From Paludibacteraceae bacterium (GTDB taxonomy: Bacteria > Bacteroidota > Bacteroidia > Bacteroidales > Paludibacteraceae): a stretch of 64,000 nucleotides of DNA. The stretch spans positions 10,420 through 74,419 of the forward strand of contig JAFSTO010000032.1 in NCBI GenBank assembly GCA_017450435.1, given 5' to 3'. The notes under the pieces were generated by a model. It made no database searches. It was not told where the DNA came from and was given only the letters and a program-made list of their open reading frames with translations. A program made the position numbers and the translations under genes. Of this stretch, positions 1 through 64,000 are shown in pieces (within the stretch, counting starts at the first letter, position 1; every line of letters begins with the position of its first letter).

Positions 1-1035
1 ATAGGTACGATGCCGTATCTGACCACTTATATCGAGTTTTATAACTCTAATTATTTCCAGCTCGGCTATATTGAGGTTCCGTTTTACATCACGGAGGACG
101 AGCGTCGTCATGCTTTGGACGACTTCCTCGCCCGTCTTTTTCCTCCTTTCTTTGCGATGGTAGTGTTGGTTGTTGTTCTGGGCTTGGTTTTCAGCCGCCA
201 GCTCACTCGTCCGTTGCAGAGTCTGACGGAAGGTATAAGTACGTTCCGTATAGGTAAGGCTAATGCTCATTTGCAGTATGACGGCGAGGATGAGATAGGT
301 GCTTTGGTTCGCGAGTATAACCGTATGGTGGATGAGCTCTCTGTTTCCACTGAACGCCTGGCTCGCTCGGAGCGGGAGGGCGCATGGCGAACGATGGCGC
401 GGCAGATAGCACACGAGATAAACAACCCGCTGACGCCGATGAAGCTGAATATCCAGCAGTTGCAGAGACTTAAACACAGCGGTGACCCGCGCTTTGAGGC
501 TTTCTTTGAGAACTCGACGAAGATGCTGATTGAGCAGATTGACACCTTGTCGCATATAGCGTCCTCGTTCTCTTCGTTTGCAAAGATGCCGGAGGTTCAT
601 GCCGACAAGACCGATGTGGCAGCGGCTCTCTATTCGGTGATAACCCTCTTTCGCAGCAATCAGCAACGTGTTCCGCTGCGTTATGTGGGGGCAGACCACG
701 GTGTTTTCGCTGTGGCTGACGGCGAGCAACTGCCACAGGTATTCACCAACCTGCTCAAGAACGCTCTGCAGGCGTTAGAGGAACAAGAGGACGGAGATAT
801 TATCGTTATCATGAAGGACATGGCAAACGAGGTGGAGATAACGGTGTCCGACAACGGACCGGGCATCGCTGAGGAGGTGAGAGAGAAGGTCTTTGTGCCG
901 AACTTCACAACCAAATCAACAGGAACAGGACTCGGACTGGCTATATCGAAGAACATTGTGGAGGGGGCAGGCGGTACAATACGTTTTGAAACATCCGACA
1001 AAGGAACGTCGTTCTTCGTGACTTTGAAAAAATAA
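1..1035 (+). CDS. sensor histidine kinase (TM-HAMP-HisKA-HATPase_c), probably 5'-truncated by the window edge
   Basis: ORF 10..1035 stays open in frame back to nt 1. TM stretch FFAMVVLVVVLGLVF. H-box ARQIAHEINNPLTPM, N-box NLLKNALQA, G-boxes DNGPGI and GTGLGLAISK. Confidence 0.85.
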   Translation: MGTMPYLTTYIEFYNSNYFQLGYIEVPFYITEDERRHALDDFLARLFPPFFAMVVLVVVLGLVFSRQLTRPLQSLTEGISTFRIGKANAHLQYDGEDEIGALVREYNRMVDELSVSTERLARSEREGAWRTMARQIAHEINNPLTPMKLNIQQLQRLKHSGDPRFEAFFENSTKMLIEQIDTLSHIASSFSSFAKMPEVHADKTDVAAALYSVITLFRSNQQRVPLRYVGADHGVFAVADGEQLPQVFTNLLKNALQALEEQEDGDIIVIMKDMANEVEITVSDNGPGIAEEVREKVFVPNFTTKSTGTGLGLAISKNIVEGAGGTIRFETSDKGTSFFVTLKK

Positions 1036-1046
1036 AACGATTTTTC

Positions 1047-1077
1047 TTGTGTGTTCGGGAAATAAGTAGTACTTTTG
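1047..1077 (+). promoter_or_regulatory. Bacteroidetes-type promoter (-33 TTG, -7 TACTTTTG) for the pectinesterase gene
   Basis: TTG at 1047-1049, exactly 20 nt, then TACTTTTG at 1070-1077 (TAnnTTTG). The T-run/CTTG block resembles the promoters at 50843 and 60524. Confidence 0.55.
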
Positions 1078-1081
1078 TCGT

Positions 1082-1113
1082 TAAATTGTTAAATCTTTAA
1101 TTAATTAAATTCA
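1082..1113 (+). repeat. four 8-nt periodic units in the 5' leader (TAAATTGT TAAATCTT TAATTAAT TAAATTCA)
   Basis: Read directly from the sequence. The tract ends 6 nt before the ATG at 1120. Confidence 0.6.
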
Positions 1114-1119
1114 AATATC

Positions 1120-3879
1120 ATGAAAAAATTATGTCTTTTTCTTATGTCAGTCTGCCTGAGCACTGCTCTGTGGGCAGGTGGCAATGATTTGCTGTGGGAC
1201 TACACAGAGGCTGCTCCTACCGGCAATCCTGACAACGGGTTGTACTATTCAAGTATTGTAAACGATGCTGCCGGTACGAAGAACGGCCTGAAAGGTGTCA
1301 AGCTCAATAGCTCCGGCTATGCTTATTTTACTAAGGCTGCAGTGGCAGGTAAGCTGAAACTGACCTTCGGTCCGCGTGACGGAGTAAAAGCGTCTTCGCT
1401 CAAAGTGGAAACATGGGAGGGTGAGGCTGCGTCAGCTACCAAACCGACTGGGTTATCACTGATTGCTAATACGGAAGAGCTCACGGAGTCCGGTACTGTG
1501 CAGATTGACTTGACTGCTGAGCAGAACAATATCTTTATTGAGCGCCTGTCGTCGGTAGAGATTGTGCTTCAGAAAGTTCAGTTTATAGAGTCGGTGCCCC
1601 GTTCCTTTGTGGACTTCGAGATGGTGATGTGCAATTTGGGAGCAGAGTATGATTTCAGCACTCTGCCTCAGGGTGTAACAGCCGGAGGCACCTTCAACAA
1701 CGACCAGCACGGCTATCGTGCCTTCACGATTACCGTACCGGTTGATGGCACCGTACGTTTCACTATCGGCGACTGCCAATACGGCAACCAACCGATTCCG
1801 GTGAAGAATAGGGCCGGCAGTACAATCGCTACGCTTGCCTATCCCAAAGCAGGATGCTATGGCCAGAATACTCCGGAAAATGTATTCCAATATATCTATC
1901 TGGGCGATGCCGATACACTTACTTTCGGTCCAATCCAGTATTGCAACTACTTCAAGGCAGAAGCTGCTGAGATTACTCCTTGTGTAGTGACATATAAAGA
2001 CCAGAACGGCACTGTTCTTGGCAAGTTTGACACTTATGAGGGTGCTACCCTGGCCACTATCCCCTACAACGAGACCGACCTGCCGGCAATAGGCGACGAT
2101 AATGCTTTCCGCGGCTGGTTCTACCCGAACGGCAAGAAAGCCCAAGAGGGCGATGCTATCACAGGCAACACCACACTCCAAGCTAAGGTGACGCCGATAG
2201 AGACTGTCACTGTAGGCAGCGTACAGACTTACAACTTCGCGTCAAACATCTTCTATCCTGAAGACCATGAGACGGTTGAGGCTAACGGCGGCAAGTACTA
2301 CAACAACCACGGCTGGTACTTCAACGCTGACGGCGATATCCGGATTCAGGTAGCCGGCAATGCTATTGTTGTTGTCACTCTGTGCCAATACTCGGAGAGC
2401 GGTGACGTCATCCTGAGCAACGGCGAGACGGAGATTGACCGCATGTCTGTCGTGAAGAACGAGACGGCAGACGGCGCTGAGTTCTCCGCTCAATATGAGG
2501 GTGAGGCTACAACGCTGACGCTTCATTGGACGGCTAAGCAGTATATCCACAAGGTGGTTGTTTATAACGTGTTGGATTTCCTCGAGAAAGATGAAGCAAC
2601 GGGTTACTTTATGGTTCCCGCCGGCGATGTGGCTTCGTTCCTGCTGGCACTGGTGCAGGCAGAGAGCGGAGACAAGATATTCCTGCCTAACGGCGTGTAT
2701 GACCTCGGCGAGACGGTGCTTACCACCATCAGCAAGGACAATATCTCTGTGATAGGCCAGTCGATGGAAGGCGTTATTATCAAGAACGCTCCTGATGCCA
2801 TCACCGAGAGTATCGACAAGACTGCCACTCTGAAGATTAACAAGAACGTGAGCGGCACTTATCTGCAAGACCTTACTCTGCAAAACGCCCTTGACTACTA
2901 TAAGAACGACAACGGACGTGCAGTGGCTCTCTGGGACCAAGGAACGAAGACGGTCTGCAAGAACGTGCGCCTGCTATCCTACCAAGATACCTATTACAGC
3001 AACCTCAGCGGTGCTCTCAAGTACTTTGAGGACTGCGAGATACACGGCACCGTTGACTATATCTGCGGTGACGGTAAGGTTTATTTTAAAAACAACCTCC
3101 TCTACTGCGAGAAGCGTAACAAGGCGGGTAGTGGCAGCGATGCGGTGACGGCTAATAACGGTCAGGCTACAGAAGGCTACGTGTTCGAGGGCTGTACGCT
3201 CATGAGCGAGTGCGCTACGGTCAGCTTGGGACGCGCTTGGAACAACACTCCTACCACCATCTTCCTTAATACGCTGGTTGACTATAGTGCCGGACAGTTC
3301 GGTTTCACGGGAAGCGGCATCACCCGTTGGACGGAGAAGCTGATGAATGCAAACGCTTGGCCGGTGTTCGGCGAGTATAATACTCATCTGGAGGACGGTA
3401 CGGTGATTACTCCTGAGTCGAACATCGTTACGTTCCTTGACGAGAAGAGCAACAATGCCACTCGTGACATAGAGACCGTTCTCTCCGATGACGGAGCACA
3501 GGCGTATTCGTATGACAATTTCTTCGGCACCGCATGGGACCCGGCTGCGGAAGCAGAGCAGGTGGAACTAAGCTACAAGGTAGAGGGTGAGACACTTAGC
3601 TGGCAGCCCACCACTGCTCAGGTCTTCCTCGTAGAAACAGCTGAAGGTGCAGAAATAGTAACGGAACTTCCGGCCGTTCTTCCTGAGGGTACAACAGTGC
3701 GTGCTGCTAATGCTCACGGCGGTTTCGGTCCTGCTGCAGAAGATGAGGACGAAGTGGAGGATGCACTGGAAAACACCACAACCGACTCTCAGATTGAGAA
3801 GATGATAGAGAATGGTCAGGTGTATATCCTCAAGGACGGTGTGCGTTACACCACCCTTGGTGTTGAGGTTAAGAAATAA
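1120..3879 (+). CDS. secreted multidomain CE8 pectin methylesterase with a Listeria-Bacteroides repeat and a short T9SS-like tail
   Basis: Signal peptide MKKLCLFLMSVCLSTALWA. CE8 motif series GRAVALWD, YQDTYY, VDYICGDG, LGRAWNN. Flg_new-like unit VVTYKDQNGTVLG...FRGWFYPNGK...TTLQAKVTP. C-terminal tail EKMIENGQVYILKDGVRYTTLGVEVKK. Confidence 0.8.
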   Translation: MKKLCLFLMSVCLSTALWAGGNDLLWDYTEAAPTGNPDNGLYYSSIVNDAAGTKNGLKGVKLNSSGYAYFTKAAVAGKLKLTFGPRDGVKASSLKVETWEGEAASATKPTGLSLIANTEELTESGTVQIDLTAEQNNIFIERLSSVEIVLQKVQFIESVPRSFVDFEMVMCNLGAEYDFSTLPQGVTAGGTFNNDQHGYRAFTITVPVDGTVRFTIGDCQYGNQPIPVKNRAGSTIATLAYPKAGCYGQNTPENVFQYIYLGDADTLTFGPIQYCNYFKAEAAEITPCVVTYKDQNGTVLGKFDTYEGATLATIPYNETDLPAIGDDNAFRGWFYPNGKKAQEGDAITGNTTLQAKVTPIETVTVGSVQTYNFASNIFYPEDHETVEANGGKYYNNHGWYFNADGDIRIQVAGNAIVVVTLCQYSESGDVILSNGETEIDRMSVVKNETADGAEFSAQYEGEATTLTLHWTAKQYIHKVVVYNVLDFLEKDEATGYFMVPAGDVASFLLALVQAESGDKIFLPNGVYDLGETVLTTISKDNISVIGQSMEGVIIKNAPDAITESIDKTATLKINKNVSGTYLQDLTLQNALDYYKNDNGRAVALWDQGTKTVCKNVRLLSYQDTYYSNLSGALKYFEDCEIHGTVDYICGDGKVYFKNNLLYCEKRNKAGSGSDAVTANNGQATEGYVFEGCTLMSECATVSLGRAWNNTPTTIFLNTLVDYSAGQFGFTGSGITRWTEKLMNANAWPVFGEYNTHLEDGTVITPESNIVTFLDEKSNNATRDIETVLSDDGAQAYSYDNFFGTAWDPAAEAEQVELSYKVEGETLSWQPTTAQVFLVETAEGAEIVTELPAVLPEGTTVRAANAHGGFGPAAEDEDEVEDALENTTTDSQIEKMIENGQVYILKDGVRYTTLGVEVKK

Positions 3880-3885
3880 AATACA

Positions 3886-4563
3886 ATGCTTCGTCATTGC
3901 ATGATACGCGGGGTGGTGGAGGCCGGCTGTGATGAGGCCGGCAGAGGACCATTGGCGGGTAGCGTCTTTGCCGCTGCGGTTATTCTGCCACCACACTTCT
4001 GCTCTGACGAACTGAACGATAGCAAACAACTTACGGAGAGGCAACGTGTTGCCCTCCGTGAGTTGATTGAGAATAATGCTGTGGCATGGGCGGTGGCAGA
4101 GGTGACGGCTGCTGAGATAGACCGCATCAATATCCTCAATGCCTCTCTTCTGGCGATGCATCGGGCGCTCGACAAGCTGCCGGTGACGCCCGAACATATA
4201 ATAGTGGACGGCAACCGCTGGAAACCGTACGTGCCGGAAGACGGATTATTAGAAGTGCCGGCGGACACTGTCGTCAAAGGTGATGCGAAATATATGGCGA
4301 TAGCAGCGGCTTCGGTGCTTGCCAAGACATACAGAGACGACTATATGCGGCGCCTGCATGAGGAGTATCCTCTTTACGGATGGAATCACAATATGGGATA
4401 CCCTACCAAAGAGCATTATGAGGCCCTAAACAAATACGGCCCAACGCCATACCACAGAATGACGTTTAATCTAAAAAAGAGCACGTTGACAGAAACGGGT
4501 AGAGACGCTCTTATTGAGCGAATATCAAACAAAGAGACGGCTAAAAATACCGTCTTTACCTGA
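3886..4563 (+). CDS. rnhB: ribonuclease HII
   Basis: N-terminal GCDEAGRGPLAGSVFAAAVIL catalytic motif, DSKQLT, VDGN, AASVLAK. Length about 225 aa. The last ~10 codons overlap an AGAGACGG hairpin element. Confidence 0.93.
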   Translation: MLRHCMIRGVVEAGCDEAGRGPLAGSVFAAAVILPPHFCSDELNDSKQLTERQRVALRELIENNAVAWAVAEVTAAEIDRINILNASLLAMHRALDKLPVTPEHIIVDGNRWKPYVPEDGLLEVPADTVVKGDAKYMAIAAASVLAKTYRDDYMRRLHEEYPLYGWNHNMGYPTKEHYEALNKYGPTPYHRMTFNLKKSTLTETGRDALIERISNKETAKNTVFT

Positions 4564-4630
4564 GACGGAAACATGTAGAAGGTGGTCGTACTCAACAACG
4601 GAAAACCAACAACTTAAAAACGGAAAGCGC

Positions 4631-5443
4631 ATGCGGGATTTTACACTTGATACATACCGTTCTTTGCTCCAAGCCTTGCAGCAGGCCGGCTACCGCTTTG
4701 TGACAATGAAGGAACTGTGGGAAATACAAAACGGCAAGCCTGAGGGAGAAGGACTATTCGGGCGCATCTGTTGCATGCGTCACGATGTGGACCTTCGTGC
4801 CGACCACTCGCTCAGAACGGCGCAGATAGAGTATGAACTCGGAGTGCAGGCCGTGTATTATTTCCGCGTTATACCCGAGTCCAATCAGCCGGATATTATC
4901 AGGGAGATTGCCGCTTTGAATCATGAGATAGGCTACCACTATGAGGATATGTCGATATGCGATGGCAATATGTCAAAGGCTTATGAGCATTTCTGCCGGC
5001 AATTGGAGTATTTCCGTATCTATTATCCTGTTAAGACTATCTGCATGCATGGTGCCCCCACTTCGAAGTACGATGGCAGAGACTTGTGGAAGAGATATGA
5101 CTACAAGTCGCTCGGTGTGGTGTGTGAGCCGTATATGGACCTTGACTACTCCCGCCTTTTCTACCTGACCGACACCGGCAGACGCTGGGACGGTTTCAAC
5201 GTATCGCGGCGTGATAAGATCCCGGTTTGGCAAGACCGCTGGGTGGAGAAAGGTCTGGTATTCCATTCGACGGCGGATATTATCTCCGCTTTGAGCGACC
5301 CGTCCACGTTGCTTATGCGGGAGGCCCCGGCAATACTATTTACTACCCATCCGCAGCGCTGGACCGACAACAAACGTGAGTGGTGGCAGGAATATGCGGT
5401 GCAGTCAGTGAAGAACGTAATCAAAAGAATTATTATACAATGA
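4631..5443 (+). CDS. conserved hypothetical protein, possibly with a polysaccharide-deacetylase-like fold
   Basis: The ORF track starts at 4514, which overlaps rnhB. The internal ATG at 4631 (MRDFTLDTYRSLL...) is the more likely start. MRHDVD and EIGYHYED motifs are deacetylase-like. The stop overlaps the sppA ATG (ATGA at 5440-5443). Confidence 0.4.
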   Translation: MRDFTLDTYRSLLQALQQAGYRFVTMKELWEIQNGKPEGEGLFGRICCMRHDVDLRADHSLRTAQIEYELGVQAVYYFRVIPESNQPDIIREIAALNHEIGYHYEDMSICDGNMSKAYEHFCRQLEYFRIYYPVKTICMHGAPTSKYDGRDLWKRYDYKSLGVVCEPYMDLDYSRLFYLTDTGRRWDGFNVSRRDKIPVWQDRWVEKGLVFHSTADIISALSDPSTLLMREAPAILFTTHPQRWTDNKREWWQEYAVQSVKNVIKRIIIQ

Positions 5444-7212
5444 AACAATTTCTCAAGTACACGATGGCAACTCTATGCGGATTGCTGTTGTTTTCTATTA
5501 TCAATTGCTTTATCTTCTTTGCCGTTCTTGGCAGTATAGCAGCCTTAGGAACAAGCAGTACGGTGACTAAGGCTAAGCCGCACTCGGTGTATGTGTTGGA
5601 CATGCGCGGTGTGGTGGATGAGCGTAGCGACTCTGACCCGTACAAAGCTGCCTTTAATGGCGCTATGGGCAGAGAGCAGGAACCGACTTACGGACTGGAC
5701 GATATAATAGCAAATATCCGCAAGGCAAAAGATAATCCTAATATCGACGGTATATGTCTGCGCGGAGGCAGCCTGCGGGCGGGTATGACAACGCTGAGCA
5801 CAATACGCCGTGAACTGCTCGCTTTCAAGGAGACAGGTAAGTTTGTTATTGCCTATGCTGACAGCTACGGACAAGGCAATTATTATCTTGCTTCGTGTGC
5901 AGACAAAGTGATGATTAACCCGTCAGGCTCGCTGTCGTGGCAGGGGTTGGCGGTTTCGCTGATGTTCTACCAGCGTGTTCTTAGTAACCTTGGGGTGGAG
6001 ATGCAGGTGGTAAAAGTAGGCACTTTCAAGTCTGCTGTTGAACCATTTATCAGAACCGACATGTCTGAGGCCAACAAGCTGCAATACAACACTTTCATGA
6101 GCGAGATATGGGGGCAGATGACTAAAGATGTGGCCGAGTCGAGAGGTCTGAGTTGCGAGGAGCTGAATACGCTTGCTGACCGTTATATGGGGCTGCAACC
6201 TGCTGAGGACTATGTCAGTGCAGGACTGGTTGACACATTGTGCTACACTGAAGGTGTGGACAGCCTGCTTGTCAAACTATGTGACACCGATGATGTGAAC
6301 AAACTGTCGCATAACGACATGCTTGCCTTGGAGGAAAGGCCGGGCGATTATAAGAAGAACAAGATTGCCGTGCTGTATGCCGTTGGTGATATAACAGACG
6401 ATGAGGGAGACGGTATTGTGGGCAAAAAGATGGTTAAGGAGATTGGCGGTCTGACGGAAGACGAGACAGTGAAGGCCGTTGTGCTGCGTGTCAACTCCCC
6501 GGGCGGCTCGGCTTACGCCAGCGAACAGATACACCATGCTTTGGCTCTGCTCAAGGAAAAGAAACCGGTCGTTGTGTCAATGAGCGACTATGCCGCGTCA
6601 GGAGGATACTATATATCTTGTGGCGCCAACTATATATTTGCCGAGCCGAGCACTCTTACCGGCTCAATCGGTATCTTCGGCTTGCTGCCTAATGTGCACG
6701 GTCTGATGGACAAGGTGGGTGTGGATGTTGACGGACTGGCCACCAACAAACACGGTTTGTTCGATAATAATATGATTTATCAGGGAATGAACGCAGAGGA
6801 ACGAGCAATGATGCAGGCGGAGATCGACCGTGGTTACGACCTCTTCACGCGCCGTTGCGCGGAGGGTAGAGGCGTGCCGCAGGACTCTATAAAAGCGATT
6901 GGCGAGGGCCGCGTGTGGTCAGGTGTGCATGCGCTGCAGATCGGACTGGTGGACTCATTAGGCTCGTTGGACGATGCTGTTAGCAAAGCTGCACTGCTCG
7001 CAGGCATAGAAGACTACAAAACTGTCAGCTATCCGGAGCCGGAGGACGAACTGACACGCCTGATGAACATGTTGTCGGGAAGCACGTATGTAGAGGAGTG
7101 GATGAGCAAGCGGATAGGAGTGGAGCGCTACACAATGTTGAAACGTTTGGACAGGTTATCCAAAGATGCTTCCGTTCAAGCTCGTATGCCGTATGATATC
7201 ATAATCAGATAA
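5440..7212 (+). CDS. sppA: signal peptide peptidase SppA, 67K type
   Basis: N-terminal TM segment after MKQFLKYTM. Two S49 halves with NSPGGSAYASEQI and YAASGGYYIS. Length about 590 aa. The start is moved from 5380 to the ATG at 5440. Confidence 0.88.
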   Translation: MKQFLKYTMATLCGLLLFSIINCFIFFAVLGSIAALGTSSTVTKAKPHSVYVLDMRGVVDERSDSDPYKAAFNGAMGREQEPTYGLDDIIANIRKAKDNPNIDGICLRGGSLRAGMTTLSTIRRELLAFKETGKFVIAYADSYGQGNYYLASCADKVMINPSGSLSWQGLAVSLMFYQRVLSNLGVEMQVVKVGTFKSAVEPFIRTDMSEANKLQYNTFMSEIWGQMTKDVAESRGLSCEELNTLADRYMGLQPAEDYVSAGLVDTLCYTEGVDSLLVKLCDTDDVNKLSHNDMLALEERPGDYKKNKIAVLYAVGDITDDEGDGIVGKKMVKEIGGLTEDETVKAVVLRVNSPGGSAYASEQIHHALALLKEKKPVVVSMSDYAASGGYYISCGANYIFAEPSTLTGSIGIFGLLPNVHGLMDKVGVDVDGLATNKHGLFDNNMIYQGMNAEERAMMQAEIDRGYDLFTRRCAEGRGVPQDSIKAIGEGRVWSGVHALQIGLVDSLGSLDDAVSKAALLAGIEDYKTVSYPEPEDELTRLMNMLSGSTYVEEWMSKRIGVERYTMLKRLDRLSKDASVQARMPYDIIIR

Positions 7213-7213
7213 T

Positions 7214-8209
7214 TTGAAGATTATTCGTTACATACTGTCGCTCATTTATGGTGTAGTGGTGTGGGTTAGAAACCTGCTCTTCGACGAGCACCTGCTGTAT
7301 AGTTACTCTCCTTCGGTGCCCACTATTTGCGTAGGCAATCTGGCGGTGGGCGGCACGGGTAAGACGCCTCATGTGGAGTATATTGTCCGTCGTCTGCTGC
7401 AGGAGGGATTTAGAGTGGCAGTATTGTCGCGAGGATACAAACGTCGCACCAGTGGGTTTGTGCTCGCCGATGTCAATGCTACGGCAGATACTATTGGCGA
7501 CGAGCCGCGGCAGATAGCACTGAAATTCCAAGACGTGCCGGTTGCCGTATGTGAAGACAGGGTGAGAGGAGTGAAGCGACTGATGAAGATATATCCTGAT
7601 ATCGATGTGGTGGTGCTGGACGATGCTTTCCAGCATAGGTATATCCGTTGCGGCTATTCGGTGCTTCTGACGCCGGCCGACAGACTATACTCGTCAGACC
7701 ATCTTCTGCCGTACGGTCGTCTGCGTGAGCAGAGCCGAGGCGCAATGAGGGCGGATACAATAGTGGTAACCAAGTGTCCGGACTCTATTCAACCTATCGA
7801 GCAAAGGGTGATTGAGACTACGCTGCATCCGGCACCATTCCAAAACTTGTGTTTCTCGTGGCTTAGGTATCATAACCTTCCTCAAGAGCGTTGTTTCCTA
7901 CTGACTGCTATCGCGCAACCGCAATATTTGGAAAGCAAACTCGGCGACTTGGTCTTGGACAGGCTGCTATTCCGTGACCACCACCGTTTCACCAAGCGTG
8001 ATATGGCACTTGTCGAAAAACGTTTTGCCGGCGAGGCTCCAATCTGTGTTACGGAAAAAGACTATGTGCGGCTGATGGATTCGCCCTTCCTTACCGACAC
8101 GCTCAGGCAACGACTGCATGTGGTCAGGATTGATGTGGATTTCAGAGGAAAAGACGTGTTTGACAGGTCTCTGATCAGATACGTAAAGGAAAATATAAAT
8201 CATAAATAA
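7214..8209 (+). CDS. lpxK: tetraacyldisaccharide 4'-kinase
   Basis: P-loop VGNLAVGGTGKTPHVEY, DDAFQH motif, about 330 aa. The TTG start lies immediately after the sppA stop, so the start codon is uncertain. Confidence 0.88.
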   Translation: MKIIRYILSLIYGVVVWVRNLLFDEHLLYSYSPSVPTICVGNLAVGGTGKTPHVEYIVRRLLQEGFRVAVLSRGYKRRTSGFVLADVNATADTIGDEPRQIALKFQDVPVAVCEDRVRGVKRLMKIYPDIDVVVLDDAFQHRYIRCGYSVLLTPADRLYSSDHLLPYGRLREQSRGAMRADTIVVTKCPDSIQPIEQRVIETTLHPAPFQNLCFSWLRYHNLPQERCFLLTAIAQPQYLESKLGDLVLDRLLFRDHHRFTKRDMALVEKRFAGEAPICVTEKDYVRLMDSPFLTDTLRQRLHVVRIDVDFRGKDVFDRSLIRYVKENINHK

Positions 8210-8214
8210 ACACT

Positions 8215-10137
8215 GTGCTTCGTAGGTTTCTTCCACCATATAAAGGTTATTTGGCGTTGAACATCTTGTTCAACCTGCTTAGTACTGTTCTCAGCCTCTT
8301 CTCCTTTGCGGCTATCATACCTGTGCTGCAGATACTCTTCGGTTTGGATGATGGCGCTGCGGGATACATGCCGGTTGTGTGGTCGTCAGGCATGGAGGCT
8401 GTTGTGGCTGCGCTGAAGAACAACCTGTATTTCTGGATAGGCGCGGAGGTCAGCGCAGGGAGAGCCGGGTATGTGTTGTTTGCTCTTGGGCTGTTTCTGG
8501 TGCTGATGACAGGACTGAAGTGCGGCTGCGCGTTCCTTGCGTCGTTCTTCATGGTGCCGATACGCACGGGAGTGCTGCGAGACCTAAGGCAACAGCTTTA
8601 CGAGAAGGTGGTGGCGTTGCCGATAGGTTTTTTTACGGAGGAGCGAAAGGGGGATATAATGTCTCGCATGACGTCGGATGTGGGCGAGGTGGAGGCTTCA
8701 ATAATTGCTTCGCTCGACATGCTCTTCAAGGACCCGATAATGATAATCATATATCTTGTCACCCTGTTTGTTCTTTCGTGGCAACTGACTCTGTTTGTGC
8801 TTATTTTGTTGCCCACGGCAGGTTGGCTGATAGGCAGAATAGGCAGGTCGCTAAAGCGGCAGTCAAAACGAGGACAGGAGCTGAACGCCGATATTCTGAC
8901 GCAGATAGAAGAGACGCTGGGCGGACTACGTGTGGTGAAGGCTTTTGTGGCTGAGGACAAGTTGGTGGAGCGTTTTGCGCGTCTGAACAACGAGACTCGC
9001 CGCACTTTCAACCGACTGCACCGAAGGTATATGTTGGCGCACCCCGTGAGCGAATTTCTTGGTACGGCCCTCATTGCTGTTTTGCTATGGTATGGAGGCG
9101 GGCTAATCCTTGCGGACAATGCCACTATTGATGCGGCGGTGTTTATCTACTATTTGGTGATATTCTACTCCATTATCAATCCTGCCAAAGACCTGAGCAA
9201 GGCAGCCTATTCCATTCGTAAAGGCAAGGCATCGCTTGAGCGAATTGACAGAATCCTTAATGCGGATACAGGCGTGGAAAACACGGCGGATGACAACACA
9301 ACGCCGGTACGTTCCGCCTCTCAAATGAGTTCGAGAGAATCTCGTCTCTCTGAGGCACCTGGTGACCATACTTCGGATGACGTATTGCTTTCGTTTAGTC
9401 ATGTGTCGTTTGCCTACAAGGAGGGTGTGCCGGTGTTGAAGGATATATGTTTCGATGTCAAAAAAGGCGAGACGGTAGCGTTTGTAGGTCAGTCAGGTTC
9501 GGGCAAGACTACGCTGCTTGACCTTGTGCCGCGGTTCTATGACCCGCAAGAAGGAGCAGTGATGCTCAGAGGAACGGATGTCAGAAGAATACACACCGGT
9601 GAACTGAGGGCACAGATAGGGTATGTCAATCAAGACGCTATTCTCTTTAATGACACGGTGTTTAACAATATCGTCTTTGGTCTGCCTGCAGAGGAAATCA
9701 ATCGTTCTGACGCCAATCTGACTGAGCGTGTGAGACGGGCGGCGGAGATAGCTAATGCGCTGGAGTTTATAGAAGCTATGCCTGACGGATTCGACACCAT
9801 CGTCGGTGACCGCGGTTCGCGACTCTCCGGCGGGCAGCGACAACGTATATCTATCGCGCGGGCGGTGATAACCGAGCCGGAAATTCTTATCCTTGACGAG
9901 GCTACTTCGGCGCTGGATACCGAGTCGGAACAGCTGGTTCAGCAGGCTCTGGATAACCTGCTCTCCACTGACTATTGCACCAAGCTGGTTGTGGCGCACA
10001 GGCTGTCAACAGTACGTAATGCCAATCGTATTTATGTGCTGCATGAAGGAGAGATAGTGGAGACGGGTACGCATGACCAGCTGCTGGAAAAAGGAGGGTA
10101 CTATGCAAAGCTGCTGAAAATGCAGCAGGCAAAGTAA
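8215..10137 (+). CDS. ABC exporter, fused permease/ATPase (MsbA-like lipid exporter family)
   Basis: Six predicted TM helices. Walker A GQSGSGKTT, signature LSGGQRQRISIARA, Walker B ILILDEATSALD. GTG start. Located next to lpxK. Confidence 0.85.
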   Translation: MLRRFLPPYKGYLALNILFNLLSTVLSLFSFAAIIPVLQILFGLDDGAAGYMPVVWSSGMEAVVAALKNNLYFWIGAEVSAGRAGYVLFALGLFLVLMTGLKCGCAFLASFFMVPIRTGVLRDLRQQLYEKVVALPIGFFTEERKGDIMSRMTSDVGEVEASIIASLDMLFKDPIMIIIYLVTLFVLSWQLTLFVLILLPTAGWLIGRIGRSLKRQSKRGQELNADILTQIEETLGGLRVVKAFVAEDKLVERFARLNNETRRTFNRLHRRYMLAHPVSEFLGTALIAVLLWYGGGLILADNATIDAAVFIYYLVIFYSIINPAKDLSKAAYSIRKGKASLERIDRILNADTGVENTADDNTTPVRSASQMSSRESRLSEAPGDHTSDDVLLSFSHVSFAYKEGVPVLKDICFDVKKGETVAFVGQSGSGKTTLLDLVPRFYDPQEGAVMLRGTDVRRIHTGELRAQIGYVNQDAILFNDTVFNNIVFGLPAEEINRSDANLTERVRRAAEIANALEFIEAMPDGFDTIVGDRGSRLSGGQRQRISIARAVITEPEILILDEATSALDTESEQLVQQALDNLLSTDYCTKLVVAHRLSTVRNANRIYVLHEGEIVETGTHDQLLEKGGYYAKLLKMQQAK

Positions 10138-10186
10138 ATAGCAGAATACCAACACAAACAATATTAACCTTTTAAAACTTTTTGCT

Positions 10187-11686
10187 ATGGATGTTACAAC
10201 GATTATCATTATCACGGTGGTAGCACTTATTGTGCTTATTATCGCCTTGTCTTATGTTAAGACATCGCCTAATCAGGCTCTTGTCATCTCCGGTTGGCCG
10301 CGTAAGAGCCCGAAGTTCCTAATCGGTACCGGCGGCTTGCGTATTCCCGGTCTGCAAAAGGTTGACAGCCTGTATTTAGGACAGCTCTCGGTGGATATAA
10401 AGACTGACTCGTCTGTGCCTACTTCCGACTTTATTAACGTTGATGTTGATGCTGTAGCAAAGGTGCGTATTGCTCCTGAGCATATAGCGATAGCTGCGGC
10501 GAACTTCCTCGGCAAGACTCGTCAGGAGATTGCCTCTGAGATTCGTGACTCGCTGCAAGGTAACATGCGTGAGATAATCGGAACGCAGGACCTGCGCTCG
10601 CTCAACGTCGATCGTGACGGTTTCTCTAATCAGATTCAGGAGAAGGCAGCGCCGGATATGGCGAAACTCGGAATAGAAATTCTGAGCTGCAACATTCAGT
10701 CGATAACTGACAACGAGGGACTTATTCATGCTTTGGGAGCCGACAACACTTGTAAGATTACCAAGGATGCTTCCATCAACAAGGCCAATGCCGAGCGTGA
10801 CGTGGCCATAGCCCGTGCAGAGGCTTCCAAGCAGGCTAATGATGCTCGTGTGGCGGCTGAGACGGAGATAGCCATACGTAACACCGAGCTTGCCGTCAAG
10901 CAGGCAGACCTTAAGAAACAGGCGGATACACAGTCCGCTATCGCAGATGCGGCGTACGAAATTCAGAGGCAAGAGCAAGCCAAGGAAATCAATATCAAGA
11001 CCGTTGAGGCAGAGGCGGCACGCTCGATACGTCTGCAAGAGAGGCAGAAAGAAATCAATCGTCTGACGATAGAGGCAGAGGTGGAAAAAGCCAAGCAAGA
11101 GCAGTTGTTGCGTGAGCAGGAGATTGCTATTCAGGAGAAACGTCTCGATGCCGAGATTAACAAACAGGCAGATGCCGCTAAGTATCAGAAAGAGGTGGAG
11201 GCCGCGGCAGAATTAGAGCAGCGTAAGCGCAAGGCTGAGGCAGAACGCTATGAGGCAGAACAACAAGCGGCGGCCGTCAAAGCGCAGGCTGAGGCGGCAC
11301 TCTTCGCTAAGCAACAAGAGGCAGCAGGTATAAAAGCTGTGGGTGAAGCTGAAGCAGCGGCGATAAAAGCCAAAGGTGAAGCTGAAGCGGCAGCAATGGA
11401 TAAGAAAGCCGAAGCGTATAAGAAGTACAACGGTGCCGCTATTGCTGAGATGATGGTGAAGATTTTGCCGGAGATAGCCGCTAAGGTGGCTGAACCGCTA
11501 ACCAGCATCAACGACGTGCATGTATATGGAACAACGGGCTCGGAAGCCGCCGGAATAAGCGGCAATGTGCCGGTTGTGATGAGGCAAACGATGGAGGTTA
11601 TTAAAGAGGCTACCGGCGTGGATATGGCAAGCATAATGCAGAACAACAGTACTCTCATCGCCGGAGAAGCGAAGATTAAAAAGTAA
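10187..11686 (+). CDS. flotillin / SPFH (band 7) domain protein
   Basis: N-terminal TM segment, SPFH core, then a long A/E/K/Q-rich coiled coil (AEAERYEAEQQAAAVKAQAEAALFAKQQEAAGIKAVGEAEAAAIKAKGEAEAAA). Confidence 0.85.
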   Translation: MDVTTIIIITVVALIVLIIALSYVKTSPNQALVISGWPRKSPKFLIGTGGLRIPGLQKVDSLYLGQLSVDIKTDSSVPTSDFINVDVDAVAKVRIAPEHIAIAAANFLGKTRQEIASEIRDSLQGNMREIIGTQDLRSLNVDRDGFSNQIQEKAAPDMAKLGIEILSCNIQSITDNEGLIHALGADNTCKITKDASINKANAERDVAIARAEASKQANDARVAAETEIAIRNTELAVKQADLKKQADTQSAIADAAYEIQRQEQAKEINIKTVEAEAARSIRLQERQKEINRLTIEAEVEKAKQEQLLREQEIAIQEKRLDAEINKQADAAKYQKEVEAAAELEQRKRKAEAERYEAEQQAAAVKAQAEAALFAKQQEAAGIKAVGEAEAAAIKAKGEAEAAAMDKKAEAYKKYNGAAIAEMMVKILPEIAAKVAEPLTSINDVHVYGTTGSEAAGISGNVPVVMRQTMEVIKEATGVDMASIMQNNSTLIAGEAKIKK

Positions 11687-11733
11687 AACAGACTACTATC
11701 TGTAAACGGTTTTGATGCCGGCTGACATACATG

Positions 11734-11760
11734 ATATGCCGGCCGGCATATTTTATTTGT
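11734..11760 (+). terminator. intrinsic terminator after the flotillin gene
   Basis: ATATGCC-GGCC-GGCATAT hairpin (11734-11751) followed by TTTATTTGT. Confidence 0.6.
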
Positions 11761-11768
11761 TCATTTGC

Positions 11769-11799
11769 TTGCGGATATGGGAAAAATTGAGTAACTTTG
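11769..11799 (+). promoter_or_regulatory. Bacteroidetes-type promoter for the TamB-like gene
   Basis: CTTGCGG with TTG at 11769-11771, 20 nt spacer, TAACTTTG at 11792-11799. The ORF-track TTG start at 11797 lies inside this box. Confidence 0.55.
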
Positions 11800-11817
11800 C
11801 GCTGCAAAGTTATTATA

Positions 11818-14800
11818 ATGAAACTCTGGCAACGCATATTGGCTTCAATAGGCATCATACTACTATGTATGTTGCTTTGTCTTGGTATGCTTGTTGCTCT
11901 TATGCGTTCGGCTCGCGTGCAGACCGCTGCCTTGAGCGTGCTGTCTGAGCAGTTGACAAGAGGCTTGGGTGCGCGAGTGGATGTGGGGATGGTGAGCTAT
12001 AAGTTTCCGAACAGACTGCTCATTGAGCATGTTCTTGTGGAAGACAGGCAGCAGGATACGCTTCTTTATGTGGACACGTTGTCCGCCAGGGCGGATATGC
12101 TGAAGCTGCTGCGGGAAGACACGCTTTGTGTAAAGCAAGTGTCGCTCATCGGAGCATATTTTAACGCATACGTCGGAACGGACTCAAACATGAACTACCG
12201 GTTCCTTGCAGACGCTTTTGCAAGTGATAAGGAGAAAAACTCCGATTTTCATATCAACCTGCAGGTGCATGATATCCGTTTGCGTCGTCTTCGTACCCGT
12301 GTGCTTGATTGGCGTGGTTCGTTGCCGGCGGCAGACCTGCATGTGCATAACATTACTCCCAAACTCTTCGATGTGGAGATAGAGCGTCTGACGGGCATGG
12401 CGTATCACTATAACACGCCTTTCGACCTGCGTTCGGTAGAGGCACATCTGATAATCAATGACACGGTGGTTACTCTGCCCAAGCTTCATGCCGTTCTACC
12501 GATGTCTGACCTTCACGTGGAGCAGTTCGTCATCAACCGAGCCGATGCTAAACGCCTATATGAATCGTTGCCGCGTGACAGTATAACACGTACGAAGATG
12601 TTGGCGAAGGTGGCTGTCAATATGCGTGTTGACGAGGCTGTATTCACCCCTGCTGATTTTCGCGCGTTCTCGCCTGCCTTGGCATCTATGCGCCAACCGT
12701 GGATTCTGAGCGCCGACGTGCAGGGACGAGTGGACTCGCTGGAAGCTCACGGGCTGAGACTGCAATATCGGTATCAAGACCTCCTGCGCGGAGATATTGT
12801 TGCCTACGGGCTGCCGGCGGCTGACTCGCTTTATATTGAGGCGCAGTGTCAGGACTTTAGTGTCAACAAGGCTGTTCTGCAGGACATTCTCTCAGGCGTC
12901 AGAGGCAAGCCCGTGATACTGCCATCGTTGGTGGGAAGACTTGGAAACATACACTACAAAGGGGCATTGGCAGGCAGAGTGGATAATCTGATACTTAAGG
13001 GCGCATTCACTACAGCGCTCGGCAGTGTGCGTACCGACGGGCATGCCGTACTGCTGTTCCCCGAAGCGGATAGCCTGCGCAAAGAGACCAATATTGACGA
13101 TGTGACGGGTATTCGCTTCAACGGTAGCGTTTCTACAAAACGCTTCCATCTGGGCAAGGCTCTTGGCGTGGCTGAACTCGGAACGGTGGGACTGACAGTC
13201 AATGCCAATGGTGAGGTGGGGGAGAATAAGCCGTTTGAAGGAAAGGCGAAGGCGACAATCAATCACGCTACTTTCAGAGGATATACGTATCGCGACATCA
13301 CGGTGGACGGGCTGTTTAAAGACAAGATATTCAAAGGCGAACTGAACTCTGACGACGAGAATATAAATTTCAGTTTCAACGGCGAAATCCACCTTAGTGA
13401 ACAGTCTCCAAACTACAACTTTACCCTTGACCTTCGTCATTTCCGTCCGGGCCTGCTTAACCTCTCTGAAAAATACGCTGATAGCGACCTGAGGCTACGA
13501 TTACAGGTGGAGTTGAGCGGCTCCGACGTGAATCATATAGGCGGTTTTGCGACTGTCAACAACCTTTGTTTCTATCATAACGGTGACTCGCTTCGCATGC
13601 GCGAGTTTGTTATGAAGAACGAGGTCGGTGCGGGCGAGTTGCCTCACCGCACGCTGCGTATCGACTCGCGTTTCCTCACTGCATCCGTAACAGGAGACTA
13701 CAATCTTACTACATTAGGCAATGCCGTGATGCGACAGGCGGCGCACCATCTGCCCAGTGTGTTCCCCGAGCAAATGAGAGAAAAACTGTTGGCTGTGGAA
13801 ACGGGCAACTGTCTGGAGTTCTATGTCTATGGCCGTGACCTTGACCTTGTGTCCGACATTTTGGACTTGCCTGTTGTGCTGTACGACCGTCCTACGCTAA
13901 AGGGATACTTGTACGATGACGAAAGACGCGGTCTGTCGTTGCAAGCTGTGGTGCCTGACATGGAGGCGGGCAGTCATCATATAGAGAACCTGACCTTGTC
14001 GCTTGGCGGCGGCAATCGTGCGGCAGATGAGGCACTGCTGCTCTCGCTGTTCGCTATGCATCATCATGGAGATACACCGATTGCGGAGAACTTCGGCGAT
14101 ATCAATCTCTATCTGTCAGCTCGTGCTACAGGCGACTCGTTGGGAGTGATACTGAATTGGCTTAATCCCGACACTGTGCACAACGCCGGCGAACTGAACC
14201 TGAGAACGGTCTTCTCACGATATGCTGACGAACCCCTGATTACAGCGCGTATCATTCCGTCTGAAATTATCCTTTCTGACTCGTTGTGGCATGTAGGCGG
14301 GGCCCAAGTATCGTATTGCGCGGCGGATACCACTATAGGTATAGATAATTTCTATTTCGGTTCAGCCTCGCAGCATATCTATGCTGACGGCGTGTTGTCA
14401 ACCTCGGAGCAGGACACTATCTATGCGAAGCTTGAAAACGTTGACCTTGATTATATCCTCGGTGCACTGACCGACATACACAAGAGTTTGTACTTCGGCG
14501 GTACGGTGACGGGCTGGGCGAAGGCATACGGCATCCTGCGCAAGCCGATGTTTGAAGCAGAGGTGACGATGCTGCATGCGCATATCAACGAAGGTGAGAT
14601 AGGCGATGTGTATGCCACGGCAGGTCTGGACTCGCTTAACCACGTTATTATCAAAGGCGATGTGTACGATAGCAGGCTCGAGGGCAGACATGTGGTGCAT
14701 GTGGACGGCGAGGTAGGTATGCAAGGCGACTGGGGACTGATGATTTATCCTGACTCGGTGGACGTAAGTTTTGTCAACTATTGGTGCAAGGAGTTCCTGA

Positions 14801-16374
14801 CGGACCTGACAGGCAGAGCAACCGGAGCAGTACATGTCTGGGGACGGAACGACCCTGTTACACGCAAGCCAGGTACGTGGGTCAGCCTTACTGCCAAGGC
14901 GCATAATATAGGACTGACAATACCTTACACAGGAGGAAGGTATTTTGTCAACGACTCGGTCTTTATGGATTCGCTCTCGCTTTCGTTCCCAAGTATGACA
15001 CTGCATGACACTGAGGGTAACGAGTTGTTGCTTGACGGCAGGGTTTGGCATAATGGAGATTGGAAAGATATTCACTACGACATCAATGTTGATTCACACC
15101 ATGCCATTGTGCTGAATATCCCCACCTCAGAGGAACAGATGTACGGCGGCAAAGTGTATGCCGACGGACAGGTGTCGATACGTGGTGATGAACGCGACTG
15201 TAACATCGTAGCTAATGCCACGACCACAGCGGGAAGCAGCTTTGTGTTCTCCGTGGCGAGCGCAAGCTCTGCTTCGGATAATAGTTTTATAGAGTTTGTT
15301 GACCACTCAGAGGAAGAAAAGACCTTGCGTCTATCGAGAAGGGCTGCAAAACTAAAGAAGCAGGCGTCAACTCAACCTGCCGGGAGGGTGAATCTGACTC
15401 TTCAGGTGGATGTGACACCAACGACTGAAGTGTCGGTGCTTTTGGATAAGCATACGGGCGACAAACTGCGTGGCAGAGGCGAGGGGAGTCTGCGTATCAA
15501 TTATAGCGACCCCGGAGACGTTAGAATGTTGGGAACATTTACGTTGTTGCAGGGCACATTCGGATTTACGTTTCAGAATGTTATCCGTCGTGAGTTCCAA
15601 ATTGCGGGCGGCAGCTCTGCCACGTGGACAGGTAATCCGGAAACGCCAAGCTTGGATATACACGCAACATATAAGGTGACAGCATCGTTGCGCGACCTCT
15701 TCGGTAGCGATGTCAGCTCGGTCACCAATAGAGGTAGTGTTCCGGTCAACTGTGTTCTTAGCTTGTCAGGCGTTCTGACTAACCCGATTATTCGCTTTGG
15801 CATAGAACTACCTTCGTCTGACGAGTCAGTGGCTTCGCAGGTCAAGGGGATAATCAACACCGATGAGATGCTGATGAGGCAAGTGCTCTATCTGTTGGTG
15901 TTCAACCGTTTTTATACACCTGAATACTTGCAAAACACCTCAAATGTGGGGCTGAATGAGACCTACTCATTGATATCTTCCACCGTAACCGGACAAATCA
16001 ACTCGTGGCTCTCGCGCCTGACGGATATCGTTAGTGTCGGCTTTAATTTCCGTACTGACGGGCAAGGTGCCGAGTCGTCGCAGGAATACGAGGCGCAGTT
16101 TGAGATACACCCCGTTAGAGGATTGCTTATCAACGGTAATTTCGGGTATAGGTACAATGATATAAGCAACCAGCCGGTTTTTGGTAATCTTGATGTGGAG
16201 TATATGCTTACCAAGGACGGCAAACTGCGTGCCAAGGCTTATACTCATACGGTTGACAAGTATTCTCTGCGTCAGGCAAACACGGTGCAGGGCGTAGGTT
16301 TCGTCTTCAAGCATGACTTCAACTGGCCGGCACTGAAGAAGAAAAAGAAAGACAAAGAAACAAGTACGAAATAA
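11818..16374 (+). CDS. translocation/assembly module TamB-like giant inner-membrane-anchored protein
   Basis: About 1518 aa. Single N-terminal TM helix (MKLWQRILASIGIILLCMLLCLGMLVAL), long beta-rich body and a DUF490-like C-terminus. The start is set to the ATG at 11818, downstream of the promoter box. Confidence 0.72.
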   Translation: MKLWQRILASIGIILLCMLLCLGMLVALMRSARVQTAALSVLSEQLTRGLGARVDVGMVSYKFPNRLLIEHVLVEDRQQDTLLYVDTLSARADMLKLLREDTLCVKQVSLIGAYFNAYVGTDSNMNYRFLADAFASDKEKNSDFHINLQVHDIRLRRLRTRVLDWRGSLPAADLHVHNITPKLFDVEIERLTGMAYHYNTPFDLRSVEAHLIINDTVVTLPKLHAVLPMSDLHVEQFVINRADAKRLYESLPRDSITRTKMLAKVAVNMRVDEAVFTPADFRAFSPALASMRQPWILSADVQGRVDSLEAHGLRLQYRYQDLLRGDIVAYGLPAADSLYIEAQCQDFSVNKAVLQDILSGVRGKPVILPSLVGRLGNIHYKGALAGRVDNLILKGAFTTALGSVRTDGHAVLLFPEADSLRKETNIDDVTGIRFNGSVSTKRFHLGKALGVAELGTVGLTVNANGEVGENKPFEGKAKATINHATFRGYTYRDITVDGLFKDKIFKGELNSDDENINFSFNGEIHLSEQSPNYNFTLDLRHFRPGLLNLSEKYADSDLRLRLQVELSGSDVNHIGGFATVNNLCFYHNGDSLRMREFVMKNEVGAGELPHRTLRIDSRFLTASVTGDYNLTTLGNAVMRQAAHHLPSVFPEQMREKLLAVETGNCLEFYVYGRDLDLVSDILDLPVVLYDRPTLKGYLYDDERRGLSLQAVVPDMEAGSHHIENLTLSLGGGNRAADEALLLSLFAMHHHGDTPIAENFGDINLYLSARATGDSLGVILNWLNPDTVHNAGELNLRTVFSRYADEPLITARIIPSEIILSDSLWHVGGAQVSYCAADTTIGIDNFYFGSASQHIYADGVLSTSEQDTIYAKLENVDLDYILGALTDIHKSLYFGGTVTGWAKAYGILRKPMFEAEVTMLHAHINEGEIGDVYATAGLDSLNHVIIKGDVYDSRLEGRHVVHVDGEVGMQGDWGLMIYPDSVDVSFVNYWCKEFLTDLTGRATGAVHVWGRNDPVTRKPGTWVSLTAKAHNIGLTIPYTGGRYFVNDSVFMDSLSLSFPSMTLHDTEGNELLLDGRVWHNGDWKDIHYDINVDSHHAIVLNIPTSEEQMYGGKVYADGQVSIRGDERDCNIVANATTTAGSSFVFSVASASSASDNSFIEFVDHSEEEKTLRLSRRAAKLKKQASTQPAGRVNLTLQVDVTPTTEVSVLLDKHTGDKLRGRGEGSLRINYSDPGDVRMLGTFTLLQGTFGFTFQNVIRREFQIAGGSSATWTGNPETPSLDIHATYKVTASLRDLFGSDVSSVTNRGSVPVNCVLSLSGVLTNPIIRFGIELPSSDESVASQVKGIINTDEMLMRQVLYLLVFNRFYTPEYLQNTSNVGLNETYSLISSTVTGQINSWLSRLTDIVSVGFNFRTDGQGAESSQEYEAQFEIHPVRGLLINGNFGYRYNDISNQPVFGNLDVEYMLTKDGKLRAKAYTHTVDKYSLRQANTVQGVGFVFKHDFNWPALKKKKKDKETSTK

Positions 16375-16415
16375 CGTCATTACGTCATCAGGACATTACG
16401 TCATTATAATCATTA
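16375..16415 (+). repeat. five 8-nt periodic units (CGTCATTA CGTCATCA GGACATTA CGTCATTA TAATCATTA) filling the intergenic leader
   Basis: Read directly. The tract starts right after the TamB-like stop (16372-16374) and ends 7 nt before the ATG at 16423. Confidence 0.65.
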
Positions 16416-16422
16416 TTTTTTT

Positions 16423-18012
16423 ATGTTAGTCAAGTCATTCGGAGCTGCTGTTATAGGAATTGATGCTGTGCCTATCACTATAGAGGTGGCAACACTGAAC
16501 GGCGGCGATTACACTCTTGTCGGTCTGCCTGATAACGCCGTTAAGGAGAGCCGTGAGCGTGTGGCTTCCGCTATACATGTGTCGGGTTATAACATGCCCC
16601 GCAAGTCGATTGTTATCAACATGGCACCTGCTGATATCCGCAAGGAGGGTGCGGCGTACGATTTACCTATCGCTATCGGTATTCTCGCCTCCGATGAACA
16701 GGTGCCTACGTTGAGACTTGACGAATATATGATGATGGGTGAGTTGTCGCTTGACGGGTCTTTGCAAGCGGTTAAGGGGGTGTTGCCGATGGCTATTTGT
16801 GCAAAACAGGAGGGATACAAAGGAATCATAGTACCGTATGCCAACGCCGAGGAAGCCGCTGTGGTCAGCGGATTAGACGTGATTGCTGCAGTTAACCTGA
16901 GAGAAGTGGTGCTTTTCCTCGCGGGAATGCAGGAGATAGAGCCTACGGTGGTGGATATTGAGTCGGAGTTTGGCGAAAGGGCGTTTGCCGCTGATATGGA
17001 TTTTGCCGATGTACGCGGTCAGCAGAACGTCAAACGCGCGTTGGAGATAGCGGCTGCGGGAGGACATAACATCATCATGGTGGGACCTCCGGGTGCCGGC
17101 AAGTCAATGATGGCTAAGCGCCTGCCATCGATTCTTCCGCCACTGACATTGGACGAAGCCTTGGAAACGACTAAAATACACTCAGTTGCAGGCTTGCTGA
17201 ATCATACTAACCAAAGTGTGTCATCGTCTGCTCACCTGCGCGAGCAACGCGAATCCGGCTGCCACTTGGTGACGCAGCGTCCCTTCCGCTCACCGCACCA
17301 TACTATAACTGATGTGGCGTTGATAGGAGGCGGCTCTAATCCGAGACCGGGGGAAATCTCGCTGGCGCATAATGGTGTGCTGTTTCTTGACGAACTGCCG
17401 GAATACAAGCGCACGGTGTTGGAGGTGATGCGCCAGCCGTTAGAGGATAGGCGTATATGTGTCAACAGGGCGAAGATGTCGGTGGAATATCCGGCGTCGT
17501 TCATGCTGGTAGCTGCTATGAACCCGTGTCCGTGTGGTCATTATGGTGACCCTACTCGCCAATGCACCTGTACTCCGGCACAGATACACCGTTATCTAAG
17601 TCGTATCAGCGGACCGCTGCTTGACCGTATCGACCTGCAGATAGAGATATCAGCAGTGCCGCTTACTGAATTGCAAAAACAGGAACAGAGCGAACCGTCT
17701 GCTGCTATCAGGGAGAGGGTTATGCGGGCAAGAAAACTACAAGCTGAGCGTTTCAAGGACGAGCATGGCGTGCACTGCAATGCACAGATGTCTGCGCGTA
17801 TGTTGAGGAAGTTCTGTGTGCTTGGCGACAGCGAGCAACATATCCTGAATATGGCGATGGAGCGTATGGCGCTGTCGGCACGGGCATACGAGCGTATCTT
17901 GAAGGTGGCTCGAACCATTGCCGACCTCGCAGGAGAGGAACGTATCACAACTGCTCACCTGGCAGAGGCAGTGCAGTATCGCAACCTTGACCGTGATACA
18001 TGGGGAGGATAA
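16423..18012 (+). CDS. YifB/ComM family Mg-chelatase-like AAA+ ATPase
   Basis: Walker A MVGPPGAGKSMMAKR, Walker B GVLFLDELPE, RPFRSPHHT motif, Cys cluster NPCPCGHYGDPTRQCTC. Confidence 0.9.
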   Translation: MLVKSFGAAVIGIDAVPITIEVATLNGGDYTLVGLPDNAVKESRERVASAIHVSGYNMPRKSIVINMAPADIRKEGAAYDLPIAIGILASDEQVPTLRLDEYMMMGELSLDGSLQAVKGVLPMAICAKQEGYKGIIVPYANAEEAAVVSGLDVIAAVNLREVVLFLAGMQEIEPTVVDIESEFGERAFAADMDFADVRGQQNVKRALEIAAAGGHNIIMVGPPGAGKSMMAKRLPSILPPLTLDEALETTKIHSVAGLLNHTNQSVSSSAHLREQRESGCHLVTQRPFRSPHHTITDVALIGGGSNPRPGEISLAHNGVLFLDELPEYKRTVLEVMRQPLEDRRICVNRAKMSVEYPASFMLVAAMNPCPCGHYGDPTRQCTCTPAQIHRYLSRISGPLLDRIDLQIEISAVPLTELQKQEQSEPSAAIRERVMRARKLQAERFKDEHGVHCNAQMSARMLRKFCVLGDSEQHILNMAMERMALSARAYERILKVARTIADLAGEERITTAHLAEAVQYRNLDRDTWGG

Positions 18013-18026
18013 AGAGGATGAGAAGC

Positions 18027-18920
18027 TTAATTGAACGGCATACAGCGACACGGACCCGTGTTGCGTGACTTGTTCTTATGAGGGAATATGACCGACAGCC
18101 TGACGCCTATGCGCAGGCTGTTTGCTTTATTAGTGAGTCCGCCTAATGTGTGGTGTGCCTCAAGCGGAGTGAGCATATCCTCGTCGTTGAACGTGGCGGG
18201 ATAGCTGAAGGCGGAGGGCTGACTGCTGACAGCTGACAGCTGACCGCTGATGGCCGACAGCAACCCGTAGTCGGCAAACAGAGCAATGGCAAAGGCGGTA
18301 TTGCTTTGCATGCGGGCAAACAGATAGCCTATTTCGGCTGATAGTAGTACGTCGGTCCTTGTTCGCGGAATGCTTTTCCAGCGGCGAGGCGCAGACGAGA
18401 AGTACTGGTGTTCGGGCATAGAGGTGAACGGGTCAAGAAAATGCGGGTAGTCGCCGTAGGTGCTTACGTCGGCGCTTATGTCACCTGAGCTGTGAAGAGG
18501 CACTGACAAGGTGGCGCCTACCAGAAAATAAACGGGGTTGAACATTGCTCCTACTCTGAGAGGTACGCCAAGTCGATATGCCGTCAGACCGTCTCGTCTT
18601 CCGGTTATGTCATATACGAAAGTGAAGCGGTAGCCGTCTCTGTCAACCGACTCCGGCATCTCGTGATGAGCATCTGCCGTGCGGAAAACGGTGCGGCTTG
18701 CACTTAGTTCTACACCTGTTCCGATAAGAAAATGCCCTACTCGCAGGGTATAGCCGCCGGCAACGGCACCATCTATTCCCAAAGAGGTGCCTTGCTGTGT
18801 CAGAAGCGACGACTCCGCTACGGAGAGACCTATGCCGGGATAATGCCACACATCGGCACCGGCTGCTATTGCAGATGCCATAAGCAGCAGAATGATGCAG
18901 ATATGTTTGTTGTTCGTCAT
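18027..18920 (-). CDS. outer-membrane beta-barrel candidate (hypothetical), last gene of the giant-paralog operon
   Basis: Signal peptide MTNNKHICIILLLMASAIAAGA. Alternating hydrophobic beta-strand pattern rich in G/Y/F/R. No PorP/SprF N-terminal motif seen. Coding looks secure, but function is unknown. Confidence 0.5.
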   Translation of the reverse strand: MTNNKHICIILLLMASAIAAGADVWHYPGIGLSVAESSLLTQQGTSLGIDGAVAGGYTLRVGHFLIGTGVELSASRTVFRTADAHHEMPESVDRDGYRFTFVYDITGRRDGLTAYRLGVPLRVGAMFNPVYFLVGATLSVPLHSSGDISADVSTYGDYPHFLDPFTSMPEHQYFSSAPRRWKSIPRTRTDVLLSAEIGYLFARMQSNTAFAIALFADYGLLSAISGQLSAVSSQPSAFSYPATFNDEDMLTPLEAHHTLGGLTNKANSLRIGVRLSVIFPHKNKSRNTGPCRCMPFN

Positions 18921-18960
18921 TCCGTCATTACGTTATTCCGTTATTCCGTTATTCCGTCAC
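18921..18960 (-). repeat. five 8-nt periodic units (+ strand TCCGTCAT TACGTTAT TCCGTTAT TCCGTTAT TCCGTCAC) between the 966-aa gene stop and the beta-barrel start
   Basis: Read directly. The tract fills the whole 36-nt gap and runs into the TGA stop at 18957-18959. Confidence 0.65.
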
Positions 18961-21857
18961 TTAACTATAATTTTAACTCTTTGTCCGTCTTCTTGCTGCA
19001 TTATATAACAGCCTTTTTGGGGTGTTGTGGTGGGGATGCCGAGAATGGTCCAGTATGCGGCAGGTGCTTTGTCGTATTGCGGTTTTTGCGGGTAGAATGG
19101 GCAGGTTATGAATGTCTTGCCGTCAGCGGAGCGGGTCACCTCTGCCTGATAGTAGTCGCCTTCTTCAAACTCCGTTTGAGCAAGGTGTAGGTAACTGCCG
19201 TTTTCCCCGTTGAGCAGAATGCCGTTGCGATACCAACGGAAAGCGGTAAAGAGGAGGTGATAAGGTGTATAGTCCGGCGAATAGACGGCAAGGACGTTGT
19301 TCCATTTCTGTGCAAACACTTTTTCCGGTGCATACAGCATAGTCAGTGTAGCGGCCAAGGCGCAGCTGAGCGAGTGAACAGTGTCAATGAAGGTTATTTG
19401 GATGGGGTACTCGTCGGGCAGCGATGGTACAAGAGGAACAGCAATGCTCATCTCATCGCTCAACGACAGTATGCTGTCAAAGTCGGAATAGTTGATCTGG
19501 CAAAGATGTGCTTGCCCTTCATCCCGGACAAAATCCACGTGAAAGACATTATCGCCGTCGCAGGCTTCTATATTGTTGCTTAGAAGTCGGTATCGCAACG
19601 TCGGTTGCGGAATGACAGGAGTGCTGACGGTGAGAAAAAGCGTATCATAATAGACACACCCTAACGTTGAGATAAAAGTGTCAACAAGGGTTATCTCTCC
19701 TCCTGTGTCAGGCGCGATGACAATCATATCAAGGCTGTCACGGTGATGCCAATGTATGGTGTCGCCGCTTTCTGCCGCCAAACGCTCGCCCGCAATTGAA
19801 AGGTTTTCCACATATAACTGCAAGCGTAGTATCGAATCTGCCCCATACTCTGCTGTGTGGTAGTGACGAAAGTCGGTGTAGATGCCGCCTCGTAGGAAGA
19901 GATAGACAGAGTCCTCCCACTGATATGGGGTGCCGTAGCAGACGGTGTCTTTTTGTGTAATGTCGTAGGTCTGTTGGAAATGCACAACGAAATGGCACAC
20001 CGAGTCACAGCCTCTTACGCTCTGCAATGTGTCATACATTTCCACTGTTTCTGTGCCTTTGTATGTTATCCACCGGTTGCCGCATCGGACGCTATCGTTT
20101 AATGACAAGACGTGTGTCTCTTCGGTGAGTCGTGTGGGGTGGACGGTGAGTGTGAGAGTGTATATGGAGTCGGCACCAAGGTGGCTTTTATAGACCAAGG
20201 TGTCGTGATACACCCCTTCCGGCAAGTGTTTGTACCAGAGCGAGTCGTGCCATAGAGCGGAGTCGTTGTCGCAGAGGTTGAGTGTCTCGTCAAACATATA
20301 AGTAGGCGGTATCACCACTTCCACCCTGATAGGATAATCCTCCTGCGTTAGCGGACAGCCGTCGGTGCTGCTGCCGCTGACACGATAAATGCCGGCATCG
20401 GTGCTGTCAATGGCGATGTTATATACTGATGCCCCACTGTGTACCGTGCCGTCGGGAAAAGTCCAACTGACCCCCGTGAACGGAACGGAATCGAGCAGTG
20501 TGAGTCGGATAGTGTCGCCTGCCGTATAAACGGACTTGGACGACACGGGAACCATTGCTTGACTATTGTAGGCTGAGAAATAGCCGTAGGTAAAGGTGCC
20601 GCCGCCGTCGTCGATTATTGAGGCGTGAAAGGTGCCGGCAGAGTTGCTGATATGTGCTATTCCGTCGTTGGCGAACAGACCGCTTGCCACTTGTGCATAT
20701 ACCCAGTTAGGAGCGTCAGGAACAGCGGTAAAAGGAATAGTAACCTGCTGCCCGTTGATGCTGAAAGAGCCGGTGTTGGAAGGCGAGGTGAGAAGCATCA
20801 GAAGCTGGTTGTTGAAGCGTTTTTTTATCACCACCTCGCGCGAGCCGGTGCAGTTCAGGCGCGGCAGTACCGTACCGCCCAGCTCGCCGCCACGACCTGC
20901 CACCTGATAACAGACGAACTTATCGGAGCCGATGATATGGGTGATGGCTGTGGTTGGATTGATGACCACACTGCTTCCGCCGGCAAGCACCTGCTGTGCA
21001 CCACCATTGACGGAGTAACTGATCGGACGACTCGGAAAAGTGTAAAGAATGAGCTGGTCAATAAGCCCGGTGCGGTTAGCATCACTGATAGCTATATACT
21101 CGTCTCCAGCAAGTGTTTCCGGCACAATCTGTTCACCTATCAGGTCTTGTCCGGTGTCAGCGAGTGAGTCGTCGGTGGAGTTAACCACCACGGGTTTGTC
21201 TGCCGTGACGATGGTTCCGCCAAGGTGGTTAGCGGCGGATGCGTTGATAGCACGAACGGTGTATATCTGTCCGCGCTGCAGGGTGATGGTGATGGTGGTG
21301 GAAGTGGGGTTGGTGTAGGTGGTGACAGGGGTCTGTATATTCACCTGCGTGTTATCTTCGGTAGCCAGCACCTCTATTGAGGCACATGCCCCATGGGCGT
21401 TGCCGCGCTGGCGTTGTTGCGCTACGAGGAAGAGCGTGCCAAGGGCGTTCCTGCCTTTGAGAGTGTAAATCTCGCTGTTGTTATTGACCTGCGCATAATA
21501 GGCTGTTATATGCCGGTCGGAGACGATGTTGATGCCGTAGTTGCACAAGCCGCTTTGGACTGCCCGGTTGATACCACCGGATGCTACGGCTATATCAACG
21601 GATGTATGAGGTGGCAGAGTGAACTGCATTGGGGCGAAGTAGCGCGGGTCGTTCTGACGAGTAACGGCAGGCTGGGTGATGGTGACGCGGGTGGTGTCGG
21701 TGAAAGAGGTGATACACAACTTGCCGTAGCCGTCCTGCTGACTGTTATCGTGAGCATTCACAAGATATGGAACGGCAAACCAGAAGTCAGTATCTACCTG
21801 CGCAGAGACGAGAATGGGGCAGACCAGTAATATGAGAAGAAAACTGAACCGCCTCAT
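18957..21857 (-). CDS. giant secreted surface protein, paralog B (IgGFc-binding-like N-terminal domain, Ig-like unit, Cys-motif repeats, shared C-terminal module, T9SS type-A-like tail)
   Basis: SPI signal MRRFSFLLILLVCPILVSAQ. N-terminal blocks FWFAVPYL, ITAYYA, SIEVLATEDNT, LGGTIVTADKPVVVN and DLIGEQIVP are shared with the upstream gene. Tail YWTILGIPTTTPQKGCYIMQQEDGQRVKIIVK. Its ATG overlaps the upstream stop (ATGA). Coding is secure, but domain names are from memory. Confidence 0.6.
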   Translation of the reverse strand: MRRFSFLLILLVCPILVSAQVDTDFWFAVPYLVNAHDNSQQDGYGKLCITSFTDTTRVTITQPAVTRQNDPRYFAPMQFTLPPHTSVDIAVASGGINRAVQSGLCNYGINIVSDRHITAYYAQVNNNSEIYTLKGRNALGTLFLVAQQRQRGNAHGACASIEVLATEDNTQVNIQTPVTTYTNPTSTTITITLQRGQIYTVRAINASAANHLGGTIVTADKPVVVNSTDDSLADTGQDLIGEQIVPETLAGDEYIAISDANRTGLIDQLILYTFPSRPISYSVNGGAQQVLAGGSSVVINPTTAITHIIGSDKFVCYQVAGRGGELGGTVLPRLNCTGSREVVIKKRFNNQLLMLLTSPSNTGSFSINGQQVTIPFTAVPDAPNWVYAQVASGLFANDGIAHISNSAGTFHASIIDDGGGTFTYGYFSAYNSQAMVPVSSKSVYTAGDTIRLTLLDSVPFTGVSWTFPDGTVHSGASVYNIAIDSTDAGIYRVSGSSTDGCPLTQEDYPIRVEVVIPPTYMFDETLNLCDNDSALWHDSLWYKHLPEGVYHDTLVYKSHLGADSIYTLTLTVHPTRLTEETHVLSLNDSVRCGNRWITYKGTETVEMYDTLQSVRGCDSVCHFVVHFQQTYDITQKDTVCYGTPYQWEDSVYLFLRGGIYTDFRHYHTAEYGADSILRLQLYVENLSIAGERLAAESGDTIHWHHRDSLDMIVIAPDTGGEITLVDTFISTLGCVYYDTLFLTVSTPVIPQPTLRYRLLSNNIEACDGDNVFHVDFVRDEGQAHLCQINYSDFDSILSLSDEMSIAVPLVPSLPDEYPIQITFIDTVHSLSCALAATLTMLYAPEKVFAQKWNNVLAVYSPDYTPYHLLFTAFRWYRNGILLNGENGSYLHLAQTEFEEGDYYQAEVTRSADGKTFITCPFYPQKPQYDKAPAAYWTILGIPTTTPQKGCYIMQQEDGQRVKIIVK

Positions 21858-24800
21858 CGAATGATTTTTTCTGTTAATATACCACGCCGAAGAATATAGA
21901 TACCCGGTGAGGTCGGTTCAGATATTTGTATGCCTGACAGGTTATAGTATATCTGCTGTGTTCCTTGCTCTTGTATTGGCATAGGCTGTTGGGTGGTGCT
22001 TGGGTAGAAGGGACAAGTGAGTGACTGTCTGCCGTCGGCTTCGGTCAGCAGAGCCTGATAGTAATCGCCGGGACGGAACGTTTCCTGCTCATAGAGCCAC
22101 GAGCGCTCTTCCACATCCATCGGTTCGCCGTTGCGATACCAACGGAATGCAACGAAGTCGTAACCACCATTGTAGTCCTTGTTCATTACAAAGAGAATGT
22201 CATTCCAACGTTGTGCTATGACACCGGCGGGGTAGAGTACGCAGAAGTTCACTTGCTCTTCATGCGAGCCGCAGATATCGTGATTTGTTCTGATGGTAAG
22301 ACTATAGCAACCGGCTTTCGGCGCGTCAGGCAATGGCAGGATGATAGAACCGTCTTGCAGCGAAGAAATGACAGTGTCGGTAAAACCGGCAATTTTGGCT
22401 TCAGCGGAAAAAGTAACGACGAAGGCAGCCAACTCGCCTTCGGTAACGGTGATGGGGATGTCTATCGCTTTGCTGTCGCATAGTTCACCAAGGTCGTCAA
22501 GTGCCTGCCACGTAGCGCAGTCGGTGCACTCTATTGGTGTAAGCAGTTCGAAACTGACCTCGTAACTGATGTCACCGCAGATGGGGTCTGTGGTGCTGAC
22601 AGTGAGCGTATATCTGCCGGGCTCGGGTGAGGCGGTGACGGGTATCAGGAGGCTGTCTCCTATTAGCGTGAGTCCGCTGATAGAGACGAAACCTGCCGCT
22701 TCGGCTTCGGCGGAGAAACGTACGTCAAATGTCTGCACTTCGCCTGCAGTCACATCCACGGGGATAGATAGTGCGGTGAGGCTGCAGAACGAACCAAGGC
22801 TGCTGACGGTCTGCCACTCAGCGCAATCGGTACAAGCCTTGAGCGTGAGCAACTCGAAGCTGATATCGTAGCCCACCTCGCCGCAGATGCTGTCAGCTGT
22901 GAACAGCCGCAGACTATACTTGCCGGGCTCAGGCGAAACGTTAACCGGAATCCGGATGCTGTCTGCTGTAAGCGTGAGTCCGCTCATAGAGACGAAGCCT
23001 GCTGCTTCTGCCTCGGCGGAGAAGCGCACGCTAAAAGTATCAATCTCGCCGGATATGACACTCACCGGAACAACTATCTCCGTCAGGCTGCAGAACGAAC
23101 CAAGGTCGGTCACCGTTTCCCATACCGGACATTCTTTGCAAGCCTCTGCCACAACGGTGATATCTTCCGTCATTTGTATCACGGGGTAGAACGTCATTGA
23201 GCGAATGGCTATGTGTTGCGTGCTGTGGCAGGCAAGGGCTACAATGCGCAGTTCGGGTTCGGCTCCGGCGTTATAATCTTCGGGATACGGCATCACCGGC
23301 ACGGTGTAGTTGATGCTCAGTGTCAGTCCGCCGGTGCCGTTAGGCAGTGCTGTCAGCGGACTGATGCTGTCGCCTGCGATGAAGAGCAGTTTGGGTGCTA
23401 CGCTGTTGTTCTCTGATGCGAAGAGTGTGATGCGCCAGCGGTAGGTAGCGCCGGGGATGAGGTTATTCATCTGCCTGTTCCATAGCAGTACGCTGTCACC
23501 TTCCTGCACCGGCAGGTCGGTAGTGTCGGTCCATGTGACAAGTGAAGCGCCGCGACTGCCGTGCTCCGAGCTGTAAGTGACGGACGAAGAGGGGCTGACG
23601 GTGAGGGTGCGCTCCGTGGAGTCGGCAAGGAGCACGCCGTCGGCGTACCAGCGGAATGGCTTGGTGCCAACGGCTTGCAGAGTGATGGTGTCACCGGTGC
23701 ATATACGTCGCTTAGAACGGTCGCTCGTCTCGAACACGCTGACGTAGATAGAGTCCGGCAGTACGTCGCAACCCTCCTTATGAACGGCACTGACAGTGTA
23801 CATACCGCCGTCGACTGACGTGAGTGGGGCTATGAAAGGCGCAGGGTCGTCAAAACCAAAGTCGCCATGAGGACCATGCCATACGATATTCTCATACCCG
23901 TCGCCGCCGGTCAGACTAAGACGGAGAGTGTCACCAACGTAGTAGATGTTCTCGCCGGAGTGGGCAAACAAGGATATGTGTCCGAAGTTGGAGAAGAAGC
24001 CGTATGAGCATGCGCCGCCGCCGTTATCGAGTATGCCGAGGTGAAAGACACCTTTGTTGTTGGTTATGTTGAACGACTGGTAGTTATACGCAAGTGTGAG
24101 GTTGGCGCATGAGCAGTATGACCAAGTGCTGTCGCCTGCCACCGGACGAAACGAAGCGGCGGGCAGTTCGTAAGGCGAATCGTTGACAATAAAACCGTCG
24201 ATGTTCTCAGTACGCGTCAGTATAGTCACCTTAGCCTCTCTTTCCGACAGTGCCGGTACGTAGTTCACCTCCTGCGAGCCGGAGCAGTTGAGCGACGGGA
24301 GGATGGTGCCGCTCAGCTCGTTGCCGCCCTCGTTGGCTGTGAGGTGGAAAAGGATGAACGGAGAATTGTCGTCTGAGTAGAAGAGTGTGGCAACGATGTT
24401 GTTCAGTGGCACCTCGCGCGGGGCACCGGGAGCAATGTTCACAGAGGTGACGTTCACCCCGTCGGTGGTGTAGTTGACGGTGGTGGCTGAGTCAATGGCG
24501 TAGAGGTAAGCGTACTCGTGGTTGTTGCTGTTGTTGGCGGGCAGTATGTATCTGCTGCCAGCAAGGTCCACGGGAACTAACTGTTCGCCAATGAGGTCCT
24601 TGTCATTTCCCGTTGTGGCAGAGTCGTCAGACGTGTTGACGGCTACTGGTTTGTCGGCAGTGACAATAGTGCCGCCAAGGTGCTCGTTAGCGGGAGTGTT
24701 GGCTGTGCGTGAACGCAAGGCATAGCTCTCACCGCGGTTTAGGGTGACGGTGACGGTGCCGGGAGTGGCGTTAACGTTGGTAGCTACCGGACAGTCGATA

Positions 24801-25309
24801 GTAACGGTAGTGTTGTCCTCTGTTGCAACCACCTCTATCGAAGCGTATGCTCCGTCGGTGTGGTTGCAGGCGTGACGCCACTGCTGGGGTACAACGAAAT
24901 GTGTGCCTAACCCGTGGGCACCCTTGAGGGCATAAACCTCAGAGTTAGGTGCAGTGGTGGCATAGTAGGCGGTGATATCGGCATCGGAGGTGATGAGAAT
25001 GCCGGTGTTGTGGACTTGTCCGTCGGCGCGGGTCTCAATGTTCTGCTTATAATTGTTCTGATTGCGAAGCGAGAAGGTGAAGGTGCTGTGCGCATTGACG
25101 CGCCGGGCGGCAAGCAGTGTTCTTCCCGCTGCCGGCTGCGTGATACTGACTGTGGCGGCTTCGTCGTAGGCTACTATAACGAGGTTGATGTTGTCAGGAG
25201 TGTGGCTCGTTGTGAGGTAAGGTGCGGCGAACCAAAAACTGCGGTCAACCTGCGCATGAGTAACCACCGCTACAAGCATAAACAGTAATATATGGAAGAC
25301 TCTTTTCAT
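21854..25309 (-). CDS. giant secreted surface protein, paralog A (IgGFc-binding-like N-terminal domain, Ig-like units, 3 tandem ~102-aa repeats, shared C-terminal module, T9SS type-A-like tail)
   Basis: SPI signal MKRVFHILLFMLVAVVTHAQ. Blocks FWFAAPYL, ITAYYA, SIEVVATEDNT, LGGTIVTADKPVAVN, DLIGEQLVP. Tail IYYNLSGIQISEPTSPGIYILRRGILTEKIIR. Confidence 0.6.
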   Translation of the reverse strand: MKRVFHILLFMLVAVVTHAQVDRSFWFAAPYLTTSHTPDNINLVIVAYDEAATVSITQPAAGRTLLAARRVNAHSTFTFSLRNQNNYKQNIETRADGQVHNTGILITSDADITAYYATTAPNSEVYALKGAHGLGTHFVVPQQWRHACNHTDGAYASIEVVATEDNTTVTIDCPVATNVNATPGTVTVTLNRGESYALRSRTANTPANEHLGGTIVTADKPVAVNTSDDSATTGNDKDLIGEQLVPVDLAGSRYILPANNSNNHEYAYLYAIDSATTVNYTTDGVNVTSVNIAPGAPREVPLNNIVATLFYSDDNSPFILFHLTANEGGNELSGTILPSLNCSGSQEVNYVPALSEREAKVTILTRTENIDGFIVNDSPYELPAASFRPVAGDSTWSYCSCANLTLAYNYQSFNITNNKGVFHLGILDNGGGACSYGFFSNFGHISLFAHSGENIYYVGDTLRLSLTGGDGYENIVWHGPHGDFGFDDPAPFIAPLTSVDGGMYTVSAVHKEGCDVLPDSIYVSVFETSDRSKRRICTGDTITLQAVGTKPFRWYADGVLLADSTERTLTVSPSSSVTYSSEHGSRGASLVTWTDTTDLPVQEGDSVLLWNRQMNNLIPGATYRWRITLFASENNSVAPKLLFIAGDSISPLTALPNGTGGLTLSINYTVPVMPYPEDYNAGAEPELRIVALACHSTQHIAIRSMTFYPVIQMTEDITVVAEACKECPVWETVTDLGSFCSLTEIVVPVSVISGEIDTFSVRFSAEAEAAGFVSMSGLTLTADSIRIPVNVSPEPGKYSLRLFTADSICGEVGYDISFELLTLKACTDCAEWQTVSSLGSFCSLTALSIPVDVTAGEVQTFDVRFSAEAEAAGFVSISGLTLIGDSLLIPVTASPEPGRYTLTVSTTDPICGDISYEVSFELLTPIECTDCATWQALDDLGELCDSKAIDIPITVTEGELAAFVVTFSAEAKIAGFTDTVISSLQDGSIILPLPDAPKAGCYSLTIRTNHDICGSHEEQVNFCVLYPAGVIAQRWNDILFVMNKDYNGGYDFVAFRWYRNGEPMDVEERSWLYEQETFRPGDYYQALLTEADGRQSLTCPFYPSTTQQPMPIQEQGTQQIYYNLSGIQISEPTSPGIYILRRGILTEKIIR
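22229..23143 (-). repeat. three tandem in-frame coding repeats (periods 309 and 306 nt) inside the 1151-aa gene
   Basis: aa 723-825, 826-927 and 928-1027 each read C-x2-C...W...LG.(F)C...IP(V/I).V..GE...F.V.FSAEA..AGF...PEPG.Y(S/T)L...D.ICG...F.(L)L. Copies 1 and 2 are also visibly similar at DNA level. The antisense ORFs 22569-22871 and 22887-23189 mirror each other. Confidence 0.85.
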
Positions 25310-25316
25310 GAATTAT

Positions 25317-25376
25317 GTTCATTGTCACTTAGTACTTAGTCACTTGGTACTTAGTCACTTGGTTACTTGGTCACTT
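25317..25376 (-). repeat. eight 7-8-nt periodic units (+ strand GTTCATT GTCACTT AGTACTT AGTCACTT GGTACTT AGTCACTT GGTTACTT GGTCACTT) in the leader of the 1151-aa gene
   Basis: Read directly. The tract spans the entire 61-nt gap and overlaps the stop and last codon of the 751-aa gene. Confidence 0.7.
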
Positions 25377-27626
25377 GACTTGTTGTCCTAATACGTTATA
25401 CACTTTCTCGTTTACAAGGATATACAGCTGTCCGTTAATGAATATCTTTTTGACAGATACGTTCCCCTCAACCTCGTTTATGCCTGTGGGTGTTCCCCAT
25501 TCGTCTTCATCGTCGGGTTGTGGCATTTCGCGCCATGATGGCACCCATGCCACTTCGTCTGACCACAGTGACTCACGGTACTCGGTGCTACCCTCGGCAG
25601 GACGAGCCTTGAGGGCTACATTATAGTCGAAGTACGGCAAGATACTTTGTGCGCGGAGGATAGTGTCGCCGGAAAGAATATTGTGTGTCATTACCTGAAA
25701 GCGGTCAGCATCAGTTACGCGCACCAGATACGATGCTGCGGAGGAAACGGCGTTGAAGGTGATAACGCCCTCATCCGTCACTTCCGTGATGACGGGAGTG
25801 TCAAGACGGGGAAGGATAACGACACAAGTGGTGCCGTAGTACCATGTGAAGGGAAAGTTCAGCACCCAGCGGCTGCGCCAAGTGGTGTCGTTCTGCTGCA
25901 CCTGCCACTCGACGTGGTCGTTATACGTTATCACGTCGCCTTTGAAGAACTGTCCTTTAGCCGAAGGCTTGAGACGAAGAAGCATGAGGGTATCCTGCAG
26001 AAAACCCGTCACCTTCTCGAAATAATCGTCCACCGGTTTACCGCATATAGTCATAGCAGAAGTCTTCAGTCCTTCGCCTCTCCATTTGGCCTCTGCAGCG
26101 CCGCCAAGGACAAAGCGTATATTTCCTTCCTCTGTCGTTTCTGCCGTCATCGTTACACCTCCGTCGTCTGACGACACGAACTTTGAACAGAGTGTGGAGC
26201 GGTCAATGGCAGAAACCGGCACCTCGGATGGCAGATACCATAGGTAAGCCGGCGATTCGGGAGAAGGTGTGAAATGATTGGCGGAATTGATGGCGCGGGC
26301 ATAGACGGTATAGGTGTAGGTGGCAGTGGGCAGGAACGGGATGCTGTCGCCGTTATTGAGCGTTACATCCAGCATCAACAGTTCGCCGCGCCAGACGGTG
26401 ATGCGGTAGCGGTCGGCACCTTCTATCTCCTCAGCAAGGTGAAAATGTTTGCCGGCATCAATGGAAAGGATTTCCGGAGCTTCCAATCCCGGACAACGTG
26501 TGCCGTAGGTGTAGCGGAAGGTGAAGTTGCCGTAGGCGTTGCTGTTGTTCGATGTGCGATACGCGACTGTGCCGCTGTATGTTATAGGTTCACCTATAGC
26601 GGGACGTTTGGTTGTGTCGCGTAAGTGCAGGGTAAACAGACTGCTGCGGTCGCCCGAATAGACGCGCTCGAAGTAGGCGTCTGCCAAGCCTTTGCCGACG
26701 GAGAACTCTGCAAGGTCAGCGCCTGACATGCCATTGGCGCGGAAGTTGGTGCCGGCGTCGCCGGAGATGCTGATGTTCACGTCGCCTAAGGAGTCGGTCT
26801 CCCAGGTGAGGTAGGCGTATGAGTTGGCGTCTTTGCCGAAGCGGGAGTTGCAAAGCTCTGAGTTTCCTACGCTAACCGGCACCGCCGTGCGTTGCCATAC
26901 GACGGGGTCAGAGGCGGGCGAATCAACCTTGCCACCGGCGTGAGCGGTGACCGTAACAGTGTAACCGGCTGTGACGTAGGGCGTGAAGCCGCTAATCGCA
27001 CCACCGGGTTGGATGGTCTGAGAGTGCTTGAGCACGCCGTCAAGGTAAATTTTTACTATGTAAGAGTCGGCACCCTCTACTGCTTCAAAGATTGGAACAC
27101 CGGCGTCTGTCACTTCTGTCAGAACGGGCGTGGTAAGATACACGCATGTACCGCCGTAGGTGTATGAAAACGACACCGATGCCGTGTACGCATTGGTGTT
27201 CTTGGCGGTCTTCCACTCAAGGTTGGCACTCTCGCTGTAGCGGTTGAAGGTGATTTTCTTGCCAAGGACGGGCACCGAGTCGGTTCGCGGAGTGTAGATT
27301 ATCTGTTTCACCCCCGCCACGTTCTTCGGCGAGCGTGTAAACCACACTTCCATCGAGTCGCCGTCGTACTTAAACCCCTTGGGGTTCATACCATTGGCAC
27401 GCCATATTGTCAGTGCCTCATTGTCGTCGTAGGCTTTGATGGTGAATATCACTCGTCCCTGCTCGTCCGTCTCTGCCGTAAGATAGGCGTAAGAAGCTTC
27501 GTTTGAACCGAAACGCATCTCGCACACCTCCGATGGCACATTATCAGCAGCAGGCTCGCTGTCTTGACTATGGAGAACGAGGCTATACGACAAGAGTACA
27601 GACAATAAGAGCAGTGTTCGTTTCAT
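25371..27626 (-). CDS. secreted repeat protein: 3 x (Cys-bracketed ~120-aa module + FN3-like unit) plus a short T9SS-like tail
   Basis: SPI signal MKRTLLLLSVLLSYSLVLHSQ. Modules at aa 35-161, 259-378 and 480-601. FN3-like linkers such as TPVLTEVTDAGVPIFEAVEGADSYIVKIY. Acidic linker DDEDEW, then KKIFINGQLYILVNEKVYNVLGQQVK. Confidence 0.65.
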   Translation of the reverse strand: MKRTLLLLSVLLSYSLVLHSQDSEPAADNVPSEVCEMRFGSNEASYAYLTAETDEQGRVIFTIKAYDDNEALTIWRANGMNPKGFKYDGDSMEVWFTRSPKNVAGVKQIIYTPRTDSVPVLGKKITFNRYSESANLEWKTAKNTNAYTASVSFSYTYGGTCVYLTTPVLTEVTDAGVPIFEAVEGADSYIVKIYLDGVLKHSQTIQPGGAISGFTPYVTAGYTVTVTAHAGGKVDSPASDPVVWQRTAVPVSVGNSELCNSRFGKDANSYAYLTWETDSLGDVNISISGDAGTNFRANGMSGADLAEFSVGKGLADAYFERVYSGDRSSLFTLHLRDTTKRPAIGEPITYSGTVAYRTSNNSNAYGNFTFRYTYGTRCPGLEAPEILSIDAGKHFHLAEEIEGADRYRITVWRGELLMLDVTLNNGDSIPFLPTATYTYTVYARAINSANHFTPSPESPAYLWYLPSEVPVSAIDRSTLCSKFVSSDDGGVTMTAETTEEGNIRFVLGGAAEAKWRGEGLKTSAMTICGKPVDDYFEKVTGFLQDTLMLLRLKPSAKGQFFKGDVITYNDHVEWQVQQNDTTWRSRWVLNFPFTWYYGTTCVVILPRLDTPVITEVTDEGVITFNAVSSAASYLVRVTDADRFQVMTHNILSGDTILRAQSILPYFDYNVALKARPAEGSTEYRESLWSDEVAWVPSWREMPQPDDEDEWGTPTGINEVEGNVSVKKIFINGQLYILVNEKVYNVLGQQVK

Positions 27627-27689
27627 GGCAGTATGGTGTTTCTTAGAAGATGATCAAACTGACCGTCTCTATCTTCGGGCGGCACGTTG

Positions 27690-30068
27690 TCACCGAGCGG
27701 TTGGCTCAATCTTGACAGCATTGAGAATAGTAGCACCCTCTATTGGTTTTAGTACAATAATTATACCATTTCCGCCATTTACATCAATTTTCTGGACAAT
27801 ATCTTTTGCCCGGTATGTTTGCAGTGTTTCTTCAGGTGAGAAAACTTGTTCGCCGTTGATTGTTATGCTCATCTTTCTGCCGTTAAACCCGGTGTCGAGC
27901 GCCTTATTGCCGAGGTTATATACCGACATCTCTTGTTCTCCCACAGTCTCTAATTCCGCCAAGCGTAGGGTTACTGTATATTGTCCGTCGGGAACGTCGG
28001 CGCGGAGCTCATTGATACCCAATCGTGCTGTTTGGTAAACAGGTTCGTCGCCCGCTGCTCCGAGGATAGTGACATCAGATGCCGGGAGTGGTCCGTGTTC
28101 GGTCTTGCGAACGTATGGAGTGCCGCCATCAATAGTGATTAGGCCGGATGTAGTGTCCGGCACCCACAGGTTGCCATTGTTGTCGGTGAAGTAGCGGTTG
28201 CTACCGAGAAGAACACATAGCGGCCATTGCTGCGGCTCGGGCATCCGGAGCGCCTCTTCCATCTTCTGCTGTGCCTGACGACGGAGAGCTTCAGTGCCTG
28301 CTATTGTTGATTGGTAGAAGTAGTATGTGGCTTTCGGGCAGCGATTGGTAGTAACCAGTCCTTTGAGATTCATGTGAGGCACGGCTCCGCCACGGCTTTC
28401 CGAGTGGAAGTCGTTGAGGTTCCACGCTGTGCCGCCGGCAACCAAGTCGGTGGACAAAAGAAACTGAAGGTAATGTTTATGATAGAGCATGGCATAGTCA
28501 ACAGTGTAGTCGAACTTCAGCGGGTTGTCCGCCCTCAGCCGAACGTCGCAGTCTGCCCCATACTCGCTAATCAGCATCGGCCGGTTGCTGCTCTGGCGTC
28601 GTATTCGCTCCACTTTTGCATCGAGGTCTTCTATCGTGCCGCTGTACCAGCCCGAGTAGATGTTATGTCCTATCACATCTGCACATGTGTCAAGCCCTGC
28701 TTCGTGATACTCTCGGAAATAGTCATGAATGGCAGCGAAGGTGTACCGCTCCGGGTCGAGTTCGTGCAGATGACGGTTGAGTTGCTGTGAGAGTCGGTTG
28801 ACGTTCATCACATACTCCCAGTGGCGCTGCCACATGCCTTTCTGATACTTGAAGGGCGGTCGGAGCAGCACCTCGTTCATATACCCCCACATTATAACAG
28901 ACGGGTGGTTGCGGTTCTGCCAAACCATCTCCTCCTCCATCATAAGGCAGTTATTTGTGAAGGCTTCCGATTCGGTGATGGCATTAACAACGGGAATCTC
29001 TACGGAGCACAGTATGCCGAGCGAGTCCAGTAGGTGCATCACGAGCGGGTCCTGCGGGTAATGACTAACGCGGAGGAAATTGCCGCCCATGTCCTTCAAC
29101 AGCTGCATGTCAAGTCTGTGCACTGAGTCGGGCACAGCCCATCCCATGCCGCTGTAACACTGGTGTCGGTTGGTGCCGATGAGCTTGAGCGGCTTGCCGT
29201 TGAGGACGAAGAGTCCCTGTTCGTCGAACGAGTAGTAACGGAGACCGATTTCCTGCTCCACCTGGTCAATCACGCGGCCGTCTTCGCCAAGCAGCCGTGT
29301 AGTGAGGGTGTAGAGAGTAGGGCTGTCAGGCGACCACAGACGCGGGTTATCTACATTGAAGGTCTGAACGTCTGAGTAATCGGCAGACCGGGGATCCTCA
29401 GGACGTGCATTGACATTATCTGCAGCTAATTGGTCATTCCCTATCTTGTCGGAAATGGCTACTCGTTTGCCGTTGAGCCGGTGCTCCACACGCATACCTT
29501 CGTTGGCGTTTGTCAGGCGTGTGGTGATGCGTACCTGAGCCGTTCGGTAGTTGACGGCCGGCGTTTCCACCGTCAAGCCGTTGGTGCCGTAGAATGTGGT
29601 GCTTATATGCGATGGTGCTGTGCGGAGAAGGTAGCAGTCGCGGTAGGGACCACCAAAAAAGGTGAAGTCGGCTGAGAGAGGAGGTATATCAGCGTTGTGT
29701 GCATTGGTAATACGCATCGTGACCGTGTTATCCTCTCCGAAACGTACAAAAGGTGTCACATCGAAAGAAAACGCTGTATATCCGCCGGCGTGATACCCGG
29801 CGTCGTTTCCGTTCACGCTGAGCCATACCTCTTGGTTGGCGCCTAACGAGACGAAGGTGACGTTACTCTCTGCCCATGAAGCAGGAATGGCAACCGTCTC
29901 TGTAAAGACGTGCTCCGTACGCTCGTAGCCCGGCACGGTGTCTGTCGCGTCATGGGCATTCCATGTCTGACGCGCAAATAGTGGCAGACGCTCACGGCAG
30001 TCGATATGTGAGGTGCAGCTCGATAAAAGAATTGCTGCACATGAAAGAATAAATAGTGTTCGCTTCAT
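27690..30068 (-). CDS. glycoside hydrolase family 2 lipoprotein with a C-terminal malectin-like domain
   Basis: Lipobox ILLSSC. GH2 blocks VSLGANQEVWLSVNGNDAGYHAGGYTAFSFDVT, GTNRHQCY, NFLRVSHYPQDP, NHPSVIMWGYMNEV (acid/base NE), LISEYGAD (nucleophile E). Malectin-like VYQTARLGINELRADVPDGQYTVTLRLAELE...NAVKIE. Confidence 0.85.
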   Translation of the reverse strand: MKRTLFILSCAAILLSSCTSHIDCRERLPLFARQTWNAHDATDTVPGYERTEHVFTETVAIPASWAESNVTFVSLGANQEVWLSVNGNDAGYHAGGYTAFSFDVTPFVRFGEDNTVTMRITNAHNADIPPLSADFTFFGGPYRDCYLLRTAPSHISTTFYGTNGLTVETPAVNYRTAQVRITTRLTNANEGMRVEHRLNGKRVAISDKIGNDQLAADNVNARPEDPRSADYSDVQTFNVDNPRLWSPDSPTLYTLTTRLLGEDGRVIDQVEQEIGLRYYSFDEQGLFVLNGKPLKLIGTNRHQCYSGMGWAVPDSVHRLDMQLLKDMGGNFLRVSHYPQDPLVMHLLDSLGILCSVEIPVVNAITESEAFTNNCLMMEEEMVWQNRNHPSVIMWGYMNEVLLRPPFKYQKGMWQRHWEYVMNVNRLSQQLNRHLHELDPERYTFAAIHDYFREYHEAGLDTCADVIGHNIYSGWYSGTIEDLDAKVERIRRQSSNRPMLISEYGADCDVRLRADNPLKFDYTVDYAMLYHKHYLQFLLSTDLVAGGTAWNLNDFHSESRGGAVPHMNLKGLVTTNRCPKATYYFYQSTIAGTEALRRQAQQKMEEALRMPEPQQWPLCVLLGSNRYFTDNNGNLWVPDTTSGLITIDGGTPYVRKTEHGPLPASDVTILGAAGDEPVYQTARLGINELRADVPDGQYTVTLRLAELETVGEQEMSVYNLGNKALDTGFNGRKMSITINGEQVFSPEETLQTYRAKDIVQKIDVNGGNGIIIVLKPIEGATILNAVKIEPTAR

Positions 30069-30325
30069 GGGGGAGATATTTTTTAGTGGTTTATGTTCGT
30101 ATAATAGTAATTATAGTGCACCACTACCTGCTCCTGTGCCGGTGCCACCCGGGGTGAACTCATCTCCACCATCGTTGTTATCTGTTCCGGTACTGACGTT
30201 GAGCATGACGGACGGTGATAAGTAGCGGAAGATATCAGTTTGTGGAATGGTGTATATTCGTTTTGCAGTCATTGTGTTATTCTTTATAGTTATTAGACGT
30301 TGAGTTTGTTTTATGGCTACAGACC

Positions 30326-33300
30326 TTATTCTGCCTTAATGCCGAGAACGGTGTAGATAGTCCCGTTTTTGCGAATAAGAAGTTGTCCGTTTTGGAAGAA
30401 CTTCTCAGCCTGAACGGGTTTTATTGTCTGTTCAAGCGAGGTGGCTATTGTTGTTTGGTCGCTACGCATCACTATTCGTGCACGTACGTTGCCGGGTAGC
30501 TGTTGTTCGAACTTGAAATATGCTCGGAACCCGCGCATTGACGAACCGTTGTTGTTCTGCAATAGGTAGTTGTTGGCGCCGAGGAAGTAATAATCGCTTG
30601 GAATCTGATAAGGTCCGTAGATACCAACCATCGTGGCGGCTGTGCCTTGACGATTTTCTATCGGTGCTGCAGCATTAACAACAACATTGCTAATTACCGG
30701 AATGACAGCGTCTTGCGATGGGCGCATCACGTATGGCATACCGGCTTCAAGGTGGTTGACGTAGTCAAACTCAAGGAAGAGCGACTCTGCTCCTTTCCAG
30801 TAAGAACCTACGAGTTTGCCAAGACGGTAGGCGTCGCCGAAAGTGGCTTTCAGTTGGCTGTCTGACATGTCAAACGGCAGACAAAGGGTGTACCAATCGG
30901 TGCCGGCAAGGAACGAGCGGTCAAGTGTGGCAACAACGGTGGCGTTGTTGAACTCGGTGATGTTCGCGCTGTTGTCGCTGTTCTCCGTGAGGTTCATAAC
31001 GTAAGTACCACCCGTGCCATAAACCTCAAACTCATAGAAACTCATAAACCATTTGCTTGTACCTTCTCCGGCTCTGTTGGCTATTTTTACATAGCGGGTG
31101 AAGGGTTGCAATTCTGACAGGTCAATAGTCTGGGTCGTTCCTTCAGTAAACTTATCTCCTGTATATTCGATAATGTCAAACCAATTGCTGCCGTCAAAAC
31201 TGCCAAGCAGTACAATGCCGTTGTAGTTTGGATAGTGTTGCCAGGTAATCTTGACCGACTCTAAAGTGTAAGCCTTGCCAAGGTCCACTTGCCACCAGTT
31301 GGTTTCAGGGTCTAATAGTTCTCCGTTATTCTCATAGTTACCCCACTTGGTTGTGGTATTGCCGTCCACTGCTTTCTCTGCGGTGTAATTTCCTTCGGTT
31401 CTACCTGCGAGTGCGGTCTTACCGAGTGCGAGGTTGGTGTCCTCTTCGGGCGCTGCTCCTCCTTCGGTAGTGAAGCTGACGGTCATGTAGTTGTCAGACT
31501 CGTTGCCGGCCTGGTCAATGGCATAAACCCTGATGGTGTAAGCCTTGCCCGACAACAGTCCGTCCACGGTGAAGCTGCCGTCTGTGGCAACATAGTCGCC
31601 GGTCTTGTCGCCCTTGAGCCGGTATCCCGCAATAGTGGTGTTATCTGTGGCAGAGACGCTGAGCACAACTGAGTTGGTAGTAACATCGCTGTATGTGGCG
31701 CTAACCATAACCGGCGCCTCACTATCGGCTGAGAGCTCACCATAGACGTAAATCTCACCGACTCTCAAACCATAAGTCTCATTTGCCTCTGTTGAGAAGA
31801 AACGAATATAACGTACTTCTTTATTGTTAGTCGTGTTGGTGTACCAATGGTCTTTCCTATCTCGTCCGCCGCCAGCTTGGTCGTAGCTGTATGCTGTTAC
31901 CCAATTGGTTTTGTCAGAAGAGAAATCAAGATGATATTTTCTTGAAGAACTACCGCCGGTAAAGCAAACTTGTATATAATCAACATCGTATATTTTATTG
32001 AGGTCAATGATTATCCAAGCATCAAAAGTTTCTTGATTAGGGTTAGTTTGTGCACTATAACCTTGCCAATAGTTATTAGCAATTCCATCCACCACTAATG
32101 ACGGGGAATTAGCAGCATAACCATCTATTGCACCTCGCGAGCCTTCTGTTTCTGCTCCTACGGAAATAAGCTGTGTGTCATCATATACAAAAATCTCAAT
32201 ATTGTCGCTCTTCTCGTCAGCTTGGTCTTTCTGTGCAGTGGCGGTGATGGTTACAAGACCTTTCTTTGTCGCGGTGAACACGCCGTCGGTTATCGAACCT
32301 GCATCAGCCGGACTGATGGTGTATTCGGTGGCAACATCCATCGCTGTACCTTTCTGGTTAAGGGCATTGATAGTTAAGGTAATATCTTCGCCTACTTTAG
32401 CTATATCCTGTGCCTCCACAGAGAATGAAGTTAATACATCAGGCTGATTGCAAACGGTGCCATATATATATTCTGTAAGTACGGGATTACGCCAAGCATC
32501 AGTATTATCAGTTGTTTTCCAACGATATATGCCGTTATAGGTTATTATCTCTCCGAGTGCAATGTTTTTTCCTGTTTTCTTGCGCAGTTGGTATGTAGTC
32601 GCACCTGTTGTATAGATAGCGTCAAAGAACAATGCGGCACTTACATTGCCTACTTTGAATTTATCTGCACCATCAAATGCGTTGCCTCGCCAAGAGGCTC
32701 CGTCACCGCTGATTGAGATATTGATATTGCCGTCTTCGTCTGTCTCCCATGTATAATATGCCAACCCTGTAGTATTATTGTTTGATATTATTTCTTTAGT
32801 GCAATACGTGTTTTCCGGTAAGTTTTCCTCTGCTACAGATTGGTCAGATAGAGTCCAAGTTCCTTCTGCTGCTTCAGATAAATCATCTTCAATATATGCT
32901 ACAAGGGTTGTACGGAATGTACCACCTTTCTTAAACGGGCGTGTAAGTTCGTCACCTGATTCTACATCTTGTGCAAAGAGAGGTGTTGTGTCATCATCAT
33001 CGTACATCGTCAGCTCATATCGTGTGGCATCGGTTACTTCATCGAACGACACCACACCAGCGTTTGATATAGCGAAATTAGTAGGAGTTGGAATGGTGCT
33101 TGCAACAGCTTCAAATGATATAGAAGAAAACCTAATCTGATTAGATGGATTAACATAGTACTCTCCTGCATTAAGAATTACTTCAACTGTTGCTGAATTA
33201 GGCGTGAAATGTGTTGTTGTTATATCTCCCTTTGTGTTTGAAAAACAAAAGTATCGGTCTGTCTTTTGTTCATTGATTCCTAAAGTAATTTTACTTTTGA

Positions 33301-33997
33301 CCGGTATTGAAAATTTTATATAGTGTGTTCCACTTGTTGTAATTTGAACATAAGGGTAATTATCTGTCATAGGTGCATGTGCTTGACTGGTAACAAACTC
33401 AAGTCCGTCTATTGTAGAAACTGTACTGCTTAGATTGCATCGTCCTTTTCCAAAACTTAATGTATAACCCGATTCACCGCCTTGAAGAAGTGGCTCTCCC
33501 GATTCGATAATTTCTATTTGATAGATTCTAATATATTGATTGGATGTATAGAAAAATATTGTACTATTAGTGGTGTTTGTTGTTTCATATTCAACAACAG
33601 TGGCTTCTTTAGCAGTAAAGTTGTGTGAGGTTATATGAGTTTCTGTACTTTCTCCTTCTTTGACTTCACTGATATAAATATATCTATCTGTCTTGCCTCC
33701 GGGTTCATATGTATATACCTTTACTTGTGTACTTGTTGTCTTGCAATCATAACCAATTACACTATTGAAATTGCCATTTGTATTTGATAGAGTTTTATTG
33801 ATATTTGCTACATAGGAAGTATAACTTGTGTTATTTATAGTTTGAGCAGCACTACTCACCGTTCCTGTATACTTCAAATCCCCTGTAAGAGTGCCGGTGG
33901 ATTGGTCAATCAAACGGTAGGTAGTGTCTGCGTAAAGGCTTATGCCACTTGCTAAAGAGATGAAGGTTAGCAGTAGGGGAAGTAAGTAGCGTTTCAT
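30326..33997 (-). CDS. 1223-aa secreted multidomain protein (AT-rich N-terminal modules, FN3-like unit, Cys-bracketed module, Big_2, 2 x discoidin/F5-8 type C, FN3, unknown C-domain, short T9SS-like tail)
   Basis: SPI signal MKRYLLPLLLTFISLASGISLYA. Cys module aa 399-516. Big_2-like aa 520-592. Discoidin blocks VVDGIANNYWQG...WIIIDL and AVDGNTTTKWGN...WWQVDLGKAYTLESVKITW. FN3 aa 758-845. Tail EKFFQNGQLLIRKNGTIYTVLGIKAE. Confidence 0.65.
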   Translation of the reverse strand: MKRYLLPLLLTFISLASGISLYADTTYRLIDQSTGTLTGDLKYTGTVSSAAQTINNTSYTSYVANINKTLSNTNGNFNSVIGYDCKTTSTQVKVYTYEPGGKTDRYIYISEVKEGESTETHITSHNFTAKEATVVEYETTNTTNSTIFFYTSNQYIRIYQIEIIESGEPLLQGGESGYTLSFGKGRCNLSSTVSTIDGLEFVTSQAHAPMTDNYPYVQITTSGTHYIKFSIPVKSKITLGINEQKTDRYFCFSNTKGDITTTHFTPNSATVEVILNAGEYYVNPSNQIRFSSISFEAVASTIPTPTNFAISNAGVVSFDEVTDATRYELTMYDDDDTTPLFAQDVESGDELTRPFKKGGTFRTTLVAYIEDDLSEAAEGTWTLSDQSVAEENLPENTYCTKEIISNNNTTGLAYYTWETDEDGNINISISGDGASWRGNAFDGADKFKVGNVSAALFFDAIYTTGATTYQLRKKTGKNIALGEIITYNGIYRWKTTDNTDAWRNPVLTEYIYGTVCNQPDVLTSFSVEAQDIAKVGEDITLTINALNQKGTAMDVATEYTISPADAGSITDGVFTATKKGLVTITATAQKDQADEKSDNIEIFVYDDTQLISVGAETEGSRGAIDGYAANSPSLVVDGIANNYWQGYSAQTNPNQETFDAWIIIDLNKIYDVDYIQVCFTGGSSSRKYHLDFSSDKTNWVTAYSYDQAGGGRDRKDHWYTNTTNNKEVRYIRFFSTEANETYGLRVGEIYVYGELSADSEAPVMVSATYSDVTTNSVVLSVSATDNTTIAGYRLKGDKTGDYVATDGSFTVDGLLSGKAYTIRVYAIDQAGNESDNYMTVSFTTEGGAAPEEDTNLALGKTALAGRTEGNYTAEKAVDGNTTTKWGNYENNGELLDPETNWWQVDLGKAYTLESVKITWQHYPNYNGIVLLGSFDGSNWFDIIEYTGDKFTEGTTQTIDLSELQPFTRYVKIANRAGEGTSKWFMSFYEFEVYGTGGTYVMNLTENSDNSANITEFNNATVVATLDRSFLAGTDWYTLCLPFDMSDSQLKATFGDAYRLGKLVGSYWKGAESLFLEFDYVNHLEAGMPYVMRPSQDAVIPVISNVVVNAAAPIENRQGTAATMVGIYGPYQIPSDYYFLGANNYLLQNNNGSSMRGFRAYFKFEQQLPGNVRARIVMRSDQTTIATSLEQTIKPVQAEKFFQNGQLLIRKNGTIYTVLGIKAE

Positions 33998-34120
33998 GGT
34001 ATATTGTTTTTATGGGTTATTCAAATCAGGTGGCGGACATATCCGCGGGAAAGGTTATTCGGAAGATGGGAGTCCAAGTTTACTAGTAGCCTAGTATTCT
34101 AGTATTCTGGTTGTCTAATT

Positions 34121-34172
34121 AAAAAAGAAAATTCCTTTCCGCAGCCGGCGGCAGGTGCCGGCTGCGGAAAGG
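34121..34172 (-). terminator. strong intrinsic terminator after the 845-aa gene
   Basis: On the - strand a 16-bp stem CCTTTCCGCAGCCGGC / GCCGGCTGCGGAAAGG (34134-34149 and 34157-34172) with a 7-nt loop is followed by AATTTTCTTTTTT. Confidence 0.8.
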
Positions 34173-34181
34173 GTACGGTGC

Positions 34182-36719
34182 TTAGCGGGCAATACGTCCT
34201 GTAGCATCGTAGAGGTGACCATCAACGGAGATATACAGATGGCCGTTGATGAGGAGTTTCTGCACTTGGTGTTTGTTCTCAATGTTCTCAAAGCCTACAC
34301 TTAATGCAGGGTCAGGCCAATCGTCGCACATGGTGCCATAGACATAGTTATATACGGCGCCGAGTATATAAGCGTTGTTGTTGGTGGCGGTGTACCACTG
34401 CACGTTGCCTTGATATTTGATTTCCATACCTGCTCCGATAAGTGCACCTTCTTTTTTCTGCAAGCGGAAGAGCATGGTGTGGTCTGCTCCTATGAAGTCG
34501 AAGTAGTTGGAAGCCGGTGCCAAACCAACCATGAAATTTGACGGTGTGAGAGGTGTATTAGTGCGGAACTCGGTGCCGTCGCCGCCGCTGATTTCGATAT
34601 ACACATCGCCGTTCGTTGAGGTGTTCCAACTCAGGTAAGCGATATCGCCCGGGTCTTCTCCAATCTGTGTTTGGCACAGCGTGCTTGGTGCAGGCGCGAA
34701 AGGAACGGCCTCAAGAACCCAGTTGAAAGCGTCCGAAGGCTCGGAGTCGGACATACCTGCGGCGCGGGAAGTAACGATAACCTGATAGGTAGTGCTTACA
34801 CGCGGCACGAATCCGATAGGCTGTCCCGGTTGTATGGTAGTAGCATAAACTACGATGTCACCAATCTTAACCTGTACAGTGAAAGACTCTGCGTTGTCTG
34901 CGTTGTCAATGGTAATAACCTGCTCGTCGGAGATAGCCGTTATAACGGGTTTGCTGAGCGAATTGCAGACGGTTCCGTAGGTGTATTCGAGGTGGGTGTT
35001 CTCCTTATATCCGTTGCCTTCTATGACAGTACGCCAGCAGAGTGTGCCGTTATACTCGATAATCTGACCAAGAGGAATGGTCATACCCTGTTTGGGTGAC
35101 ATGCGGTATTCGGTAGCTCCGTCGGATGTCTGAAGGTTGAAGAAGTTGCTTGCCGGTACACCATTGAGGCTGAAGTTGTTTATACCAAGAGCGTCTGCCC
35201 CGCGGAAGTTGGTACCTTCTTCGCCGGTGATGGTAATGACAACATCGTCATCAACAGTCTGGAAAGTAAGGAACATGTGCCAAGGAGTAGGGTCAACACC
35301 GGCAACGTACCAGTCGCCGATGAACTCCTCGGAGCAGTATTCTGAAGTGCCTATTTCAACTTCGCGTCCGGCGAGTGTCCAGTTGTAGCCTTCCGACTCG
35401 TCAGAGTCAATAGCCCCCGGAGCCTGTGCGATAGCAGTAACAACGTAGGTGGAGGCTGCTATGGCAGGGAAGTTAATCTTGTCGCCGCTATGTACGTTCT
35501 CCTGGAAGTAGAATGGTAAGCCGTTGTAATAGATGGTAATCTTGAAGTGGTCAGCGCCGTTGCCTGTGATGGTGATGGTGCTGTCGGCGGAGATAGAAGT
35601 AATAGATGGAGTCTCGAGCCCTCCACATACTGTACCATAGGTGTAGGTGAAGTTATAAGTGTTATAAGCATCACCGTCTTGCGAAGTTACCCATTGCGTT
35701 GTTCCTGAATACTTGATTTGTTCACCCTGTGCAACGCTCATACCGTCTTTAAGACGGAGCTGATAACGTGTGCTGTTCTGCTGGTAGTTAATTTCGAACC
35801 AAACAGAAGCGGGTGCGCTGCCGACTTTGAAGTTGCCTATCCCCTTGAAGGCGTCTGCGGTACGCCAATGAGCGCCGTCGCCGCTGAGGTCGATGTTGAT
35901 ATTGCCGTCATTGTCGGTCTGCCAAGTCATGTAAGCTTCGCTGCCGGCTTTGTTACGTTTGATTTCGTAACCGCAATACTCACTGTTTTCCAATGTGACA
36001 GACTCATCTTCGAGTGCCCATACGACAGGCGCTGTGTAGTCGGAGAAACCGCGTTCGGTGTCGCGTGCTTTGAGTTGGATGTTGTAGTTGCCACCGGAGA
36101 TCAGAGGCCTTGCTATTTTATTACCGCTTTCGATGTATCCCTCTCCGAGGGTGATGCCATTAAGTGTGATGAGGTACATATAGTCCTCGGCGTCTTCAAC
36201 TGCATCAAAGGTAACCGTTCCGTCAGCAGCAACAGCCACGTTCTGCGGTGCCGGGAGAGGGTTGCTACCGCAGGTGCTGCCATAGATGTAGTCGAACTTG
36301 TACTTTGCATAGCAGTTACCGTCTTCAGAGGTCTTCCAAGTAACGTTTTGTTTGGCGTCGAAGTGAATAACAGTGCCGGCAGGAAGCGGTGTGGTTCCAA
36401 TGAACTTGAGAGTCCAGACAGTAGAGTTGTTGGTGTACTGACGCTCGAAATAATCGGTTGTGCTGAGTGTTCCGTCTCCGATGGTAAAGGAGAGAAGTGT
36501 CGCTTTATCCATTCCGGTAGCATCGCGGAAGGCTGTTCCGGCGTCGCCATAGACAGTGATAACCACGTCACCTGCATCGTTGGTCTCCCAACGAAGGAAA
36601 GCTTCGTTGTTTCCGGCTTTCGTACCGAGTCGTGCAGCGCAGAGTGCGGAAGCATCGGCGTAAGCTGTTAGTGTCACTATGCTCAAGAGAGCTGTGATGA
36701 ATAGTTTACTGTGTTTCAT
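34182..36719 (-). CDS. secreted repeat protein: 4 Cys-bracketed ~120-aa modules separated by 3 FN3-like units, plus a short T9SS-like tail
   Basis: SPI signal MKHSKLFITALLSIVTLTAYA. Modules at aa 27-150, 249-365, 462-585 and 682-798. Tail QKLLINGHLYISVDGHLYDATGRIAR. Confidence 0.65.
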   Translation of the reverse strand: MKHSKLFITALLSIVTLTAYADASALCAARLGTKAGNNEAFLRWETNDAGDVVITVYGDAGTAFRDATGMDKATLLSFTIGDGTLSTTDYFERQYTNNSTVWTLKFIGTTPLPAGTVIHFDAKQNVTWKTSEDGNCYAKYKFDYIYGSTCGSNPLPAPQNVAVAADGTVTFDAVEDAEDYMYLITLNGITLGEGYIESGNKIARPLISGGNYNIQLKARDTERGFSDYTAPVVWALEDESVTLENSEYCGYEIKRNKAGSEAYMTWQTDNDGNINIDLSGDGAHWRTADAFKGIGNFKVGSAPASVWFEINYQQNSTRYQLRLKDGMSVAQGEQIKYSGTTQWVTSQDGDAYNTYNFTYTYGTVCGGLETPSITSISADSTITITGNGADHFKITIYYNGLPFYFQENVHSGDKINFPAIAASTYVVTAIAQAPGAIDSDESEGYNWTLAGREVEIGTSEYCSEEFIGDWYVAGVDPTPWHMFLTFQTVDDDVVITITGEEGTNFRGADALGINNFSLNGVPASNFFNLQTSDGATEYRMSPKQGMTIPLGQIIEYNGTLCWRTVIEGNGYKENTHLEYTYGTVCNSLSKPVITAISDEQVITIDNADNAESFTVQVKIGDIVVYATTIQPGQPIGFVPRVSTTYQVIVTSRAAGMSDSEPSDAFNWVLEAVPFAPAPSTLCQTQIGEDPGDIAYLSWNTSTNGDVYIEISGGDGTEFRTNTPLTPSNFMVGLAPASNYFDFIGADHTMLFRLQKKEGALIGAGMEIKYQGNVQWYTATNNNAYILGAVYNYVYGTMCDDWPDPALSVGFENIENKHQVQKLLINGHLYISVDGHLYDATGRIAR

Positions 36720-36788
36720 AGCTTATCGGTTTTACTGGTTTATTTATTAACAGACTATCCTTGTATATATTATAATAGACTATAACCT

Positions 36789-38096
36789 TTAGTTCAGCTT
36801 GAAGTAACTGAGGTTGATTGCTCCGTTTATTACATGAAAACGGATATAGTGTTTACCGGAGACGGGGAAATCGTCCACAGTGAAAGTCGTCCACGTGTTC
36901 ATTGAACCGGTCTTTGGCAGTGAAACCATCTTGACGGGGTCACCGTCCACGTAGATAGCGAGTTGGGTATCAATCAGAGTTGCATATCGCAAGGAGATAT
37001 TGTTTTTTGGTGATGTGGCATCGATCTGATATTCGACCCAGCGGTCCATTGCGAGGTTGTACAGCATCAGTTTGCCGCCTTCTGCATCGGTACTGTTGGT
37101 AACAGCCGGAAAGATGTTGAAGTCGGTGTACCACTGTGCCGGTATGGGGTTGGTGGCGTCAATGCATACCGACTTGTCAAGCGACGACATGCCGGCATAT
37201 ATCTCTCCAAGGGGCGTCAACTCAATAGGGTCTTGTTTGGTGAGCAGTTGGTTGTAGGGTTTGGAGTTAAGCGAGTTGTTGCTGCGGGGGATGAACCAGG
37301 CATAACGCTCCACCAGTTCTTCCTGTTCGAAGTAATTTATCACATCGCTCATATAACTCTTCTGTACATCCACTCCGCTGATGTCCCATGCGCAGAACTC
37401 CGTCATCCATATTGGTTTGTCGTACTTGCGGAACTTCTCGACAAAGCCTTTCACCGCCGAGCAACTGGTCATATAGCAGTGTATGGGAATGAAGTCGATG
37501 TCGTCGATGCTGATACCGGGCTGGCGGAAGAACTCGTCAAGCCATTTGACGGGGTCGGAGTAACCGGCGAGTGTGCCGTAGTTCATGGCAGGAGCTCCGA
37601 GTTTGAGGTTCAGTTCCTTGGCGAGTGCCACCACATCCGGCCACAACTCCGCCGCTTTCTGCGGAGTCATGTTAGCTTGGTCGGTGAGGTTAGGCTCGTT
37701 GAACCCTAACAGATAACCTGTGTTAGGGTGCCCCTGTACGAAGGCGCGGATGCGGTCCTTGCTATAGTTGCCGTTCCAGCACATGGGGCAGTAGTCGATG
37801 TTGTTCTGCTCCAAGAAAAGCTGCACGTTGTCAGGACCGGACGGCGTGTTACCCCAGTTGTAGTGCCAGCAGATGAAGTTGGAGAGGATAAAAGCGTCAG
37901 TCACGTTTTTTATACCGAACGACACTCCCCGCTTGTGGCTTCCTGGCATAGAGGCAACAGTCGTAGTGCCGGCAAGTGATTCGGCTTCCGGCTTATTGAC
38001 TGTCGGTCCCGTGGGCTGCTGCACCGGTTCGGTGCAGCCCCACAGGAGTGAAAGCAGAGTGATAACTGACAGTGTGAAATACTTACCGGTATTCAT
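36789..38096 (-). CDS. GH128-type (Glyco_hydro_cc, PF11790-like) glycoside hydrolase lipoprotein with a C-terminal CBM-like beta-sandwich
   Basis: Lipobox LLWGC. Family blocks HKRGVSF, WHYNWG, CPMCWN, LLGFNEPNLTDQANMTP, WLDEFF, IPIHCY, KPIWMTEFCAW, VERYAWF. The C-terminal ~120 aa resemble CBM6/35 (weak call). Confidence 0.8.
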   Translation of the reverse strand: MNTGKYFTLSVITLLSLLWGCTEPVQQPTGPTVNKPEAESLAGTTTVASMPGSHKRGVSFGIKNVTDAFILSNFICWHYNWGNTPSGPDNVQLFLEQNNIDYCPMCWNGNYSKDRIRAFVQGHPNTGYLLGFNEPNLTDQANMTPQKAAELWPDVVALAKELNLKLGAPAMNYGTLAGYSDPVKWLDEFFRQPGISIDDIDFIPIHCYMTSCSAVKGFVEKFRKYDKPIWMTEFCAWDISGVDVQKSYMSDVINYFEQEELVERYAWFIPRSNNSLNSKPYNQLLTKQDPIELTPLGEIYAGMSSLDKSVCIDATNPIPAQWYTDFNIFPAVTNSTDAEGGKLMLYNLAMDRWVEYQIDATSPKNNISLRYATLIDTQLAIYVDGDPVKMVSLPKTGSMNTWTTFTVDDFPVSGKHYIRFHVINGAINLSYFKLN

Positions 38097-38158
38097 AGTG
38101 TCGGGGTTTACGGTTAGACAGAGTTAACAGTCCTATACGGAATAGATTATTCAGATGT

Positions 38159-39181
38159 TTATTCAACTTCGTAGATATAGAACGCGTCGAGGTTGAGGAT
38201 ATTGCCCGTCTGGCCGGTAGAGCCGATGGTGAGAATGTTCAAACCTTTTCCTCCTGCGTGATTTACGTACGCCTCAAGTGAAGCGGCATAGCGGTCGAAA
38301 GCGAAGTCGATAACGTTCCACGAACCGTCATATACTATATCGAACTTGCCATTTGACTCTGCTTCGTAGTAGTCGCCTACACACCATTTGAGTCCGGTGC
38401 CGTTTGTTCCGAGTCCGAAGAGCGAGAAGTAGTGGCTGGACCCCTGTTGTGTGGACTTGATGGCCATGTGGCAGTGGTACTTGGCGGGGTTAGCTTTGAT
38501 TTCGGCAACGAGTGCGTCAGCAGCGGCTTTCGACTCTTCATCGGCATCAGAGATGGAGTAACCCATTCCCGACCATCCTTTGTCGGTAACGATAGCGGAG
38601 AGGAAACCGCCGTCGGACTCGGTCTGGAAGAAGTTGCTGCCGGAAGCTGCATTGCCCCCATAGGTCTGCTCCCAGAACCAGAGGTTGCGGGTAGTGCCGT
38701 TAGGCGCGAAGCTGAAGACGATTTTCGAAGCGTTAGCATCGGCTGTCTCGCCGTCCATGATGATGGTCCAGATACGTTTGCCGTGTACCACAGGTTTCTC
38801 ACCCGGAGTAACAGCGCCTTCTTGAACGACATTGATGATGCAACTCTTGTTGACGGTGCCGGCGGTGACGGTAACGATAGTGTTACCTGCTGCAACACCC
38901 GTTACAAGTCCGCTTGCATTGACAGAGGCAACGCTCGGGTCAAGAGAGGAGTAGGTAAGGGCTGTGCCGGCAGGAGTGACGTTGGCAACAATCTGCACGG
39001 TTGCACCCACCTTAACGGAATACTGAGTAGCGCCAAGCTCCAAGCTGACGGTTTCTGTCGGGGTGTTAGGATTGGAATTGTTGTTTCCTTGTTGGTTGGG
39101 GTCATCAGGGTTGTTGTTACCTTTGCAACCAAACCATGCAAGTGCTACACATGCCATGGCAAGAATCTTAAAGTTTTTCAT
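38159..39181 (-). CDS. surface lipoprotein with a Big_2 Ig-like domain in the SusE/F position (candidate surface glycan-binding protein)
   Basis: Lipobox AWFGC followed by an N/P/Q-rich linker. Big_2-like VSLELGATQYSVKVGATVQIVANVTPAG...YSSLDPSVASVNASGLVTGVAAGNTIVTVTA. Positioned directly after susD. Confidence 0.6.
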   Translation of the reverse strand: MKNFKILAMACVALAWFGCKGNNNPDDPNQQGNNNSNPNTPTETVSLELGATQYSVKVGATVQIVANVTPAGTALTYSSLDPSVASVNASGLVTGVAAGNTIVTVTAGTVNKSCIINVVQEGAVTPGEKPVVHGKRIWTIIMDGETADANASKIVFSFAPNGTTRNLWFWEQTYGGNAASGSNFFQTESDGGFLSAIVTDKGWSGMGYSISDADEESKAAADALVAEIKANPAKYHCHMAIKSTQQGSSHYFSLFGLGTNGTGLKWCVGDYYEAESNGKFDIVYDGSWNVIDFAFDRYAASLEAYVNHAGGKGLNILTIGSTGQTGNILNLDAFYIYEVE

Positions 39182-39243
39182 AGTGGCTGTAGTTTTATAG
39201 TTGAACTGTTATTAGTCAATCATCATTAATAAATAATCAATCA

Positions 39244-40899
39244 TCAATTATATCCCGGGTTTTGTGTTAGTGCGGGATTGAGCTCTATCTCTTTCTGCGG
39301 AATGGGGAATAGCTCATGTTTGCCTTCCACGAAAGTGGCGAGGTGCGAGCGGGCGGCGTCTGACTCAGTGGCTTGATATGCTTCCATGTGTGCTTTGGTG
39401 CCTCCCCAGCGCACGAGGTCGAACCAGCGGTGTCCCTCCATTGCCAGCTCCATACGGCGCTCATGGCGCAGCAGTTGCTCGGTGGTAGGACTGCTGATTG
39501 TCACGCCGTTGACGCTGATGGGGTTTGTGCCGGCGGCGGGCATGCCAACGCGCGTGCGAACCATATCTATATATTGTTTGGCAGTGGCCTCGTCACCAAG
39601 ATACAGACAAGCCTCAGCGTACATTAGCAGGTTGTCGGCGTAGCGCATATATGCTCTGTTGAGCGGACCGCGTGAGGCGTGGTAGCCCCAAGGGCCGATG
39701 CCGGCTTTGCTGTCTGATGTCTCGCGATACATGCCGTACTTGTTATTAAGCATCGCTGTGCCGCAGTAGGTCTCCTCCAGCACGTTATCCATCATTGCAG
39801 GATCGGGCGTAAAAATCGCCACATCGCGCCGCGGGTCGCCTGACTCGAACTCGTTGTAGAGGTTCCATGTGGGGTGGGAGAAACCCCAGCCACCGCCAAT
39901 CTGTGTGGAGCGTGAGCGCATCAGTATCTGTGAGAACGAGCCGGCTGTATAGCCGTTATGACCGCCGTTGGCATCGCCGTAATCGCCCCAAGGTACCTCC
40001 ATATACTGAAGTTCGAACACTGACTCTTGGTTGTTCTCGCCTGCAAGGGAGAAGTTGAACTCATAGTCGCTGACAAGGTTGTATTCGCCGGACAGAATGA
40101 TGCTGTCGCCCCATGCCTTGCTTTGGCGATACAGCTCCTGGCGGTCGAGAGACGTAAGGTGTTTGTCGTGCCAGTAAGGTGACGCCATATAAAGGTAAAC
40201 CTTCTGCAGCATGCCTTGTGCCGCGCCTTTGGTGGCCCTGCCGGCATCTTTAGTGTCGTATTCCGACTTGAGCCAGAGCCGCTCCTGAGCATATTTGAGG
40301 TCGCTGATAATCTGATTGCAAACCTCCTCAACGCTGTTGCGTGGCAGCTCCCAACGCTCGGCATCGTTCTCCACCTGCAGCGTCAGAGGCACTCCGCCAA
40401 AGATGCGAAGCAAATGGAAATAATAATACGCGCGCATGAAGTGTATCTCTCCAAGGTAGCGCTGCTTGGTGCGCTCGTCCATGGTGCTGTCCGTCGTCAT
40501 CGGCTCAATGTACTTGAGCGCGAGATTACAGCGGGCTATTCCCTGATATGGGGTTTTATAGTGGTCGAAGATATAACTGTTGGACGGCTCAGTCTGCCAA
40601 TTTTCCATATCATAAACCTGCTCCATATCCATTGTGTTCTGGCCGCCTTTGAGGGCATCATCGCTGACCACGTCACCGATAAACCACTCAGGGAAATAGG
40701 TGGTGTTGTATTCCCAAATCATCGGAGTGTAGCAGCCGGTGACACACTGCTCGGCGGCACCGCCGCTGACGAAGAAATCTTCCAACAGCACCGTACCGGG
40801 GGCATTCTCCGTTAAGTAATCCTTGCAGGAGAAAAGGGTAAGTGGCAATGCGACTAAGTATAAACTGACAAGTGCGCTGATATGTGTGTTGCTTTTCAT
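39244..40899 (-). CDS. SusD/RagB family nutrient-binding outer-membrane lipoprotein
   Basis: Lipobox LTLFSC. SusD-like blocks RAYYYFHLLRIFGGVPL and RRMELAMEGHRWFDLVRWG. Located directly downstream of susC. Confidence 0.92.
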   Translation of the reverse strand: MKSNTHISALVSLYLVALPLTLFSCKDYLTENAPGTVLLEDFFVSGGAAEQCVTGCYTPMIWEYNTTYFPEWFIGDVVSDDALKGGQNTMDMEQVYDMENWQTEPSNSYIFDHYKTPYQGIARCNLALKYIEPMTTDSTMDERTKQRYLGEIHFMRAYYYFHLLRIFGGVPLTLQVENDAERWELPRNSVEEVCNQIISDLKYAQERLWLKSEYDTKDAGRATKGAAQGMLQKVYLYMASPYWHDKHLTSLDRQELYRQSKAWGDSIILSGEYNLVSDYEFNFSLAGENNQESVFELQYMEVPWGDYGDANGGHNGYTAGSFSQILMRSRSTQIGGGWGFSHPTWNLYNEFESGDPRRDVAIFTPDPAMMDNVLEETYCGTAMLNNKYGMYRETSDSKAGIGPWGYHASRGPLNRAYMRYADNLLMYAEACLYLGDEATAKQYIDMVRTRVGMPAAGTNPISVNGVTISSPTTEQLLRHERRMELAMEGHRWFDLVRWGGTKAHMEAYQATESDAARSHLATFVEGKHELFPIPQKEIELNPALTQNPGYN

Positions 40900-40965
40900 A
40901 GCTGTGGGGTGATTAAGTGATGTGTGTTTTTCGATGATTCGATATTTTGAGTTTTCGGAATTACG

Positions 40966-40989
40966 GAATTACGTAATTCGTTATTAACA
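40966..40989 (-). repeat. three 8-nt periodic units (+ strand CGGAATTA CGGAATTA CGTAATTC) between susC and susD
   Basis: Read directly. The tract is related to the unit at 18921-18960 (CGGAATAA on the opposite strand). Confidence 0.6.
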
Positions 40990-40990
40990 A

Positions 40991-43900
40991 TTAAAAATTG
41001 GCGTTCAGTCCGAATGTGAATGTGCGGCTCTGCGGGTAGTTGCCGTAGTCTGTTCCTCCGCCCACCTCCGGGTCGTAGCCTGAGTAGAGTGTGGCGGTGA
41101 AGAGGTTAGCAGCTGTCATGTAAACACGCAAGCGCTGCAGGTGTGCTTTTTGCATCCATTGCTTTGGGAAGGTGTAACCTATTTGCAGGTTCTTCAGGCG
41201 GAAGTAACTGCCGCTCTCAACAAACCGTGATGAACTGTAGCTGTTGGAAGGACTGCCTACAGGGTTAGGAATAGTTCCGTTGCGGTTCTCAAGATTGAGG
41301 TCCATATAGTTGATGCCGCGTGCCAACATGGCATTGAGCATCAGGTCGTTGTAGCCAACCCATACGTCAGACATCGTGGGCGATAGGGAGCAGTCGTTGC
41401 CCGCACCCTCTGTGCGGTAACGCAAAGCGTTGTAAATCTGATTGCCATATACGCCTTGGAAGAACAGCTGAATATCCACGCCGTAGAACTCTGCACCGAG
41501 ATTGATACCATAGGTGAATTTAGGGAACGGGTTGCCTATATATGTCTTGTCGTCATCGTTGATAATGCCGTTGTTGTCTATATCGCGATACTTGGCGTCT
41601 CCGGCGTGTACGCCTATCTGGTCGGGTTTGTCGGCATAGTACCACTGATGAGCCAGTACCTCTGCATCCGATTGGTAAATACCTTCATACTCAAATCCCC
41701 AGAAAGAGCCGAGAGGCATACCTTCGTCGGTCTTTGTGTAGCCGCTGTAGAGTGGCGAACCGCCGTTGACCTTCAGCAGGCGGTTGCGAATGAAACTCAT
41801 GTTGCCGCCGATAGTATAGCTGACGTGACCCACTTTGCGGGCATGCTCAAGGGTGAACTCAACGCCGTCGTTGCGAATGTTGCCTACGTTCTTCACCAGC
41901 GAATAACGGTTGCCCACGTGTGACGGTGCGTTGACGTAAAGCAGGGCGTCCAAGGTGGTACGGCGGAAGATGTCGATGGTGCCGCTCAGGTTGCCGTTCC
42001 AGAAGTTGAAGTCTATACCGAGGTCCCATTGTTCGTTAGTCTCCCACTTGCCGTCGATATTTGCCTGTGTCAGCACTGCTGCGCCATACGCCATCTCCTG
42101 TGCATCGTTGGGCATGCCGAGCGGGTAGCCGTAAAAGACGCTGTTCGATGAACCGATGGTGACCAGGAAGGTGCTGTTGCTCAGATTGGCATCATTGCCT
42201 ACACGTCCCCAACCGAGACGCAGCTTCAGGTTGTCAAGCCACTCTTGGTCTCTGAGCCACGGCTCCTGACTCAGACGCCATGCAAGTGAGGCTGACGGGA
42301 AGAAACCCCATGGGTTCTTCTGGAAGACTGACGAGGCATCGGCGCGAAAGTTGATGGTAGCCATATAGCGGTCATCGTATGAGTAGAAGAACCGTGCCAG
42401 CGCAGACATACGACGTGTGCGGCTTACCGAGTCGCTACTCTCAGTGCGGTTCTCCGTCGTCTTGTTCAGATAACGGTTGGTCTCAACAGGGTTGAGAATA
42501 TTTGCACCCGAACCACTGATGCTATAGTAGTTGTACTCTGACCACGTCTGACCTATCATGGCGGAGAAGTTATGCGCGCCAATCTTGTCGGCATAAGTGA
42601 TGGTTGTCTCTTCCAACAAGCTGTATGAGCGGCTTAGAGAAGCAGAGAGGTAGTTGAGCGTAGCGCGGTCATACACTGAGTAGTCGTAGGCGTTCTTATA
42701 ATTACGCGTGTGACCCATGTTCAAATCCATTGATATAGACGGGCGGATACTCAGTTGCTTGATAGGCTTGATGTCAATGTATATATCGCCCAGCAGACGC
42801 ATTGGTTTGCTGCTTGGGAACGACTCGCTGACCATCGATATCGGGTTAGTAACGTTCTTGAAATTGCTGGACGCTGCGTTCTTGCCGCTGATGTCCTCGC
42901 CGTTGATATTAACGGAGCCTTCGGGATAGACAGTCGGATCCCATGGCGCCATGGCAAGAGCTGCAGAAAGGATACTGGCTCCCGGACTGGAACTGTTGTT
43001 CATTGCGCGGCGGGACGATGATGTAACGAAACTCAGATGCTCGCCTATCGTCAGCCATTTGCGCACGTTCCAATCGGCGTTGATACGCAGACTCAGACGT
43101 TTATAGTTTGAGCCGATGATTGTGCCATTCTGCTCAAAGTAGTTGGCAGACAGTGCATAATGGCCTTTGTCGCTGCCGCCGTCAACGCCGAGGTTATAGT
43201 TGTGCATAAAGGCGTTGGAGTTGAATACCTCGTCCTGCCAGTCGGTGTTCTGGTTGGCGTAGTCGAAGTTGGTGGGGAAATACGGCGAACTGCCTGTCAG
43301 CGTTGCTATATATGCGCCCAGGCCTTTATCATTATATATTTTATACGCGTCAATAGCGTCCACTCCGTCTTTCATTATAGCAATGCGCAGTTTGGTATCA
43401 ACCATCTCGTTGGCTCCCATCAGCGGCAGCTTCTTCCATCGGTTCTGTATGCCCCAATAGGCATCGAACGATATGTTGGCTTTGCCTTGTGAGCCGGACT
43501 TGGTGGTTATGATAATGACGCCGTTGGCTCCTCTGCTGCCATATATGGCAGCAGAGGATGCGTCTTTCAGTATCTGCATTGATTCGATGTCCGAAGCAGA
43601 GAGGAATGATATATCGGAAGTGATGACGCCGTCCACCACGTAGAGCGGGTCGTTGCCGGCTATGGCACTGCCTATACCACGGATACGTATAGTGGCGTTG
43701 TCGCCGGGCTGACCGCTACCGTTGGTAACCGTTACGCCGGCAGCGCGACCTTGCAGAGCCGTGGTTATATTGGCGGCAGGCGTCTTCGTCAGTTCGTCGG
43801 CACTGACGGAAGCAATAGCACCCGTCAAATCCTGCTTGCGCATCTTGCCATAACCAACGGCTACTACCTCTTCCAGCATTTCGCTATCCGAGTGAAGAGT

Positions 43901-44170
43901 GACACGTAGCGGCTGACTCCCATTGACGCGCACTTCCTCGGTCTTATAGCCAACGTATGAGAACAAGATGATGTCACCCTTCTTGGCAGAAAGGCTGAAA
44001 CGACCGTCAATGTCAGTAATGGTGCCGAGTGTGGTGCCCTTCACAACAACGTTTGCCCCAACAGCAGGCTCGCTTGAGTCATCGGTTAGTACTACACCGT
44101 TTACCTCAAGGGTCTGGGCACTGAGCGACAATGCAAAGATGGCTGCTAAAACGGATAGAATGTGTTTCAT
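40991..44170 (-). CDS. SusC/RagA family TonB-dependent outer-membrane transporter
   Basis: Signal MKHILSVLAAIFALSLSAQ. Carboxypeptidase-regulatory-like VNGVVLTDDSSEPAVGANVVVKGTTLGTITDIDGRFSL. Plug QGRAAGVTVT...IRIRGIGS. C-terminal FTFGLNANF. The start is moved from the TTG at 44194 to the ATG at 44170 because 44192-44199 is a promoter box. Confidence 0.92.
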   Translation of the reverse strand: MKHILSVLAAIFALSLSAQTLEVNGVVLTDDSSEPAVGANVVVKGTTLGTITDIDGRFSLSAKKGDIILFSYVGYKTEEVRVNGSQPLRVTLHSDSEMLEEVVAVGYGKMRKQDLTGAIASVSADELTKTPAANITTALQGRAAGVTVTNGSGQPGDNATIRIRGIGSAIAGNDPLYVVDGVITSDISFLSASDIESMQILKDASSAAIYGSRGANGVIIITTKSGSQGKANISFDAYWGIQNRWKKLPLMGANEMVDTKLRIAIMKDGVDAIDAYKIYNDKGLGAYIATLTGSSPYFPTNFDYANQNTDWQDEVFNSNAFMHNYNLGVDGGSDKGHYALSANYFEQNGTIIGSNYKRLSLRINADWNVRKWLTIGEHLSFVTSSSRRAMNNSSSPGASILSAALAMAPWDPTVYPEGSVNINGEDISGKNAASSNFKNVTNPISMVSESFPSSKPMRLLGDIYIDIKPIKQLSIRPSISMDLNMGHTRNYKNAYDYSVYDRATLNYLSASLSRSYSLLEETTITYADKIGAHNFSAMIGQTWSEYNYYSISGSGANILNPVETNRYLNKTTENRTESSDSVSRTRRMSALARFFYSYDDRYMATINFRADASSVFQKNPWGFFPSASLAWRLSQEPWLRDQEWLDNLKLRLGWGRVGNDANLSNSTFLVTIGSSNSVFYGYPLGMPNDAQEMAYGAAVLTQANIDGKWETNEQWDLGIDFNFWNGNLSGTIDIFRRTTLDALLYVNAPSHVGNRYSLVKNVGNIRNDGVEFTLEHARKVGHVSYTIGGNMSFIRNRLLKVNGGSPLYSGYTKTDEGMPLGSFWGFEYEGIYQSDAEVLAHQWYYADKPDQIGVHAGDAKYRDIDNNGIINDDDKTYIGNPFPKFTYGINLGAEFYGVDIQLFFQGVYGNQIYNALRYRTEGAGNDCSLSPTMSDVWVGYNDLMLNAMLARGINYMDLNLENRNGTIPNPVGSPSNSYSSSRFVESGSYFRLKNLQIGYTFPKQWMQKAHLQRLRVYMTAANLFTATLYSGYDPEVGGGTDYGNYPQSRTFTFGLNANF

Positions 44171-44191
44171 GGTAGCGGTATAATGTTTGTA

Positions 44192-44222
44192 CAAAATTAC
44201 AATTTAAAAACTTTTGCCGCAA
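44192..44222 (-). promoter_or_regulatory. Bacteroidetes-type promoter of the susC-led operon
   Basis: On the - strand, CTTGCGG (TTG = complement of 44220-44222), 20 nt spacer, TAATTTTG (complement of 44192-44199), 21 nt before the ATG at 44170. Confidence 0.6.
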
Positions 44223-44229
44223 GTCTCGC

Positions 44230-44322
44230 GTATGCGCGTGGAGCAAAAAAGTACGATAATAAAAGCGTTACTTTACTGATAATCAGACGAACGTTGTATG
44301 TGCGTGGAGCAAAAAAAGTACG
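44230..44322. promoter_or_regulatory. pair of ~26-nt direct repeats (candidate operator sites) in the susC/regulator divergent region
   Basis: GTATGCGCGTGGAGCAAAAAAGTACG (44230-44255) and GTATGTGCGTGGAGCAAAAAAAGTACG (44296-44322). The first copy abuts the susC -33 element. Confidence 0.5.
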
Positions 44323-44362
44323 TTAAAAGTATCTGCTAAAAGTGCGTTTTCTAAAGGTAAAT

Positions 44363-44393
44363 TTGCGTGTTTCGTTTTATTTTAGTATTTTTG
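44363..44393 (+). promoter_or_regulatory. Bacteroidetes-type promoter of the DUF6377 regulator gene
   Basis: TTTGCGT with TTG at 44363-44365, 20 nt spacer, TATTTTTG at 44386-44393. This is only 4 nt before the annotated ATG at 44398. Confidence 0.5.
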
Positions 44394-44397
44394 CAGT

Positions 44398-45960
44398 ATG
44401 AAAAATCGATTAACGTTTATGCGTCGTATTCTTGTCAGTATTGTCTGTTCATTGTTTGTTGCAACGTCAGTGGCAACAGAGTTGGATTCGCTGCTTTCGG
44501 TGTATGACAACGAGGTGGCACGGTCAGAAATATACATCGGTTATAGGCTGCGAACTATGGATTCGCTGAGGCATATTGCTCCGTTTTCCGAGGAGGCTAT
44601 GTTGAGTCTTGGTGAAGAGTACAGCTCCCTGCAGAGCGACTCGGCCCGCAGGTGCTTATACTCCTTGCTTGATGCTTCGGAGCCGCTACGGAGTCAGGCT
44701 ATTATAGATCTTGTGTCGCTGTATTCAAAAGTGGGGTTATACCGTGATGGTATGATTGTTGCCGAACAGATGTCGGTAGTGCCGATGCATCTTAGAACGT
44801 ATTATTTCGATGCGATGTTCAAGCTCTATCACGGTGCTTCTGACCAGACAACATTGCCGGCTGAAAAGCAGATGTTGCACACTATTGCGCATCAGTGGCA
44901 GGACTCGTTGCTTTGCGAGTTGAGGCAACTTACAGAAATCGAATTTTTCAGAATGCTTTACGGCTATCAGTCGGCTAATATCTCAGGTGACTATGCCTCG
45001 GCTCTGCTTTATAACGACAGCATCCTTTCTTTGCTTGATGAGGCAAGTCACGGGTATGCCATCAACGCTTACCGCAGAGCTGTTTTGTACGAAAATTTAG
45101 GCAATGTAGAGCAGCACCGTTGCTGGCTTGTGAGGGCTGCGATAACGGATGTAAGATGCGGTATCACCGACAACGGAGCATCGTGGCTGGTGGCACAAGA
45201 GTGTTATGAGAGAGGGGAAATTGAGCGGGCATATAATTATATAGACTATTCGCTCACTAATGCCTCATATTTTAATGCACCGCAGCGCTATATCCAAACT
45301 CACCCTGTCGGTCATATCATCTCCTCTTCTCGTGAACAGCAACAGAGGCAACTGTCAGGTATGATGATGGTCGTCATCGTGGTGGGCGCTTTCGCAATGT
45401 TGCTGTTGGTGATACTCTTGCTTTACTATATCAACCGCAAGCAGCGTTTGGCGCAACGTAATGCTGAAATCAGTCGCATCAACGAACAGCTGCAGGCAGC
45501 CAATCGCTCGCTTGAGGAGGCTAACCACGTCAAGGAGCAGTATATATGCCGCTACCTTGAGGTTTATAGCGACTATATACGGCGTCTGACGACGATGGCG
45601 CGTAAGGCCGGAGAGAAAGACTCTTCTGCGTTTATGGACAGGGAGATGGATAATTTCTACCGTTCATTCGACGACACGTTTCTTTCGCTGTACGGTACCT
45701 TCGTGCAGGACTTTAATGCCCTCCTGAAGGAAGAAGCACGGCTGACGCCTAAACCCGGGGAGAGAATGACAATAGAGATGAGAATATTCGCCCTTATACT
45801 GCTTGGAATAAACAGCAGTGCAAAGATTGCCGAGTTGCTGTGTTATTCGCCTAATACCATCAGCAACTATCGTGTACGTATAAAGAACAACGCACTCGGC
45901 GACCGTGATACGTTCGAAGACCGGGTGCGCCTTATCGGCAGTCATACTCAAGACCGCTGA
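44398..45960 (+). CDS. DUF6377-family membrane-anchored transcriptional regulator (TPR-like sensor, 1 TM, coiled coil, LuxR-type HTH)
   Basis: Mid-protein TM MMMVVIVVGAFAMLLLVILLLYY. Coiled coil RINEQLQAANRSLEEANHVKEQYI. C-terminal EMRIFALILLGINSSAKIAELLCYSPNTISNYRVRIKNNA. The true start may be Met8 (44419) given the promoter position. Confidence 0.75.
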   Translation: MKNRLTFMRRILVSIVCSLFVATSVATELDSLLSVYDNEVARSEIYIGYRLRTMDSLRHIAPFSEEAMLSLGEEYSSLQSDSARRCLYSLLDASEPLRSQAIIDLVSLYSKVGLYRDGMIVAEQMSVVPMHLRTYYFDAMFKLYHGASDQTTLPAEKQMLHTIAHQWQDSLLCELRQLTEIEFFRMLYGYQSANISGDYASALLYNDSILSLLDEASHGYAINAYRRAVLYENLGNVEQHRCWLVRAAITDVRCGITDNGASWLVAQECYERGEIERAYNYIDYSLTNASYFNAPQRYIQTHPVGHIISSSREQQQRQLSGMMMVVIVVGAFAMLLLVILLLYYINRKQRLAQRNAEISRINEQLQAANRSLEEANHVKEQYICRYLEVYSDYIRRLTTMARKAGEKDSSAFMDREMDNFYRSFDDTFLSLYGTFVQDFNALLKEEARLTPKPGERMTIEMRIFALILLGINSSAKIAELLCYSPNTISNYRVRIKNNALGDRDTFEDRVRLIGSHTQDR

Positions 45961-45998
45961 GGCTGTGGGAAGTGCGACCGTTTCTCGTCGGTCACTTG

Positions 45999-46775
45999 TC
46001 ATTTAGCTGCAAGAATCGAAATTTCGTAGAGAAGATAGACCGGCAGGGTGACGATAAGCAGTGTAACAGCATCGCCTGTAGGGGTGATAACCGCCGCCAC
46101 TATCATGATGATGACAAAGGCGTGCTTGCGGTAGCGGCGGAGGGCAGAACGGTCAACCAACCCTATATGGGATAAGAACCAAGTCACAACCGGCAGTTCG
46201 AACATCACACCCATCATTAAAGACAATACAAGGAAAGAAGATATATACGACGACAGAGTAATCGTGTTCACCACATCGGCCTGCACCTGATAGGTGGCGA
46301 GAAAACGATACGACAGCGGGAAGATAAGAAAATAGTTAAGCAGCACTCCCGCTAAGAACAAACAACCGGCTGCTGCGACGAGAGCACCGGAGAACCGGCG
46401 TTCTTTTTCGTAGAGCGCCGGAGATACAAAGCGGTATAGCAATATGATTATATATGGCGACGCCACCACCAGTCCTGCCCAAAGCGAGGCGGAGAGGTGA
46501 GTCATAAACTGCGATGTCAGTTCGGTGGAGATAAAGTGTGAGTCAAAACTGTCCGGACAGAGAAACTGCCAACCGGTCAACTCAGCCATCCGGCATAGAG
46601 CACGGTATAGGCAGAAGTCGCTTTGAGATGGAGCAAAAAGAATACGGAAAAGAGGGTCGCGCAGCGCAAAACACACCACGAAAGCCGCTGCCCAGACAAG
46701 CAGTGCGCGCCAAAGAACACCGCGTAGCTCGTCAAGGTGTTCCCATACTGACATGTTCTTCTCGTCTTTTCCCAT
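45999..46775 (-). CDS. tatC: twin-arginine translocase subunit TatC
   Basis: N-terminal WEHLDELRGVLWRAL, six hydrophobic segments, about 258 aa, downstream of tatA. Confidence 0.9.
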   Translation of the reverse strand: MGKDEKNMSVWEHLDELRGVLWRALLVWAAAFVVCFALRDPLFRILFAPSQSDFCLYRALCRMAELTGWQFLCPDSFDSHFISTELTSQFMTHLSASLWAGLVVASPYIIILLYRFVSPALYEKERRFSGALVAAAGCLFLAGVLLNYFLIFPLSYRFLATYQVQADVVNTITLSSYISSFLVLSLMMGVMFELPVVTWFLSHIGLVDRSALRRYRKHAFVIIMIVAAVITPTGDAVTLLIVTLPVYLLYEISILAAK

Positions 46776-46867
46776 TTACCATTTACGTTTCTGCCAAAGT
46801 GTAGAGACGGTATTTTTTACCGTCTCTCAAAAACCGTTCCTCAATCACTCTCTTTCTTATTCTCCGT

Positions 46868-47086
46868 TTAGTTCTCTGTCTTATTCTTTACTTTTTTCTC
46901 TGCCTTATCACCTTTCTCTGCCTTATCTTGATTTTCTTTCTTGTCTTCGTCCGGTTCACCGGCAAGACCTTTCTTGTAGGCATTGACGCCCTGACCGATG
47001 CCGCGCATCAGTTTGGGAATCTGACTGCCGCCGAAGAGCAGAAGGATAATGGCGGCGATAATAATGATTTCAGTTGTTCCGAGCAT
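46868..47086 (-). CDS. tatA: twin-arginine translocase subunit TatA/E
   Basis: MLGTTEIIIIAAIILLLFGGSQIPKLMRGIGQGVNAYKKG followed by an acidic/lysine-rich tail. 72 aa. Confidence 0.9.
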   Translation of the reverse strand: MLGTTEIIIIAAIILLLFGGSQIPKLMRGIGQGVNAYKKGLAGEPDEDKKENQDKAEKGDKAEKKVKNKTEN

Positions 47087-47209
47087 AATTATATCAATTA
47101 GAATAGTTTATATTGAATAGAATTTCTTTTACGTGTGGAAACGATAATCGGTTGGTGGCATGCGATGCTTGCCGTCTCTCAAAACGCCTTTACTTATCCG
47201 TTTCAACTG

Positions 47210-47240
47210 CAAAGATACTTGATTTCCGCGAATTATGCAA
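47210..47240 (-). promoter_or_regulatory. Bacteroidetes-type promoter for tatA-tatC
   Basis: On the - strand, TTGC (complement of 47237-47240), 20 nt spacer, TATCTTTG (complement of 47210-47217). Confidence 0.5.
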
Positions 47241-47427
47241 CAACTAATGCAGATTTTTGTGCTTTATTGATAAAATAATACATAATTGCATTATTGTTAA
47301 TAGCAGACACGTACTACAACACGGCTTTAACTATTAAAAATATGTCCGTGGAAATCTGTTATATGGCATAAAATTTGTATAATGATAGCAGAGTGGTAGG
47401 TTGTCTTGAGAGGCGGGACAGAATACC

Positions 47428-47507
47428 ATCTGACACCCCGTTTCACGTTGTTCGCGGGGACCCCGTTATCTGACACCCCGTTTCACGTTGTTCGCGGGGA
47501 CCCCGTT
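47428..47507 (+). repeat. perfect 2 x 40-bp tandem direct repeat upstream of the SDR-uxuA genes
   Basis: ATCTGACACCCCGTTTCACGTTGTTCGCGGGGACCCCGTT occurs at 47428-47467 and again at 47468-47507. Each unit holds the 11-nt palindrome CGGGGACCCCG and two ACCCCGTT copies. Confidence 0.9.
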
Positions 47508-47595
47508 GTCTCTACACGTGGGCGGTATAATAGCGCAGTGCTCTCACATCCAACAGCGTAGCGGTCTTAATTCATCAAAAAATCAATAATTTATT

Positions 47596-48405
47596 ATGAG
47601 AAACTTGTTTGATATCCGTGGTAAGGTGGTTGTTCTAACCGGCGGTACGGGTGTGTTAGGGCAGTGCATAGCCCTTTATTTAGCGGAGCAGGGTGCCAAG
47701 GTTGTTGTTCTTGGTCGTCAGGAAGCTGTTGGTCATGCCCTTGAGTTCAAGCTTAACGAAGCCGGCGAAGGCTTCTTCCTCAAAACCGATGTGCTTGACG
47801 AGGCTGCTTTGGTGCAGAACAAGAACGATATTCTCGCGCGTTATGGTACGATAGATGTTCTTATCAACGCTGCCGGTGGCAATATGTCCGGTGCTACCAT
47901 TGCGCCGGATAAGACTTATCTTGACTTGGATACCGCCGCTTTCAGGAACGTGGTGGACCTGAATCTATTCGGTACGGTACTCCCGACAAAAGTATTTGGC
48001 GGGGTTATGTGTGAGAAGAAAGAAGGTTGTATAGTCAACTTTTGCTCAGAGGCGGCTCTACGTCCGCTCACGCGAGTGGTAGGGTATAGTGCTGCCAAGT
48101 CGGCTATTGCAAGTTACACCAAGTTCATGGCGGCAGAGATGGCGATGAAGTACAGTCCGAGAATTCGCGTTAACGCTATTGTGCCGGGATTTATTATCAC
48201 TAATCAGAACCGCACCCTTCTTACGAACGAGGACGGTTCGCTGACAGACCGTGGCAAGACCATCATCGCGCACACACCGGCAGGTCGTTTCTCTGAACCT
48301 GAGGAACTGCTTGGTACTATCCATTATCTTATCTCCGAAGCGTCGTCATTCGTCACAGGGGCACTCTCTATTGTGGATGGCGGATTTGATGCTTTCAGTA
48401 TCTGA
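47596..48405 (+). CDS. short-chain dehydrogenase/reductase, likely the D-mannonate/fructuronate oxidoreductase partner of UxuA
   Basis: Rossmann motif TGGTGVLG, NAAG, catalytic YSAAKSA (YxxxK). Located immediately upstream of uxuA. Confidence 0.75.
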   Translation: MRNLFDIRGKVVVLTGGTGVLGQCIALYLAEQGAKVVVLGRQEAVGHALEFKLNEAGEGFFLKTDVLDEAALVQNKNDILARYGTIDVLINAAGGNMSGATIAPDKTYLDLDTAAFRNVVDLNLFGTVLPTKVFGGVMCEKKEGCIVNFCSEAALRPLTRVVGYSAAKSAIASYTKFMAAEMAMKYSPRIRVNAIVPGFIITNQNRTLLTNEDGSLTDRGKTIIAHTPAGRFSEPEELLGTIHYLISEASSFVTGALSIVDGGFDAFSI

Positions 48406-48446
48406 ACATTGAAAGCTGAATTGATTAATGTTGAAAAACTACTGTT

Positions 48447-49637
48447 ATGTACTTGTGTGAACAAACAATGCGTTGGTACGGTCCCTCTGATCCGGTCAGC
48501 CTTGCAGATATACGTATGTCGGGCGCTTCGGGCGTCATAACGGCACTGCACCATATACCTAACGGCGAGGTGTGGACTGTGGAAGAGATAATGTGTCGTA
48601 AGAACATGATAGAGCAGGCTGGACTCCGTTGGAGCGGAGTGGAATCGGTGCCTGTTCATGAACATATAAAAACGCAGGAGGGCGACTGGAGACGATACGT
48701 AGAGAACTACAAACATACGCTGCGCAACCTTGGCATGTGTGGTATCAAGATGGTTACTTACAACTTCATGCCGGTTCTCGACTGGACCCGTACTGACCTC
48801 AACTATGTCTTTGAAGACGGGTCACACGGGCTGATGTTCGAGAAGGCGGCGTATATGGCGTTTGACCTTTTTATACTGAAGCGCGAGGGGGCGAAGAACG
48901 ACTACACACAAGAAGAAATAGCCCGCGCTGAGGCACGTTTTGACAAGATGACTGAAGAGGAGAAGAACACCCTCACACGAACGATGATAATGGGCTTGCC
49001 GGGTAGCGAAGAGTCGTTTACTTTGGAACAACTACGTGAGCAACTCCAGCGGTATAAGCATATTGATGCCAATGCGCTGCGCAGCAACCTCATTACTTTC
49101 CTGCGTGAAGTGTGTCCTGTGGCAGATGAAGCAGGCATCAGTCTTGTTATTCACCCGGACGACCCGCCTATGCCTGTTCTCGGTTTGCCGAGAGTGCTTT
49201 CGTCGGCAGAGGATTTTCAAGCGCTCATTGACGCAGTGCCCAACAAGAGTAACGGTCTTTGCCTCTGCACCGGCTCTTTCGGAGGAGCAGGCAAGCACGA
49301 CTTGGTGGGGATGATGAGACGCTTTGGCGACCGAATAAATTTCGTACACCTGCGTGCTGTCAGTCAGATGCCCGACGGCGACTTCTATGAGCGCTGGACA
49401 TTCGAGGGAGACCTTGACACTTACGCTTTCCTGAAAGCTATGCTCGAGGTGGAGAAACAAAGAGGCTGTTCTATCCCGCTAAGACCGGACCACGGGCATC
49501 AAATATGCGATGACCTTAGCTCCGGCAAACGCACCAATCCCGGATACACACTTCTCGGGCGTATGCGCGAGCTGGCAGAGATAAGAGGTATGGAACGTGC
49601 CATAGCTGCCGAACTATATCAGACCGCTGCACTGTGA
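48447..49637 (+). CDS. uxuA: mannonate dehydratase
   Basis: N-terminus [19 protein letters not shown] is typical of UxuA. About 396 aa. Xylose-isomerase-like TIM barrel pattern. Confidence 0.88.
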
Positions 49638-49733
49638 GAAGTGAGTCCGCTACGCTGTATCTTTGTGGACTGCTCGCCGGGTAGGCGATGAGTGACTGAT
49701 AAAAATAAAGTTTAAACCAAGTTCAAATAAGAG

Positions 49734-50732
49734 ATGAAAACACGTTTGTTAATTCTTATTATTTCTCTACTGTGCCTTCCCTTGCATACTATTCATTCTG
49801 AAAATATGACATCTACCGGTATTGTCGGAAACAACGTTGATGCTGCTGCTAACACCTGTTCCTATATTAAGCCTTTCTGCTCAATGCTGCTTTATCAAGG
49901 TGGTCAACAACCCGATGACAATGGTATAGCGACATCGGAGGAGTATGTCTCCGGCAGCGGCGGTATTTATAGAATCCGTATCGGTCGCCTTACTGTTTAT
50001 CTGCCGTCCGGAGCCCCTGCGGACAAACCTTTAACTACGGTGTTGGTTATTCCCGGAGGTGGTTATATGCACGTGTCAGCGGTAAACGAAGGAACCAACA
50101 CTGCCGCCTTTCTTCTTAAGCAGGGCTATGCTGTGGCGGTTCTCACGTACCGGTTGCCTAATAAGCATGAGTATATTCCTATAGAGGATGCTGTCAGGGC
50201 TATGAATATCCTGCGCGATAGTGCTGCTGTATGGAACCTTGATGAGAAACATATCGGCGTGATGGGTTTCTCTGCCGGTGGACATCTGGCGGCATCATTG
50301 CTCACCAAGGCTTCCATAGGTGCTGCTCTGCCCTTGCCGAGTGGCGACGATGTAAGGCGGGCAAGACCGGACTTCGGTGTGCTGGTATATCCTGTTGTGT
50401 CAATGGACGGGACAATTACTCACCAAGGCTCGTGCAATAATCTGTTAGGTGACAATCCGACAAACGACAAACGACTCGAGTGGTCGGCTGAACGAAATGT
50501 TACATCTCAGATGCCACCCTGCTTCATTGTAGCTTGTCAGGATGATAAGACTGTGCCGGTGGAGAACTCCATCCGTCTGTACCAATCACTGACAGCGGCC
50601 GGTGTACGGGCTTCGATGATTATCGTTCCCGAAGGCGGACACGGATGGGGATTTACGCGGGATTTCCCGCAACGTAATCTTGTGGAAAAAGCGCTGACAG
50701 AATTCCTTAAAGAGCAGAGTAATGATGATTGA
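49734..50732 (+). CDS. secreted alpha/beta-hydrolase (esterase)
   Basis: Signal peptide present. VIPGGGYMHVS oxyanion region, nucleophile elbow GFSAGGHLA, distal GGHGWG. Confidence 0.75.
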   Translation: MKTRLLILIISLLCLPLHTIHSENMTSTGIVGNNVDAAANTCSYIKPFCSMLLYQGGQQPDDNGIATSEEYVSGSGGIYRIRIGRLTVYLPSGAPADKPLTTVLVIPGGGYMHVSAVNEGTNTAAFLLKQGYAVAVLTYRLPNKHEYIPIEDAVRAMNILRDSAAVWNLDEKHIGVMGFSAGGHLAASLLTKASIGAALPLPSGDDVRRARPDFGVLVYPVVSMDGTITHQGSCNNLLGDNPTNDKRLEWSAERNVTSQMPPCFIVACQDDKTVPVENSIRLYQSLTAAGVRASMIIVPEGGHGWGFTRDFPQRNLVEKALTEFLKEQSNDD

Positions 50733-50842
50733 TACAGATGAATTGACGGTTGATATTCTTATCGTCTCTCGAACTTACAACTGACAGCTGCCTGCTAACC
50801 TCTACCTATTTTCGGCTATAAATACGTTTTTTTACTTTTTTC

Positions 50843-50873
50843 TTGCGTATATAAATAAAAAGAATTACCTTTG
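50843..50873 (+). promoter_or_regulatory. Bacteroidetes-type promoter for the small ferredoxin gene
   Basis: TTTTTTCTTGCGTAT with TTG at 50843-50845, 20 nt spacer, TACCTTTG at 50866-50873. The upstream block is nearly identical to the one at 60518-60532. Confidence 0.55.
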
Positions 50874-50946
50874 CAGATGTGTTCAGTATCCCCATTTGTG
50901 GGGAGCGTGGCAAAATCTGAAATAATCTGACAAGCTCAGTTCTTTT

Positions 50947-50996
50947 CGGATAATATCGGATAAATTCGGATAAACCCGGATAATAAGAATAATACA
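50947..50996 (+). repeat. 10-nt periodic tract (CGGATAATAT CGGATAAATT CGGATAAACC CGGATAATAA GAATAATACA) in the ferredoxin 5' leader
   Basis: Read directly. The tract degenerates into AATAAA-type repeats up to the ATG at 51022. Confidence 0.7.
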
Positions 50997-51021
50997 ATAA
51001 ACAATAAAACAATACACAATT

Positions 51022-51186
51022 ATGGCTTATCACATTTCTAACGACTGCGTTGCATGCGGTACATGCATCGACGAGTGTCCGATGGGCGCCATTTCTGAGG
51101 GCGACATCTATTCTATCAATCCTGACGAGTGCACCGAGTGCGGCACATGCGCAAGCGTTTGCCCGAGCGGCGCTATCTCACTCTGA
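51022..51186 (+). CDS. 2x[4Fe-4S] ferredoxin (54 aa, below the ORF-track cutoff)
   Basis: Manual translation gives MAYHISNDCVACGTCIDECPMGAISEGDIYSINPDECTECGTCASVCPSGAISL, which has two CxxCxxCxxxCP motifs. A promoter lies upstream and a terminator downstream. Confidence 0.88.
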   Translation: MAYHISNDCVACGTCIDECPMGAISEGDIYSINPDECTECGTCASVCPSGAISL

Positions 51187-51265
51187 TTGGGTAGTGAAAT
51201 TTCACTAAGCTTAGTATTATTTCACTAATTCGTTAGAAAAATTTTGCTAAGTTGTAAAAGAAAAA

Positions 51266-51297
51266 GTGGTGCGTCACAAAGGCGCACCACTTTTTTT
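51266..51297. terminator. bidirectional intrinsic terminator between the ferredoxin and the convergent aminopeptidase gene
   Basis: GTGGTGCG (51266-51273) pairs with CGCACCAC (51283-51290). The stem is flanked by an A-run upstream and TTTTTTT downstream. Confidence 0.8.
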
Positions 51298-51347
51298 GAT
51301 ATTGGTAATTTATAGCTTGGACCTCTCACCCGCAATTCATCAATCAT

Positions 51348-53132
51348 TCAGATTGGCTGACATTTGTTTTTGAGCCAAGCTGCTTCATCCTCGTTCAGTA
51401 GCGGACAAACCTCCTCAGCCACATGCTTGTGATAGGCGTTAATCCACTCTATCTCGTCCTGCGTCATTATTGAGCGTTTCAGCAGAGTGGTGTCATAGTA
51501 GCAGAGTGTGAGAGTCTCCCATGAGAGGAAGCGGTCGCCGGTAGTTGCAGCCGGGCTTGCCGGCATCTCTTGTACAGCAACGAGGTTCTCTATGCGGATA
51601 CCCCACTCGCCGGTGCGGTAGATGCCGGGCTCGTCGGAGCATATATTCCCCGGGCGTAGTACTGTCGGGTTCATGTCGGTGCGAATGTTCTGAGGGCCTT
51701 CATGGCAGCCGAGGAAATGTCCCACGCCGTGCCCTGTGCCGTGCCCGTAAGTGATGCCGGCCTGCCACATATACTGTTTGGCAAGAGCGTCCAACTGATT
51801 GCCGCGTGTGCCGAGCGGGAAACGTGAGCGGGCAAGAGCTATATGCCCTTTCATTACGTAGGTATAGTCAAGTTTAGCCTGCTCGGGTATATCGCCGCCC
51901 AGCCATACGGTGCGGGTGATATCGGTGGTACCGTCGAAGTACTGTCCGCCGGAGTCGAGGAGCAACATCCCCTCCGGCTTGACCTCTGCGCAACTTTGTG
52001 GTGTGGCGGCGTAGTGAACGATAGCCCCGTTGCCTTTGTAGCCGGCAATGGTGCCGAAGCTCTCCTCAACGAAGTGTTTGCCGCGAAGGCGGAAGGCGTG
52101 CAGTTTCTCCATTAGTGTCCACTCGGTCTGCGGCTCGCGGAAGGCGTCTTCTTCCAGCCACTTGAAGAAACGTGTCAGTGCGACAGCGTCTTGGCGCATC
52201 GCTTTTCTCTCGCCATCTAACTCCACCTCGTTCTTGCGGCTCTTCAGCACAAGAATCGGCGACTGGCGGTTAATCTTGCGGCAGTCTTGCGGCAGGGCTT
52301 CATATAGTGCTTCGTTCAGGCGTGCACCATCGTACAATACCGAGACGTGCAAGCCTTGAAGGTAGGCAAGGATTTCGTTGTAGTCGCGTAGTTCGACGCC
52401 GATGTTTTTGAAATATGCGGCGGTATCTGCTGTCACTTTCTCCGGCAGTACGAAAAGTGTGCAGCGCTCTTGCTCAAGCACTACGTATGATATGACAACG
52501 GGATTATATTCTACGTCTCTTCCTCTTATGTTGAGCAGCCAGGCTATCTCGTCCAAGGCAGATACAATCATAGCATCCGCACCGGCGTCTTTCATCTGCT
52601 TGCGTATGCGGCTCAGTTTGGAGTCGGCGTTTTCGCCCGTGTATTTATATTCATACTCGTAGAGCGGCTGAGCAGGAATAACAGGCCGTCCCATTGTCCA
52701 TATACGGTCTATCAAGTCAACGCTTTTGAGTGTTATACCGTTTTCTCCGAGTCGGTCACGCAGTTCTTTGTAAGCGTTCACGCTCCACATAGCGGGATTG
52801 ACGCCCACTACTGCTTGCTGTCCGCCGGCAGCTGCTGACAGCCACTCGCTTACCTGCGGGCAGTCAATATCCGACTCTCGCATCAGACCTATTCCGCTGC
52901 CGGCAAGCTCGCTGTCGGCCTGCAGGTAATAGCGACTGTCGGTCCACAGCAGCGCTTCGTCGGTAGTGACAACCACCGTGCCGCTCTCGCCGTTAAAACC
53001 GGACAACCACTGCATTTCTTCCCAGTGGGCAGGCATATATTCGCTGGCATGAGGGTCGGTTCCGGGCACGATGTATGCCCACAAACCTTCACGCCGCATC
53101 TCTTCACGTAATCTGACAATCTCTTCTTTCAT
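51348..53132 (-). CDS. M24-family Xaa-Pro aminopeptidase (aminopeptidase P-like)
   Basis: HGTGHGVGHFLGCHEGP metal-ligand block, creatinase/prolidase-like N-domains, 594 aa. Confidence 0.85.
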   Translation of the reverse strand: MKEEIVRLREEMRREGLWAYIVPGTDPHASEYMPAHWEEMQWLSGFNGESGTVVVTTDEALLWTDSRYYLQADSELAGSGIGLMRESDIDCPQVSEWLSAAAGGQQAVVGVNPAMWSVNAYKELRDRLGENGITLKSVDLIDRIWTMGRPVIPAQPLYEYEYKYTGENADSKLSRIRKQMKDAGADAMIVSALDEIAWLLNIRGRDVEYNPVVISYVVLEQERCTLFVLPEKVTADTAAYFKNIGVELRDYNEILAYLQGLHVSVLYDGARLNEALYEALPQDCRKINRQSPILVLKSRKNEVELDGERKAMRQDAVALTRFFKWLEEDAFREPQTEWTLMEKLHAFRLRGKHFVEESFGTIAGYKGNGAIVHYAATPQSCAEVKPEGMLLLDSGGQYFDGTTDITRTVWLGGDIPEQAKLDYTYVMKGHIALARSRFPLGTRGNQLDALAKQYMWQAGITYGHGTGHGVGHFLGCHEGPQNIRTDMNPTVLRPGNICSDEPGIYRTGEWGIRIENLVAVQEMPASPAATTGDRFLSWETLTLCYYDTTLLKRSIMTQDEIEWINAYHKHVAEEVCPLLNEDEAAWLKNKCQPI

Positions 53133-53149
53133 ATTCCTTATATGTTATC

Positions 53150-54070
53150 TTATTTAACGGCTTTGAACGACATGTCGAGGCACTTGAAGCTGTGTGTGAG
53201 TGCGCCGACAGAGATGAAGTCCACTCCGCAGTTGGCGTAGTCGCGAAGCGTCTTCTCTGTAATGCCGCCCGATGACTCTATCTCTATGTATCCGGGTACG
53301 GCTTTCTTCCAGTTCGGCACTTTGTCCGACCAGTCCACGTGTCCTTTGGGTGAGTGCTCGCGTATGTAACGAACTGCCTCGCGAGTGGCGGCGGGGGTGT
53401 AGTTGTCAAGCATGATGCGGTCCACTCCGCCTTCAGCAAGGGCGGCCTCTACCTCTTGTTGGTTGCGAACCTCAATCTCAATCTTCAGGTCTTTGCCTTT
53501 CTCCTTGCAGTACTCTTTGGCGCGGCGGATGGCGGCTGCCGTTCCTCCGGCGAAGTCAACGTGGTTGTCCTTGAGCAGAATCATGTCGAAGAGACCGATG
53601 CGGTGGTTATGTGCGCCGCCGATACGTACCGCCTCTTTTTCTAACATACGCAGTCCCGGAGTGGTCTTGCGTGTGTCAAGGATTGTGCAACCGGTGCCTG
53701 CTACCAAGCTCTGGTAGTAAGCTGCCATGGTGGCTATACCTGACATGCGCTGCATGATATTGAGCATTGTACGCTCCACTTGAAGCAGTGAACGTACTTT
53801 GCCATAAACGCGGAAGGCGATGTCACCTTTCTTGACATGAGTGCCGTCTTTGAGTAGCCACTCTACGCGAAGCGTAGGGTCGAAGAAGTCTATCACTTCT
53901 GCCGCAACCTCTACGCCTGCCAGGACGCCTTCGTCCTTGATGATGAGCTGCTGGCAGCCTTCGGCTTCTGCAGGGATAGAACTGAGCGAGGTGTGGTCAC
54001 CATCGCCGATGTCTTCTTGAAACCATTGCGCTATGAGTGCGCGAAGGTCTTCCTTACTGATATATTCCAT
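53150..54070 (-). CDS. nadC: nicotinate-nucleotide diphosphorylase (quinolinate phosphoribosyltransferase)
   Basis: ILDTRKTTPGLRMLEKEAVRIGGAHNHRIGLFDMILLKDNH and IEVE...LDN blocks. Confidence 0.9.
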   Translation of the reverse strand: MEYISKEDLRALIAQWFQEDIGDGDHTSLSSIPAEAEGCQQLIIKDEGVLAGVEVAAEVIDFFDPTLRVEWLLKDGTHVKKGDIAFRVYGKVRSLLQVERTMLNIMQRMSGIATMAAYYQSLVAGTGCTILDTRKTTPGLRMLEKEAVRIGGAHNHRIGLFDMILLKDNHVDFAGGTAAAIRRAKEYCKEKGKDLKIEIEVRNQQEVEAALAEGGVDRIMLDNYTPAATREAVRYIREHSPKGHVDWSDKVPNWKKAVPGYIEIESSGGITEKTLRDYANCGVDFISVGALTHSFKCLDMSFKAVK

Positions 54071-54146
54071 AGATTTATGTGTGCCTTTCTGAGGCTTTTG
54101 GTTATTCTGTTATTTGATATTTGAGGAGACGAACTCTGTTTGCTGT

Positions 54147-55208
54147 TTACCAAGTCTCTAATGTGCGTGTCAGGCTGTCAAACGAGCGTTTTCCTGTTTT
54201 TGCTTGTACTTCCTCTATCTGCCGGTGCACTGCAGCGTCATAGGTGTCTGCGCTGACACTACGTATCACGCCCAGGGCAATGGGTAGTTCAGAGCCGTTC
54301 TGCTCCATGTCGGTCTTCGCCTCTATGGTGTCAGGTTGACCCATAAGTGCGAGCATACGATGCAGTGTCGGATCGGAGGTGGTGGCGTCGTGAACAAGTA
54401 CGCGCGGGTCGGCAGACGAAACGACGATAAGGTGAGGAATGACGGTATTGTAGTCAAGCGCAAGACCTTTGTCTTTGTTTTTGCCAAAGACCATCGGTTG
54501 CCCGTGCTCCAAGACTATAGTTCGCTCAGCACGCTCTTCACGGTCGGCAATGTAAGAGTGAGTTCCATTGTTGAAGATTACGCAGTTGACCAGACATTCC
54601 ACCAGCGAGGCTCCCTTGTGCCTCTGCGCTTCAACAAGACAACGTACCGTTGTCGGCATGTCCACGTCCAGGGTGCGCGCGAAGAATGTGCCGCGGGCGC
54701 CGAAGCATAACTCTGCGGGGATAAACGGACGTTCTACAGTACCAAACGGTGAAGACTTACTCACAAAGCCTTTTGGCGATGTGGGCGAATACTGACCTTT
54801 GGTCAGACCGTAGATTCGGTTGTTGAAGAGACATATATTGATGTCTATGTTCCTGCGCAGCGAGTGGATGAAGTGGTTGCCTCCTATAGCCAGACAGTCG
54901 CCGTCGCCGGTCATCTGCCACACGGTCAGCTCAGGGTGTGATGTCTTGACGCCGGTGGCAATAGCGGCTCCGCGACCGTGTATGGTGTTAAAACCGTAAG
55001 GTGATAGGTAGTGTGGCATGCGGGATGAGCAACCAATGCCGGAAATGACTGCGGTCATGTGAGGAGGGATACCTATCTCGGCCATCGCTTTCTGCAACGC
55101 TGCAGCTATGGCATGGTCGCCACAGCCGGGACAAAAACGTACGTATTGGTCTGATTTGAAATCTTGTGCTGTCATAGTCTCATCAATTATCAATTCGTCA
55201 ATCATCAA
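54147..55208 (-). CDS. korB: 2-oxoglutarate/2-oxoacid:ferredoxin oxidoreductase beta subunit (TPP-binding)
   Basis: FCPGCGDH, GIGCSSR, GDGDCLAIGGNHFIH (TPP GDG motif). Overlaps the alpha subunit gene by 11 nt. Confidence 0.88.
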   Translation of the reverse strand: MMIDELIIDETMTAQDFKSDQYVRFCPGCGDHAIAAALQKAMAEIGIPPHMTAVISGIGCSSRMPHYLSPYGFNTIHGRGAAIATGVKTSHPELTVWQMTGDGDCLAIGGNHFIHSLRRNIDINICLFNNRIYGLTKGQYSPTSPKGFVSKSSPFGTVERPFIPAELCFGARGTFFARTLDVDMPTTVRCLVEAQRHKGASLVECLVNCVIFNNGTHSYIADREERAERTIVLEHGQPMVFGKNKDKGLALDYNTVIPHLIVVSSADPRVLVHDATTSDPTLHRMLALMGQPDTIEAKTDMEQNGSELPIALGVIRSVSADTYDAAVHRQIEEVQAKTGKRSFDSLTRTLETW

Positions 55209-57015
55209 TTTTCAATTCCTTAACGATTTCTTCCACTTGGAACGGTTGTCCCTCAATGCGGTTGAACTGCTTGAACTTCAGCTGCGGCATTTGTGTGCGC
55301 AGGTACGCCGCAAACTGTCCGCTATTGAGTTCGCATACCACTAAACGTTTGTATCGGCCGAGTACCTCTTGTGTATTGCGTGGCAGAGGGTTGATGTAGT
55401 TGAAGTGTACCACGTCACAGCCCAGTTCGGTGGCGGCTGCCTTCAAGTGTCCCTCTGTGCTTCCCCAGCCGATAAGCGCTAAGTCGTTGTTTGTTTTTTT
55501 GTCAGGTGACCATGCTTGTAGCAGTGGTATAGAGTCGGCTATCTGTGCCACTTTGGCGGCACGTGTGCGCACCATCTGCTCATGATTGAGCGGGTCGGTG
55601 GAGATTGTTCCTTTTTCAGCATCTCGTTCCAAGCCGATGTTGCGGTGGCAGTAACCTTCCATTCCCGGATATGCCCAGTAACGCACGCCTCGTTCGTCGC
55701 GCATGGCAGGGTTGAAGGTGGCTGACAGCTTGTCGGGAACGCTTTGTGGTCGGATCCTCGGCAAGTCTTGCATCTCCGGTATGTTCCATACTGAGGTGCC
55801 GTTGGCGAGGTAAGTGTCGGAGAGAAGGATGACCGGCGTCATGTTTTCCAATGCAATCTTCGCAGCCATATATGCGTAGTGGAAGCAGTTGGCAGGAGTA
55901 GAAGCCGCTATTACCGCCGCCGGACACTCGCCGTTGCGCCCGTAGAGAGCCTGAAGAAGGTCGGTCTGCTCGGTTTTGGTGGGCAGTCCTGTTGACGGAC
56001 CGCCGCGCTGTACGTCAATCACTACAAGCGGCAGCTCAGCCATGACGGCCAACCCTATTGCCTCGCTCTTGAGCGACAGACCCGGACCAGAGGTGGATGT
56101 GACACCAAGGTCGCCTGCGAAAGATGCCCCAAGCGCTGTACATATACCGGCTATCTCGTCCTCTGCCTGAACGGTGATGACGCCGCAGTCCTTGCGGGCA
56201 GAGAGCTCGTGAAGAATGTCGGTGGCCGGAGTGATGGGGTATGAGCCGAGAAACAGCTGTTTGCCGGCTTTCTCGGCTGCCGCTATCAGTCCCCACGCCG
56301 TGGCTTTATTGCCGGCGATGGATGTGTGTCGCACCGAGGACCGGGTACTGACAGCTGATGGCTCTAAACGTATCTGATTAACCGAGAGCGCGAGATTCTG
56401 ACCGTAGTTGTAGCCGTCGCTGAGAACCTTGACGTTAGGCGCTATCAAGGCCGGTTTCTTTTTGAACTTGTCTTCAAGGAACGATATGGCGTGGTCAATG
56501 GGGCGGTCAAAGAGCCAGCATACAAGACCTAAAGCAAACATGTTCTTCGAGCGAACGATGGCTTTGAGGTCGAGTCCGGAGTCATGCAGCGACTCCTTTG
56601 TCAGAGTGGTCAGCGGAACAGGCACAATCTGCACCGACTCCGGCAGCTGCAATTCAGTGAATGGATTATCGGTCGTATATTGCGCTTTCTCAAGGTCTTT
56701 GTCCGTGAACGAGTCGGTGTCGCAAATGACGATTGAGTGCTTGTTAATGTGGTTGACGTTTACCTTCAGCGCAGCTGCGTTCATTGCCACTAACACATCT
56801 GCCTTGTCGCCGGGTGTATAGACGCCTTTGCCAAGGTGTACCTGAAAACCGCTCACTCCGCCAAGAGTGCCTTGCGGAGCTCGAATCTCTGCGGGAAAAT
56901 CGGGAAAGGTGGAAATCTCATCGCCTAAGATGGCAGAGAGAGAGGAAAAGAGGTTGCCGGTGAGCTGCATGCCGTCACCGCTGTCACCGACAAAGCGTAC
57001 TACAACTGATTGCAT
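55198..57015 (-). CDS. korA: 2-oxoglutarate/2-oxoacid:ferredoxin oxidoreductase alpha subunit
   Basis: GSYPITPATDILHEL, AGICTALGASFAG, 605 aa fused gamma/alpha-type architecture, upstream of korB. Confidence 0.88.
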   Translation of the reverse strand: MQSVVVRFVGDSGDGMQLTGNLFSSLSAILGDEISTFPDFPAEIRAPQGTLGGVSGFQVHLGKGVYTPGDKADVLVAMNAAALKVNVNHINKHSIVICDTDSFTDKDLEKAQYTTDNPFTELQLPESVQIVPVPLTTLTKESLHDSGLDLKAIVRSKNMFALGLVCWLFDRPIDHAISFLEDKFKKKPALIAPNVKVLSDGYNYGQNLALSVNQIRLEPSAVSTRSSVRHTSIAGNKATAWGLIAAAEKAGKQLFLGSYPITPATDILHELSARKDCGVITVQAEDEIAGICTALGASFAGDLGVTSTSGPGLSLKSEAIGLAVMAELPLVVIDVQRGGPSTGLPTKTEQTDLLQALYGRNGECPAAVIAASTPANCFHYAYMAAKIALENMTPVILLSDTYLANGTSVWNIPEMQDLPRIRPQSVPDKLSATFNPAMRDERGVRYWAYPGMEGYCHRNIGLERDAEKGTISTDPLNHEQMVRTRAAKVAQIADSIPLLQAWSPDKKTNNDLALIGWGSTEGHLKAAATELGCDVVHFNYINPLPRNTQEVLGRYKRLVVCELNSGQFAAYLRTQMPQLKFKQFNRIEGQPFQVEEIVKELKIDD

Positions 57016-57094
57016 TTTCTCAAAAATACTAAATTTATTCGTTCACTTACTGAACGGATTATTATCAGATTGGTATTAGGTTTTAATGAGATTG

Positions 57095-57125
57095 CAAAGT
57101 TACTGTTTTTTTTTGATACTTACAA
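57095..57125 (-). promoter_or_regulatory. Bacteroidetes-type promoter for korA-korB
   Basis: On the - strand, CTTG (complement of 57123-57126), 20 nt spacer, TAACTTTG (complement of 57095-57102). Confidence 0.5.
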
Positions 57126-57144
57126 GGATAACGCAATAAAAATT

Positions 57145-57951
57145 TTAGCGTAGTATGTAGTTGTACAGCTTTGTTTTGTTTACGTGTAGAGACGTTGATT
57201 TTTGTGTCTTGACAACCAATGCAACCGGATTGCCGTTCACCGTTTCCGTATAAGGAGCGGCGAATATTATCCACGTGTTGCCGTCGTGTGGAAGTTGCTG
57301 ACAATGCGTGCCGTTATGTATTGGTAGTGGTACTCCGTCGTTTTCATACCACAAGGCAAGAGACTCAATCTCTAAGCGAAGCGACTCTTCTTCGACTCCG
57401 GCGTTGTGGGTGAAGGTGTTCCAGTCGTCCATTGTCTCGCTGAAGACAATATACGGTTCGTTAGACGAGGGACTGATATAGACGGTGTCAGTGGCAACGT
57501 GTATGCGTATTTGCATGTCCGTGAGGGGCAATACATCGGTCTTGTGACGGTAGAGTTCTATATGTCCTGTCTCTTTGTCAGATTGCAGGTCAATACGCTG
57601 TAGTGCAAATATATATTGTGAGGCGGGTTTGAGGTGTCTGAACAGCAGCTGCTTCTCTCCATGTTGCGGTTGTATCTTGCCGGAGTGATAGTAACCAACA
57701 AGGTGCATCACTATATCAAGACTATCCTGCTCGTTGTCAGGCAGCAGGTCGCACAAGTACGCTGTCGCTGAGTCGGTAGGACTGGCGGTCAGCAGCATGG
57801 TGGTTGCACCTGCAGAGTCGCAACGGACGGAGAAAAACAGCCTGTCACCTTGTTGTGGCATATCTTCTTGCGCTGACTCCGGCCGGCATGAGAGAAGGCA
57901 TACTGCGGTGAGCAGAATGATAACGGTGTGTTTGAAACAGATGGGTGACAT
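57145..57951 (-). CDS. hypothetical lipoprotein
   Basis: Lipobox AVCLLSC after MSPICFKHTVIILLT. I recognised no family. A candidate -7 box (complement of 57971-57978 = TAATTTTG) lies upstream. Confidence 0.5.
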   Translation of the reverse strand: MSPICFKHTVIILLTAVCLLSCRPESAQEDMPQQGDRLFFSVRCDSAGATTMLLTASPTDSATAYLCDLLPDNEQDSLDIVMHLVGYYHSGKIQPQHGEKQLLFRHLKPASQYIFALQRIDLQSDKETGHIELYRHKTDVLPLTDMQIRIHVATDTVYISPSSNEPYIVFSETMDDWNTFTHNAGVEEESLRLEIESLALWYENDGVPLPIHNGTHCQQLPHDGNTWIIFAAPYTETVNGNPVALVVKTQKSTSLHVNKTKLYNYILR

Positions 57952-58070
57952 GTTGTGATACTTTGTTCCGCAAAATTACAAAACTTTTATAAATAACAAT
58001 GCAAATTATTGCAAAACTCGCATAAATTATAGCATTTTGTATTGTAAAATGATTTTTTTTGAATAAAAAT

Positions 58071-58101
58071 TTGCTTGTTTATTGAAAAATGTGTAATTTT
58101 G
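58071..58101 (+). promoter_or_regulatory. Bacteroidetes-type promoter for the 58167 gene
   Basis: TTG at 58071-58073, 20 nt spacer, TAATTTTG at 58094-58101. This argues against the ORF-track start at 58089. Confidence 0.55.
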
Positions 58102-58166
58102 TCAGCGATATGTTCGTTCGATTGAACATAGTTTTGCTAATTGTAAACTTTAAATTTTATATTATT

Positions 58167-60320
58167 ATGAAAAAATTTACTTCTTTGTTTTTCGCGTTAG
58201 CAGTGATGCTGAGCGTTAATGCTGCTCTTCCGAAGGAGATTGCAGAGGCTCGTAAGAATGCAGCAAAGATTGAGTTGGTGTCTCCTTTTACTTCTCATGT
58301 TGTTCGCAGCAAAGCAGGTAAGGCTGATGCCGCTATTCGTATGTCTGACACGCAGTTTGTCGTAAGAAAAGCAGCCGCTAAGGCTCTTGAAGAGGTGACT
58401 ATTGACATTGAGACACCTATGTCATACAAGTATTCTTCTTACATTGGCGATTGGGAAATCACAGCTTCGAATGACGACTATTCAGTTGCTTTGGATATCA
58501 TTAACAACGATGGCACATCGCTTGCCGGTTCTTATACAGAGGCTAATCTTTATGGTAGCAACGGACCGTCTGCAAGATATAACAACGTTACCGACAAGGC
58601 AACCGGTACAAGTTATGGTGTGACAACTGCCACTATTGATGTAACTGACGATGGCAGCAATATCGACATCGATGCGCATCTGGTATGCGAAGGCGGCCTG
58701 CAGTTTCATGTTATCATGTTCTATGCAAGACCCGTAGCAGAGAGCTTTGAAACTATCAACGCCAATATGTTCATGTTGGAAGAGGGTGAGAGCTTCATGG
58801 GTTACACCTTCTACACGACCACTATCAGTGGCGCTAATGAAGATTATGCTTTCTCGTTCGAGTATGACGACGCTATCAACACCCTCGTTGACGGCGACAC
58901 TCTGTACATCGGCACAGACCTTGACGGTAGCATCACTCCTAATGGTGAGGATGAGGCAGAGGCTTACAGCGGCTATTTGGTTGTAACGGCTCTCAACGGC
59001 CAGTATCGTCTGCGTGGCGAGGTGCTCTGCTTGAACAACGTACAGTACACACTTGACCTTATCTACGTTTTGCCGGAGGCTACACGTACGGCTACTCTCA
59101 CAGCTAATGTGGCATTATATAATGCGATAGCTGATTACGGTGTGTTCCAAATGTATGGTTATAACGCTGACAGTAGCAAATATGTGTCAGTTGCCATCTA
59201 TGCTTCACAGATTGCCGGAACCTATGCTCTCGCTGACCTTTATAAGGAGTATGCGTATGTTATCGAGTTAGGTGCTGACACTGTTGATTTGTCGCCTATC
59301 ACGGCTAACCTTACTGTAGCAGAAGCCGGTAATGGAGATGTAACGCTTAGCGGCACAATGCGTATGATGAATTCGGCTGATCCGACTGACGTGGTTGATT
59401 ATACTCTCAACCTTACTTATGTAAAGCCTGTTGCTACTCGTACGATTAATGTTACAGCCGCTGCAACGTTCTACGACTACGCAAGTGAAAGCGGCGACTG
59501 GTATGTTTATGGTAACTCGGCTGACAAGTCACAGCTTGTAGCTCTTGACTTCTATTATCCTTCTACAGGTGAGGTGGCCGGCTCGTATAGCAAGAGTGAT
59601 GTATATTCCCGTTATACCTACGTTGCTCTTGTCAATGGCACAGACACTGTTGCCTATGAGTATGTTGACGGTAGCTTCACTGTAGTTGTTGACGCTAACA
59701 ACAACGCTACTCTTACGGGAACTTACACCGGTCAGAACTATAACGATCTTAATGATGTGGTTGACTTCAATCTGACTGTTACTTTCGAGGTTGCCAAGTC
59801 AAGTTCTTCAGCCATGCAGTACGATGCCGACGCCGGCTTCAGTAGAGGTTTTGCCGAGTATAATGTTCTTACACAATACATAGCTCAGTATGGTGTTGTG
59901 CTGGTTACAGCCGAGGACGAGAGTGCCGGTGTTGTTCTTCAGTTCAATGTAGGAACATCTGCTACCGGTCTTACTGCAGGCACTTATCCTATAGCTTCAA
60001 CCGACGCTGTCGGAACGATGCACCAATGTACAGGTTACGATGCTCAGTATGGTCCGGACTATTCACATGCATACACATATAGCGGTGACTCTTATACTAA
60101 CCTCTGGTACATGGTCAGCGGACAGGCTGTGGTTACCGACAACTCTATCGTTGTAAGTGCGCTCAACTCGCTTGGTCACCATATCAACGTTACTCTTGGT
60201 GCAGGTTCGGCTGTGGAGAATGTTGACGCTAATGCGGCTGTTGAGAAGTTCGTACGCAACGGTCAAGTGATTATCCGCCGCGGCAATAAGGAGTACAACA
60301 CTCTTGGTGCAGAACTCTAA
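58167..60320 (+). CDS. secreted protein built from about five degenerate ~115-120-aa repeats, with a short T9SS-like tail (function unknown)
   Basis: Signal MKKFTSLFFALAVMLSVNA. Repeats roughly at ORF-track aa 100-215, 216-329, 330-447, 448-568 and 569-700, with recurring ...AGTY/AGSY...D(L/V)Y..Y(A/T)YV...VD(Y/F)(T/N)LNLT(Y/V). Tail EKFVRNGQVIIRRGNKEYNTLGAEL. Confidence 0.6.
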   Translation: MKKFTSLFFALAVMLSVNAALPKEIAEARKNAAKIELVSPFTSHVVRSKAGKADAAIRMSDTQFVVRKAAAKALEEVTIDIETPMSYKYSSYIGDWEITASNDDYSVALDIINNDGTSLAGSYTEANLYGSNGPSARYNNVTDKATGTSYGVTTATIDVTDDGSNIDIDAHLVCEGGLQFHVIMFYARPVAESFETINANMFMLEEGESFMGYTFYTTTISGANEDYAFSFEYDDAINTLVDGDTLYIGTDLDGSITPNGEDEAEAYSGYLVVTALNGQYRLRGEVLCLNNVQYTLDLIYVLPEATRTATLTANVALYNAIADYGVFQMYGYNADSSKYVSVAIYASQIAGTYALADLYKEYAYVIELGADTVDLSPITANLTVAEAGNGDVTLSGTMRMMNSADPTDVVDYTLNLTYVKPVATRTINVTAAATFYDYASESGDWYVYGNSADKSQLVALDFYYPSTGEVAGSYSKSDVYSRYTYVALVNGTDTVAYEYVDGSFTVVVDANNNATLTGTYTGQNYNDLNDVVDFNLTVTFEVAKSSSSAMQYDADAGFSRGFAEYNVLTQYIAQYGVVLVTAEDESAGVVLQFNVGTSATGLTAGTYPIASTDAVGTMHQCTGYDAQYGPDYSHAYTYSGDSYTNLWYMVSGQAVVTDNSIVVSALNSLGHHINVTLGAGSAVENVDANAAVEKFVRNGQVIIRRGNKEYNTLGAEL

Positions 60321-60382
60321 GCAATAGCGTTATTCTGTATAGAGATAACGTTTTAGTTATAAGAAATAACTTTTTTAAAGGA

Positions 60383-60412
60383 AGAGACGGTGAAAAAGAC
60401 CGTCTCTTTTTT
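60383..60412 (+). terminator. intrinsic terminator after the 58167 gene (AGAGACGG-type stem)
   Basis: AGAGACGGT (60383-60391) pairs with ACCGTCTCT (60399-60407). The loop is GAAAAAG and TTTTTTA follows. Confidence 0.8.
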
Positions 60413-60523
60413 ATCTCCTTGAGAGACGGTAAGCGCCACCCGCTTTGCCTACCCCAATTACCGCCTCTCAGATATTATTATACCAACGTATGGACAGCAT
60501 TGTGTACTTAATTATGGTTTTTC

Positions 60524-60554
60524 TTGCGTATCTCAAATAATTGTAGTAATTTTG
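60524..60554 (+). promoter_or_regulatory. Bacteroidetes-type promoter for the riboswitch-TonB receptor transcript
   Basis: TTTTTCTTGCGTAT with TTG at 60524-60526, 20 nt spacer, TAATTTTG at 60547-60554. Confidence 0.55.
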
Positions 60555-60691
60555 CATGTGGTTAGAACGGGATAATTGTTCCGACTGACACACTGTCTCA
60601 TGTTGTCTGATAGACTTCGTTTGTGTCGGGCGTAATGAACTGAGGCGTGGTTTATGATAAAAAAAGTTCTTTTACAACTATTCTTCTCTTG

Positions 60692-60764
60692 TTCATTCGG
60701 GGTGCCTGAGGGCTGAGAATAAACCCGTTGAACCTGAGCAGGTAATGCTGCTAAGGAAAATGAA
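60692..60764 (+). promoter_or_regulatory. TPP (THI-box) riboswitch
   Basis: UUCAUUCGGGGUGCCUGAGGGCUGAGAAUAAACCCGUUGAACCUGAGCAGGUAAUGCUGCUAAGGAAAAUGAA carries the conserved GGGGUGC, CUGAGA, ACCC, AACCUGA, UAAUGC and terminal AGG(G/A)A blocks. The P1 arms TTCATT (60692-60697) and AATGAA (60759-64) include the ATG at 60760. Confidence 0.88.
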
Positions 60765-63129
60765 AAATCAGTCTTTTAATGTACAGCGTACAAGCTGCGA
60801 TGTACGCCGTTTCTTAGGCAGTGCTATGTGTTTGGTAGTACTGCTTTTTTCTGTGCAATTGAGTGCGCAGACTTCCGTGTCAAACACCCTGCTTCATGAT
60901 GATGCCTTTGGGGCCGCCGGTGATGCACAAGTCAGTAACCAAGACACAGCGGTGTTAACCATCTTAATGCGTCAGTTAGAGGATGTGGTGGTCACCGCTC
61001 CTGTGATGCAGACGACAGTCAGCAAGCAGGAGATGACGCACGCTGAACTCAATCGCGACAACACAGGGCAGAACCTGCCGTATCTGTTGTCGGTTACACC
61101 GGCACTTGTCGCAACCAGCGACGACGGACTTGGTGTAGGATACACTTATTTTCGTGTGCGTGGCACAGACCACACGCGTATCAACATAACTGTGAACGAT
61201 GTTCCCTTGAACGACGGCGAGAGCCAAACGGTGTTCTGGGTCAATATGACGGACATAAGTTCGAGCATGAGTAGCATCAACGTACAGCGTGGTGTGGGAA
61301 CGAGTACCAACGGGTCTGCTTCGTTTGGTGCGAGTCTTAATATGAGGACAGACGCTCTGCCTGCCCCTGTTTCTTCTGAACAGGATGGCTCAGAAGGTGA
61401 CAGGAGTCGTCTGACTTTGGCATTCAATGGCGGTATGTACAACACTTTCCGCGAGATGGTAAATGCGCATGTAGTGCTGCCGGGCAGGTGGAAAGCCAAC
61501 GCAAGGTTTTCGAAGGTCAATTCTGACGGATTCCTCTACCACTCTAATAGCGATCTGTATAGTTACTTTGGCGATTTAGGGTGGTACGGCAAGAGGACTG
61601 AGGTGGTAGCGCGAATTTTCGGAGGCAAAGAGAAGACGGCGCAAGCCTGGGAGGGTGTGGATTACAACACAGCATACGGCATCAATGGTGCAGACAGACG
61701 TTATAACCCTGCCGACTCGCTCAACTGGGACCTATACGCCCAGCAGAATGTCCAGATTGCCGTGACCCACCGTTTCACTACGCGCTGGAGCATGAACGCC
61801 ACGTTACATTACACCCACGGCAAAGGCGACTATGAGCAATACAAGAAGAAGAAATATAGCTACTGGGGTCTTGATGACAGCGGCAAGACTTACGGTTTCT
61901 ACCAAAAATGGTTGGAGAATCATTTTGCGGGCGCTGTGCTTTCTGCCAAGTATATATCAGAGAATGTGGATGCGCAGTTCGGAGCAGCCGCCAACGACTA
62001 CATTGGTGCTCACTGGGGGATTTTGGATTATTTAGCTACTCCCTCGGCTACTGCCCTGCCTTTTCATTATGAGTATTATCGCAACAGCGCCAATAAGATA
62101 GATGCCAATACCTACGCTAAAGCCAATTGGCGTATCCTCAATCGCGCACAAGAGAAACTGAGTCTGTATGCTGACTTGCAGTATCGCTTCATACGCTATT
62201 CGATGAAGGGTATAAGTGACGACAGTATGATGGAGCTGCCGCTTTCCAAGGATTTTCACTTCTTCAACCCCAAAGCCGGCCTTACCTATCAGAACAGAGG
62301 TCACCTGTTGGCGGGGTCGTTTGCTATCGCCAATCGTGAGCCGAGTCGTGCCAATTACACGGAGAACATTTACTACGACAAGACGACGGAAAGCTACGTA
62401 GGCAAGATGCCGGAAGCCGAGCGACTGTATGACTATGAGTTGGGCTATTCATATTCACACAGACGTTTCCATGTCGGGCTTAACCTCTATTTCATGGATT
62501 ATGACAATCAGCTTGTCCTTACGGGTGAATACAACGACGTGGGGCAATACAAGACGATGAACGTGAAGGACTCTTATCGTATGGGTGCAGAACTGACAGC
62601 CGGAGTGAAGATAACGGATTGGTTCAGCTGGGAAGGAAACATGGTGGTGAGCCGCAATAAGATACAGAACTACAAACAGTATATCGACCTTTACGATGAC
62701 CAGGACAATTGGAATTGGGTAGGGCAGGATAGCGTTGTAGGCGAGGCAACGATAGCATTCTCGCCGACCATCACAGCGATGAGTCTTTTTACATTCGACT
62801 ATGCAGGTTTTGTGGGCACTATACAGACCAACGTTGTCGGAAAACAATATCTGGATAACAGTATGGACAAGAATGCTATGCTCAGAGCATACACCACCAC
62901 TAATGTGAACCTGCAATACAGTCTGCCTGTCAAATCGAGACTCGAGAAGCGGAGGAGGATAGCGGTTCCGGATGTTAAGTTGCTCTGCCAAATTAATAAT
63001 ATCTTCAATAGCAAATATGCCGGCAACGGTGGTGCTGAGTCCAGCCGTTTTGCCGATGGCAGCCGTTGTGTCTGGTATTATGCTCAAGCCGGAATAAACG
63101 TGCACGCGGGTTTCGTTATCACCTGGTGA
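60760..63129 (+). CDS. TonB-dependent outer-membrane receptor under TPP riboswitch control (candidate thiamine or thiamine-precursor transporter)
   Basis: Signal region, plug block NLPYLLSVTPALVATSDDGLGVGYTYFRVRGTDHTRINITVNDVPLND, beta-barrel body, terminal GFVITW. The start is set to the ATG at 60760 (MKNQSF) because 60745 lies inside the riboswitch. Confidence 0.85.
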   Translation: MKNQSFNVQRTSCDVRRFLGSAMCLVVLLFSVQLSAQTSVSNTLLHDDAFGAAGDAQVSNQDTAVLTILMRQLEDVVVTAPVMQTTVSKQEMTHAELNRDNTGQNLPYLLSVTPALVATSDDGLGVGYTYFRVRGTDHTRINITVNDVPLNDGESQTVFWVNMTDISSSMSSINVQRGVGTSTNGSASFGASLNMRTDALPAPVSSEQDGSEGDRSRLTLAFNGGMYNTFREMVNAHVVLPGRWKANARFSKVNSDGFLYHSNSDLYSYFGDLGWYGKRTEVVARIFGGKEKTAQAWEGVDYNTAYGINGADRRYNPADSLNWDLYAQQNVQIAVTHRFTTRWSMNATLHYTHGKGDYEQYKKKKYSYWGLDDSGKTYGFYQKWLENHFAGAVLSAKYISENVDAQFGAAANDYIGAHWGILDYLATPSATALPFHYEYYRNSANKIDANTYAKANWRILNRAQEKLSLYADLQYRFIRYSMKGISDDSMMELPLSKDFHFFNPKAGLTYQNRGHLLAGSFAIANREPSRANYTENIYYDKTTESYVGKMPEAERLYDYELGYSYSHRRFHVGLNLYFMDYDNQLVLTGEYNDVGQYKTMNVKDSYRMGAELTAGVKITDWFSWEGNMVVSRNKIQNYKQYIDLYDDQDNWNWVGQDSVVGEATIAFSPTITAMSLFTFDYAGFVGTIQTNVVGKQYLDNSMDKNAMLRAYTTTNVNLQYSLPVKSRLEKRRRIAVPDVKLLCQINNIFNSKYAGNGGAESSRFADGSRCVWYYAQAGINVHAGFVITW

Positions 63130-63180
63130 GATGTGAGGCCGTCTCTGCTGTCAGCCGAACACCTCGCCGGATATGACAAA

Positions 63181-63210
63181 AGAACGCAAGCGTTGTTTCG
63201 CTTGCGTTCT
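63181..63210 (+). terminator. intrinsic terminator-like hairpin after the TonB-dependent receptor gene
   Basis: AGAACGCAAGCG (63181-63192) pairs with CGCTTGCGTTCT (63199-63210). The following T/G-rich tract TCCGTTGTTGTG is not a clean U-run. Confidence 0.55.
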
Positions 63211-63409
63211 TCCGTTGTTGTGTGTGATTGCGGCAATGTAATTGCCGCGCAATGGACGGAGAGACAATGTACACCGGGCGGTGTACAAAGGACGGTACAA
63301 ACCCCGTTTGATACCTCAACTCACGTCTTTTTTGCGAGATTATCAACAAAACTGATAGGATATTTGATAAAAATGGAGTAATTTTGCACTTGACAAAACA
63401 ATAACAATA

Positions 63410-63922
63410 ATGAAAACTATCTACGAATGTTCACACGGAAAATCCATCAAATGGGTCACTTTCTATTTTCTGCTGGTGGTGTCGGCTTGTATTGTCTGGG
63501 AGGTGTGGAGCGTGTCAACTACAGGCAACTGGCTTACGGCAGTGTTAGTGATTGCTCTGTTGCTGGCGGTCTTGTTGCTGTGTTTTATGGTGTATCCTCA
63601 ATATGTAATTGCCGATGAAGAGGGATTGGGTATCCACACTCTTCTTCGAACTATTCGTATTCCTTACGCTGATATTGAGCGCATCGAACGTGCGCCGGAA
63701 GATTTTATGAGCGGGATGGGTGCCATCCGTTTTTTTGGCATAGGAGGAGTACTCGGTTATATAGGACTCTTCCGCACCAAAGGTTACGGCACCTATATAG
63801 CGTATGTGACAGACCGCACTAAGGCGTTTATTATTCACCGTAAGAATGGCAGGCCGATTGCAATAAGTGTGGCTGAACCGGATGAGTTTATGCCGTATTT
63901 TCTTAAAGGCGGAGACAAATAA
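63410..63922 (+). CDS. small membrane protein with a bacterial PH-like domain (hypothetical)
   Basis: Two TM helices (WVTFYFLLVVSACIVWEVW, LTAVLVIALLLAVLLLCFMVY), then an ~100-aa soluble part. ADEEGLGIHTLLRTIRIPYADIERIE...RPIAISVAEPDEF resembles bPH-family proteins. A -7 box TAATTTTG lies at 63379-63386. Confidence 0.45.
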   Translation: MKTIYECSHGKSIKWVTFYFLLVVSACIVWEVWSVSTTGNWLTAVLVIALLLAVLLLCFMVYPQYVIADEEGLGIHTLLRTIRIPYADIERIERAPEDFMSGMGAIRFFGIGGVLGYIGLFRTKGYGTYIAYVTDRTKAFIIHRKNGRPIAISVAEPDEFMPYFLKGGDK

Positions 63923-63933
63923 GCAAGACGGAT

Positions 63934-64000
63934 ATGGATATTCTTCAGGATTTTTCGACAGCACTGCTCCAGGCTCGTCATCGTAAGGGCTCTACGCAGG
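63934..64000 (+). CDS. start of an XRE-like helix-turn-helix protein (3' end outside the window)
   Basis: Manual translation from the ATG at 63934 gives MDILQDFSTALLQARHRKGSTQ..., which resembles the N-terminus of XRE-family HTH proteins. Only 22 codons are visible. Confidence 0.3.
   Translation, partial: MDILQDFSTALLQARHRKGSTQ

Follow-up and report, generated by a model that had tools for sequence, protein, structure and literature searches.

A Sus-like PUL beside a conserved cassette of putative surface proteins: a proposed composite locus of a rumen Paludibacteraceae

Features of the proteins considered here have been described in separate lines of work. In Prevotella intermedia, "short CTDs" that carry motifs B, D and E are experimentally cleaved (PMC11969387). 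The FCGBP_N domain heads non-enzymatic mucus proteins in animals, and bacterial proteins that contain it were earlier tied, loosely, only to gliding bacteria, alongside CHU_C and SprB domains (PMC4948705). The locus described below lies in a 64,000-nucleotide stretch (the window, whose positions are used throughout) of a metagenome-assembled genome from an uncultured rumen bacterium of the Paludibacteraceae. The reading that we favour, by a modest measure of confidence, is of a composite locus in which a beta-1,3-glucan-type PUL stands beside accessory surface proteins that would be exported via the T9SS and act as a binding layer.

Twelve genes, all on the minus strand, occupy positions 18027-44194: eleven large ones and one 53-aa ORF that was missing from the first-pass annotation. 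From susC onwards, the ORF listing gives gaps between the large genes of 91, 62, 62, 69, 184, 257, 63 and 61 nt, a 4-nt overlap and 36 nt, as the first-pass annotation had reported for a co-directional array. The single strong intrinsic terminator that it placed after the 845-aa gene was also recovered (34121-34172, minus strand; hairpin 34172-34134, whose 16-bp stem has 12 G-C pairs and is followed by a T-rich tail). It starts 10 nt past the stop of that gene and is the only such minus-strand site, with nothing equally strong in 17500-46500. The view of the array as one uniform train had to be given up. The terminator and the composition of the 1223-aa gene, which is foreign to the region (GC 43.5%; GC3 0.41 vs 0.57-0.67 in its neighbours), argue against a single operon; instead, a putative PUL transcription unit runs to the terminator and is followed by the foreign gene, a GH2 gene and a separately conserved cassette. 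The non-lipoproteins that had been called giant do measure 751-1223 aa, for which the label is generous.

The head of the array (44170-34182) is the canonical PUL that had been proposed; domain scans confirmed all four of its named products. The SusC-like TonB-dependent transporter (1059 aa, 40991-44170, minus strand; "TonB-dependent receptor" in PGAP) has Plug, CarbopepD_reg_2 and TonB_dep_Rec barrel domains; its listed ORF, 40991-44194, opens at a TTG that was replaced as the start by the ATG at 44170. A Bacteroidetes-type -7 promoter box, TAATTTTG (44192-44199, minus strand), lies 21 nt ahead of this ATG, and a perfect TAnnTTTG was absent from every other intergenic gap of the array when the upstream gaps were scanned. 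Further upstream, a direct repeat of about 27 nt, cgtactttttt(t)gctccacgc(a/g)catac, occurs twice (44229-44321, minus strand) and is a candidate operator. The divergent gene beyond it (44398-45960, plus strand) encodes a 520-aa SusR-like regulator with DUF6377 (Pfam, 199 bits) that matched the NCBIfam SusR family glycan utilization regulator with an E-value of 1.4e-97 and 328 bits, under the 480-bit cut-off.

Downstream of susC on the minus strand are three lipoprotein genes. The SusD-like protein (551 aa, 39244-40899; lipobox LFSC) matched SusD_RagB (146 bits) and SusD-like_3 (98 bits). The 340-aa Big_2 lipoprotein (38159-39181; Big_2 51 bits; lipobox WFGC followed by KGNNNPDD) is a candidate surface glycan-binding protein, and a homolog (E 5e-39) leads a GH16/GH128 cluster in locus L015. 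The 435-aa GH128 lipoprotein (36789-38096; Glyco_hydro_cc, PF11790, 185 bits; lipobox LWGC) ends in a CBM35/CBM6 region (CBM_35_2 45 bits, CBM_6 32 bits). The gene for an 845-aa secreted repeat protein (34182-36719) starts 69 nt past GH128, ahead of the terminator and within the putative PUL transcription unit. Its product, paralogous to the protein that heads the cassette, has an A-B-A-B-A-B-A layout (module A at residues 27-150, 249-365, 462-585 and 682-798) and a short type-2 tail. It is 33% identical to the head proteins of L001, L002 and L004 and had no match in Pfam, NCBIfam or PDB. Module A is a new Cys-bounded module of about 120 aa that alternates, here and in the 751-aa protein, with an FnIII-like module B.

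Past the terminator, still on the minus strand, the 1223-aa secreted protein (30326-33997) combines an unassigned region, module B, module A (399-516), an unannotated stretch, two F5_F8_type_C domains separated by fn3, an unassigned domain and a type-2 tail. Similar proteins hold the equivalent position in L009, L010, L067 and L089. The galactose-type ligands at which these discoidin domains had been thought to hint found no support. The 257-nt gap that follows contains the micro-ORF (53 aa, MTAKRIYTIPQT..., MBQ9339339.1, 30111-30272, minus strand), for which family searches gave no match; positional counterparts in L009, L010 and L067 share a K-x-Y-x-x-P-Q-T motif. The GH2 lipoprotein (792 aa, 27690-30068, minus strand), described earlier as GH2-malectin, has Glyco_hydro_2_N, Glyco_hydro_2 and Glyco_hydro_2_C domains and a malectin-like C-terminal module whose Malectin match is weak. 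Its top NCBIfam match was beta-glucuronidase LacZ4 at 339 bits, far under the 950-bit cut-off. Orthologs stand ahead of the cassette in L005, L007, L009 and L089.

The cassette itself is a conserved but uncharacterised gene set with the order A/B protein, two FCGBP_N proteins, in some cases an OmpA barrel, and a small barrel. In the window its head is the 751-aa protein (25371-27626, minus strand), which has three A-B units and a type-2 tail, WGTPTGINEVEG...KKIFINGQLYILVNEKVYNVLGQQVK, and is 41-42% identical to the first cassette gene product of L001 and L004. The two FCGBP_N proteins are paralogs that fall into separate orthogroups. The 1151-aa protein (orthogroup 1, 21854-25309, minus strand; IgGFc_binding 112 bits) also holds three internal repeats of about 95 aa, an Ig-like domain and a short type-1 tail, YYNLSGIQISEPTSPGIYILRRGILTEKIIR, and shares 37-50% identity with the first-position proteins of L001, L002 and L004. 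The 966-aa protein (orthogroup 2, 18957-21857, minus strand; IgGFc_binding 92 bits; short type-1 tail YWTILGIPTTTPQKGCYIMQQEDGQRVKIIVK), whose gene shares its first 4 nt with the upstream one, is 43-53% identical to the second-position proteins of the same loci. The last gene (297 aa, 18027-18920, minus strand), previously a beta-barrel candidate, encodes an outer-membrane beta-barrel: the AF2 model (pLDDT 73) is an all-beta meander, and Foldseek returned NspA, OmpA, Ail and Pla with probability 1.0, at TM values of only 0.25-0.31. Its C-terminus has a conserved P-C-x-C motif. The family numbers 1547 representatives; among 64 members scanned, 16 matched OMP_b-brl_2 and none matched PorP/SprF.

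The ordered cassette is present in relatives (L001, L002, L004, L005, L007, L009-L014, L016, L087-L091, L097 and L101), where an OmpA-fused barrel is usually an additional member. The downstream genes proved syntenic with glycan-utilisation genes in relatives. In L010 the cassette lies upstream of an orthologous SusC (62% identical to the window SusC) and then an orthologous SusD; in L087 a SusC is downstream of it. L004 reads GH16, MFS, GH3, discoidin protein, A/B protein, two FCGBP_N genes and barrel, L093 and L094 have an FCGBP_N pair plus OmpA with GH16 nearby, and the order in L123 is FCGBP_N, barrel, GH128. In L015 the pair lies within a GH16/GH128/GH3 PUL that encodes, in order, a Big_2 lipoprotein, GH16, GH128 with CBM35/6, a 734-aa protein, two FCGBP_N proteins, an OmpA-barrel, GH3 and a ROK kinase. 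Such occurrences of the FCGBP_N pair among GH16, GH128 and GH3 in more distant MAGs and contigs strengthen the earlier hint at beta-1,3-glucan. Since other genomes show this pairing as well, the PUL and the cassette probably work together. The cassette might instead be an independent surface-adhesin or motility-type operon that plays no part in glycan use, placed next to the PUL by chance or because outer-membrane functions share gene neighbourhoods. The earlier association with gliding bacteria fits that idea, as do the strong terminator between PUL head and cassette and the cassettes of L001, L002 (where it adjoins YfhO and glycosyltransferases), L011 and L012, in whose visible flanks neither CAZyme nor Sus genes were detected. 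We nevertheless consider it unlikely. About ten distinct lineages of the cassette, differing in gene order, have GH16, GH128, GH3, GH2 or SusC as a neighbour, the L015 pair is inserted between GH128 and GH3, and the putative PUL unit itself contains, before the terminator, the gene for the 845-aa paralog of the head protein. Such adjacency is almost absent at solitary FCGBP_N genes, where 1 of roughly 120 loci had a GH/Sus query match, a comparison biased towards cassettes since its queries were single sequences drawn from cassette neighbourhoods. It is improbable, too, that the FCGBP_N proteins, with module A perhaps among them, act on the glycan as enzymes that have escaped recognition and make the locus more degradative than its annotated CAZymes suggest. 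The domain is without an assigned function or solved structure, both orthogroups keep many invariant acidic or polar positions (e.g. N-x-x-D-D-S...D-L-x-G-x-Q-x-V), and the L015 pair sits between glycoside hydrolases, beside a pectate-lyase-like protein; against this, searches of Pfam, NCBIfam and PDB sequences showed no likeness to any catalytic family, outside the domain these proteins are built from Ig-like and repeat modules of the sort usual in adhesins, and the animal mucus proteins headed by the domain are non-enzymatic.

The five large non-lipoproteins had been described as SPI proteins with T9SS-like tails, and both the SPI-type signal peptides (Gln occupies +1 in three of them) and tails of the T9SS sorting kind were found; the standard models miss the tails. 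PF18962 (Pfam) and TIGR04183 (NCBIfam) matched none of the five, so "T9SS-like" rests on other evidence. In a scan of 48 tails, two controls included, these models matched four and five, respectively. We give little credence to the notion that the tails serve another fate, such as docking on the cassette barrel or periplasmic retention. The failure of both models on the five window tails speaks for it, along with the supply of one or more barrels by each cassette, the absence of T9SS core genes from the window and from 10 kb beyond either end, and the length and motif order of the type-2 tails. Weighing on the other side, orthologs swap type-1, type-2 and canonical type A tails at the same position (ortholog P0040 bears PF18962, and the L015 tails look canonical), solitary FCGBP_N relatives have classic type B CTDs (CHU_C, TIGR04131), the type-1 tails fit published motifs, and the 751-aa protein has a PT/GI cleavage consensus before its tail. 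Unrelated products of the window, among them a CE8 pectinesterase and a protein of 743 aa, also end in the type-2 tail, which points to a general sorting tag.

Under the composite-locus reading, positions 44170-34182 would hold a Sus-like PUL of conventional make-up that has a divergent SusR-like regulator and serves a beta-1,3-glucan-type substrate. One Bacteroidetes promoter would drive susC, susD and the genes for the Big_2 lipoprotein, the GH128 endo-glucanase lipoprotein and the 845-aa repeat protein, and transcription would stop at the strong terminator. The discoidin/fn3 protein, the micro-ORF, the GH2 lipoprotein and the conserved cassette (33997-18027) would supply accessory cell-surface proteins. 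The five large non-lipoproteins are predicted to reach the periplasm via Sec and may then be kept on the surface, through attachment by the T9SS sortase pathway or because the barrel or barrels of the cassette hold them. They would thereby form a non-catalytic binding or adhesion layer, whose modules matched no characterised carbohydrate-binding family. This layer could keep beta-glucan-rich material, be it soluble glucan or particulate matter like pieces of fungal, yeast or plant wall, near GH128, the SGBP-like lipoprotein and SusC/D. The function that we infer is to capture beta-1,3-glucan material at the cell surface or to adhere to it. The earlier wording, capture or adhesion in place of degradation, goes too far; the array is headed by an ordinary degradative PUL.

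With respect to known systems, the type-2 tails depart from the short CTDs: they are about 37 aa long against the 40-55 aa reported, their conserved motifs are ordered differently from those of the type-1 tails, and hhalign aligned only their terminal Y-N-x-x-G-Q-x-V to motif B (probability 81%). The type-1 tails of the 1151- and 966-aa proteins, Y-N/T-x-x-G...G-x-Y-I...K-I-I-x, match three motifs, B, D and E, of the Prevotella intermedia short CTDs (PMC11969387). The A-B unit, modelled by AF2 as two tandem beta-sandwiches (pLDDT 91), resembles the FnIII/Ig stalks of adhesins and receptors.

The ORF map recovered every coordinate and intergenic gap of the first-pass annotation, which had described a co-directional array at 18027-44223. 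The large genes all lie on the minus strand, from 44194 down to 18027, and exact look-up matched the array products to MBQ9339334-345 from a metagenome-assembled Paludibacteraceae bacterium. The array counts 12 genes because a 53-aa ORF inside the 257-nt gap (30111-30272, minus strand) is annotated in the public record. The single strong terminator reported earlier was also recovered: a simple scan returned one outstanding terminator-like hairpin (34172-34134, minus strand; 16-bp stem with 12 G-C pairs, followed by a T tail), just 3' of the gene for an 845-aa secreted protein. The sole perfect Bacteroidetes -7 box among all upstream gaps of the array (TAATTTTG, 44199-44192, minus strand) precedes susC, whose true start is the ATG at 44170. 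Given this lone promoter box and the strong terminator, the genes from susC to the 845-aa gene would form a transcription unit. Since the latter lies 69 nt past the GH128 gene and ahead of the terminator, it is most likely carried on the same transcript as the head of the polysaccharide utilization locus (PUL).

The next gene, which encodes a 1223-aa secreted protein (30326-33997), has a GC content of 43.5% and a GC3 of 0.41, compared to a GC3 of 0.57-0.67 in all the genes around it; GC is lowest over its first ~700 codons (34-42%). This deviant composition suggests a separate origin by recent acquisition or recombination. A single operon spanning the array was considered and dropped, given the strength of the terminator and this gene's foreign composition.

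Several small features were found in the spacers. Two direct repeats of ~27 nt (cgtactttttt(t)gctccacgc(a/g)catac), ~67 nt apart, occupy 44229-44321, within the stretch that separates the SusR-like regulator gene from the susC promoter, and are a candidate operator. Tandem octamer-type repeats are present in two spacers: CGTCATTC is repeated 5.6 times between the genes for a 966-aa and a 297-aa protein (18915-18959), and seven copies of the GTCACTTG type separate the 751-aa and 1151-aa genes (25324-25377). Ahead of the 1223-aa gene stands a duplication of a similar kind, of agaatact. Such repeats might affect translation or phase variation. The 53-aa ORF at 30111-30272 (minus strand) is one of a set of micro-ORFs of 43-54 aa that also occur in three related loci from other genomes or contigs (L009 from 4496, L010 from 4501 and L067 from 2416). 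They share an N-terminal K-x-Y-x-x-P-Q-T motif, a Gly/Thr/Asn-rich tail that is not conserved, and a constant position immediately after a 1223-like gene and before a GH2 or A/B repeat gene; no family match was obtained for them.

The head of the array is a canonical Sus-like PUL, with adjacent susC and susD, linked CAZymes and a dedicated regulator, and Pfam bore out all four of its previously assigned members. SusC contains Plug, CarbopepD_reg_2 and TonB barrel domains; susD (SusD_RagB, 146 bits) follows on the same strand after 91 nt; and the Big_2 lipoprotein was confirmed. The GH128 lipoprotein has CBM35/CBM6 in addition to a match to the catalytic-core model of the family (PF11790 Glyco_hydro_cc, E = 2.3e-54, 185 bits against a cut-off of 21 bits, profile positions 17-237 of 237). 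Its family, together with the GH16 and GH3 neighbours in related loci, would point to beta-1,3-glucan specificity. The divergent 520-aa gene encodes a DUF6377 protein that matched the NCBIfam SusR-family regulator at 328 bits, under the equivalog cut-off of 480 bits. Farther down the array, the sugar-binding, Ig-like and TIM-barrel domains of the GH2 protein (PF02837, PF00703 and PF02836) were all above cut-off; no NCBIfam equivalog was reached, the best match being 339 of 950 bits. Neither GH16 nor GH3 is encoded in the window.

The 845-aa and 751-aa proteins matched nothing in Pfam, NCBIfam or the PDB, and only about 20 word-index relatives were found among 5.8 billion proteins. Both are built from two alternating units: module A of ~120 aa, with a cysteine at either boundary, and module B of ~98 aa. 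The 845-aa protein has the architecture A-B-A-B-A-B-A and the 751-aa protein is (A-B)x3, while the 1223-aa protein has one B-A pair followed by discoidin and fn3 domains. An AlphaFold2 model of the A-B unit, built from 23 aligned units, was confident (pLDDT 91) and showed two beta-sandwiches. Foldseek returned nothing but tandem ectodomains of a generic FnIII/Ig kind and stalks of adhesins (TM ≤ 0.42), with no CBM assignment, and the only match of the A-B profile to PDB sequences was marginal, to an intimin Ig-domain. Judged from the modelled double sandwich and its generic likeness to FnIII/Ig domains and adhesin stalks, the A/B proteins are predicted to be rod-like, non-catalytic, surface-type proteins. 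Module A is a newly defined beta-sandwich module, for which a carbohydrate-binding role is possible.

The 1151-aa and 966-aa proteins each carry an FCGBP_N domain near the N terminus, after the signal peptide. IgGFc_binding (PF17517, cut-off 25.6 bits) matched residues 132-406 of the former at 112 bits and residues 137-412 of the latter at 92 bits. No match was found in PDB sequence searches with the 1151-aa protein and the FCGBP_N profile. The 1151-aa protein (gene 21854-25309) also has three internal repeats of ~95 aa at residues ~700-1010 (C-x-x-C-x-x-W-x-x-V...SFELLT), too diverged to be detected as DNA tandem repeats.

The last protein of the array, of 297 aa, had been proposed as a beta-barrel candidate. 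The AlphaFold2 model showed an antiparallel beta meander of long strands (pLDDT 73), and the best meaningful Foldseek matches were the outer-membrane proteins NspA, OmpA, Ail and Pla (probability 1.0, with TM scores of only 0.25-0.31). A PDB sequence search with the protein returned nothing. A profile search of the barrel family collected 1547 cluster representatives (about 1500 clusters at 50% identity), of which 64 members were scanned; OMP_b-brl_2 matched 16 and OMP_b-brl six. The 297-aa protein itself falls under the Pfam thresholds and belongs to the OMP_b-brl_2 superfamily by way of these relatives, which, with the meander fold and the Foldseek matches, upholds the proposal. The barrels represent a large, unannotated family of small outer-membrane proteins. 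In most cassette relatives an OmpA-domain protein is also encoded, and its N-terminal barrel is of the same family as the small barrel. In one related locus (L008) a barrel relative lies behind a protein of more than 3600 aa.

Two more specific identities were considered for these proteins and rejected. One is that the 297-aa protein is a PorP/SprF homolog; it matched neither PorP_SprF in Pfam nor TIGR03519 in NCBIfam, and none of the 64 relatives matched PorP_SprF at E ≤ 0.1. The other is that the OmpA-barrel proteins of the relatives are PorE; they do share the OmpA domain, but only this domain matched, at 88 bits against a cut-off of 600 bits. The beta meander, the kinship to OMP_b-brl_2 and the lack of PorP/SprF matches among the 64 relatives indicate that the protein is a predicted outer-membrane barrel found in company with large surface proteins, and not a recognisable PorP/SprF.

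At the C terminus, past the last strand, the small barrels share a conserved P-C-x-C (PCRC, PCHC, PCMC or PCVC), at 18027-18060 in the window and likewise in L001, L002, L004, L005, L007, L009-L012 and L016. The FCGBP_N proteins have an invariant cysteine in T-C-P-F/Y-x-P directly ahead of their tails, and some disulfide or metal chemistry is possible. The barrel gene also contains an imperfect heptanucleotide repeat at 18204-18261 (GCTGACA, 6.3 copies, also with a period of 21), and the loop that it encodes (residues ~221-239) is rich in Ser, Gln and Ala, has a poor model and is missing in part from close homologs.

By inspection, all five secreted non-lipoproteins have Sec signal peptides without a lipobox: 845 aa (..LTAYA|DAS), 1223 aa (..SLYA|DTT), 751 aa (..VLHS|QDS), 1151 aa (..VTHA|QVD) and 966 aa (..LVSA|QVD). 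Their C-terminal tails had been called T9SS-like. The standard models PF18962 and TIGR04183 matched none of the five, in scans of the whole proteins and of the tails alone with the threshold relaxed to E ≤ 10, and of 48 tails scanned only 4 matched the Pfam and 5 the NCBIfam models, including 2 positive controls. The tails are of two types. Type 1 (1151 and 966) reads Y-N/T-x-x-G-x-x-V, a short spacer, G-x-Y-I and then K-I-I-x. Type 2 (845, 751 and 1223) starts with G/A/S-I/L/V-D/E and, after a spacer of ~10 aa, ends in K-x-I-x-N-G-Q-L-Y-I-x-R-x-G-x-x-Y-N-x-x-G-Q-x-V; in the 751-aa protein an exact PTGI stands ahead of the tail.

Short CTDs of 40-55 aa have been described in T9SS cargo of P. 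intermedia (Ye et al. 2025, PMC11969387). They have a PT/GI cleavage consensus along with motifs B, D (G-x-Y then I) and E (basic), and they undergo cleavage and glycosylation as long CTDs do. Judged by eye against that description, the 1151-aa and 966-aa proteins have motifs B (Y..G), D (G-x-Y-I) and E (basic, near the end) in order. The window tails resemble the short CTDs further in length (~35-45 aa), in an upstream PT/GI-like cleavage motif (a small residue followed by I, L or V), and in a predicted minimal beta-sheet rather than a seven-strand sandwich. Set against the same published description, the type-2 tails of 751, 845 and 1223, three of the five, differ in motif order and end in a motif-B-like element. 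In hhalign, the final part of type 2 paired with the type-1 motif B (probability 81%), which suggests a permuted motif order.

Type 1, type 2 and canonical tails interchange among orthologs; one related protein (P0040) carries PF18962, the tails in locus L015 look canonical, and solitary FCGBP_N relatives have classic type B CTDs. Export by the T9SS is putative, and well supported by analogy and positional equivalence. No T9SS core genes were found in the 64-kb window or in the 10 kb beyond either end. A type-2 tail profile searched against the set of 5.8 billion proteins returned only short unnamed fragments. Type-2 tails also end a 919-aa CE8 pectinesterase (1120-3879, plus strand; ..KMIENGQVYILKDGVRYTTLGVEVKK) and a 743-aa protein without a family match (58089-60320, plus strand; ..KFVRNGQVIIRRGNKEYNTLGAEL). 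Seven window proteins thus have short sorting tails that go unrecognised by the standard T9SS models, and the type-2 tail is a general tag. Because such models miss most cargo in these genomes, the secretomes predicted for rumen Bacteroidales are probably underestimates.

The order of the lower part of the array is conserved. In relatives L001, L002 and L004 the genes run A/B protein, FCGBP_N, second FCGBP_N, OmpA-fused barrel (about 460 aa) and small barrel (about 260-300 aa); the OmpA-barrel gene is absent from the window, L004, L005, L007 and L016. By BLAST, the cassette head has its ortholog in the 751-aa protein (41-42% identity) and a paralog in the 845-aa protein (33%), the 1151-aa and 966-aa proteins fall in two distinct orthogroups, and the 297-aa protein matches the last gene. 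Scanning an FCGBP_N alignment against one genome per GTDB species yielded 76 loci, nearly all from uncultured rumen or herbivore-gut Bacteroidales. The ORF and HMM table showed the full cassette in about ten of these; the remainder encode solitary proteins of ~900 aa in unrelated contexts. Further cassettes came from scanning metagenomes with the orthogroup-2 alignment. In another conserved arrangement, seen in the metagenomic loci L141-L165, two FCGBP_N genes (~1130-1180 aa) flank a 293- or 576-aa gene, with a ~640-aa gene ahead and neither an A/B protein nor a barrel match; these may be a different FCGBP_N pair system.

Non-synteny of the downstream genes with the PUL in relatives would have counted against the idea of the first-pass annotation; the opposite was found. 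In L015, from a more divergent Bacteroidota MAG whose FCGBP_N is 40% identical to that of the window, the order is a homolog of the window's Big_2 lipoprotein, Big_2-GH16, GH128 with CBM35/6, a pectate-lyase-like protein, two FCGBP_N, OmpA-barrel, GH3 and ROK kinase, so that the FCGBP_N pair sits inside a beta-1,3-glucan PUL. In L004 the cassette follows GH16, MFS, a 1112-aa protein, GH3 and a discoidin protein. GH16 is found near an FCGBP_N pair and OmpA in L093/L094, and L123 has FCGBP_N, barrel and GH128. The earlier hint of beta-1,3-glucan is made firmer by these GH16, GH128 and GH3 genes; for the other hint, of galactose-type ligands for the discoidin domains, no evidence emerged, and that idea was set aside. 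L010 has the cassette and, downstream of it, a SusC 62% identical to that of the window, with the orthologous SusD next; in L087, too, SusC is downstream of the cassette. The window's order of GH2, A/B, two FCGBP_N and barrel is kept in L005, L007, L009 and L089, with a 1223-like gene ahead of GH2 in L009 and L089 as well. Recurrence beside glycan genes in differing orders argues for functional coupling of the two. Among ~120 solitary-FCGBP_N loci the GH/Sus queries matched only one, a comparison that is biased because the queries were taken from cassette neighbourhoods. Against such coupling, the visible surroundings of the cassette in L001, L002, L011 and L012 contain no glycan genes, so the cassette is a separable module. 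The co-directional array described earlier holds, but what was called a train is a conserved, separable cassette. In L005, adh_short and uxuA directly follow the cassette (10897-12998), while in the window they lie on the other side of the PUL (47596-49637); apparently the PUL was inserted, or rearranged with respect to the cassette, in one of the lineages.

Taken together, the array most likely couples a PUL for beta-1,3-glucan to a non-catalytic surface assembly that is exported by the T9SS; the assembly would be held by its own barrel anchor and would capture substrate or mediate attachment. This agrees overall with the capture or adhesion role suggested earlier, with three refinements: the glycan is firmer, the cassette is separable, and any biochemical role of FCGBP_N and module A is tentative. 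A bolder proposal, which we advance only tentatively and regard as rather doubtful, is that the A/B protein, FCGBP_N pair and barrel(s) form an undescribed T9SS-dependent surface structure with which rumen Paludibacteraceae and some other Bacteroidota would seize particles or cells bearing beta-1,3-glucan, for example fungal or yeast walls, and feed the Sus-like PUL, the type-2 tail being a permuted minimal T9SS signal. If true, FCGBP_N would for the first time have a defined role, that of a module binding glycans or surfaces. With this locus, what FCGBP_N and minimal T9SS signals do becomes testable in a defined glycan setting.

To our knowledge, what FCGBP_N does has not been established even in the human mucus protein FCGBP. 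The domain, common to bacteria and animal mucus proteins, gains here a concrete, testable context in beta-1,3-glucan. Bacterial FCGBP_N has been described only at the N terminus of proteins that gliding Bacteroidota secrete, and no function was given to it there (Lang et al. 2016, PMC4948705). The window proteins are similar in that the domain follows the signal peptide directly and in being secreted Bacteroidota proteins with Ig-like repeats and T9SS signals. They differ in that they form a fixed pair, with one protein from each of two orthogroups, and belong to a cassette of several genes tied to beta-glucan loci; neither the pairing nor a link to glycan utilization was described by Lang et al.

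In SprB/SprF-type pairs, the gene for a T9SS type B cargo adjoins that of a PorP/SprF-like outer-membrane partner, sometimes with an OmpA-family gene. The cassette likewise combines large repetitive surface proteins with a gene for an outer-membrane barrel of ~300 aa directly after them, and an OmpA-domain gene in most relatives. In contrast, its barrels are of the general OMP_b-brl_2 family, with no PorP/SprF match in 64 relatives, and its cargo has type A-like short tails rather than type B CTDs.

The usual picture of a PUL is a machine based on lipoproteins, while the secretion of enzymes by the T9SS is seen as a strategy of its own. In chitin utilization by Flavobacterium johnsoniae, ChiA is secreted by the T9SS. 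Like the laminarin-type PULs of Bacteroidota (GH16, GH3, GH128 and surface glycan-binding lipoproteins), the window has adjacent SusC/SusD, a Big_2 lipoprotein, GH128 with CBM, a divergent SusR-like regulator and one Bacteroidetes promoter, but it has only one clear endo-glucanase and lacks GH16 and GH3. Unlike classical Bacteroides PULs, it goes on to encode a dedicated barrel and five secreted proteins that have T9SS-type tails and are not lipoproteins. This suggests a third arrangement, widespread in uncultured rumen and herbivore-gut Bacteroidales, in which a normal PUL is joined by conserved non-catalytic T9SS cargo with its own membrane anchor. The nearest published concept is the T9SS-linked multi-modular cellulases of the rumen 'Candidatus Paraporphyromonas polyenzymogenes' (PMC5831590), whose habitat is shared. 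In that organism and in F. johnsoniae, as in the window, SusC/D-type uptake is combined with large multi-modular proteins carrying T9SS signals; their cargo consists of enzymes, whereas that of the window is non-catalytic by current models and forms a conserved cassette with its own outer-membrane barrel(s).

Follow-up and report, generated by a model that had tools for sequence, protein, structure and literature searches.

Results

Genes and modules at the locus

The window (the whole stretch of DNA analyzed, 64,000 nucleotides) comes from an uncultured gut Bacteroidales bacterium and encodes on its minus strand three neighboring secreted proteins, here called A (25371-27626, an ORF of 751 aa), B (30326-33997, 1223 aa), and C (34182-36719, 845 aa). 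SusC (40991-44194), SusD (39244-40899), and a Big_2 surface protein (38159-39181) constitute the core of a PUL upstream of C and B, and are followed on the same strand by a GH128-like glycosidase (Glyco_hydro_cc) with CBM6/35 (36789..38096) immediately upstream of C, by C and B themselves, and by a GH2 with a malectin domain (27690..30068); protein A lies one gene further, with the GH2 gene between B and A. The GH128-like and GH2 proteins were the only enzymes of this PUL.

Eight Cys-bracketed modules of ~120 aa had been predicted in A, B, and C. Translation of the ORFs agreed with the nucleotide ranges given below, with module lengths of 117-127 aa, and every copy had a Cys as its first and as its last residue. 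A HMM built from the eight copies recovered each of them at domain E-values of about 1e-38 to 1e-45, and no further copy turned up when the window was scanned in six frames. Protein A carried three modules, A1 (27144..27524, aa 35-161, E 1.3e-38), A2 (26493..26852, aa 259-378, E 1.2e-43), and A3 (25824..26189, aa 480-601, E 8.5e-38), protein B a single one (B1; 32450..32803, aa 399-516, E 1.4e-43), and protein C four, C1 (36270..36641, aa 27-150, E 1.3e-40), C2 (35625..35975, aa 249-365, E 2.6e-45), C3 (34965..35336, aa 462-585, E 3.7e-41), and C4 (34326..34676, aa 682-798, E 3.8e-44), all of them on the minus strand. The multivalent arrangement originally proposed was borne out, with three copies in A and four in C.

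The alignment of the eight copies spanned the full length of the module, with a mean column identity of 43% and C1, T19, R38, F61, G87, I90, Y116, G117, and C120 invariant. Window modules shared 51-89% identity with their positional orthologues in other proteins vs. 27-48% with their paralogues in the window. A3 was of a divergent subtype that is kept as the final module in A-like proteins, with positional orthologues in P0024, P0004, and P0008. The eight copies belong to a genuine, previously unannotated ~120-aa domain family, which is rare.

FN3-like spacer units

The FN3-like units of ~85 aa that were expected to flank the modules were found seven times in the window, always on the minus strand: as spacers in A (26883..27143, aa 162-248, and 26226..26492, aa 379-467) and in C (36006..36269, aa 151-238; 35367..35624, aa 366-451; and 34707..34964, aa 586-671), as a C-terminal variant in A (25536..25814, aa 605-697), and before B1 in B (32843..33100, aa 300-385). 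Modules and FN3-like spacers alternated strictly in A and C, which beyond these units held nothing but a signal peptide and, at the C-terminus, a short motif; the module must therefore carry the function of these proteins. Across the module family, gaps between modules measured 90-120 aa in 207 of 232 instances.

The spacers form here a divergent subfamily with the conserved pattern P...A..Y...G...Y.V...A...S..S...W; single units fell below the thresholds of Pfam fn3 (PF00041), giving no match to it at E up to 10. The profile of the unit aligned with the domain of these same proteins that does match Pfam fn3 (hhalign 91%, E 1e-6, 86 columns), and a profile search of the PDB with the spacer unit returned FN3 domains (IL-4R, fibronectin) as weak matches (E 0.065-0.35). 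These comparisons indicate that the ~86-aa spacer units are remote FN3 homologues.

Export signals

Signal peptides were present in A, B, and C. Their N-termini (MKRTLLLLSVLLSYSLVLHSQ, MKRYLLPLLLTFISLASGISLYA, and MKHSKLFITALLSIVTLTAYA), read by eye, displayed neither a canonical lipobox nor the lipoprotein signal peptide with lipidated N-terminal Cys that is typical of SGBPs. The first Cys of protein C was considered as a lipidation site and rejected as such: internal copies conserve this Cys too, and a canonical lipobox is lacking.

The three proteins ended in a motif of ~25 aa, K-x3-NGQLxIxRxGxxYxxxGxxV, which in A (KKIFINGQLYILVNEKVYNVLGQQVK; 25374..25451) constitutes a putative sorting signal and was also located in C (QKLLINGHLYISVDGHLYDATGRIAR; 34185..34262) and B (AEKFFQNGQLLIRKNGTIYTVLGIKAE; 30329..30409), each time on the minus strand. 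This motif gave no match to Por_Secre_tail or the NCBIfam T9SS models (PF18962 / TIGR04183). Of 171 family proteins, 60 contained it, in the place that Por_Secre_tail occupies in other members; Por_Secre_tail, the tail of T9SS cargo, was found in 15 of the 78 relatives scanned for domains, whereas A, B, and C have the model-less motif instead. NCBI gives one relative the name "T9SS type A sorting domain-containing protein".

The module family

Searching proteins with a profile of the modules, akin to the HMM search of Bacteroidota genomes suggested along with the original prediction, yielded 201 module-bearing proteins with 1-9 copies each (72 of them at E < 1e-30) when 1.84 billion representative proteins were covered exhaustively. 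When homologues of the module profile were sought by word index, only a fragment of protein A came back, and a scan of genome contigs with four close copies returned only 3 loci, which sample the taxonomic range poorly. Few members carry names, and these belong to Paludibacteraceae, Prevotellaceae, and other Bacteroidales MAGs.

The shared motif described for the eight copies, C-x(10-20)-[AG][YF][LM][TS]W[EQN]T[DNS]xxG[DN][VI]xIx[IL]xG...YxYG[TSG]xC, agreed with conservation over 377 modules (C1 94%, T19 96%, G23 92%, R38 95%, Y116 95%, G117 98%, and terminal C 96%). The Cys pair proved to be a hallmark of the family, both residues being present in 343 of 359 full-length modules, and a C1-C120 disulfide probably links the N-terminal strand to the C-terminal one. 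Conserved aromatic positions included W17, F/W37, Y60, F61, W/Y98, Y/W107, Y114, and Y116, some or all of which may be core residues rather than surface ones; conserved polar positions included T19, R38, and N105.

Domains fused to the module in family proteins included fn3, F5/8-type-C, Big_2, PKD, T9SS tails, and occasionally CBM56 or CBM26. Sugar-binding types among these were F5/8-type-C domains, which occurred in protein B and many relatives (18-19 of the 78 scanned proteins), and CBM56 and CBM26, in one protein each; giant multi-domain members also contained adhesin-type domains (MBG_3, GspA/SrpA SigLec-like, Flg_new_2, Big, and PKD). No GH, PL, or CE catalytic Pfam domain appeared in the 78 proteins among the families listed, which for one of the two underlying domain scans were the best 25 of 31. 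A classical CBM is appended to a catalytic module within a carbohydrate-active enzyme; since no fused catalytic domain was seen among the families listed for these 78 proteins, the module is not a classical enzyme-appended CBM.

Fold and database searches

AF2 models of the isolated copies A2 and C2 were all-beta, with 8-9 strands and no helices, and reached pLDDT values of 89.8 and 94.2 and pTM values of 0.83 and 0.87, respectively, in keeping with the discrete beta domain that had been postulated. The two predicted models, together with boundaries sharply set by the Cys pair, are those of a contiguous, independently folding module, as is expected of a CBM.

The module had been left without a named family, and none emerged from Pfam (2025), NCBIfam (2026), or the sequences of the PDB. 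Neither Pfam nor NCBIfam matched A or C at E < 0.1, and no match covered the module of B; 42 isolated modules compared with the same collections at lax E produced scattered chance matches and no consistent family, and PDB sequence searches with the 8- and 42-sequence profiles reached a best E of 0.5. The structural comparison that had been recommended, Foldseek with AlphaFold models against the PDB, produced nothing convincing (best E 0.01, TM < 0.5): the best matches were generic Ig-like sandwiches, at TM < 0.5, for both models against the PDB and for the second model also against BFVD. No Pfam CBM model matched, no CBM was among the top Foldseek PDB matches (TM < 0.5), and no matching new CBM family surfaced in the literature searched.

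Three other assignments were tried and discarded. A divergent FN3 domain was dismissed at a hhalign probability < 3%; a LPMO-like or enzymatic module, raised by weak AA17 Foldseek matches, was rejected because there is neither a N-terminal His nor an invariant acidic residue; and a lead to Calycin_like (PF13944) was not reproduced by other modules, the family profile, or the fold search.

Genomic context of module genes

The modules had been placed in a PUL as a whole. This held for B and C, directly downstream of SusC, SusD, and the GH128-like gene, but not for A, which heads a separate conserved cassette. Like SGBPs, B and C lie beside a SusC/SusD pair with cognate glycosidases, an arrangement that recurs in L011 and L012, the latter syntenic with the window. 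The GH128-like gene also adjoins module proteins in L007, L011, and L012, and the pairing of GH2-malectin with a module protein recurs in L001. Genes for GH16, GH128-like, GH3, or GH30 enzymes were present at 6 of 10 independent module loci, often with SusC/D: L007/L008 contained GH128-like, two GH16, MFS, and GH30 genes, L009 GH16, MFS, and GH3 genes, L010 GH3 and MFS genes, and L011 SusC/D with three GH16 and one GH128-like gene. A SusR-type regulator was found in L003. The gene context of the module loci points to beta-glucan use.

The cassette comprises an A-like protein, two IgGFc_binding proteins, sometimes OmpA, and then a protein of ~270 aa. In the window, the partners of A are two IgGFc_binding proteins (21854-25309 and 18957-21857) and a protein of 297 aa (18027-18920), all on the minus strand, and orthologous cassettes were located in L004, L005/L006, L009, and L010. 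Glycan-use genes adjoined the cassette in three of the five A-type loci, namely the window (GH2 and the SusC/D locus) and L009 and L010 (GH3, MFS, and GH16 genes). One cassette stands outside any PUL, and in L005/L006 the cassette has no CAZyme genes; thus the A-type copies at least may serve another surface function.

Discussion

Comparison with known glycan-binding proteins

SusE/SusF-type and SGBP-B proteins of Bacteroides PULs are lipoproteins with N-terminal Cys lipidation that bind their target glycan multivalently. The proteins described here resemble them in being PUL-encoded, non-catalytic, multi-domain beta-sandwich proteins downstream of SusC/D, whereas the signal peptides of A, B, and C are of the ordinary kind and their C-termini bear a sorting-type motif. 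Homology to SusE/SusF-type or SGBP-B proteins was detected neither in sequence nor in structure. Another parallel is the surface glycan-binding protein from Christiangramia forsetii's laminarin PUL, a lipoprotein with tandem CBMs in which four repeats of a then-unclassified CBM ("CBMxx") bind laminarin (Zuhlke et al., bioRxiv 10.1101/2023.09.07.556657). Both systems have a small beta-sandwich, unclassified beforehand, that is present in several diverged copies on a non-catalytic surface protein, in a Bacteroidota beta-glucan utilization locus and with Ig-like or FN3-like companion domains. However, they did not match in sequence or fold, the CBMxx complex structure and PDB 7KV7 being absent among the Foldseek and HMM matches listed, and the modules described here differ from the tandem CBMs in being Cys-bracketed, in alternating strictly with FN3-like units, and in residing on proteins with T9SS-type C-termini. 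Laminarin binding was demonstrated in C. forsetii, whereas in our case binding is suggested by gene context.

Function of the module

We favor, with a probability of about 0.5, the interpretation that the module of these multivalent surface proteins is new, has no catalytic role, and probably binds beta-glucan, a function to which the gene context points. Given their signal peptides, A, B, and C would be exported by Sec, and the C-terminal signal, at the place of the T9SS Por_Secre_tail of relatives, may deliver them to the surface. A string of binding modules would then be displayed on FN3-like stalks beside the SusC/D pair, a transporter, and the GH128-like glycosidase that are encoded next to them. 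The ligand could be a polymeric beta-glucan with beta-1,3, beta-1,6, or mixed linkages, e.g., fungal or yeast wall or cereal glucan. Three to four non-identical modules per chain would provide avidity, and the long-standing divergence of the copies by position suggests that they may differ in the epitopes they recognize.

Evidence to the contrary is provided by the protein A cassette, by the absence of CBMs among the top structural matches and of catalytic domains among the families listed for the 78 scanned members, by the restriction of the window PUL to GH128-like and GH2 enzymes, and by the C-terminal motif, which fits no T9SS model. The module could be an adhesin domain that binds proteins or cells, as part of surface fibrils of the T9SS type, and be involved in co-aggregation, in host or mucus attachment, or in docking to the neighboring IgGFc_binding proteins, with the PUL association being secondary. 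Two orthologous IgGFc_binding proteins always come after A-like proteins, even where the cassette stands outside any PUL; this, the adhesin-type domains of the giant family members, the lack of catalytic domains in the scanned proteins among the families listed, and the fact that the best structural analogues in Foldseek were a phage-like fiber foot and Ig-like domains of adhesion or appendage type would all fit such a role. We nevertheless regard it as rather unlikely, considering the beta-glucan CAZyme genes at most of the independent loci (6/10), the glycan-use genes directly adjoining the cassette in 3/5 A-type loci, and the presence of sugar-binding types (CBM32-like, CBM56, and CBM26) among the fused domains. 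The generic Ig-like sandwiches returned by Foldseek would also suit a purely structural beta-sandwich that, as the Ig-like domains do in SusE/F-type proteins, acts as stalk or spacer, with other domains recognizing the ligand; the F5/8-type-C domains of B and many relatives are possible true binders. This is improbable, however, as A, C, and their orthologues, made up of modules, FN3-like units, and a short tail only, would have no functional domain, the FN3-like units already supply spacing, and the near-invariant T19 and R38, along with the positional orthology (51-89% identity), speak for a functional site under constraint.

We consider it very improbable that the module is a distant member of a named family missed by sequence tools, either the Calycin_like beta-barrel (PF13944) or a CBM family of CAZy that Pfam and the PDB lack. 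In P0011, the second module matched PF13944 over nearly its whole length (E 3.4e-5, 24.6 bits) and PDB 3rwx weakly (E 0.18), but the former score lies below the gathering score of 30. This match concerned one of the 42 modules and none of the eight window copies, the other 41 giving no PF13944 match at E up to 10. Moreover, a PDB search with the 42-sequence profile at E up to 10 yielded neither 3rwx nor a calycin, no lipocalin or calycin was among the best 50 Foldseek matches of either AF2 model, and the literature searched, as indicated above, offered no matching new CBM family.

Implications

Starting from the preferred glucan-binding interpretation, a more far-reaching one can be put forward tentatively. 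The module might found a new carbohydrate-binding family for beta-1,3/1,6-glucan or a related glucan, arranged as module/FN3 "beads" on T9SS-delivered proteins and forming, with the cassette of IgGFc_binding, OmpA, and small proteins, an undescribed surface apparatus by which uncultured gut Bacteroidales would trap particles of insoluble glucan or the walls of fungal cells, beyond the lipoprotein SGBP model. Should the module not be a glycan binder, it would still be an unannotated domain worth a Pfam entry, of modest general interest. Should binding prove true, the module would define a new CBM family, and its compact, presumably disulfide-capped ~120-aa format might serve as a beta-glucan probe. 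In that case, about 200 large surface proteins labeled "hypothetical" in uncultured Bacteroidales from rumen and gut could be annotated as glycan-capture proteins, and some PULs would use T9SS-type, non-lipoprotein, multivalent binders instead of SusE/F-like lipoproteins.

Results

Three neighboring secreted proteins encoded on the minus strand, A (25371-27626; 751 aa), B (30326-33997; 1223 aa), and C (34182-36719; 845 aa), carried the eight copies of a module of ~120 aa, designated A1-A3, B1, and C1-C4. In the NCBI annotation of the Paludibacteraceae MAG, B is a "discoidin domain-containing protein," and A (IJS13_03285) and C (IJS13_03305) are each called "hypothetical protein." Once translated, the eight amino acid ranges of the original prediction gave exactly the nucleotide ranges noted with them, and the Cys claimed for both ends was present in 8/8 segments, with lengths of 117-127 aa. 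The copies could be aligned end to end in a multiple alignment (mean column identity 43%), C1, T19, R38, F61, G87, I90, Y116, G117, and C120 being invariant, and each scored E 1e-38 to 1e-45 with an HMM built from all eight. Similarity among the copies is thus far beyond chance, and the feature is real and had been correctly described. A six-frame HMM scan of the whole window found the eight known copies and no further ones. Window copies were 51-89% identical to their positional orthologues in another organism vs. only 27-48% to their best paralogues in the window, which indicated that the copies are ancient and individually maintained rather than products of a recent tandem expansion.

A word-indexed search with the module profile retrieved only a fragment of protein A, and full-length C as query gave 20 relatives. 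When 1.84 billion cluster representatives were searched exhaustively with the HMM, 201 proteins with 1-9 copies each had an E of 1e-3 or less; for 160 of them E was lower than 1e-10, and for 72 it was lower than 1e-30. In 171 family sequences 406 modules were delimited, and Cys occupied both ends in 343/359 full-length modules. Family-wide conservation, calculated over 377 modules, was high in the N-terminal half (C1 94%, T19 96%, G23 92%, F/W/Y37 98%, R38 95%, and F61 86%) and in the C-terminal half (G87 85%, I90 88%, Y114 88%, Y116 95%, G117 98%, and C120 96%); W17, Y60, W/Y98, N105, and Y/W107 were also frequent. Most members were metagenome-only singletons, the few named ones belonging to Paludibacteraceae, Prevotellaceae, and Bacteroidales MAGs. 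The module represents an unannotated domain family that, within this sampling, is confined to Bacteroidales that have not been cultured. In two homologues from outside the window (P0048 and P0053), the N-terminal ~120 aa formed a different Cys-bracketed segment of ~115 aa, e.g., YCGVTSPNENFTFSL...DWSATCG, which escaped the module HMM and may be a very divergent relative.

The claim that the module belongs to no named family was borne out in Pfam-A, NCBIfam, PDB sequence, and Foldseek searches. Neither A and C (at E below 0.1) nor the module region of B had a match in Pfam-A (2025) or NCBIfam (2026), 42 isolated modules scanned at E up to 10 gave no recurrent family, and module profiles of 8 and 42 sequences, searched against PDB sequences, reached a best E of 0.5. 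AF2 models of A2 (eight-sequence alignment; pLDDT 89.8, pTM 0.83) and C2 (42-sequence alignment; pLDDT 94.2, pTM 0.87) both showed an all-beta fold of 8-9 strands, in which the outermost two in the sequence extended to the terminal cysteines. With these models as queries, Foldseek retrieved no PDB entry (to April 2026) with an E lower than 0.01, and TM stayed under 0.5 throughout; the lists contained generic Ig-like sandwiches (GAE appendage domain, MALT1 Ig3, archaeal pilin, and Afp13 fibre foot), the picture was the same against BFVD, and solved CBMs, including recently described laminarin-binding modules, were absent from the hits listed.

Modules were separated by units of ~86 aa, seven of which were aligned from the window. 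Spacing was remarkably uniform family-wide, with 207/232 inter-module gaps measuring 90-120 aa (median 99). Single units reached no Pfam threshold, and their profile gave only sub-significant FN3 matches in the PDB (IL-4R, E 0.065; fibronectin, E 0.35). A profile of 199 units aligned over 86 columns with the Pfam-fn3-matching domain of the same proteins (hhalign probability 91%, E 1e-6), so that "FN3-like" is a fair label for a remote homologue. Kinship between these units and the module itself was rejected (hhalign probability below 3%).

Pfam partners were scanned in 49 sampled members and then in the 29 longest remaining ones. Hits in the two sets were 12 and 22 for fn3, 9 and 10 for F5_F8_type_C_2, 11 and 4 for Por_Secre_tail, 5 and 8 for Flg_new_2, and 3 and 1 for Big_2; PKD-like (7), MBG_3 (3), and one each of CBM_56, CBM26, and GspA/SrpA SigLec-like domains also occurred. 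Catalytic domains of the glycoside hydrolase, lyase, esterase, or peptidase type were absent from the families listed (top 25 of 31 in the second set), which indicated that the module is part of large non-catalytic surface proteins and not of enzymes. A C-terminal motif of ~25 aa, K-x3-NGQLxIxRxGxxYxxxGxxV, was shared by 60/171 family proteins, including A (25374-25451), B (30329-30409), and C (34185-34262; all minus strand). It stands where other members bear the T9SS Por_Secre_tail, is recognized by no Pfam or NCBIfam model, and may act in sorting as a minimal or alternative signal. Protein B additionally contained an unannotated N-terminal region of ~270 aa (33113-33928, minus strand; aa 24-295), also found in the homologue P0029, and, just before the tail, a likewise unannotated C-terminal domain of ~190 aa (30413-30970, minus strand; aa ~1010-1195) with the motif WYTLCLPFD...G.PYL..P; LCLPF-like motifs occurred in 21/171 family proteins.

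Co-directional genes on the minus strand of the window encoded SusC (40991-44194), SusD, a Big_2 protein, a GH128-like enzyme (Glyco_hydro_cc with CBM6/35), C, B, a GH2 with C-terminal malectin domain (27690-30068), A, and the cassette genes associated with A; apart from the regulator described below, the remaining window genes were housekeeping. The GH2-malectin gene also followed a module protein in another Paludibacteraceae MAG (locus L001, 2401-4707), and the NCBIfam models it resembled best, those for beta-glucuronidase or beta-galactosidase, scored it far under their cut-offs. Divergent from susC lay a SusR-family regulator on the plus strand (44398-45960; DUF6377, NF058541, E 1e-97). 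A homologous SusR-type regulator (3049-4584) was found in Bacteroidales UBA3653 (L003), divergent and ~4 kb upstream of a module protein. Among other loci with relatives of B and C, L012 was syntenic with the window (Big_2, GH128-like, C-like, and B-like genes), L007/L008 contained GH128-like, two GH16, MFS, and GH30 genes, and L011 contained SusC/D, Big_2, three GH16, and a GH128-like gene. Beta-glucan-type CAZymes were present at 6/10 independent module loci.

Directly after relatives of A there were always two orthologous IgGFc_binding proteins. This cassette spans 18027-27626 (minus strand) in the window, comprising A, the two IgGFc_binding proteins, and a 297-aa protein, and recurs in L004 (336-11538), L005 (10001-21079), L009 (10001-18785), and L010 (10001-16319). 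The IgGFc_binding (PF17517) proteins are two paralogues of ~900-1150 aa each, Ig1 and Ig2, orthologous between loci at 42-53% identity. Next in the cassettes of L004 and L005 come an OmpA-family protein, absent from the window, and a ~270-aa homologue of the 297-aa ORF; these proteins of 259-297 aa end in a C-R-C motif and had no match in Pfam or NCBIfam. The cassette may represent an uncharacterised surface or T9SS-associated apparatus. Its neighbors in L009 and L010 are genes for GH16, GH3, and MFS proteins; in L005/L006 it lies among unrelated genes, away from any PUL. The placement of all eight copies within a PUL was only partly right, fitting B and C.

Discussion

In A and C, modules and FN3-like units alternate between a signal peptide and a short tail, and no other parts are present, so the module must be their working part. 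The GH16, GH128-like, GH3, GH30, and SusC/D neighbors, the sugar-binding partner domains, and the multivalent design make glycan binding the best-supported reading: we give a probability of about 0.5 to a non-catalytic glycan-binding role, with beta-1,3-, beta-1,6-, or mixed-linkage glucan as the most likely ligand. Repeated novel CBMs in a surface protein of a laminarin PUL offer a precedent (bioRxiv 10.1101/2023.09.07.556657).

The constant company of IgGFc_binding proteins around relatives of A could instead point to adhesion to proteins or cells as the module's role, in connection with that cassette, a rather unlikely role when set beside the CAZyme genes at most module loci. A purely structural sandwich, consistent with the generic Ig-like folds retrieved, is improbable for the working part of A and C. 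Slightly less probable still is that the module belongs, in cryptic form, to a named family beyond the databases covered here (Pfam-A, NCBIfam, and PDB), e.g., a dbCAN family. Within Pfam, one candidate was Calycin_like PF13944, matched by the second module of P0011, a homologue outside the window, over nearly its full length (E 3.4e-5; 24.6 bits, gathering score 30), the same module also weakly matching PDB 3rwx (E 0.18). It is an unconfirmed one-off: PF13944 matched none of the other 41 modules, and neither the 42-sequence family profile in the PDB nor either structural model in Foldseek retrieved calycins.

The analyses establish the family with its boundaries, Cys pair, and fold class, its alternation with FN3-like units, the lack of matches to known families, and the gene neighborhoods; a disulfide between the terminal cysteines, display on the surface via a T9SS-like route, and glycan binding with its specificity are inferred. 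Most likely, the module is a new CBM-like unit of SGBP-type surface proteins.
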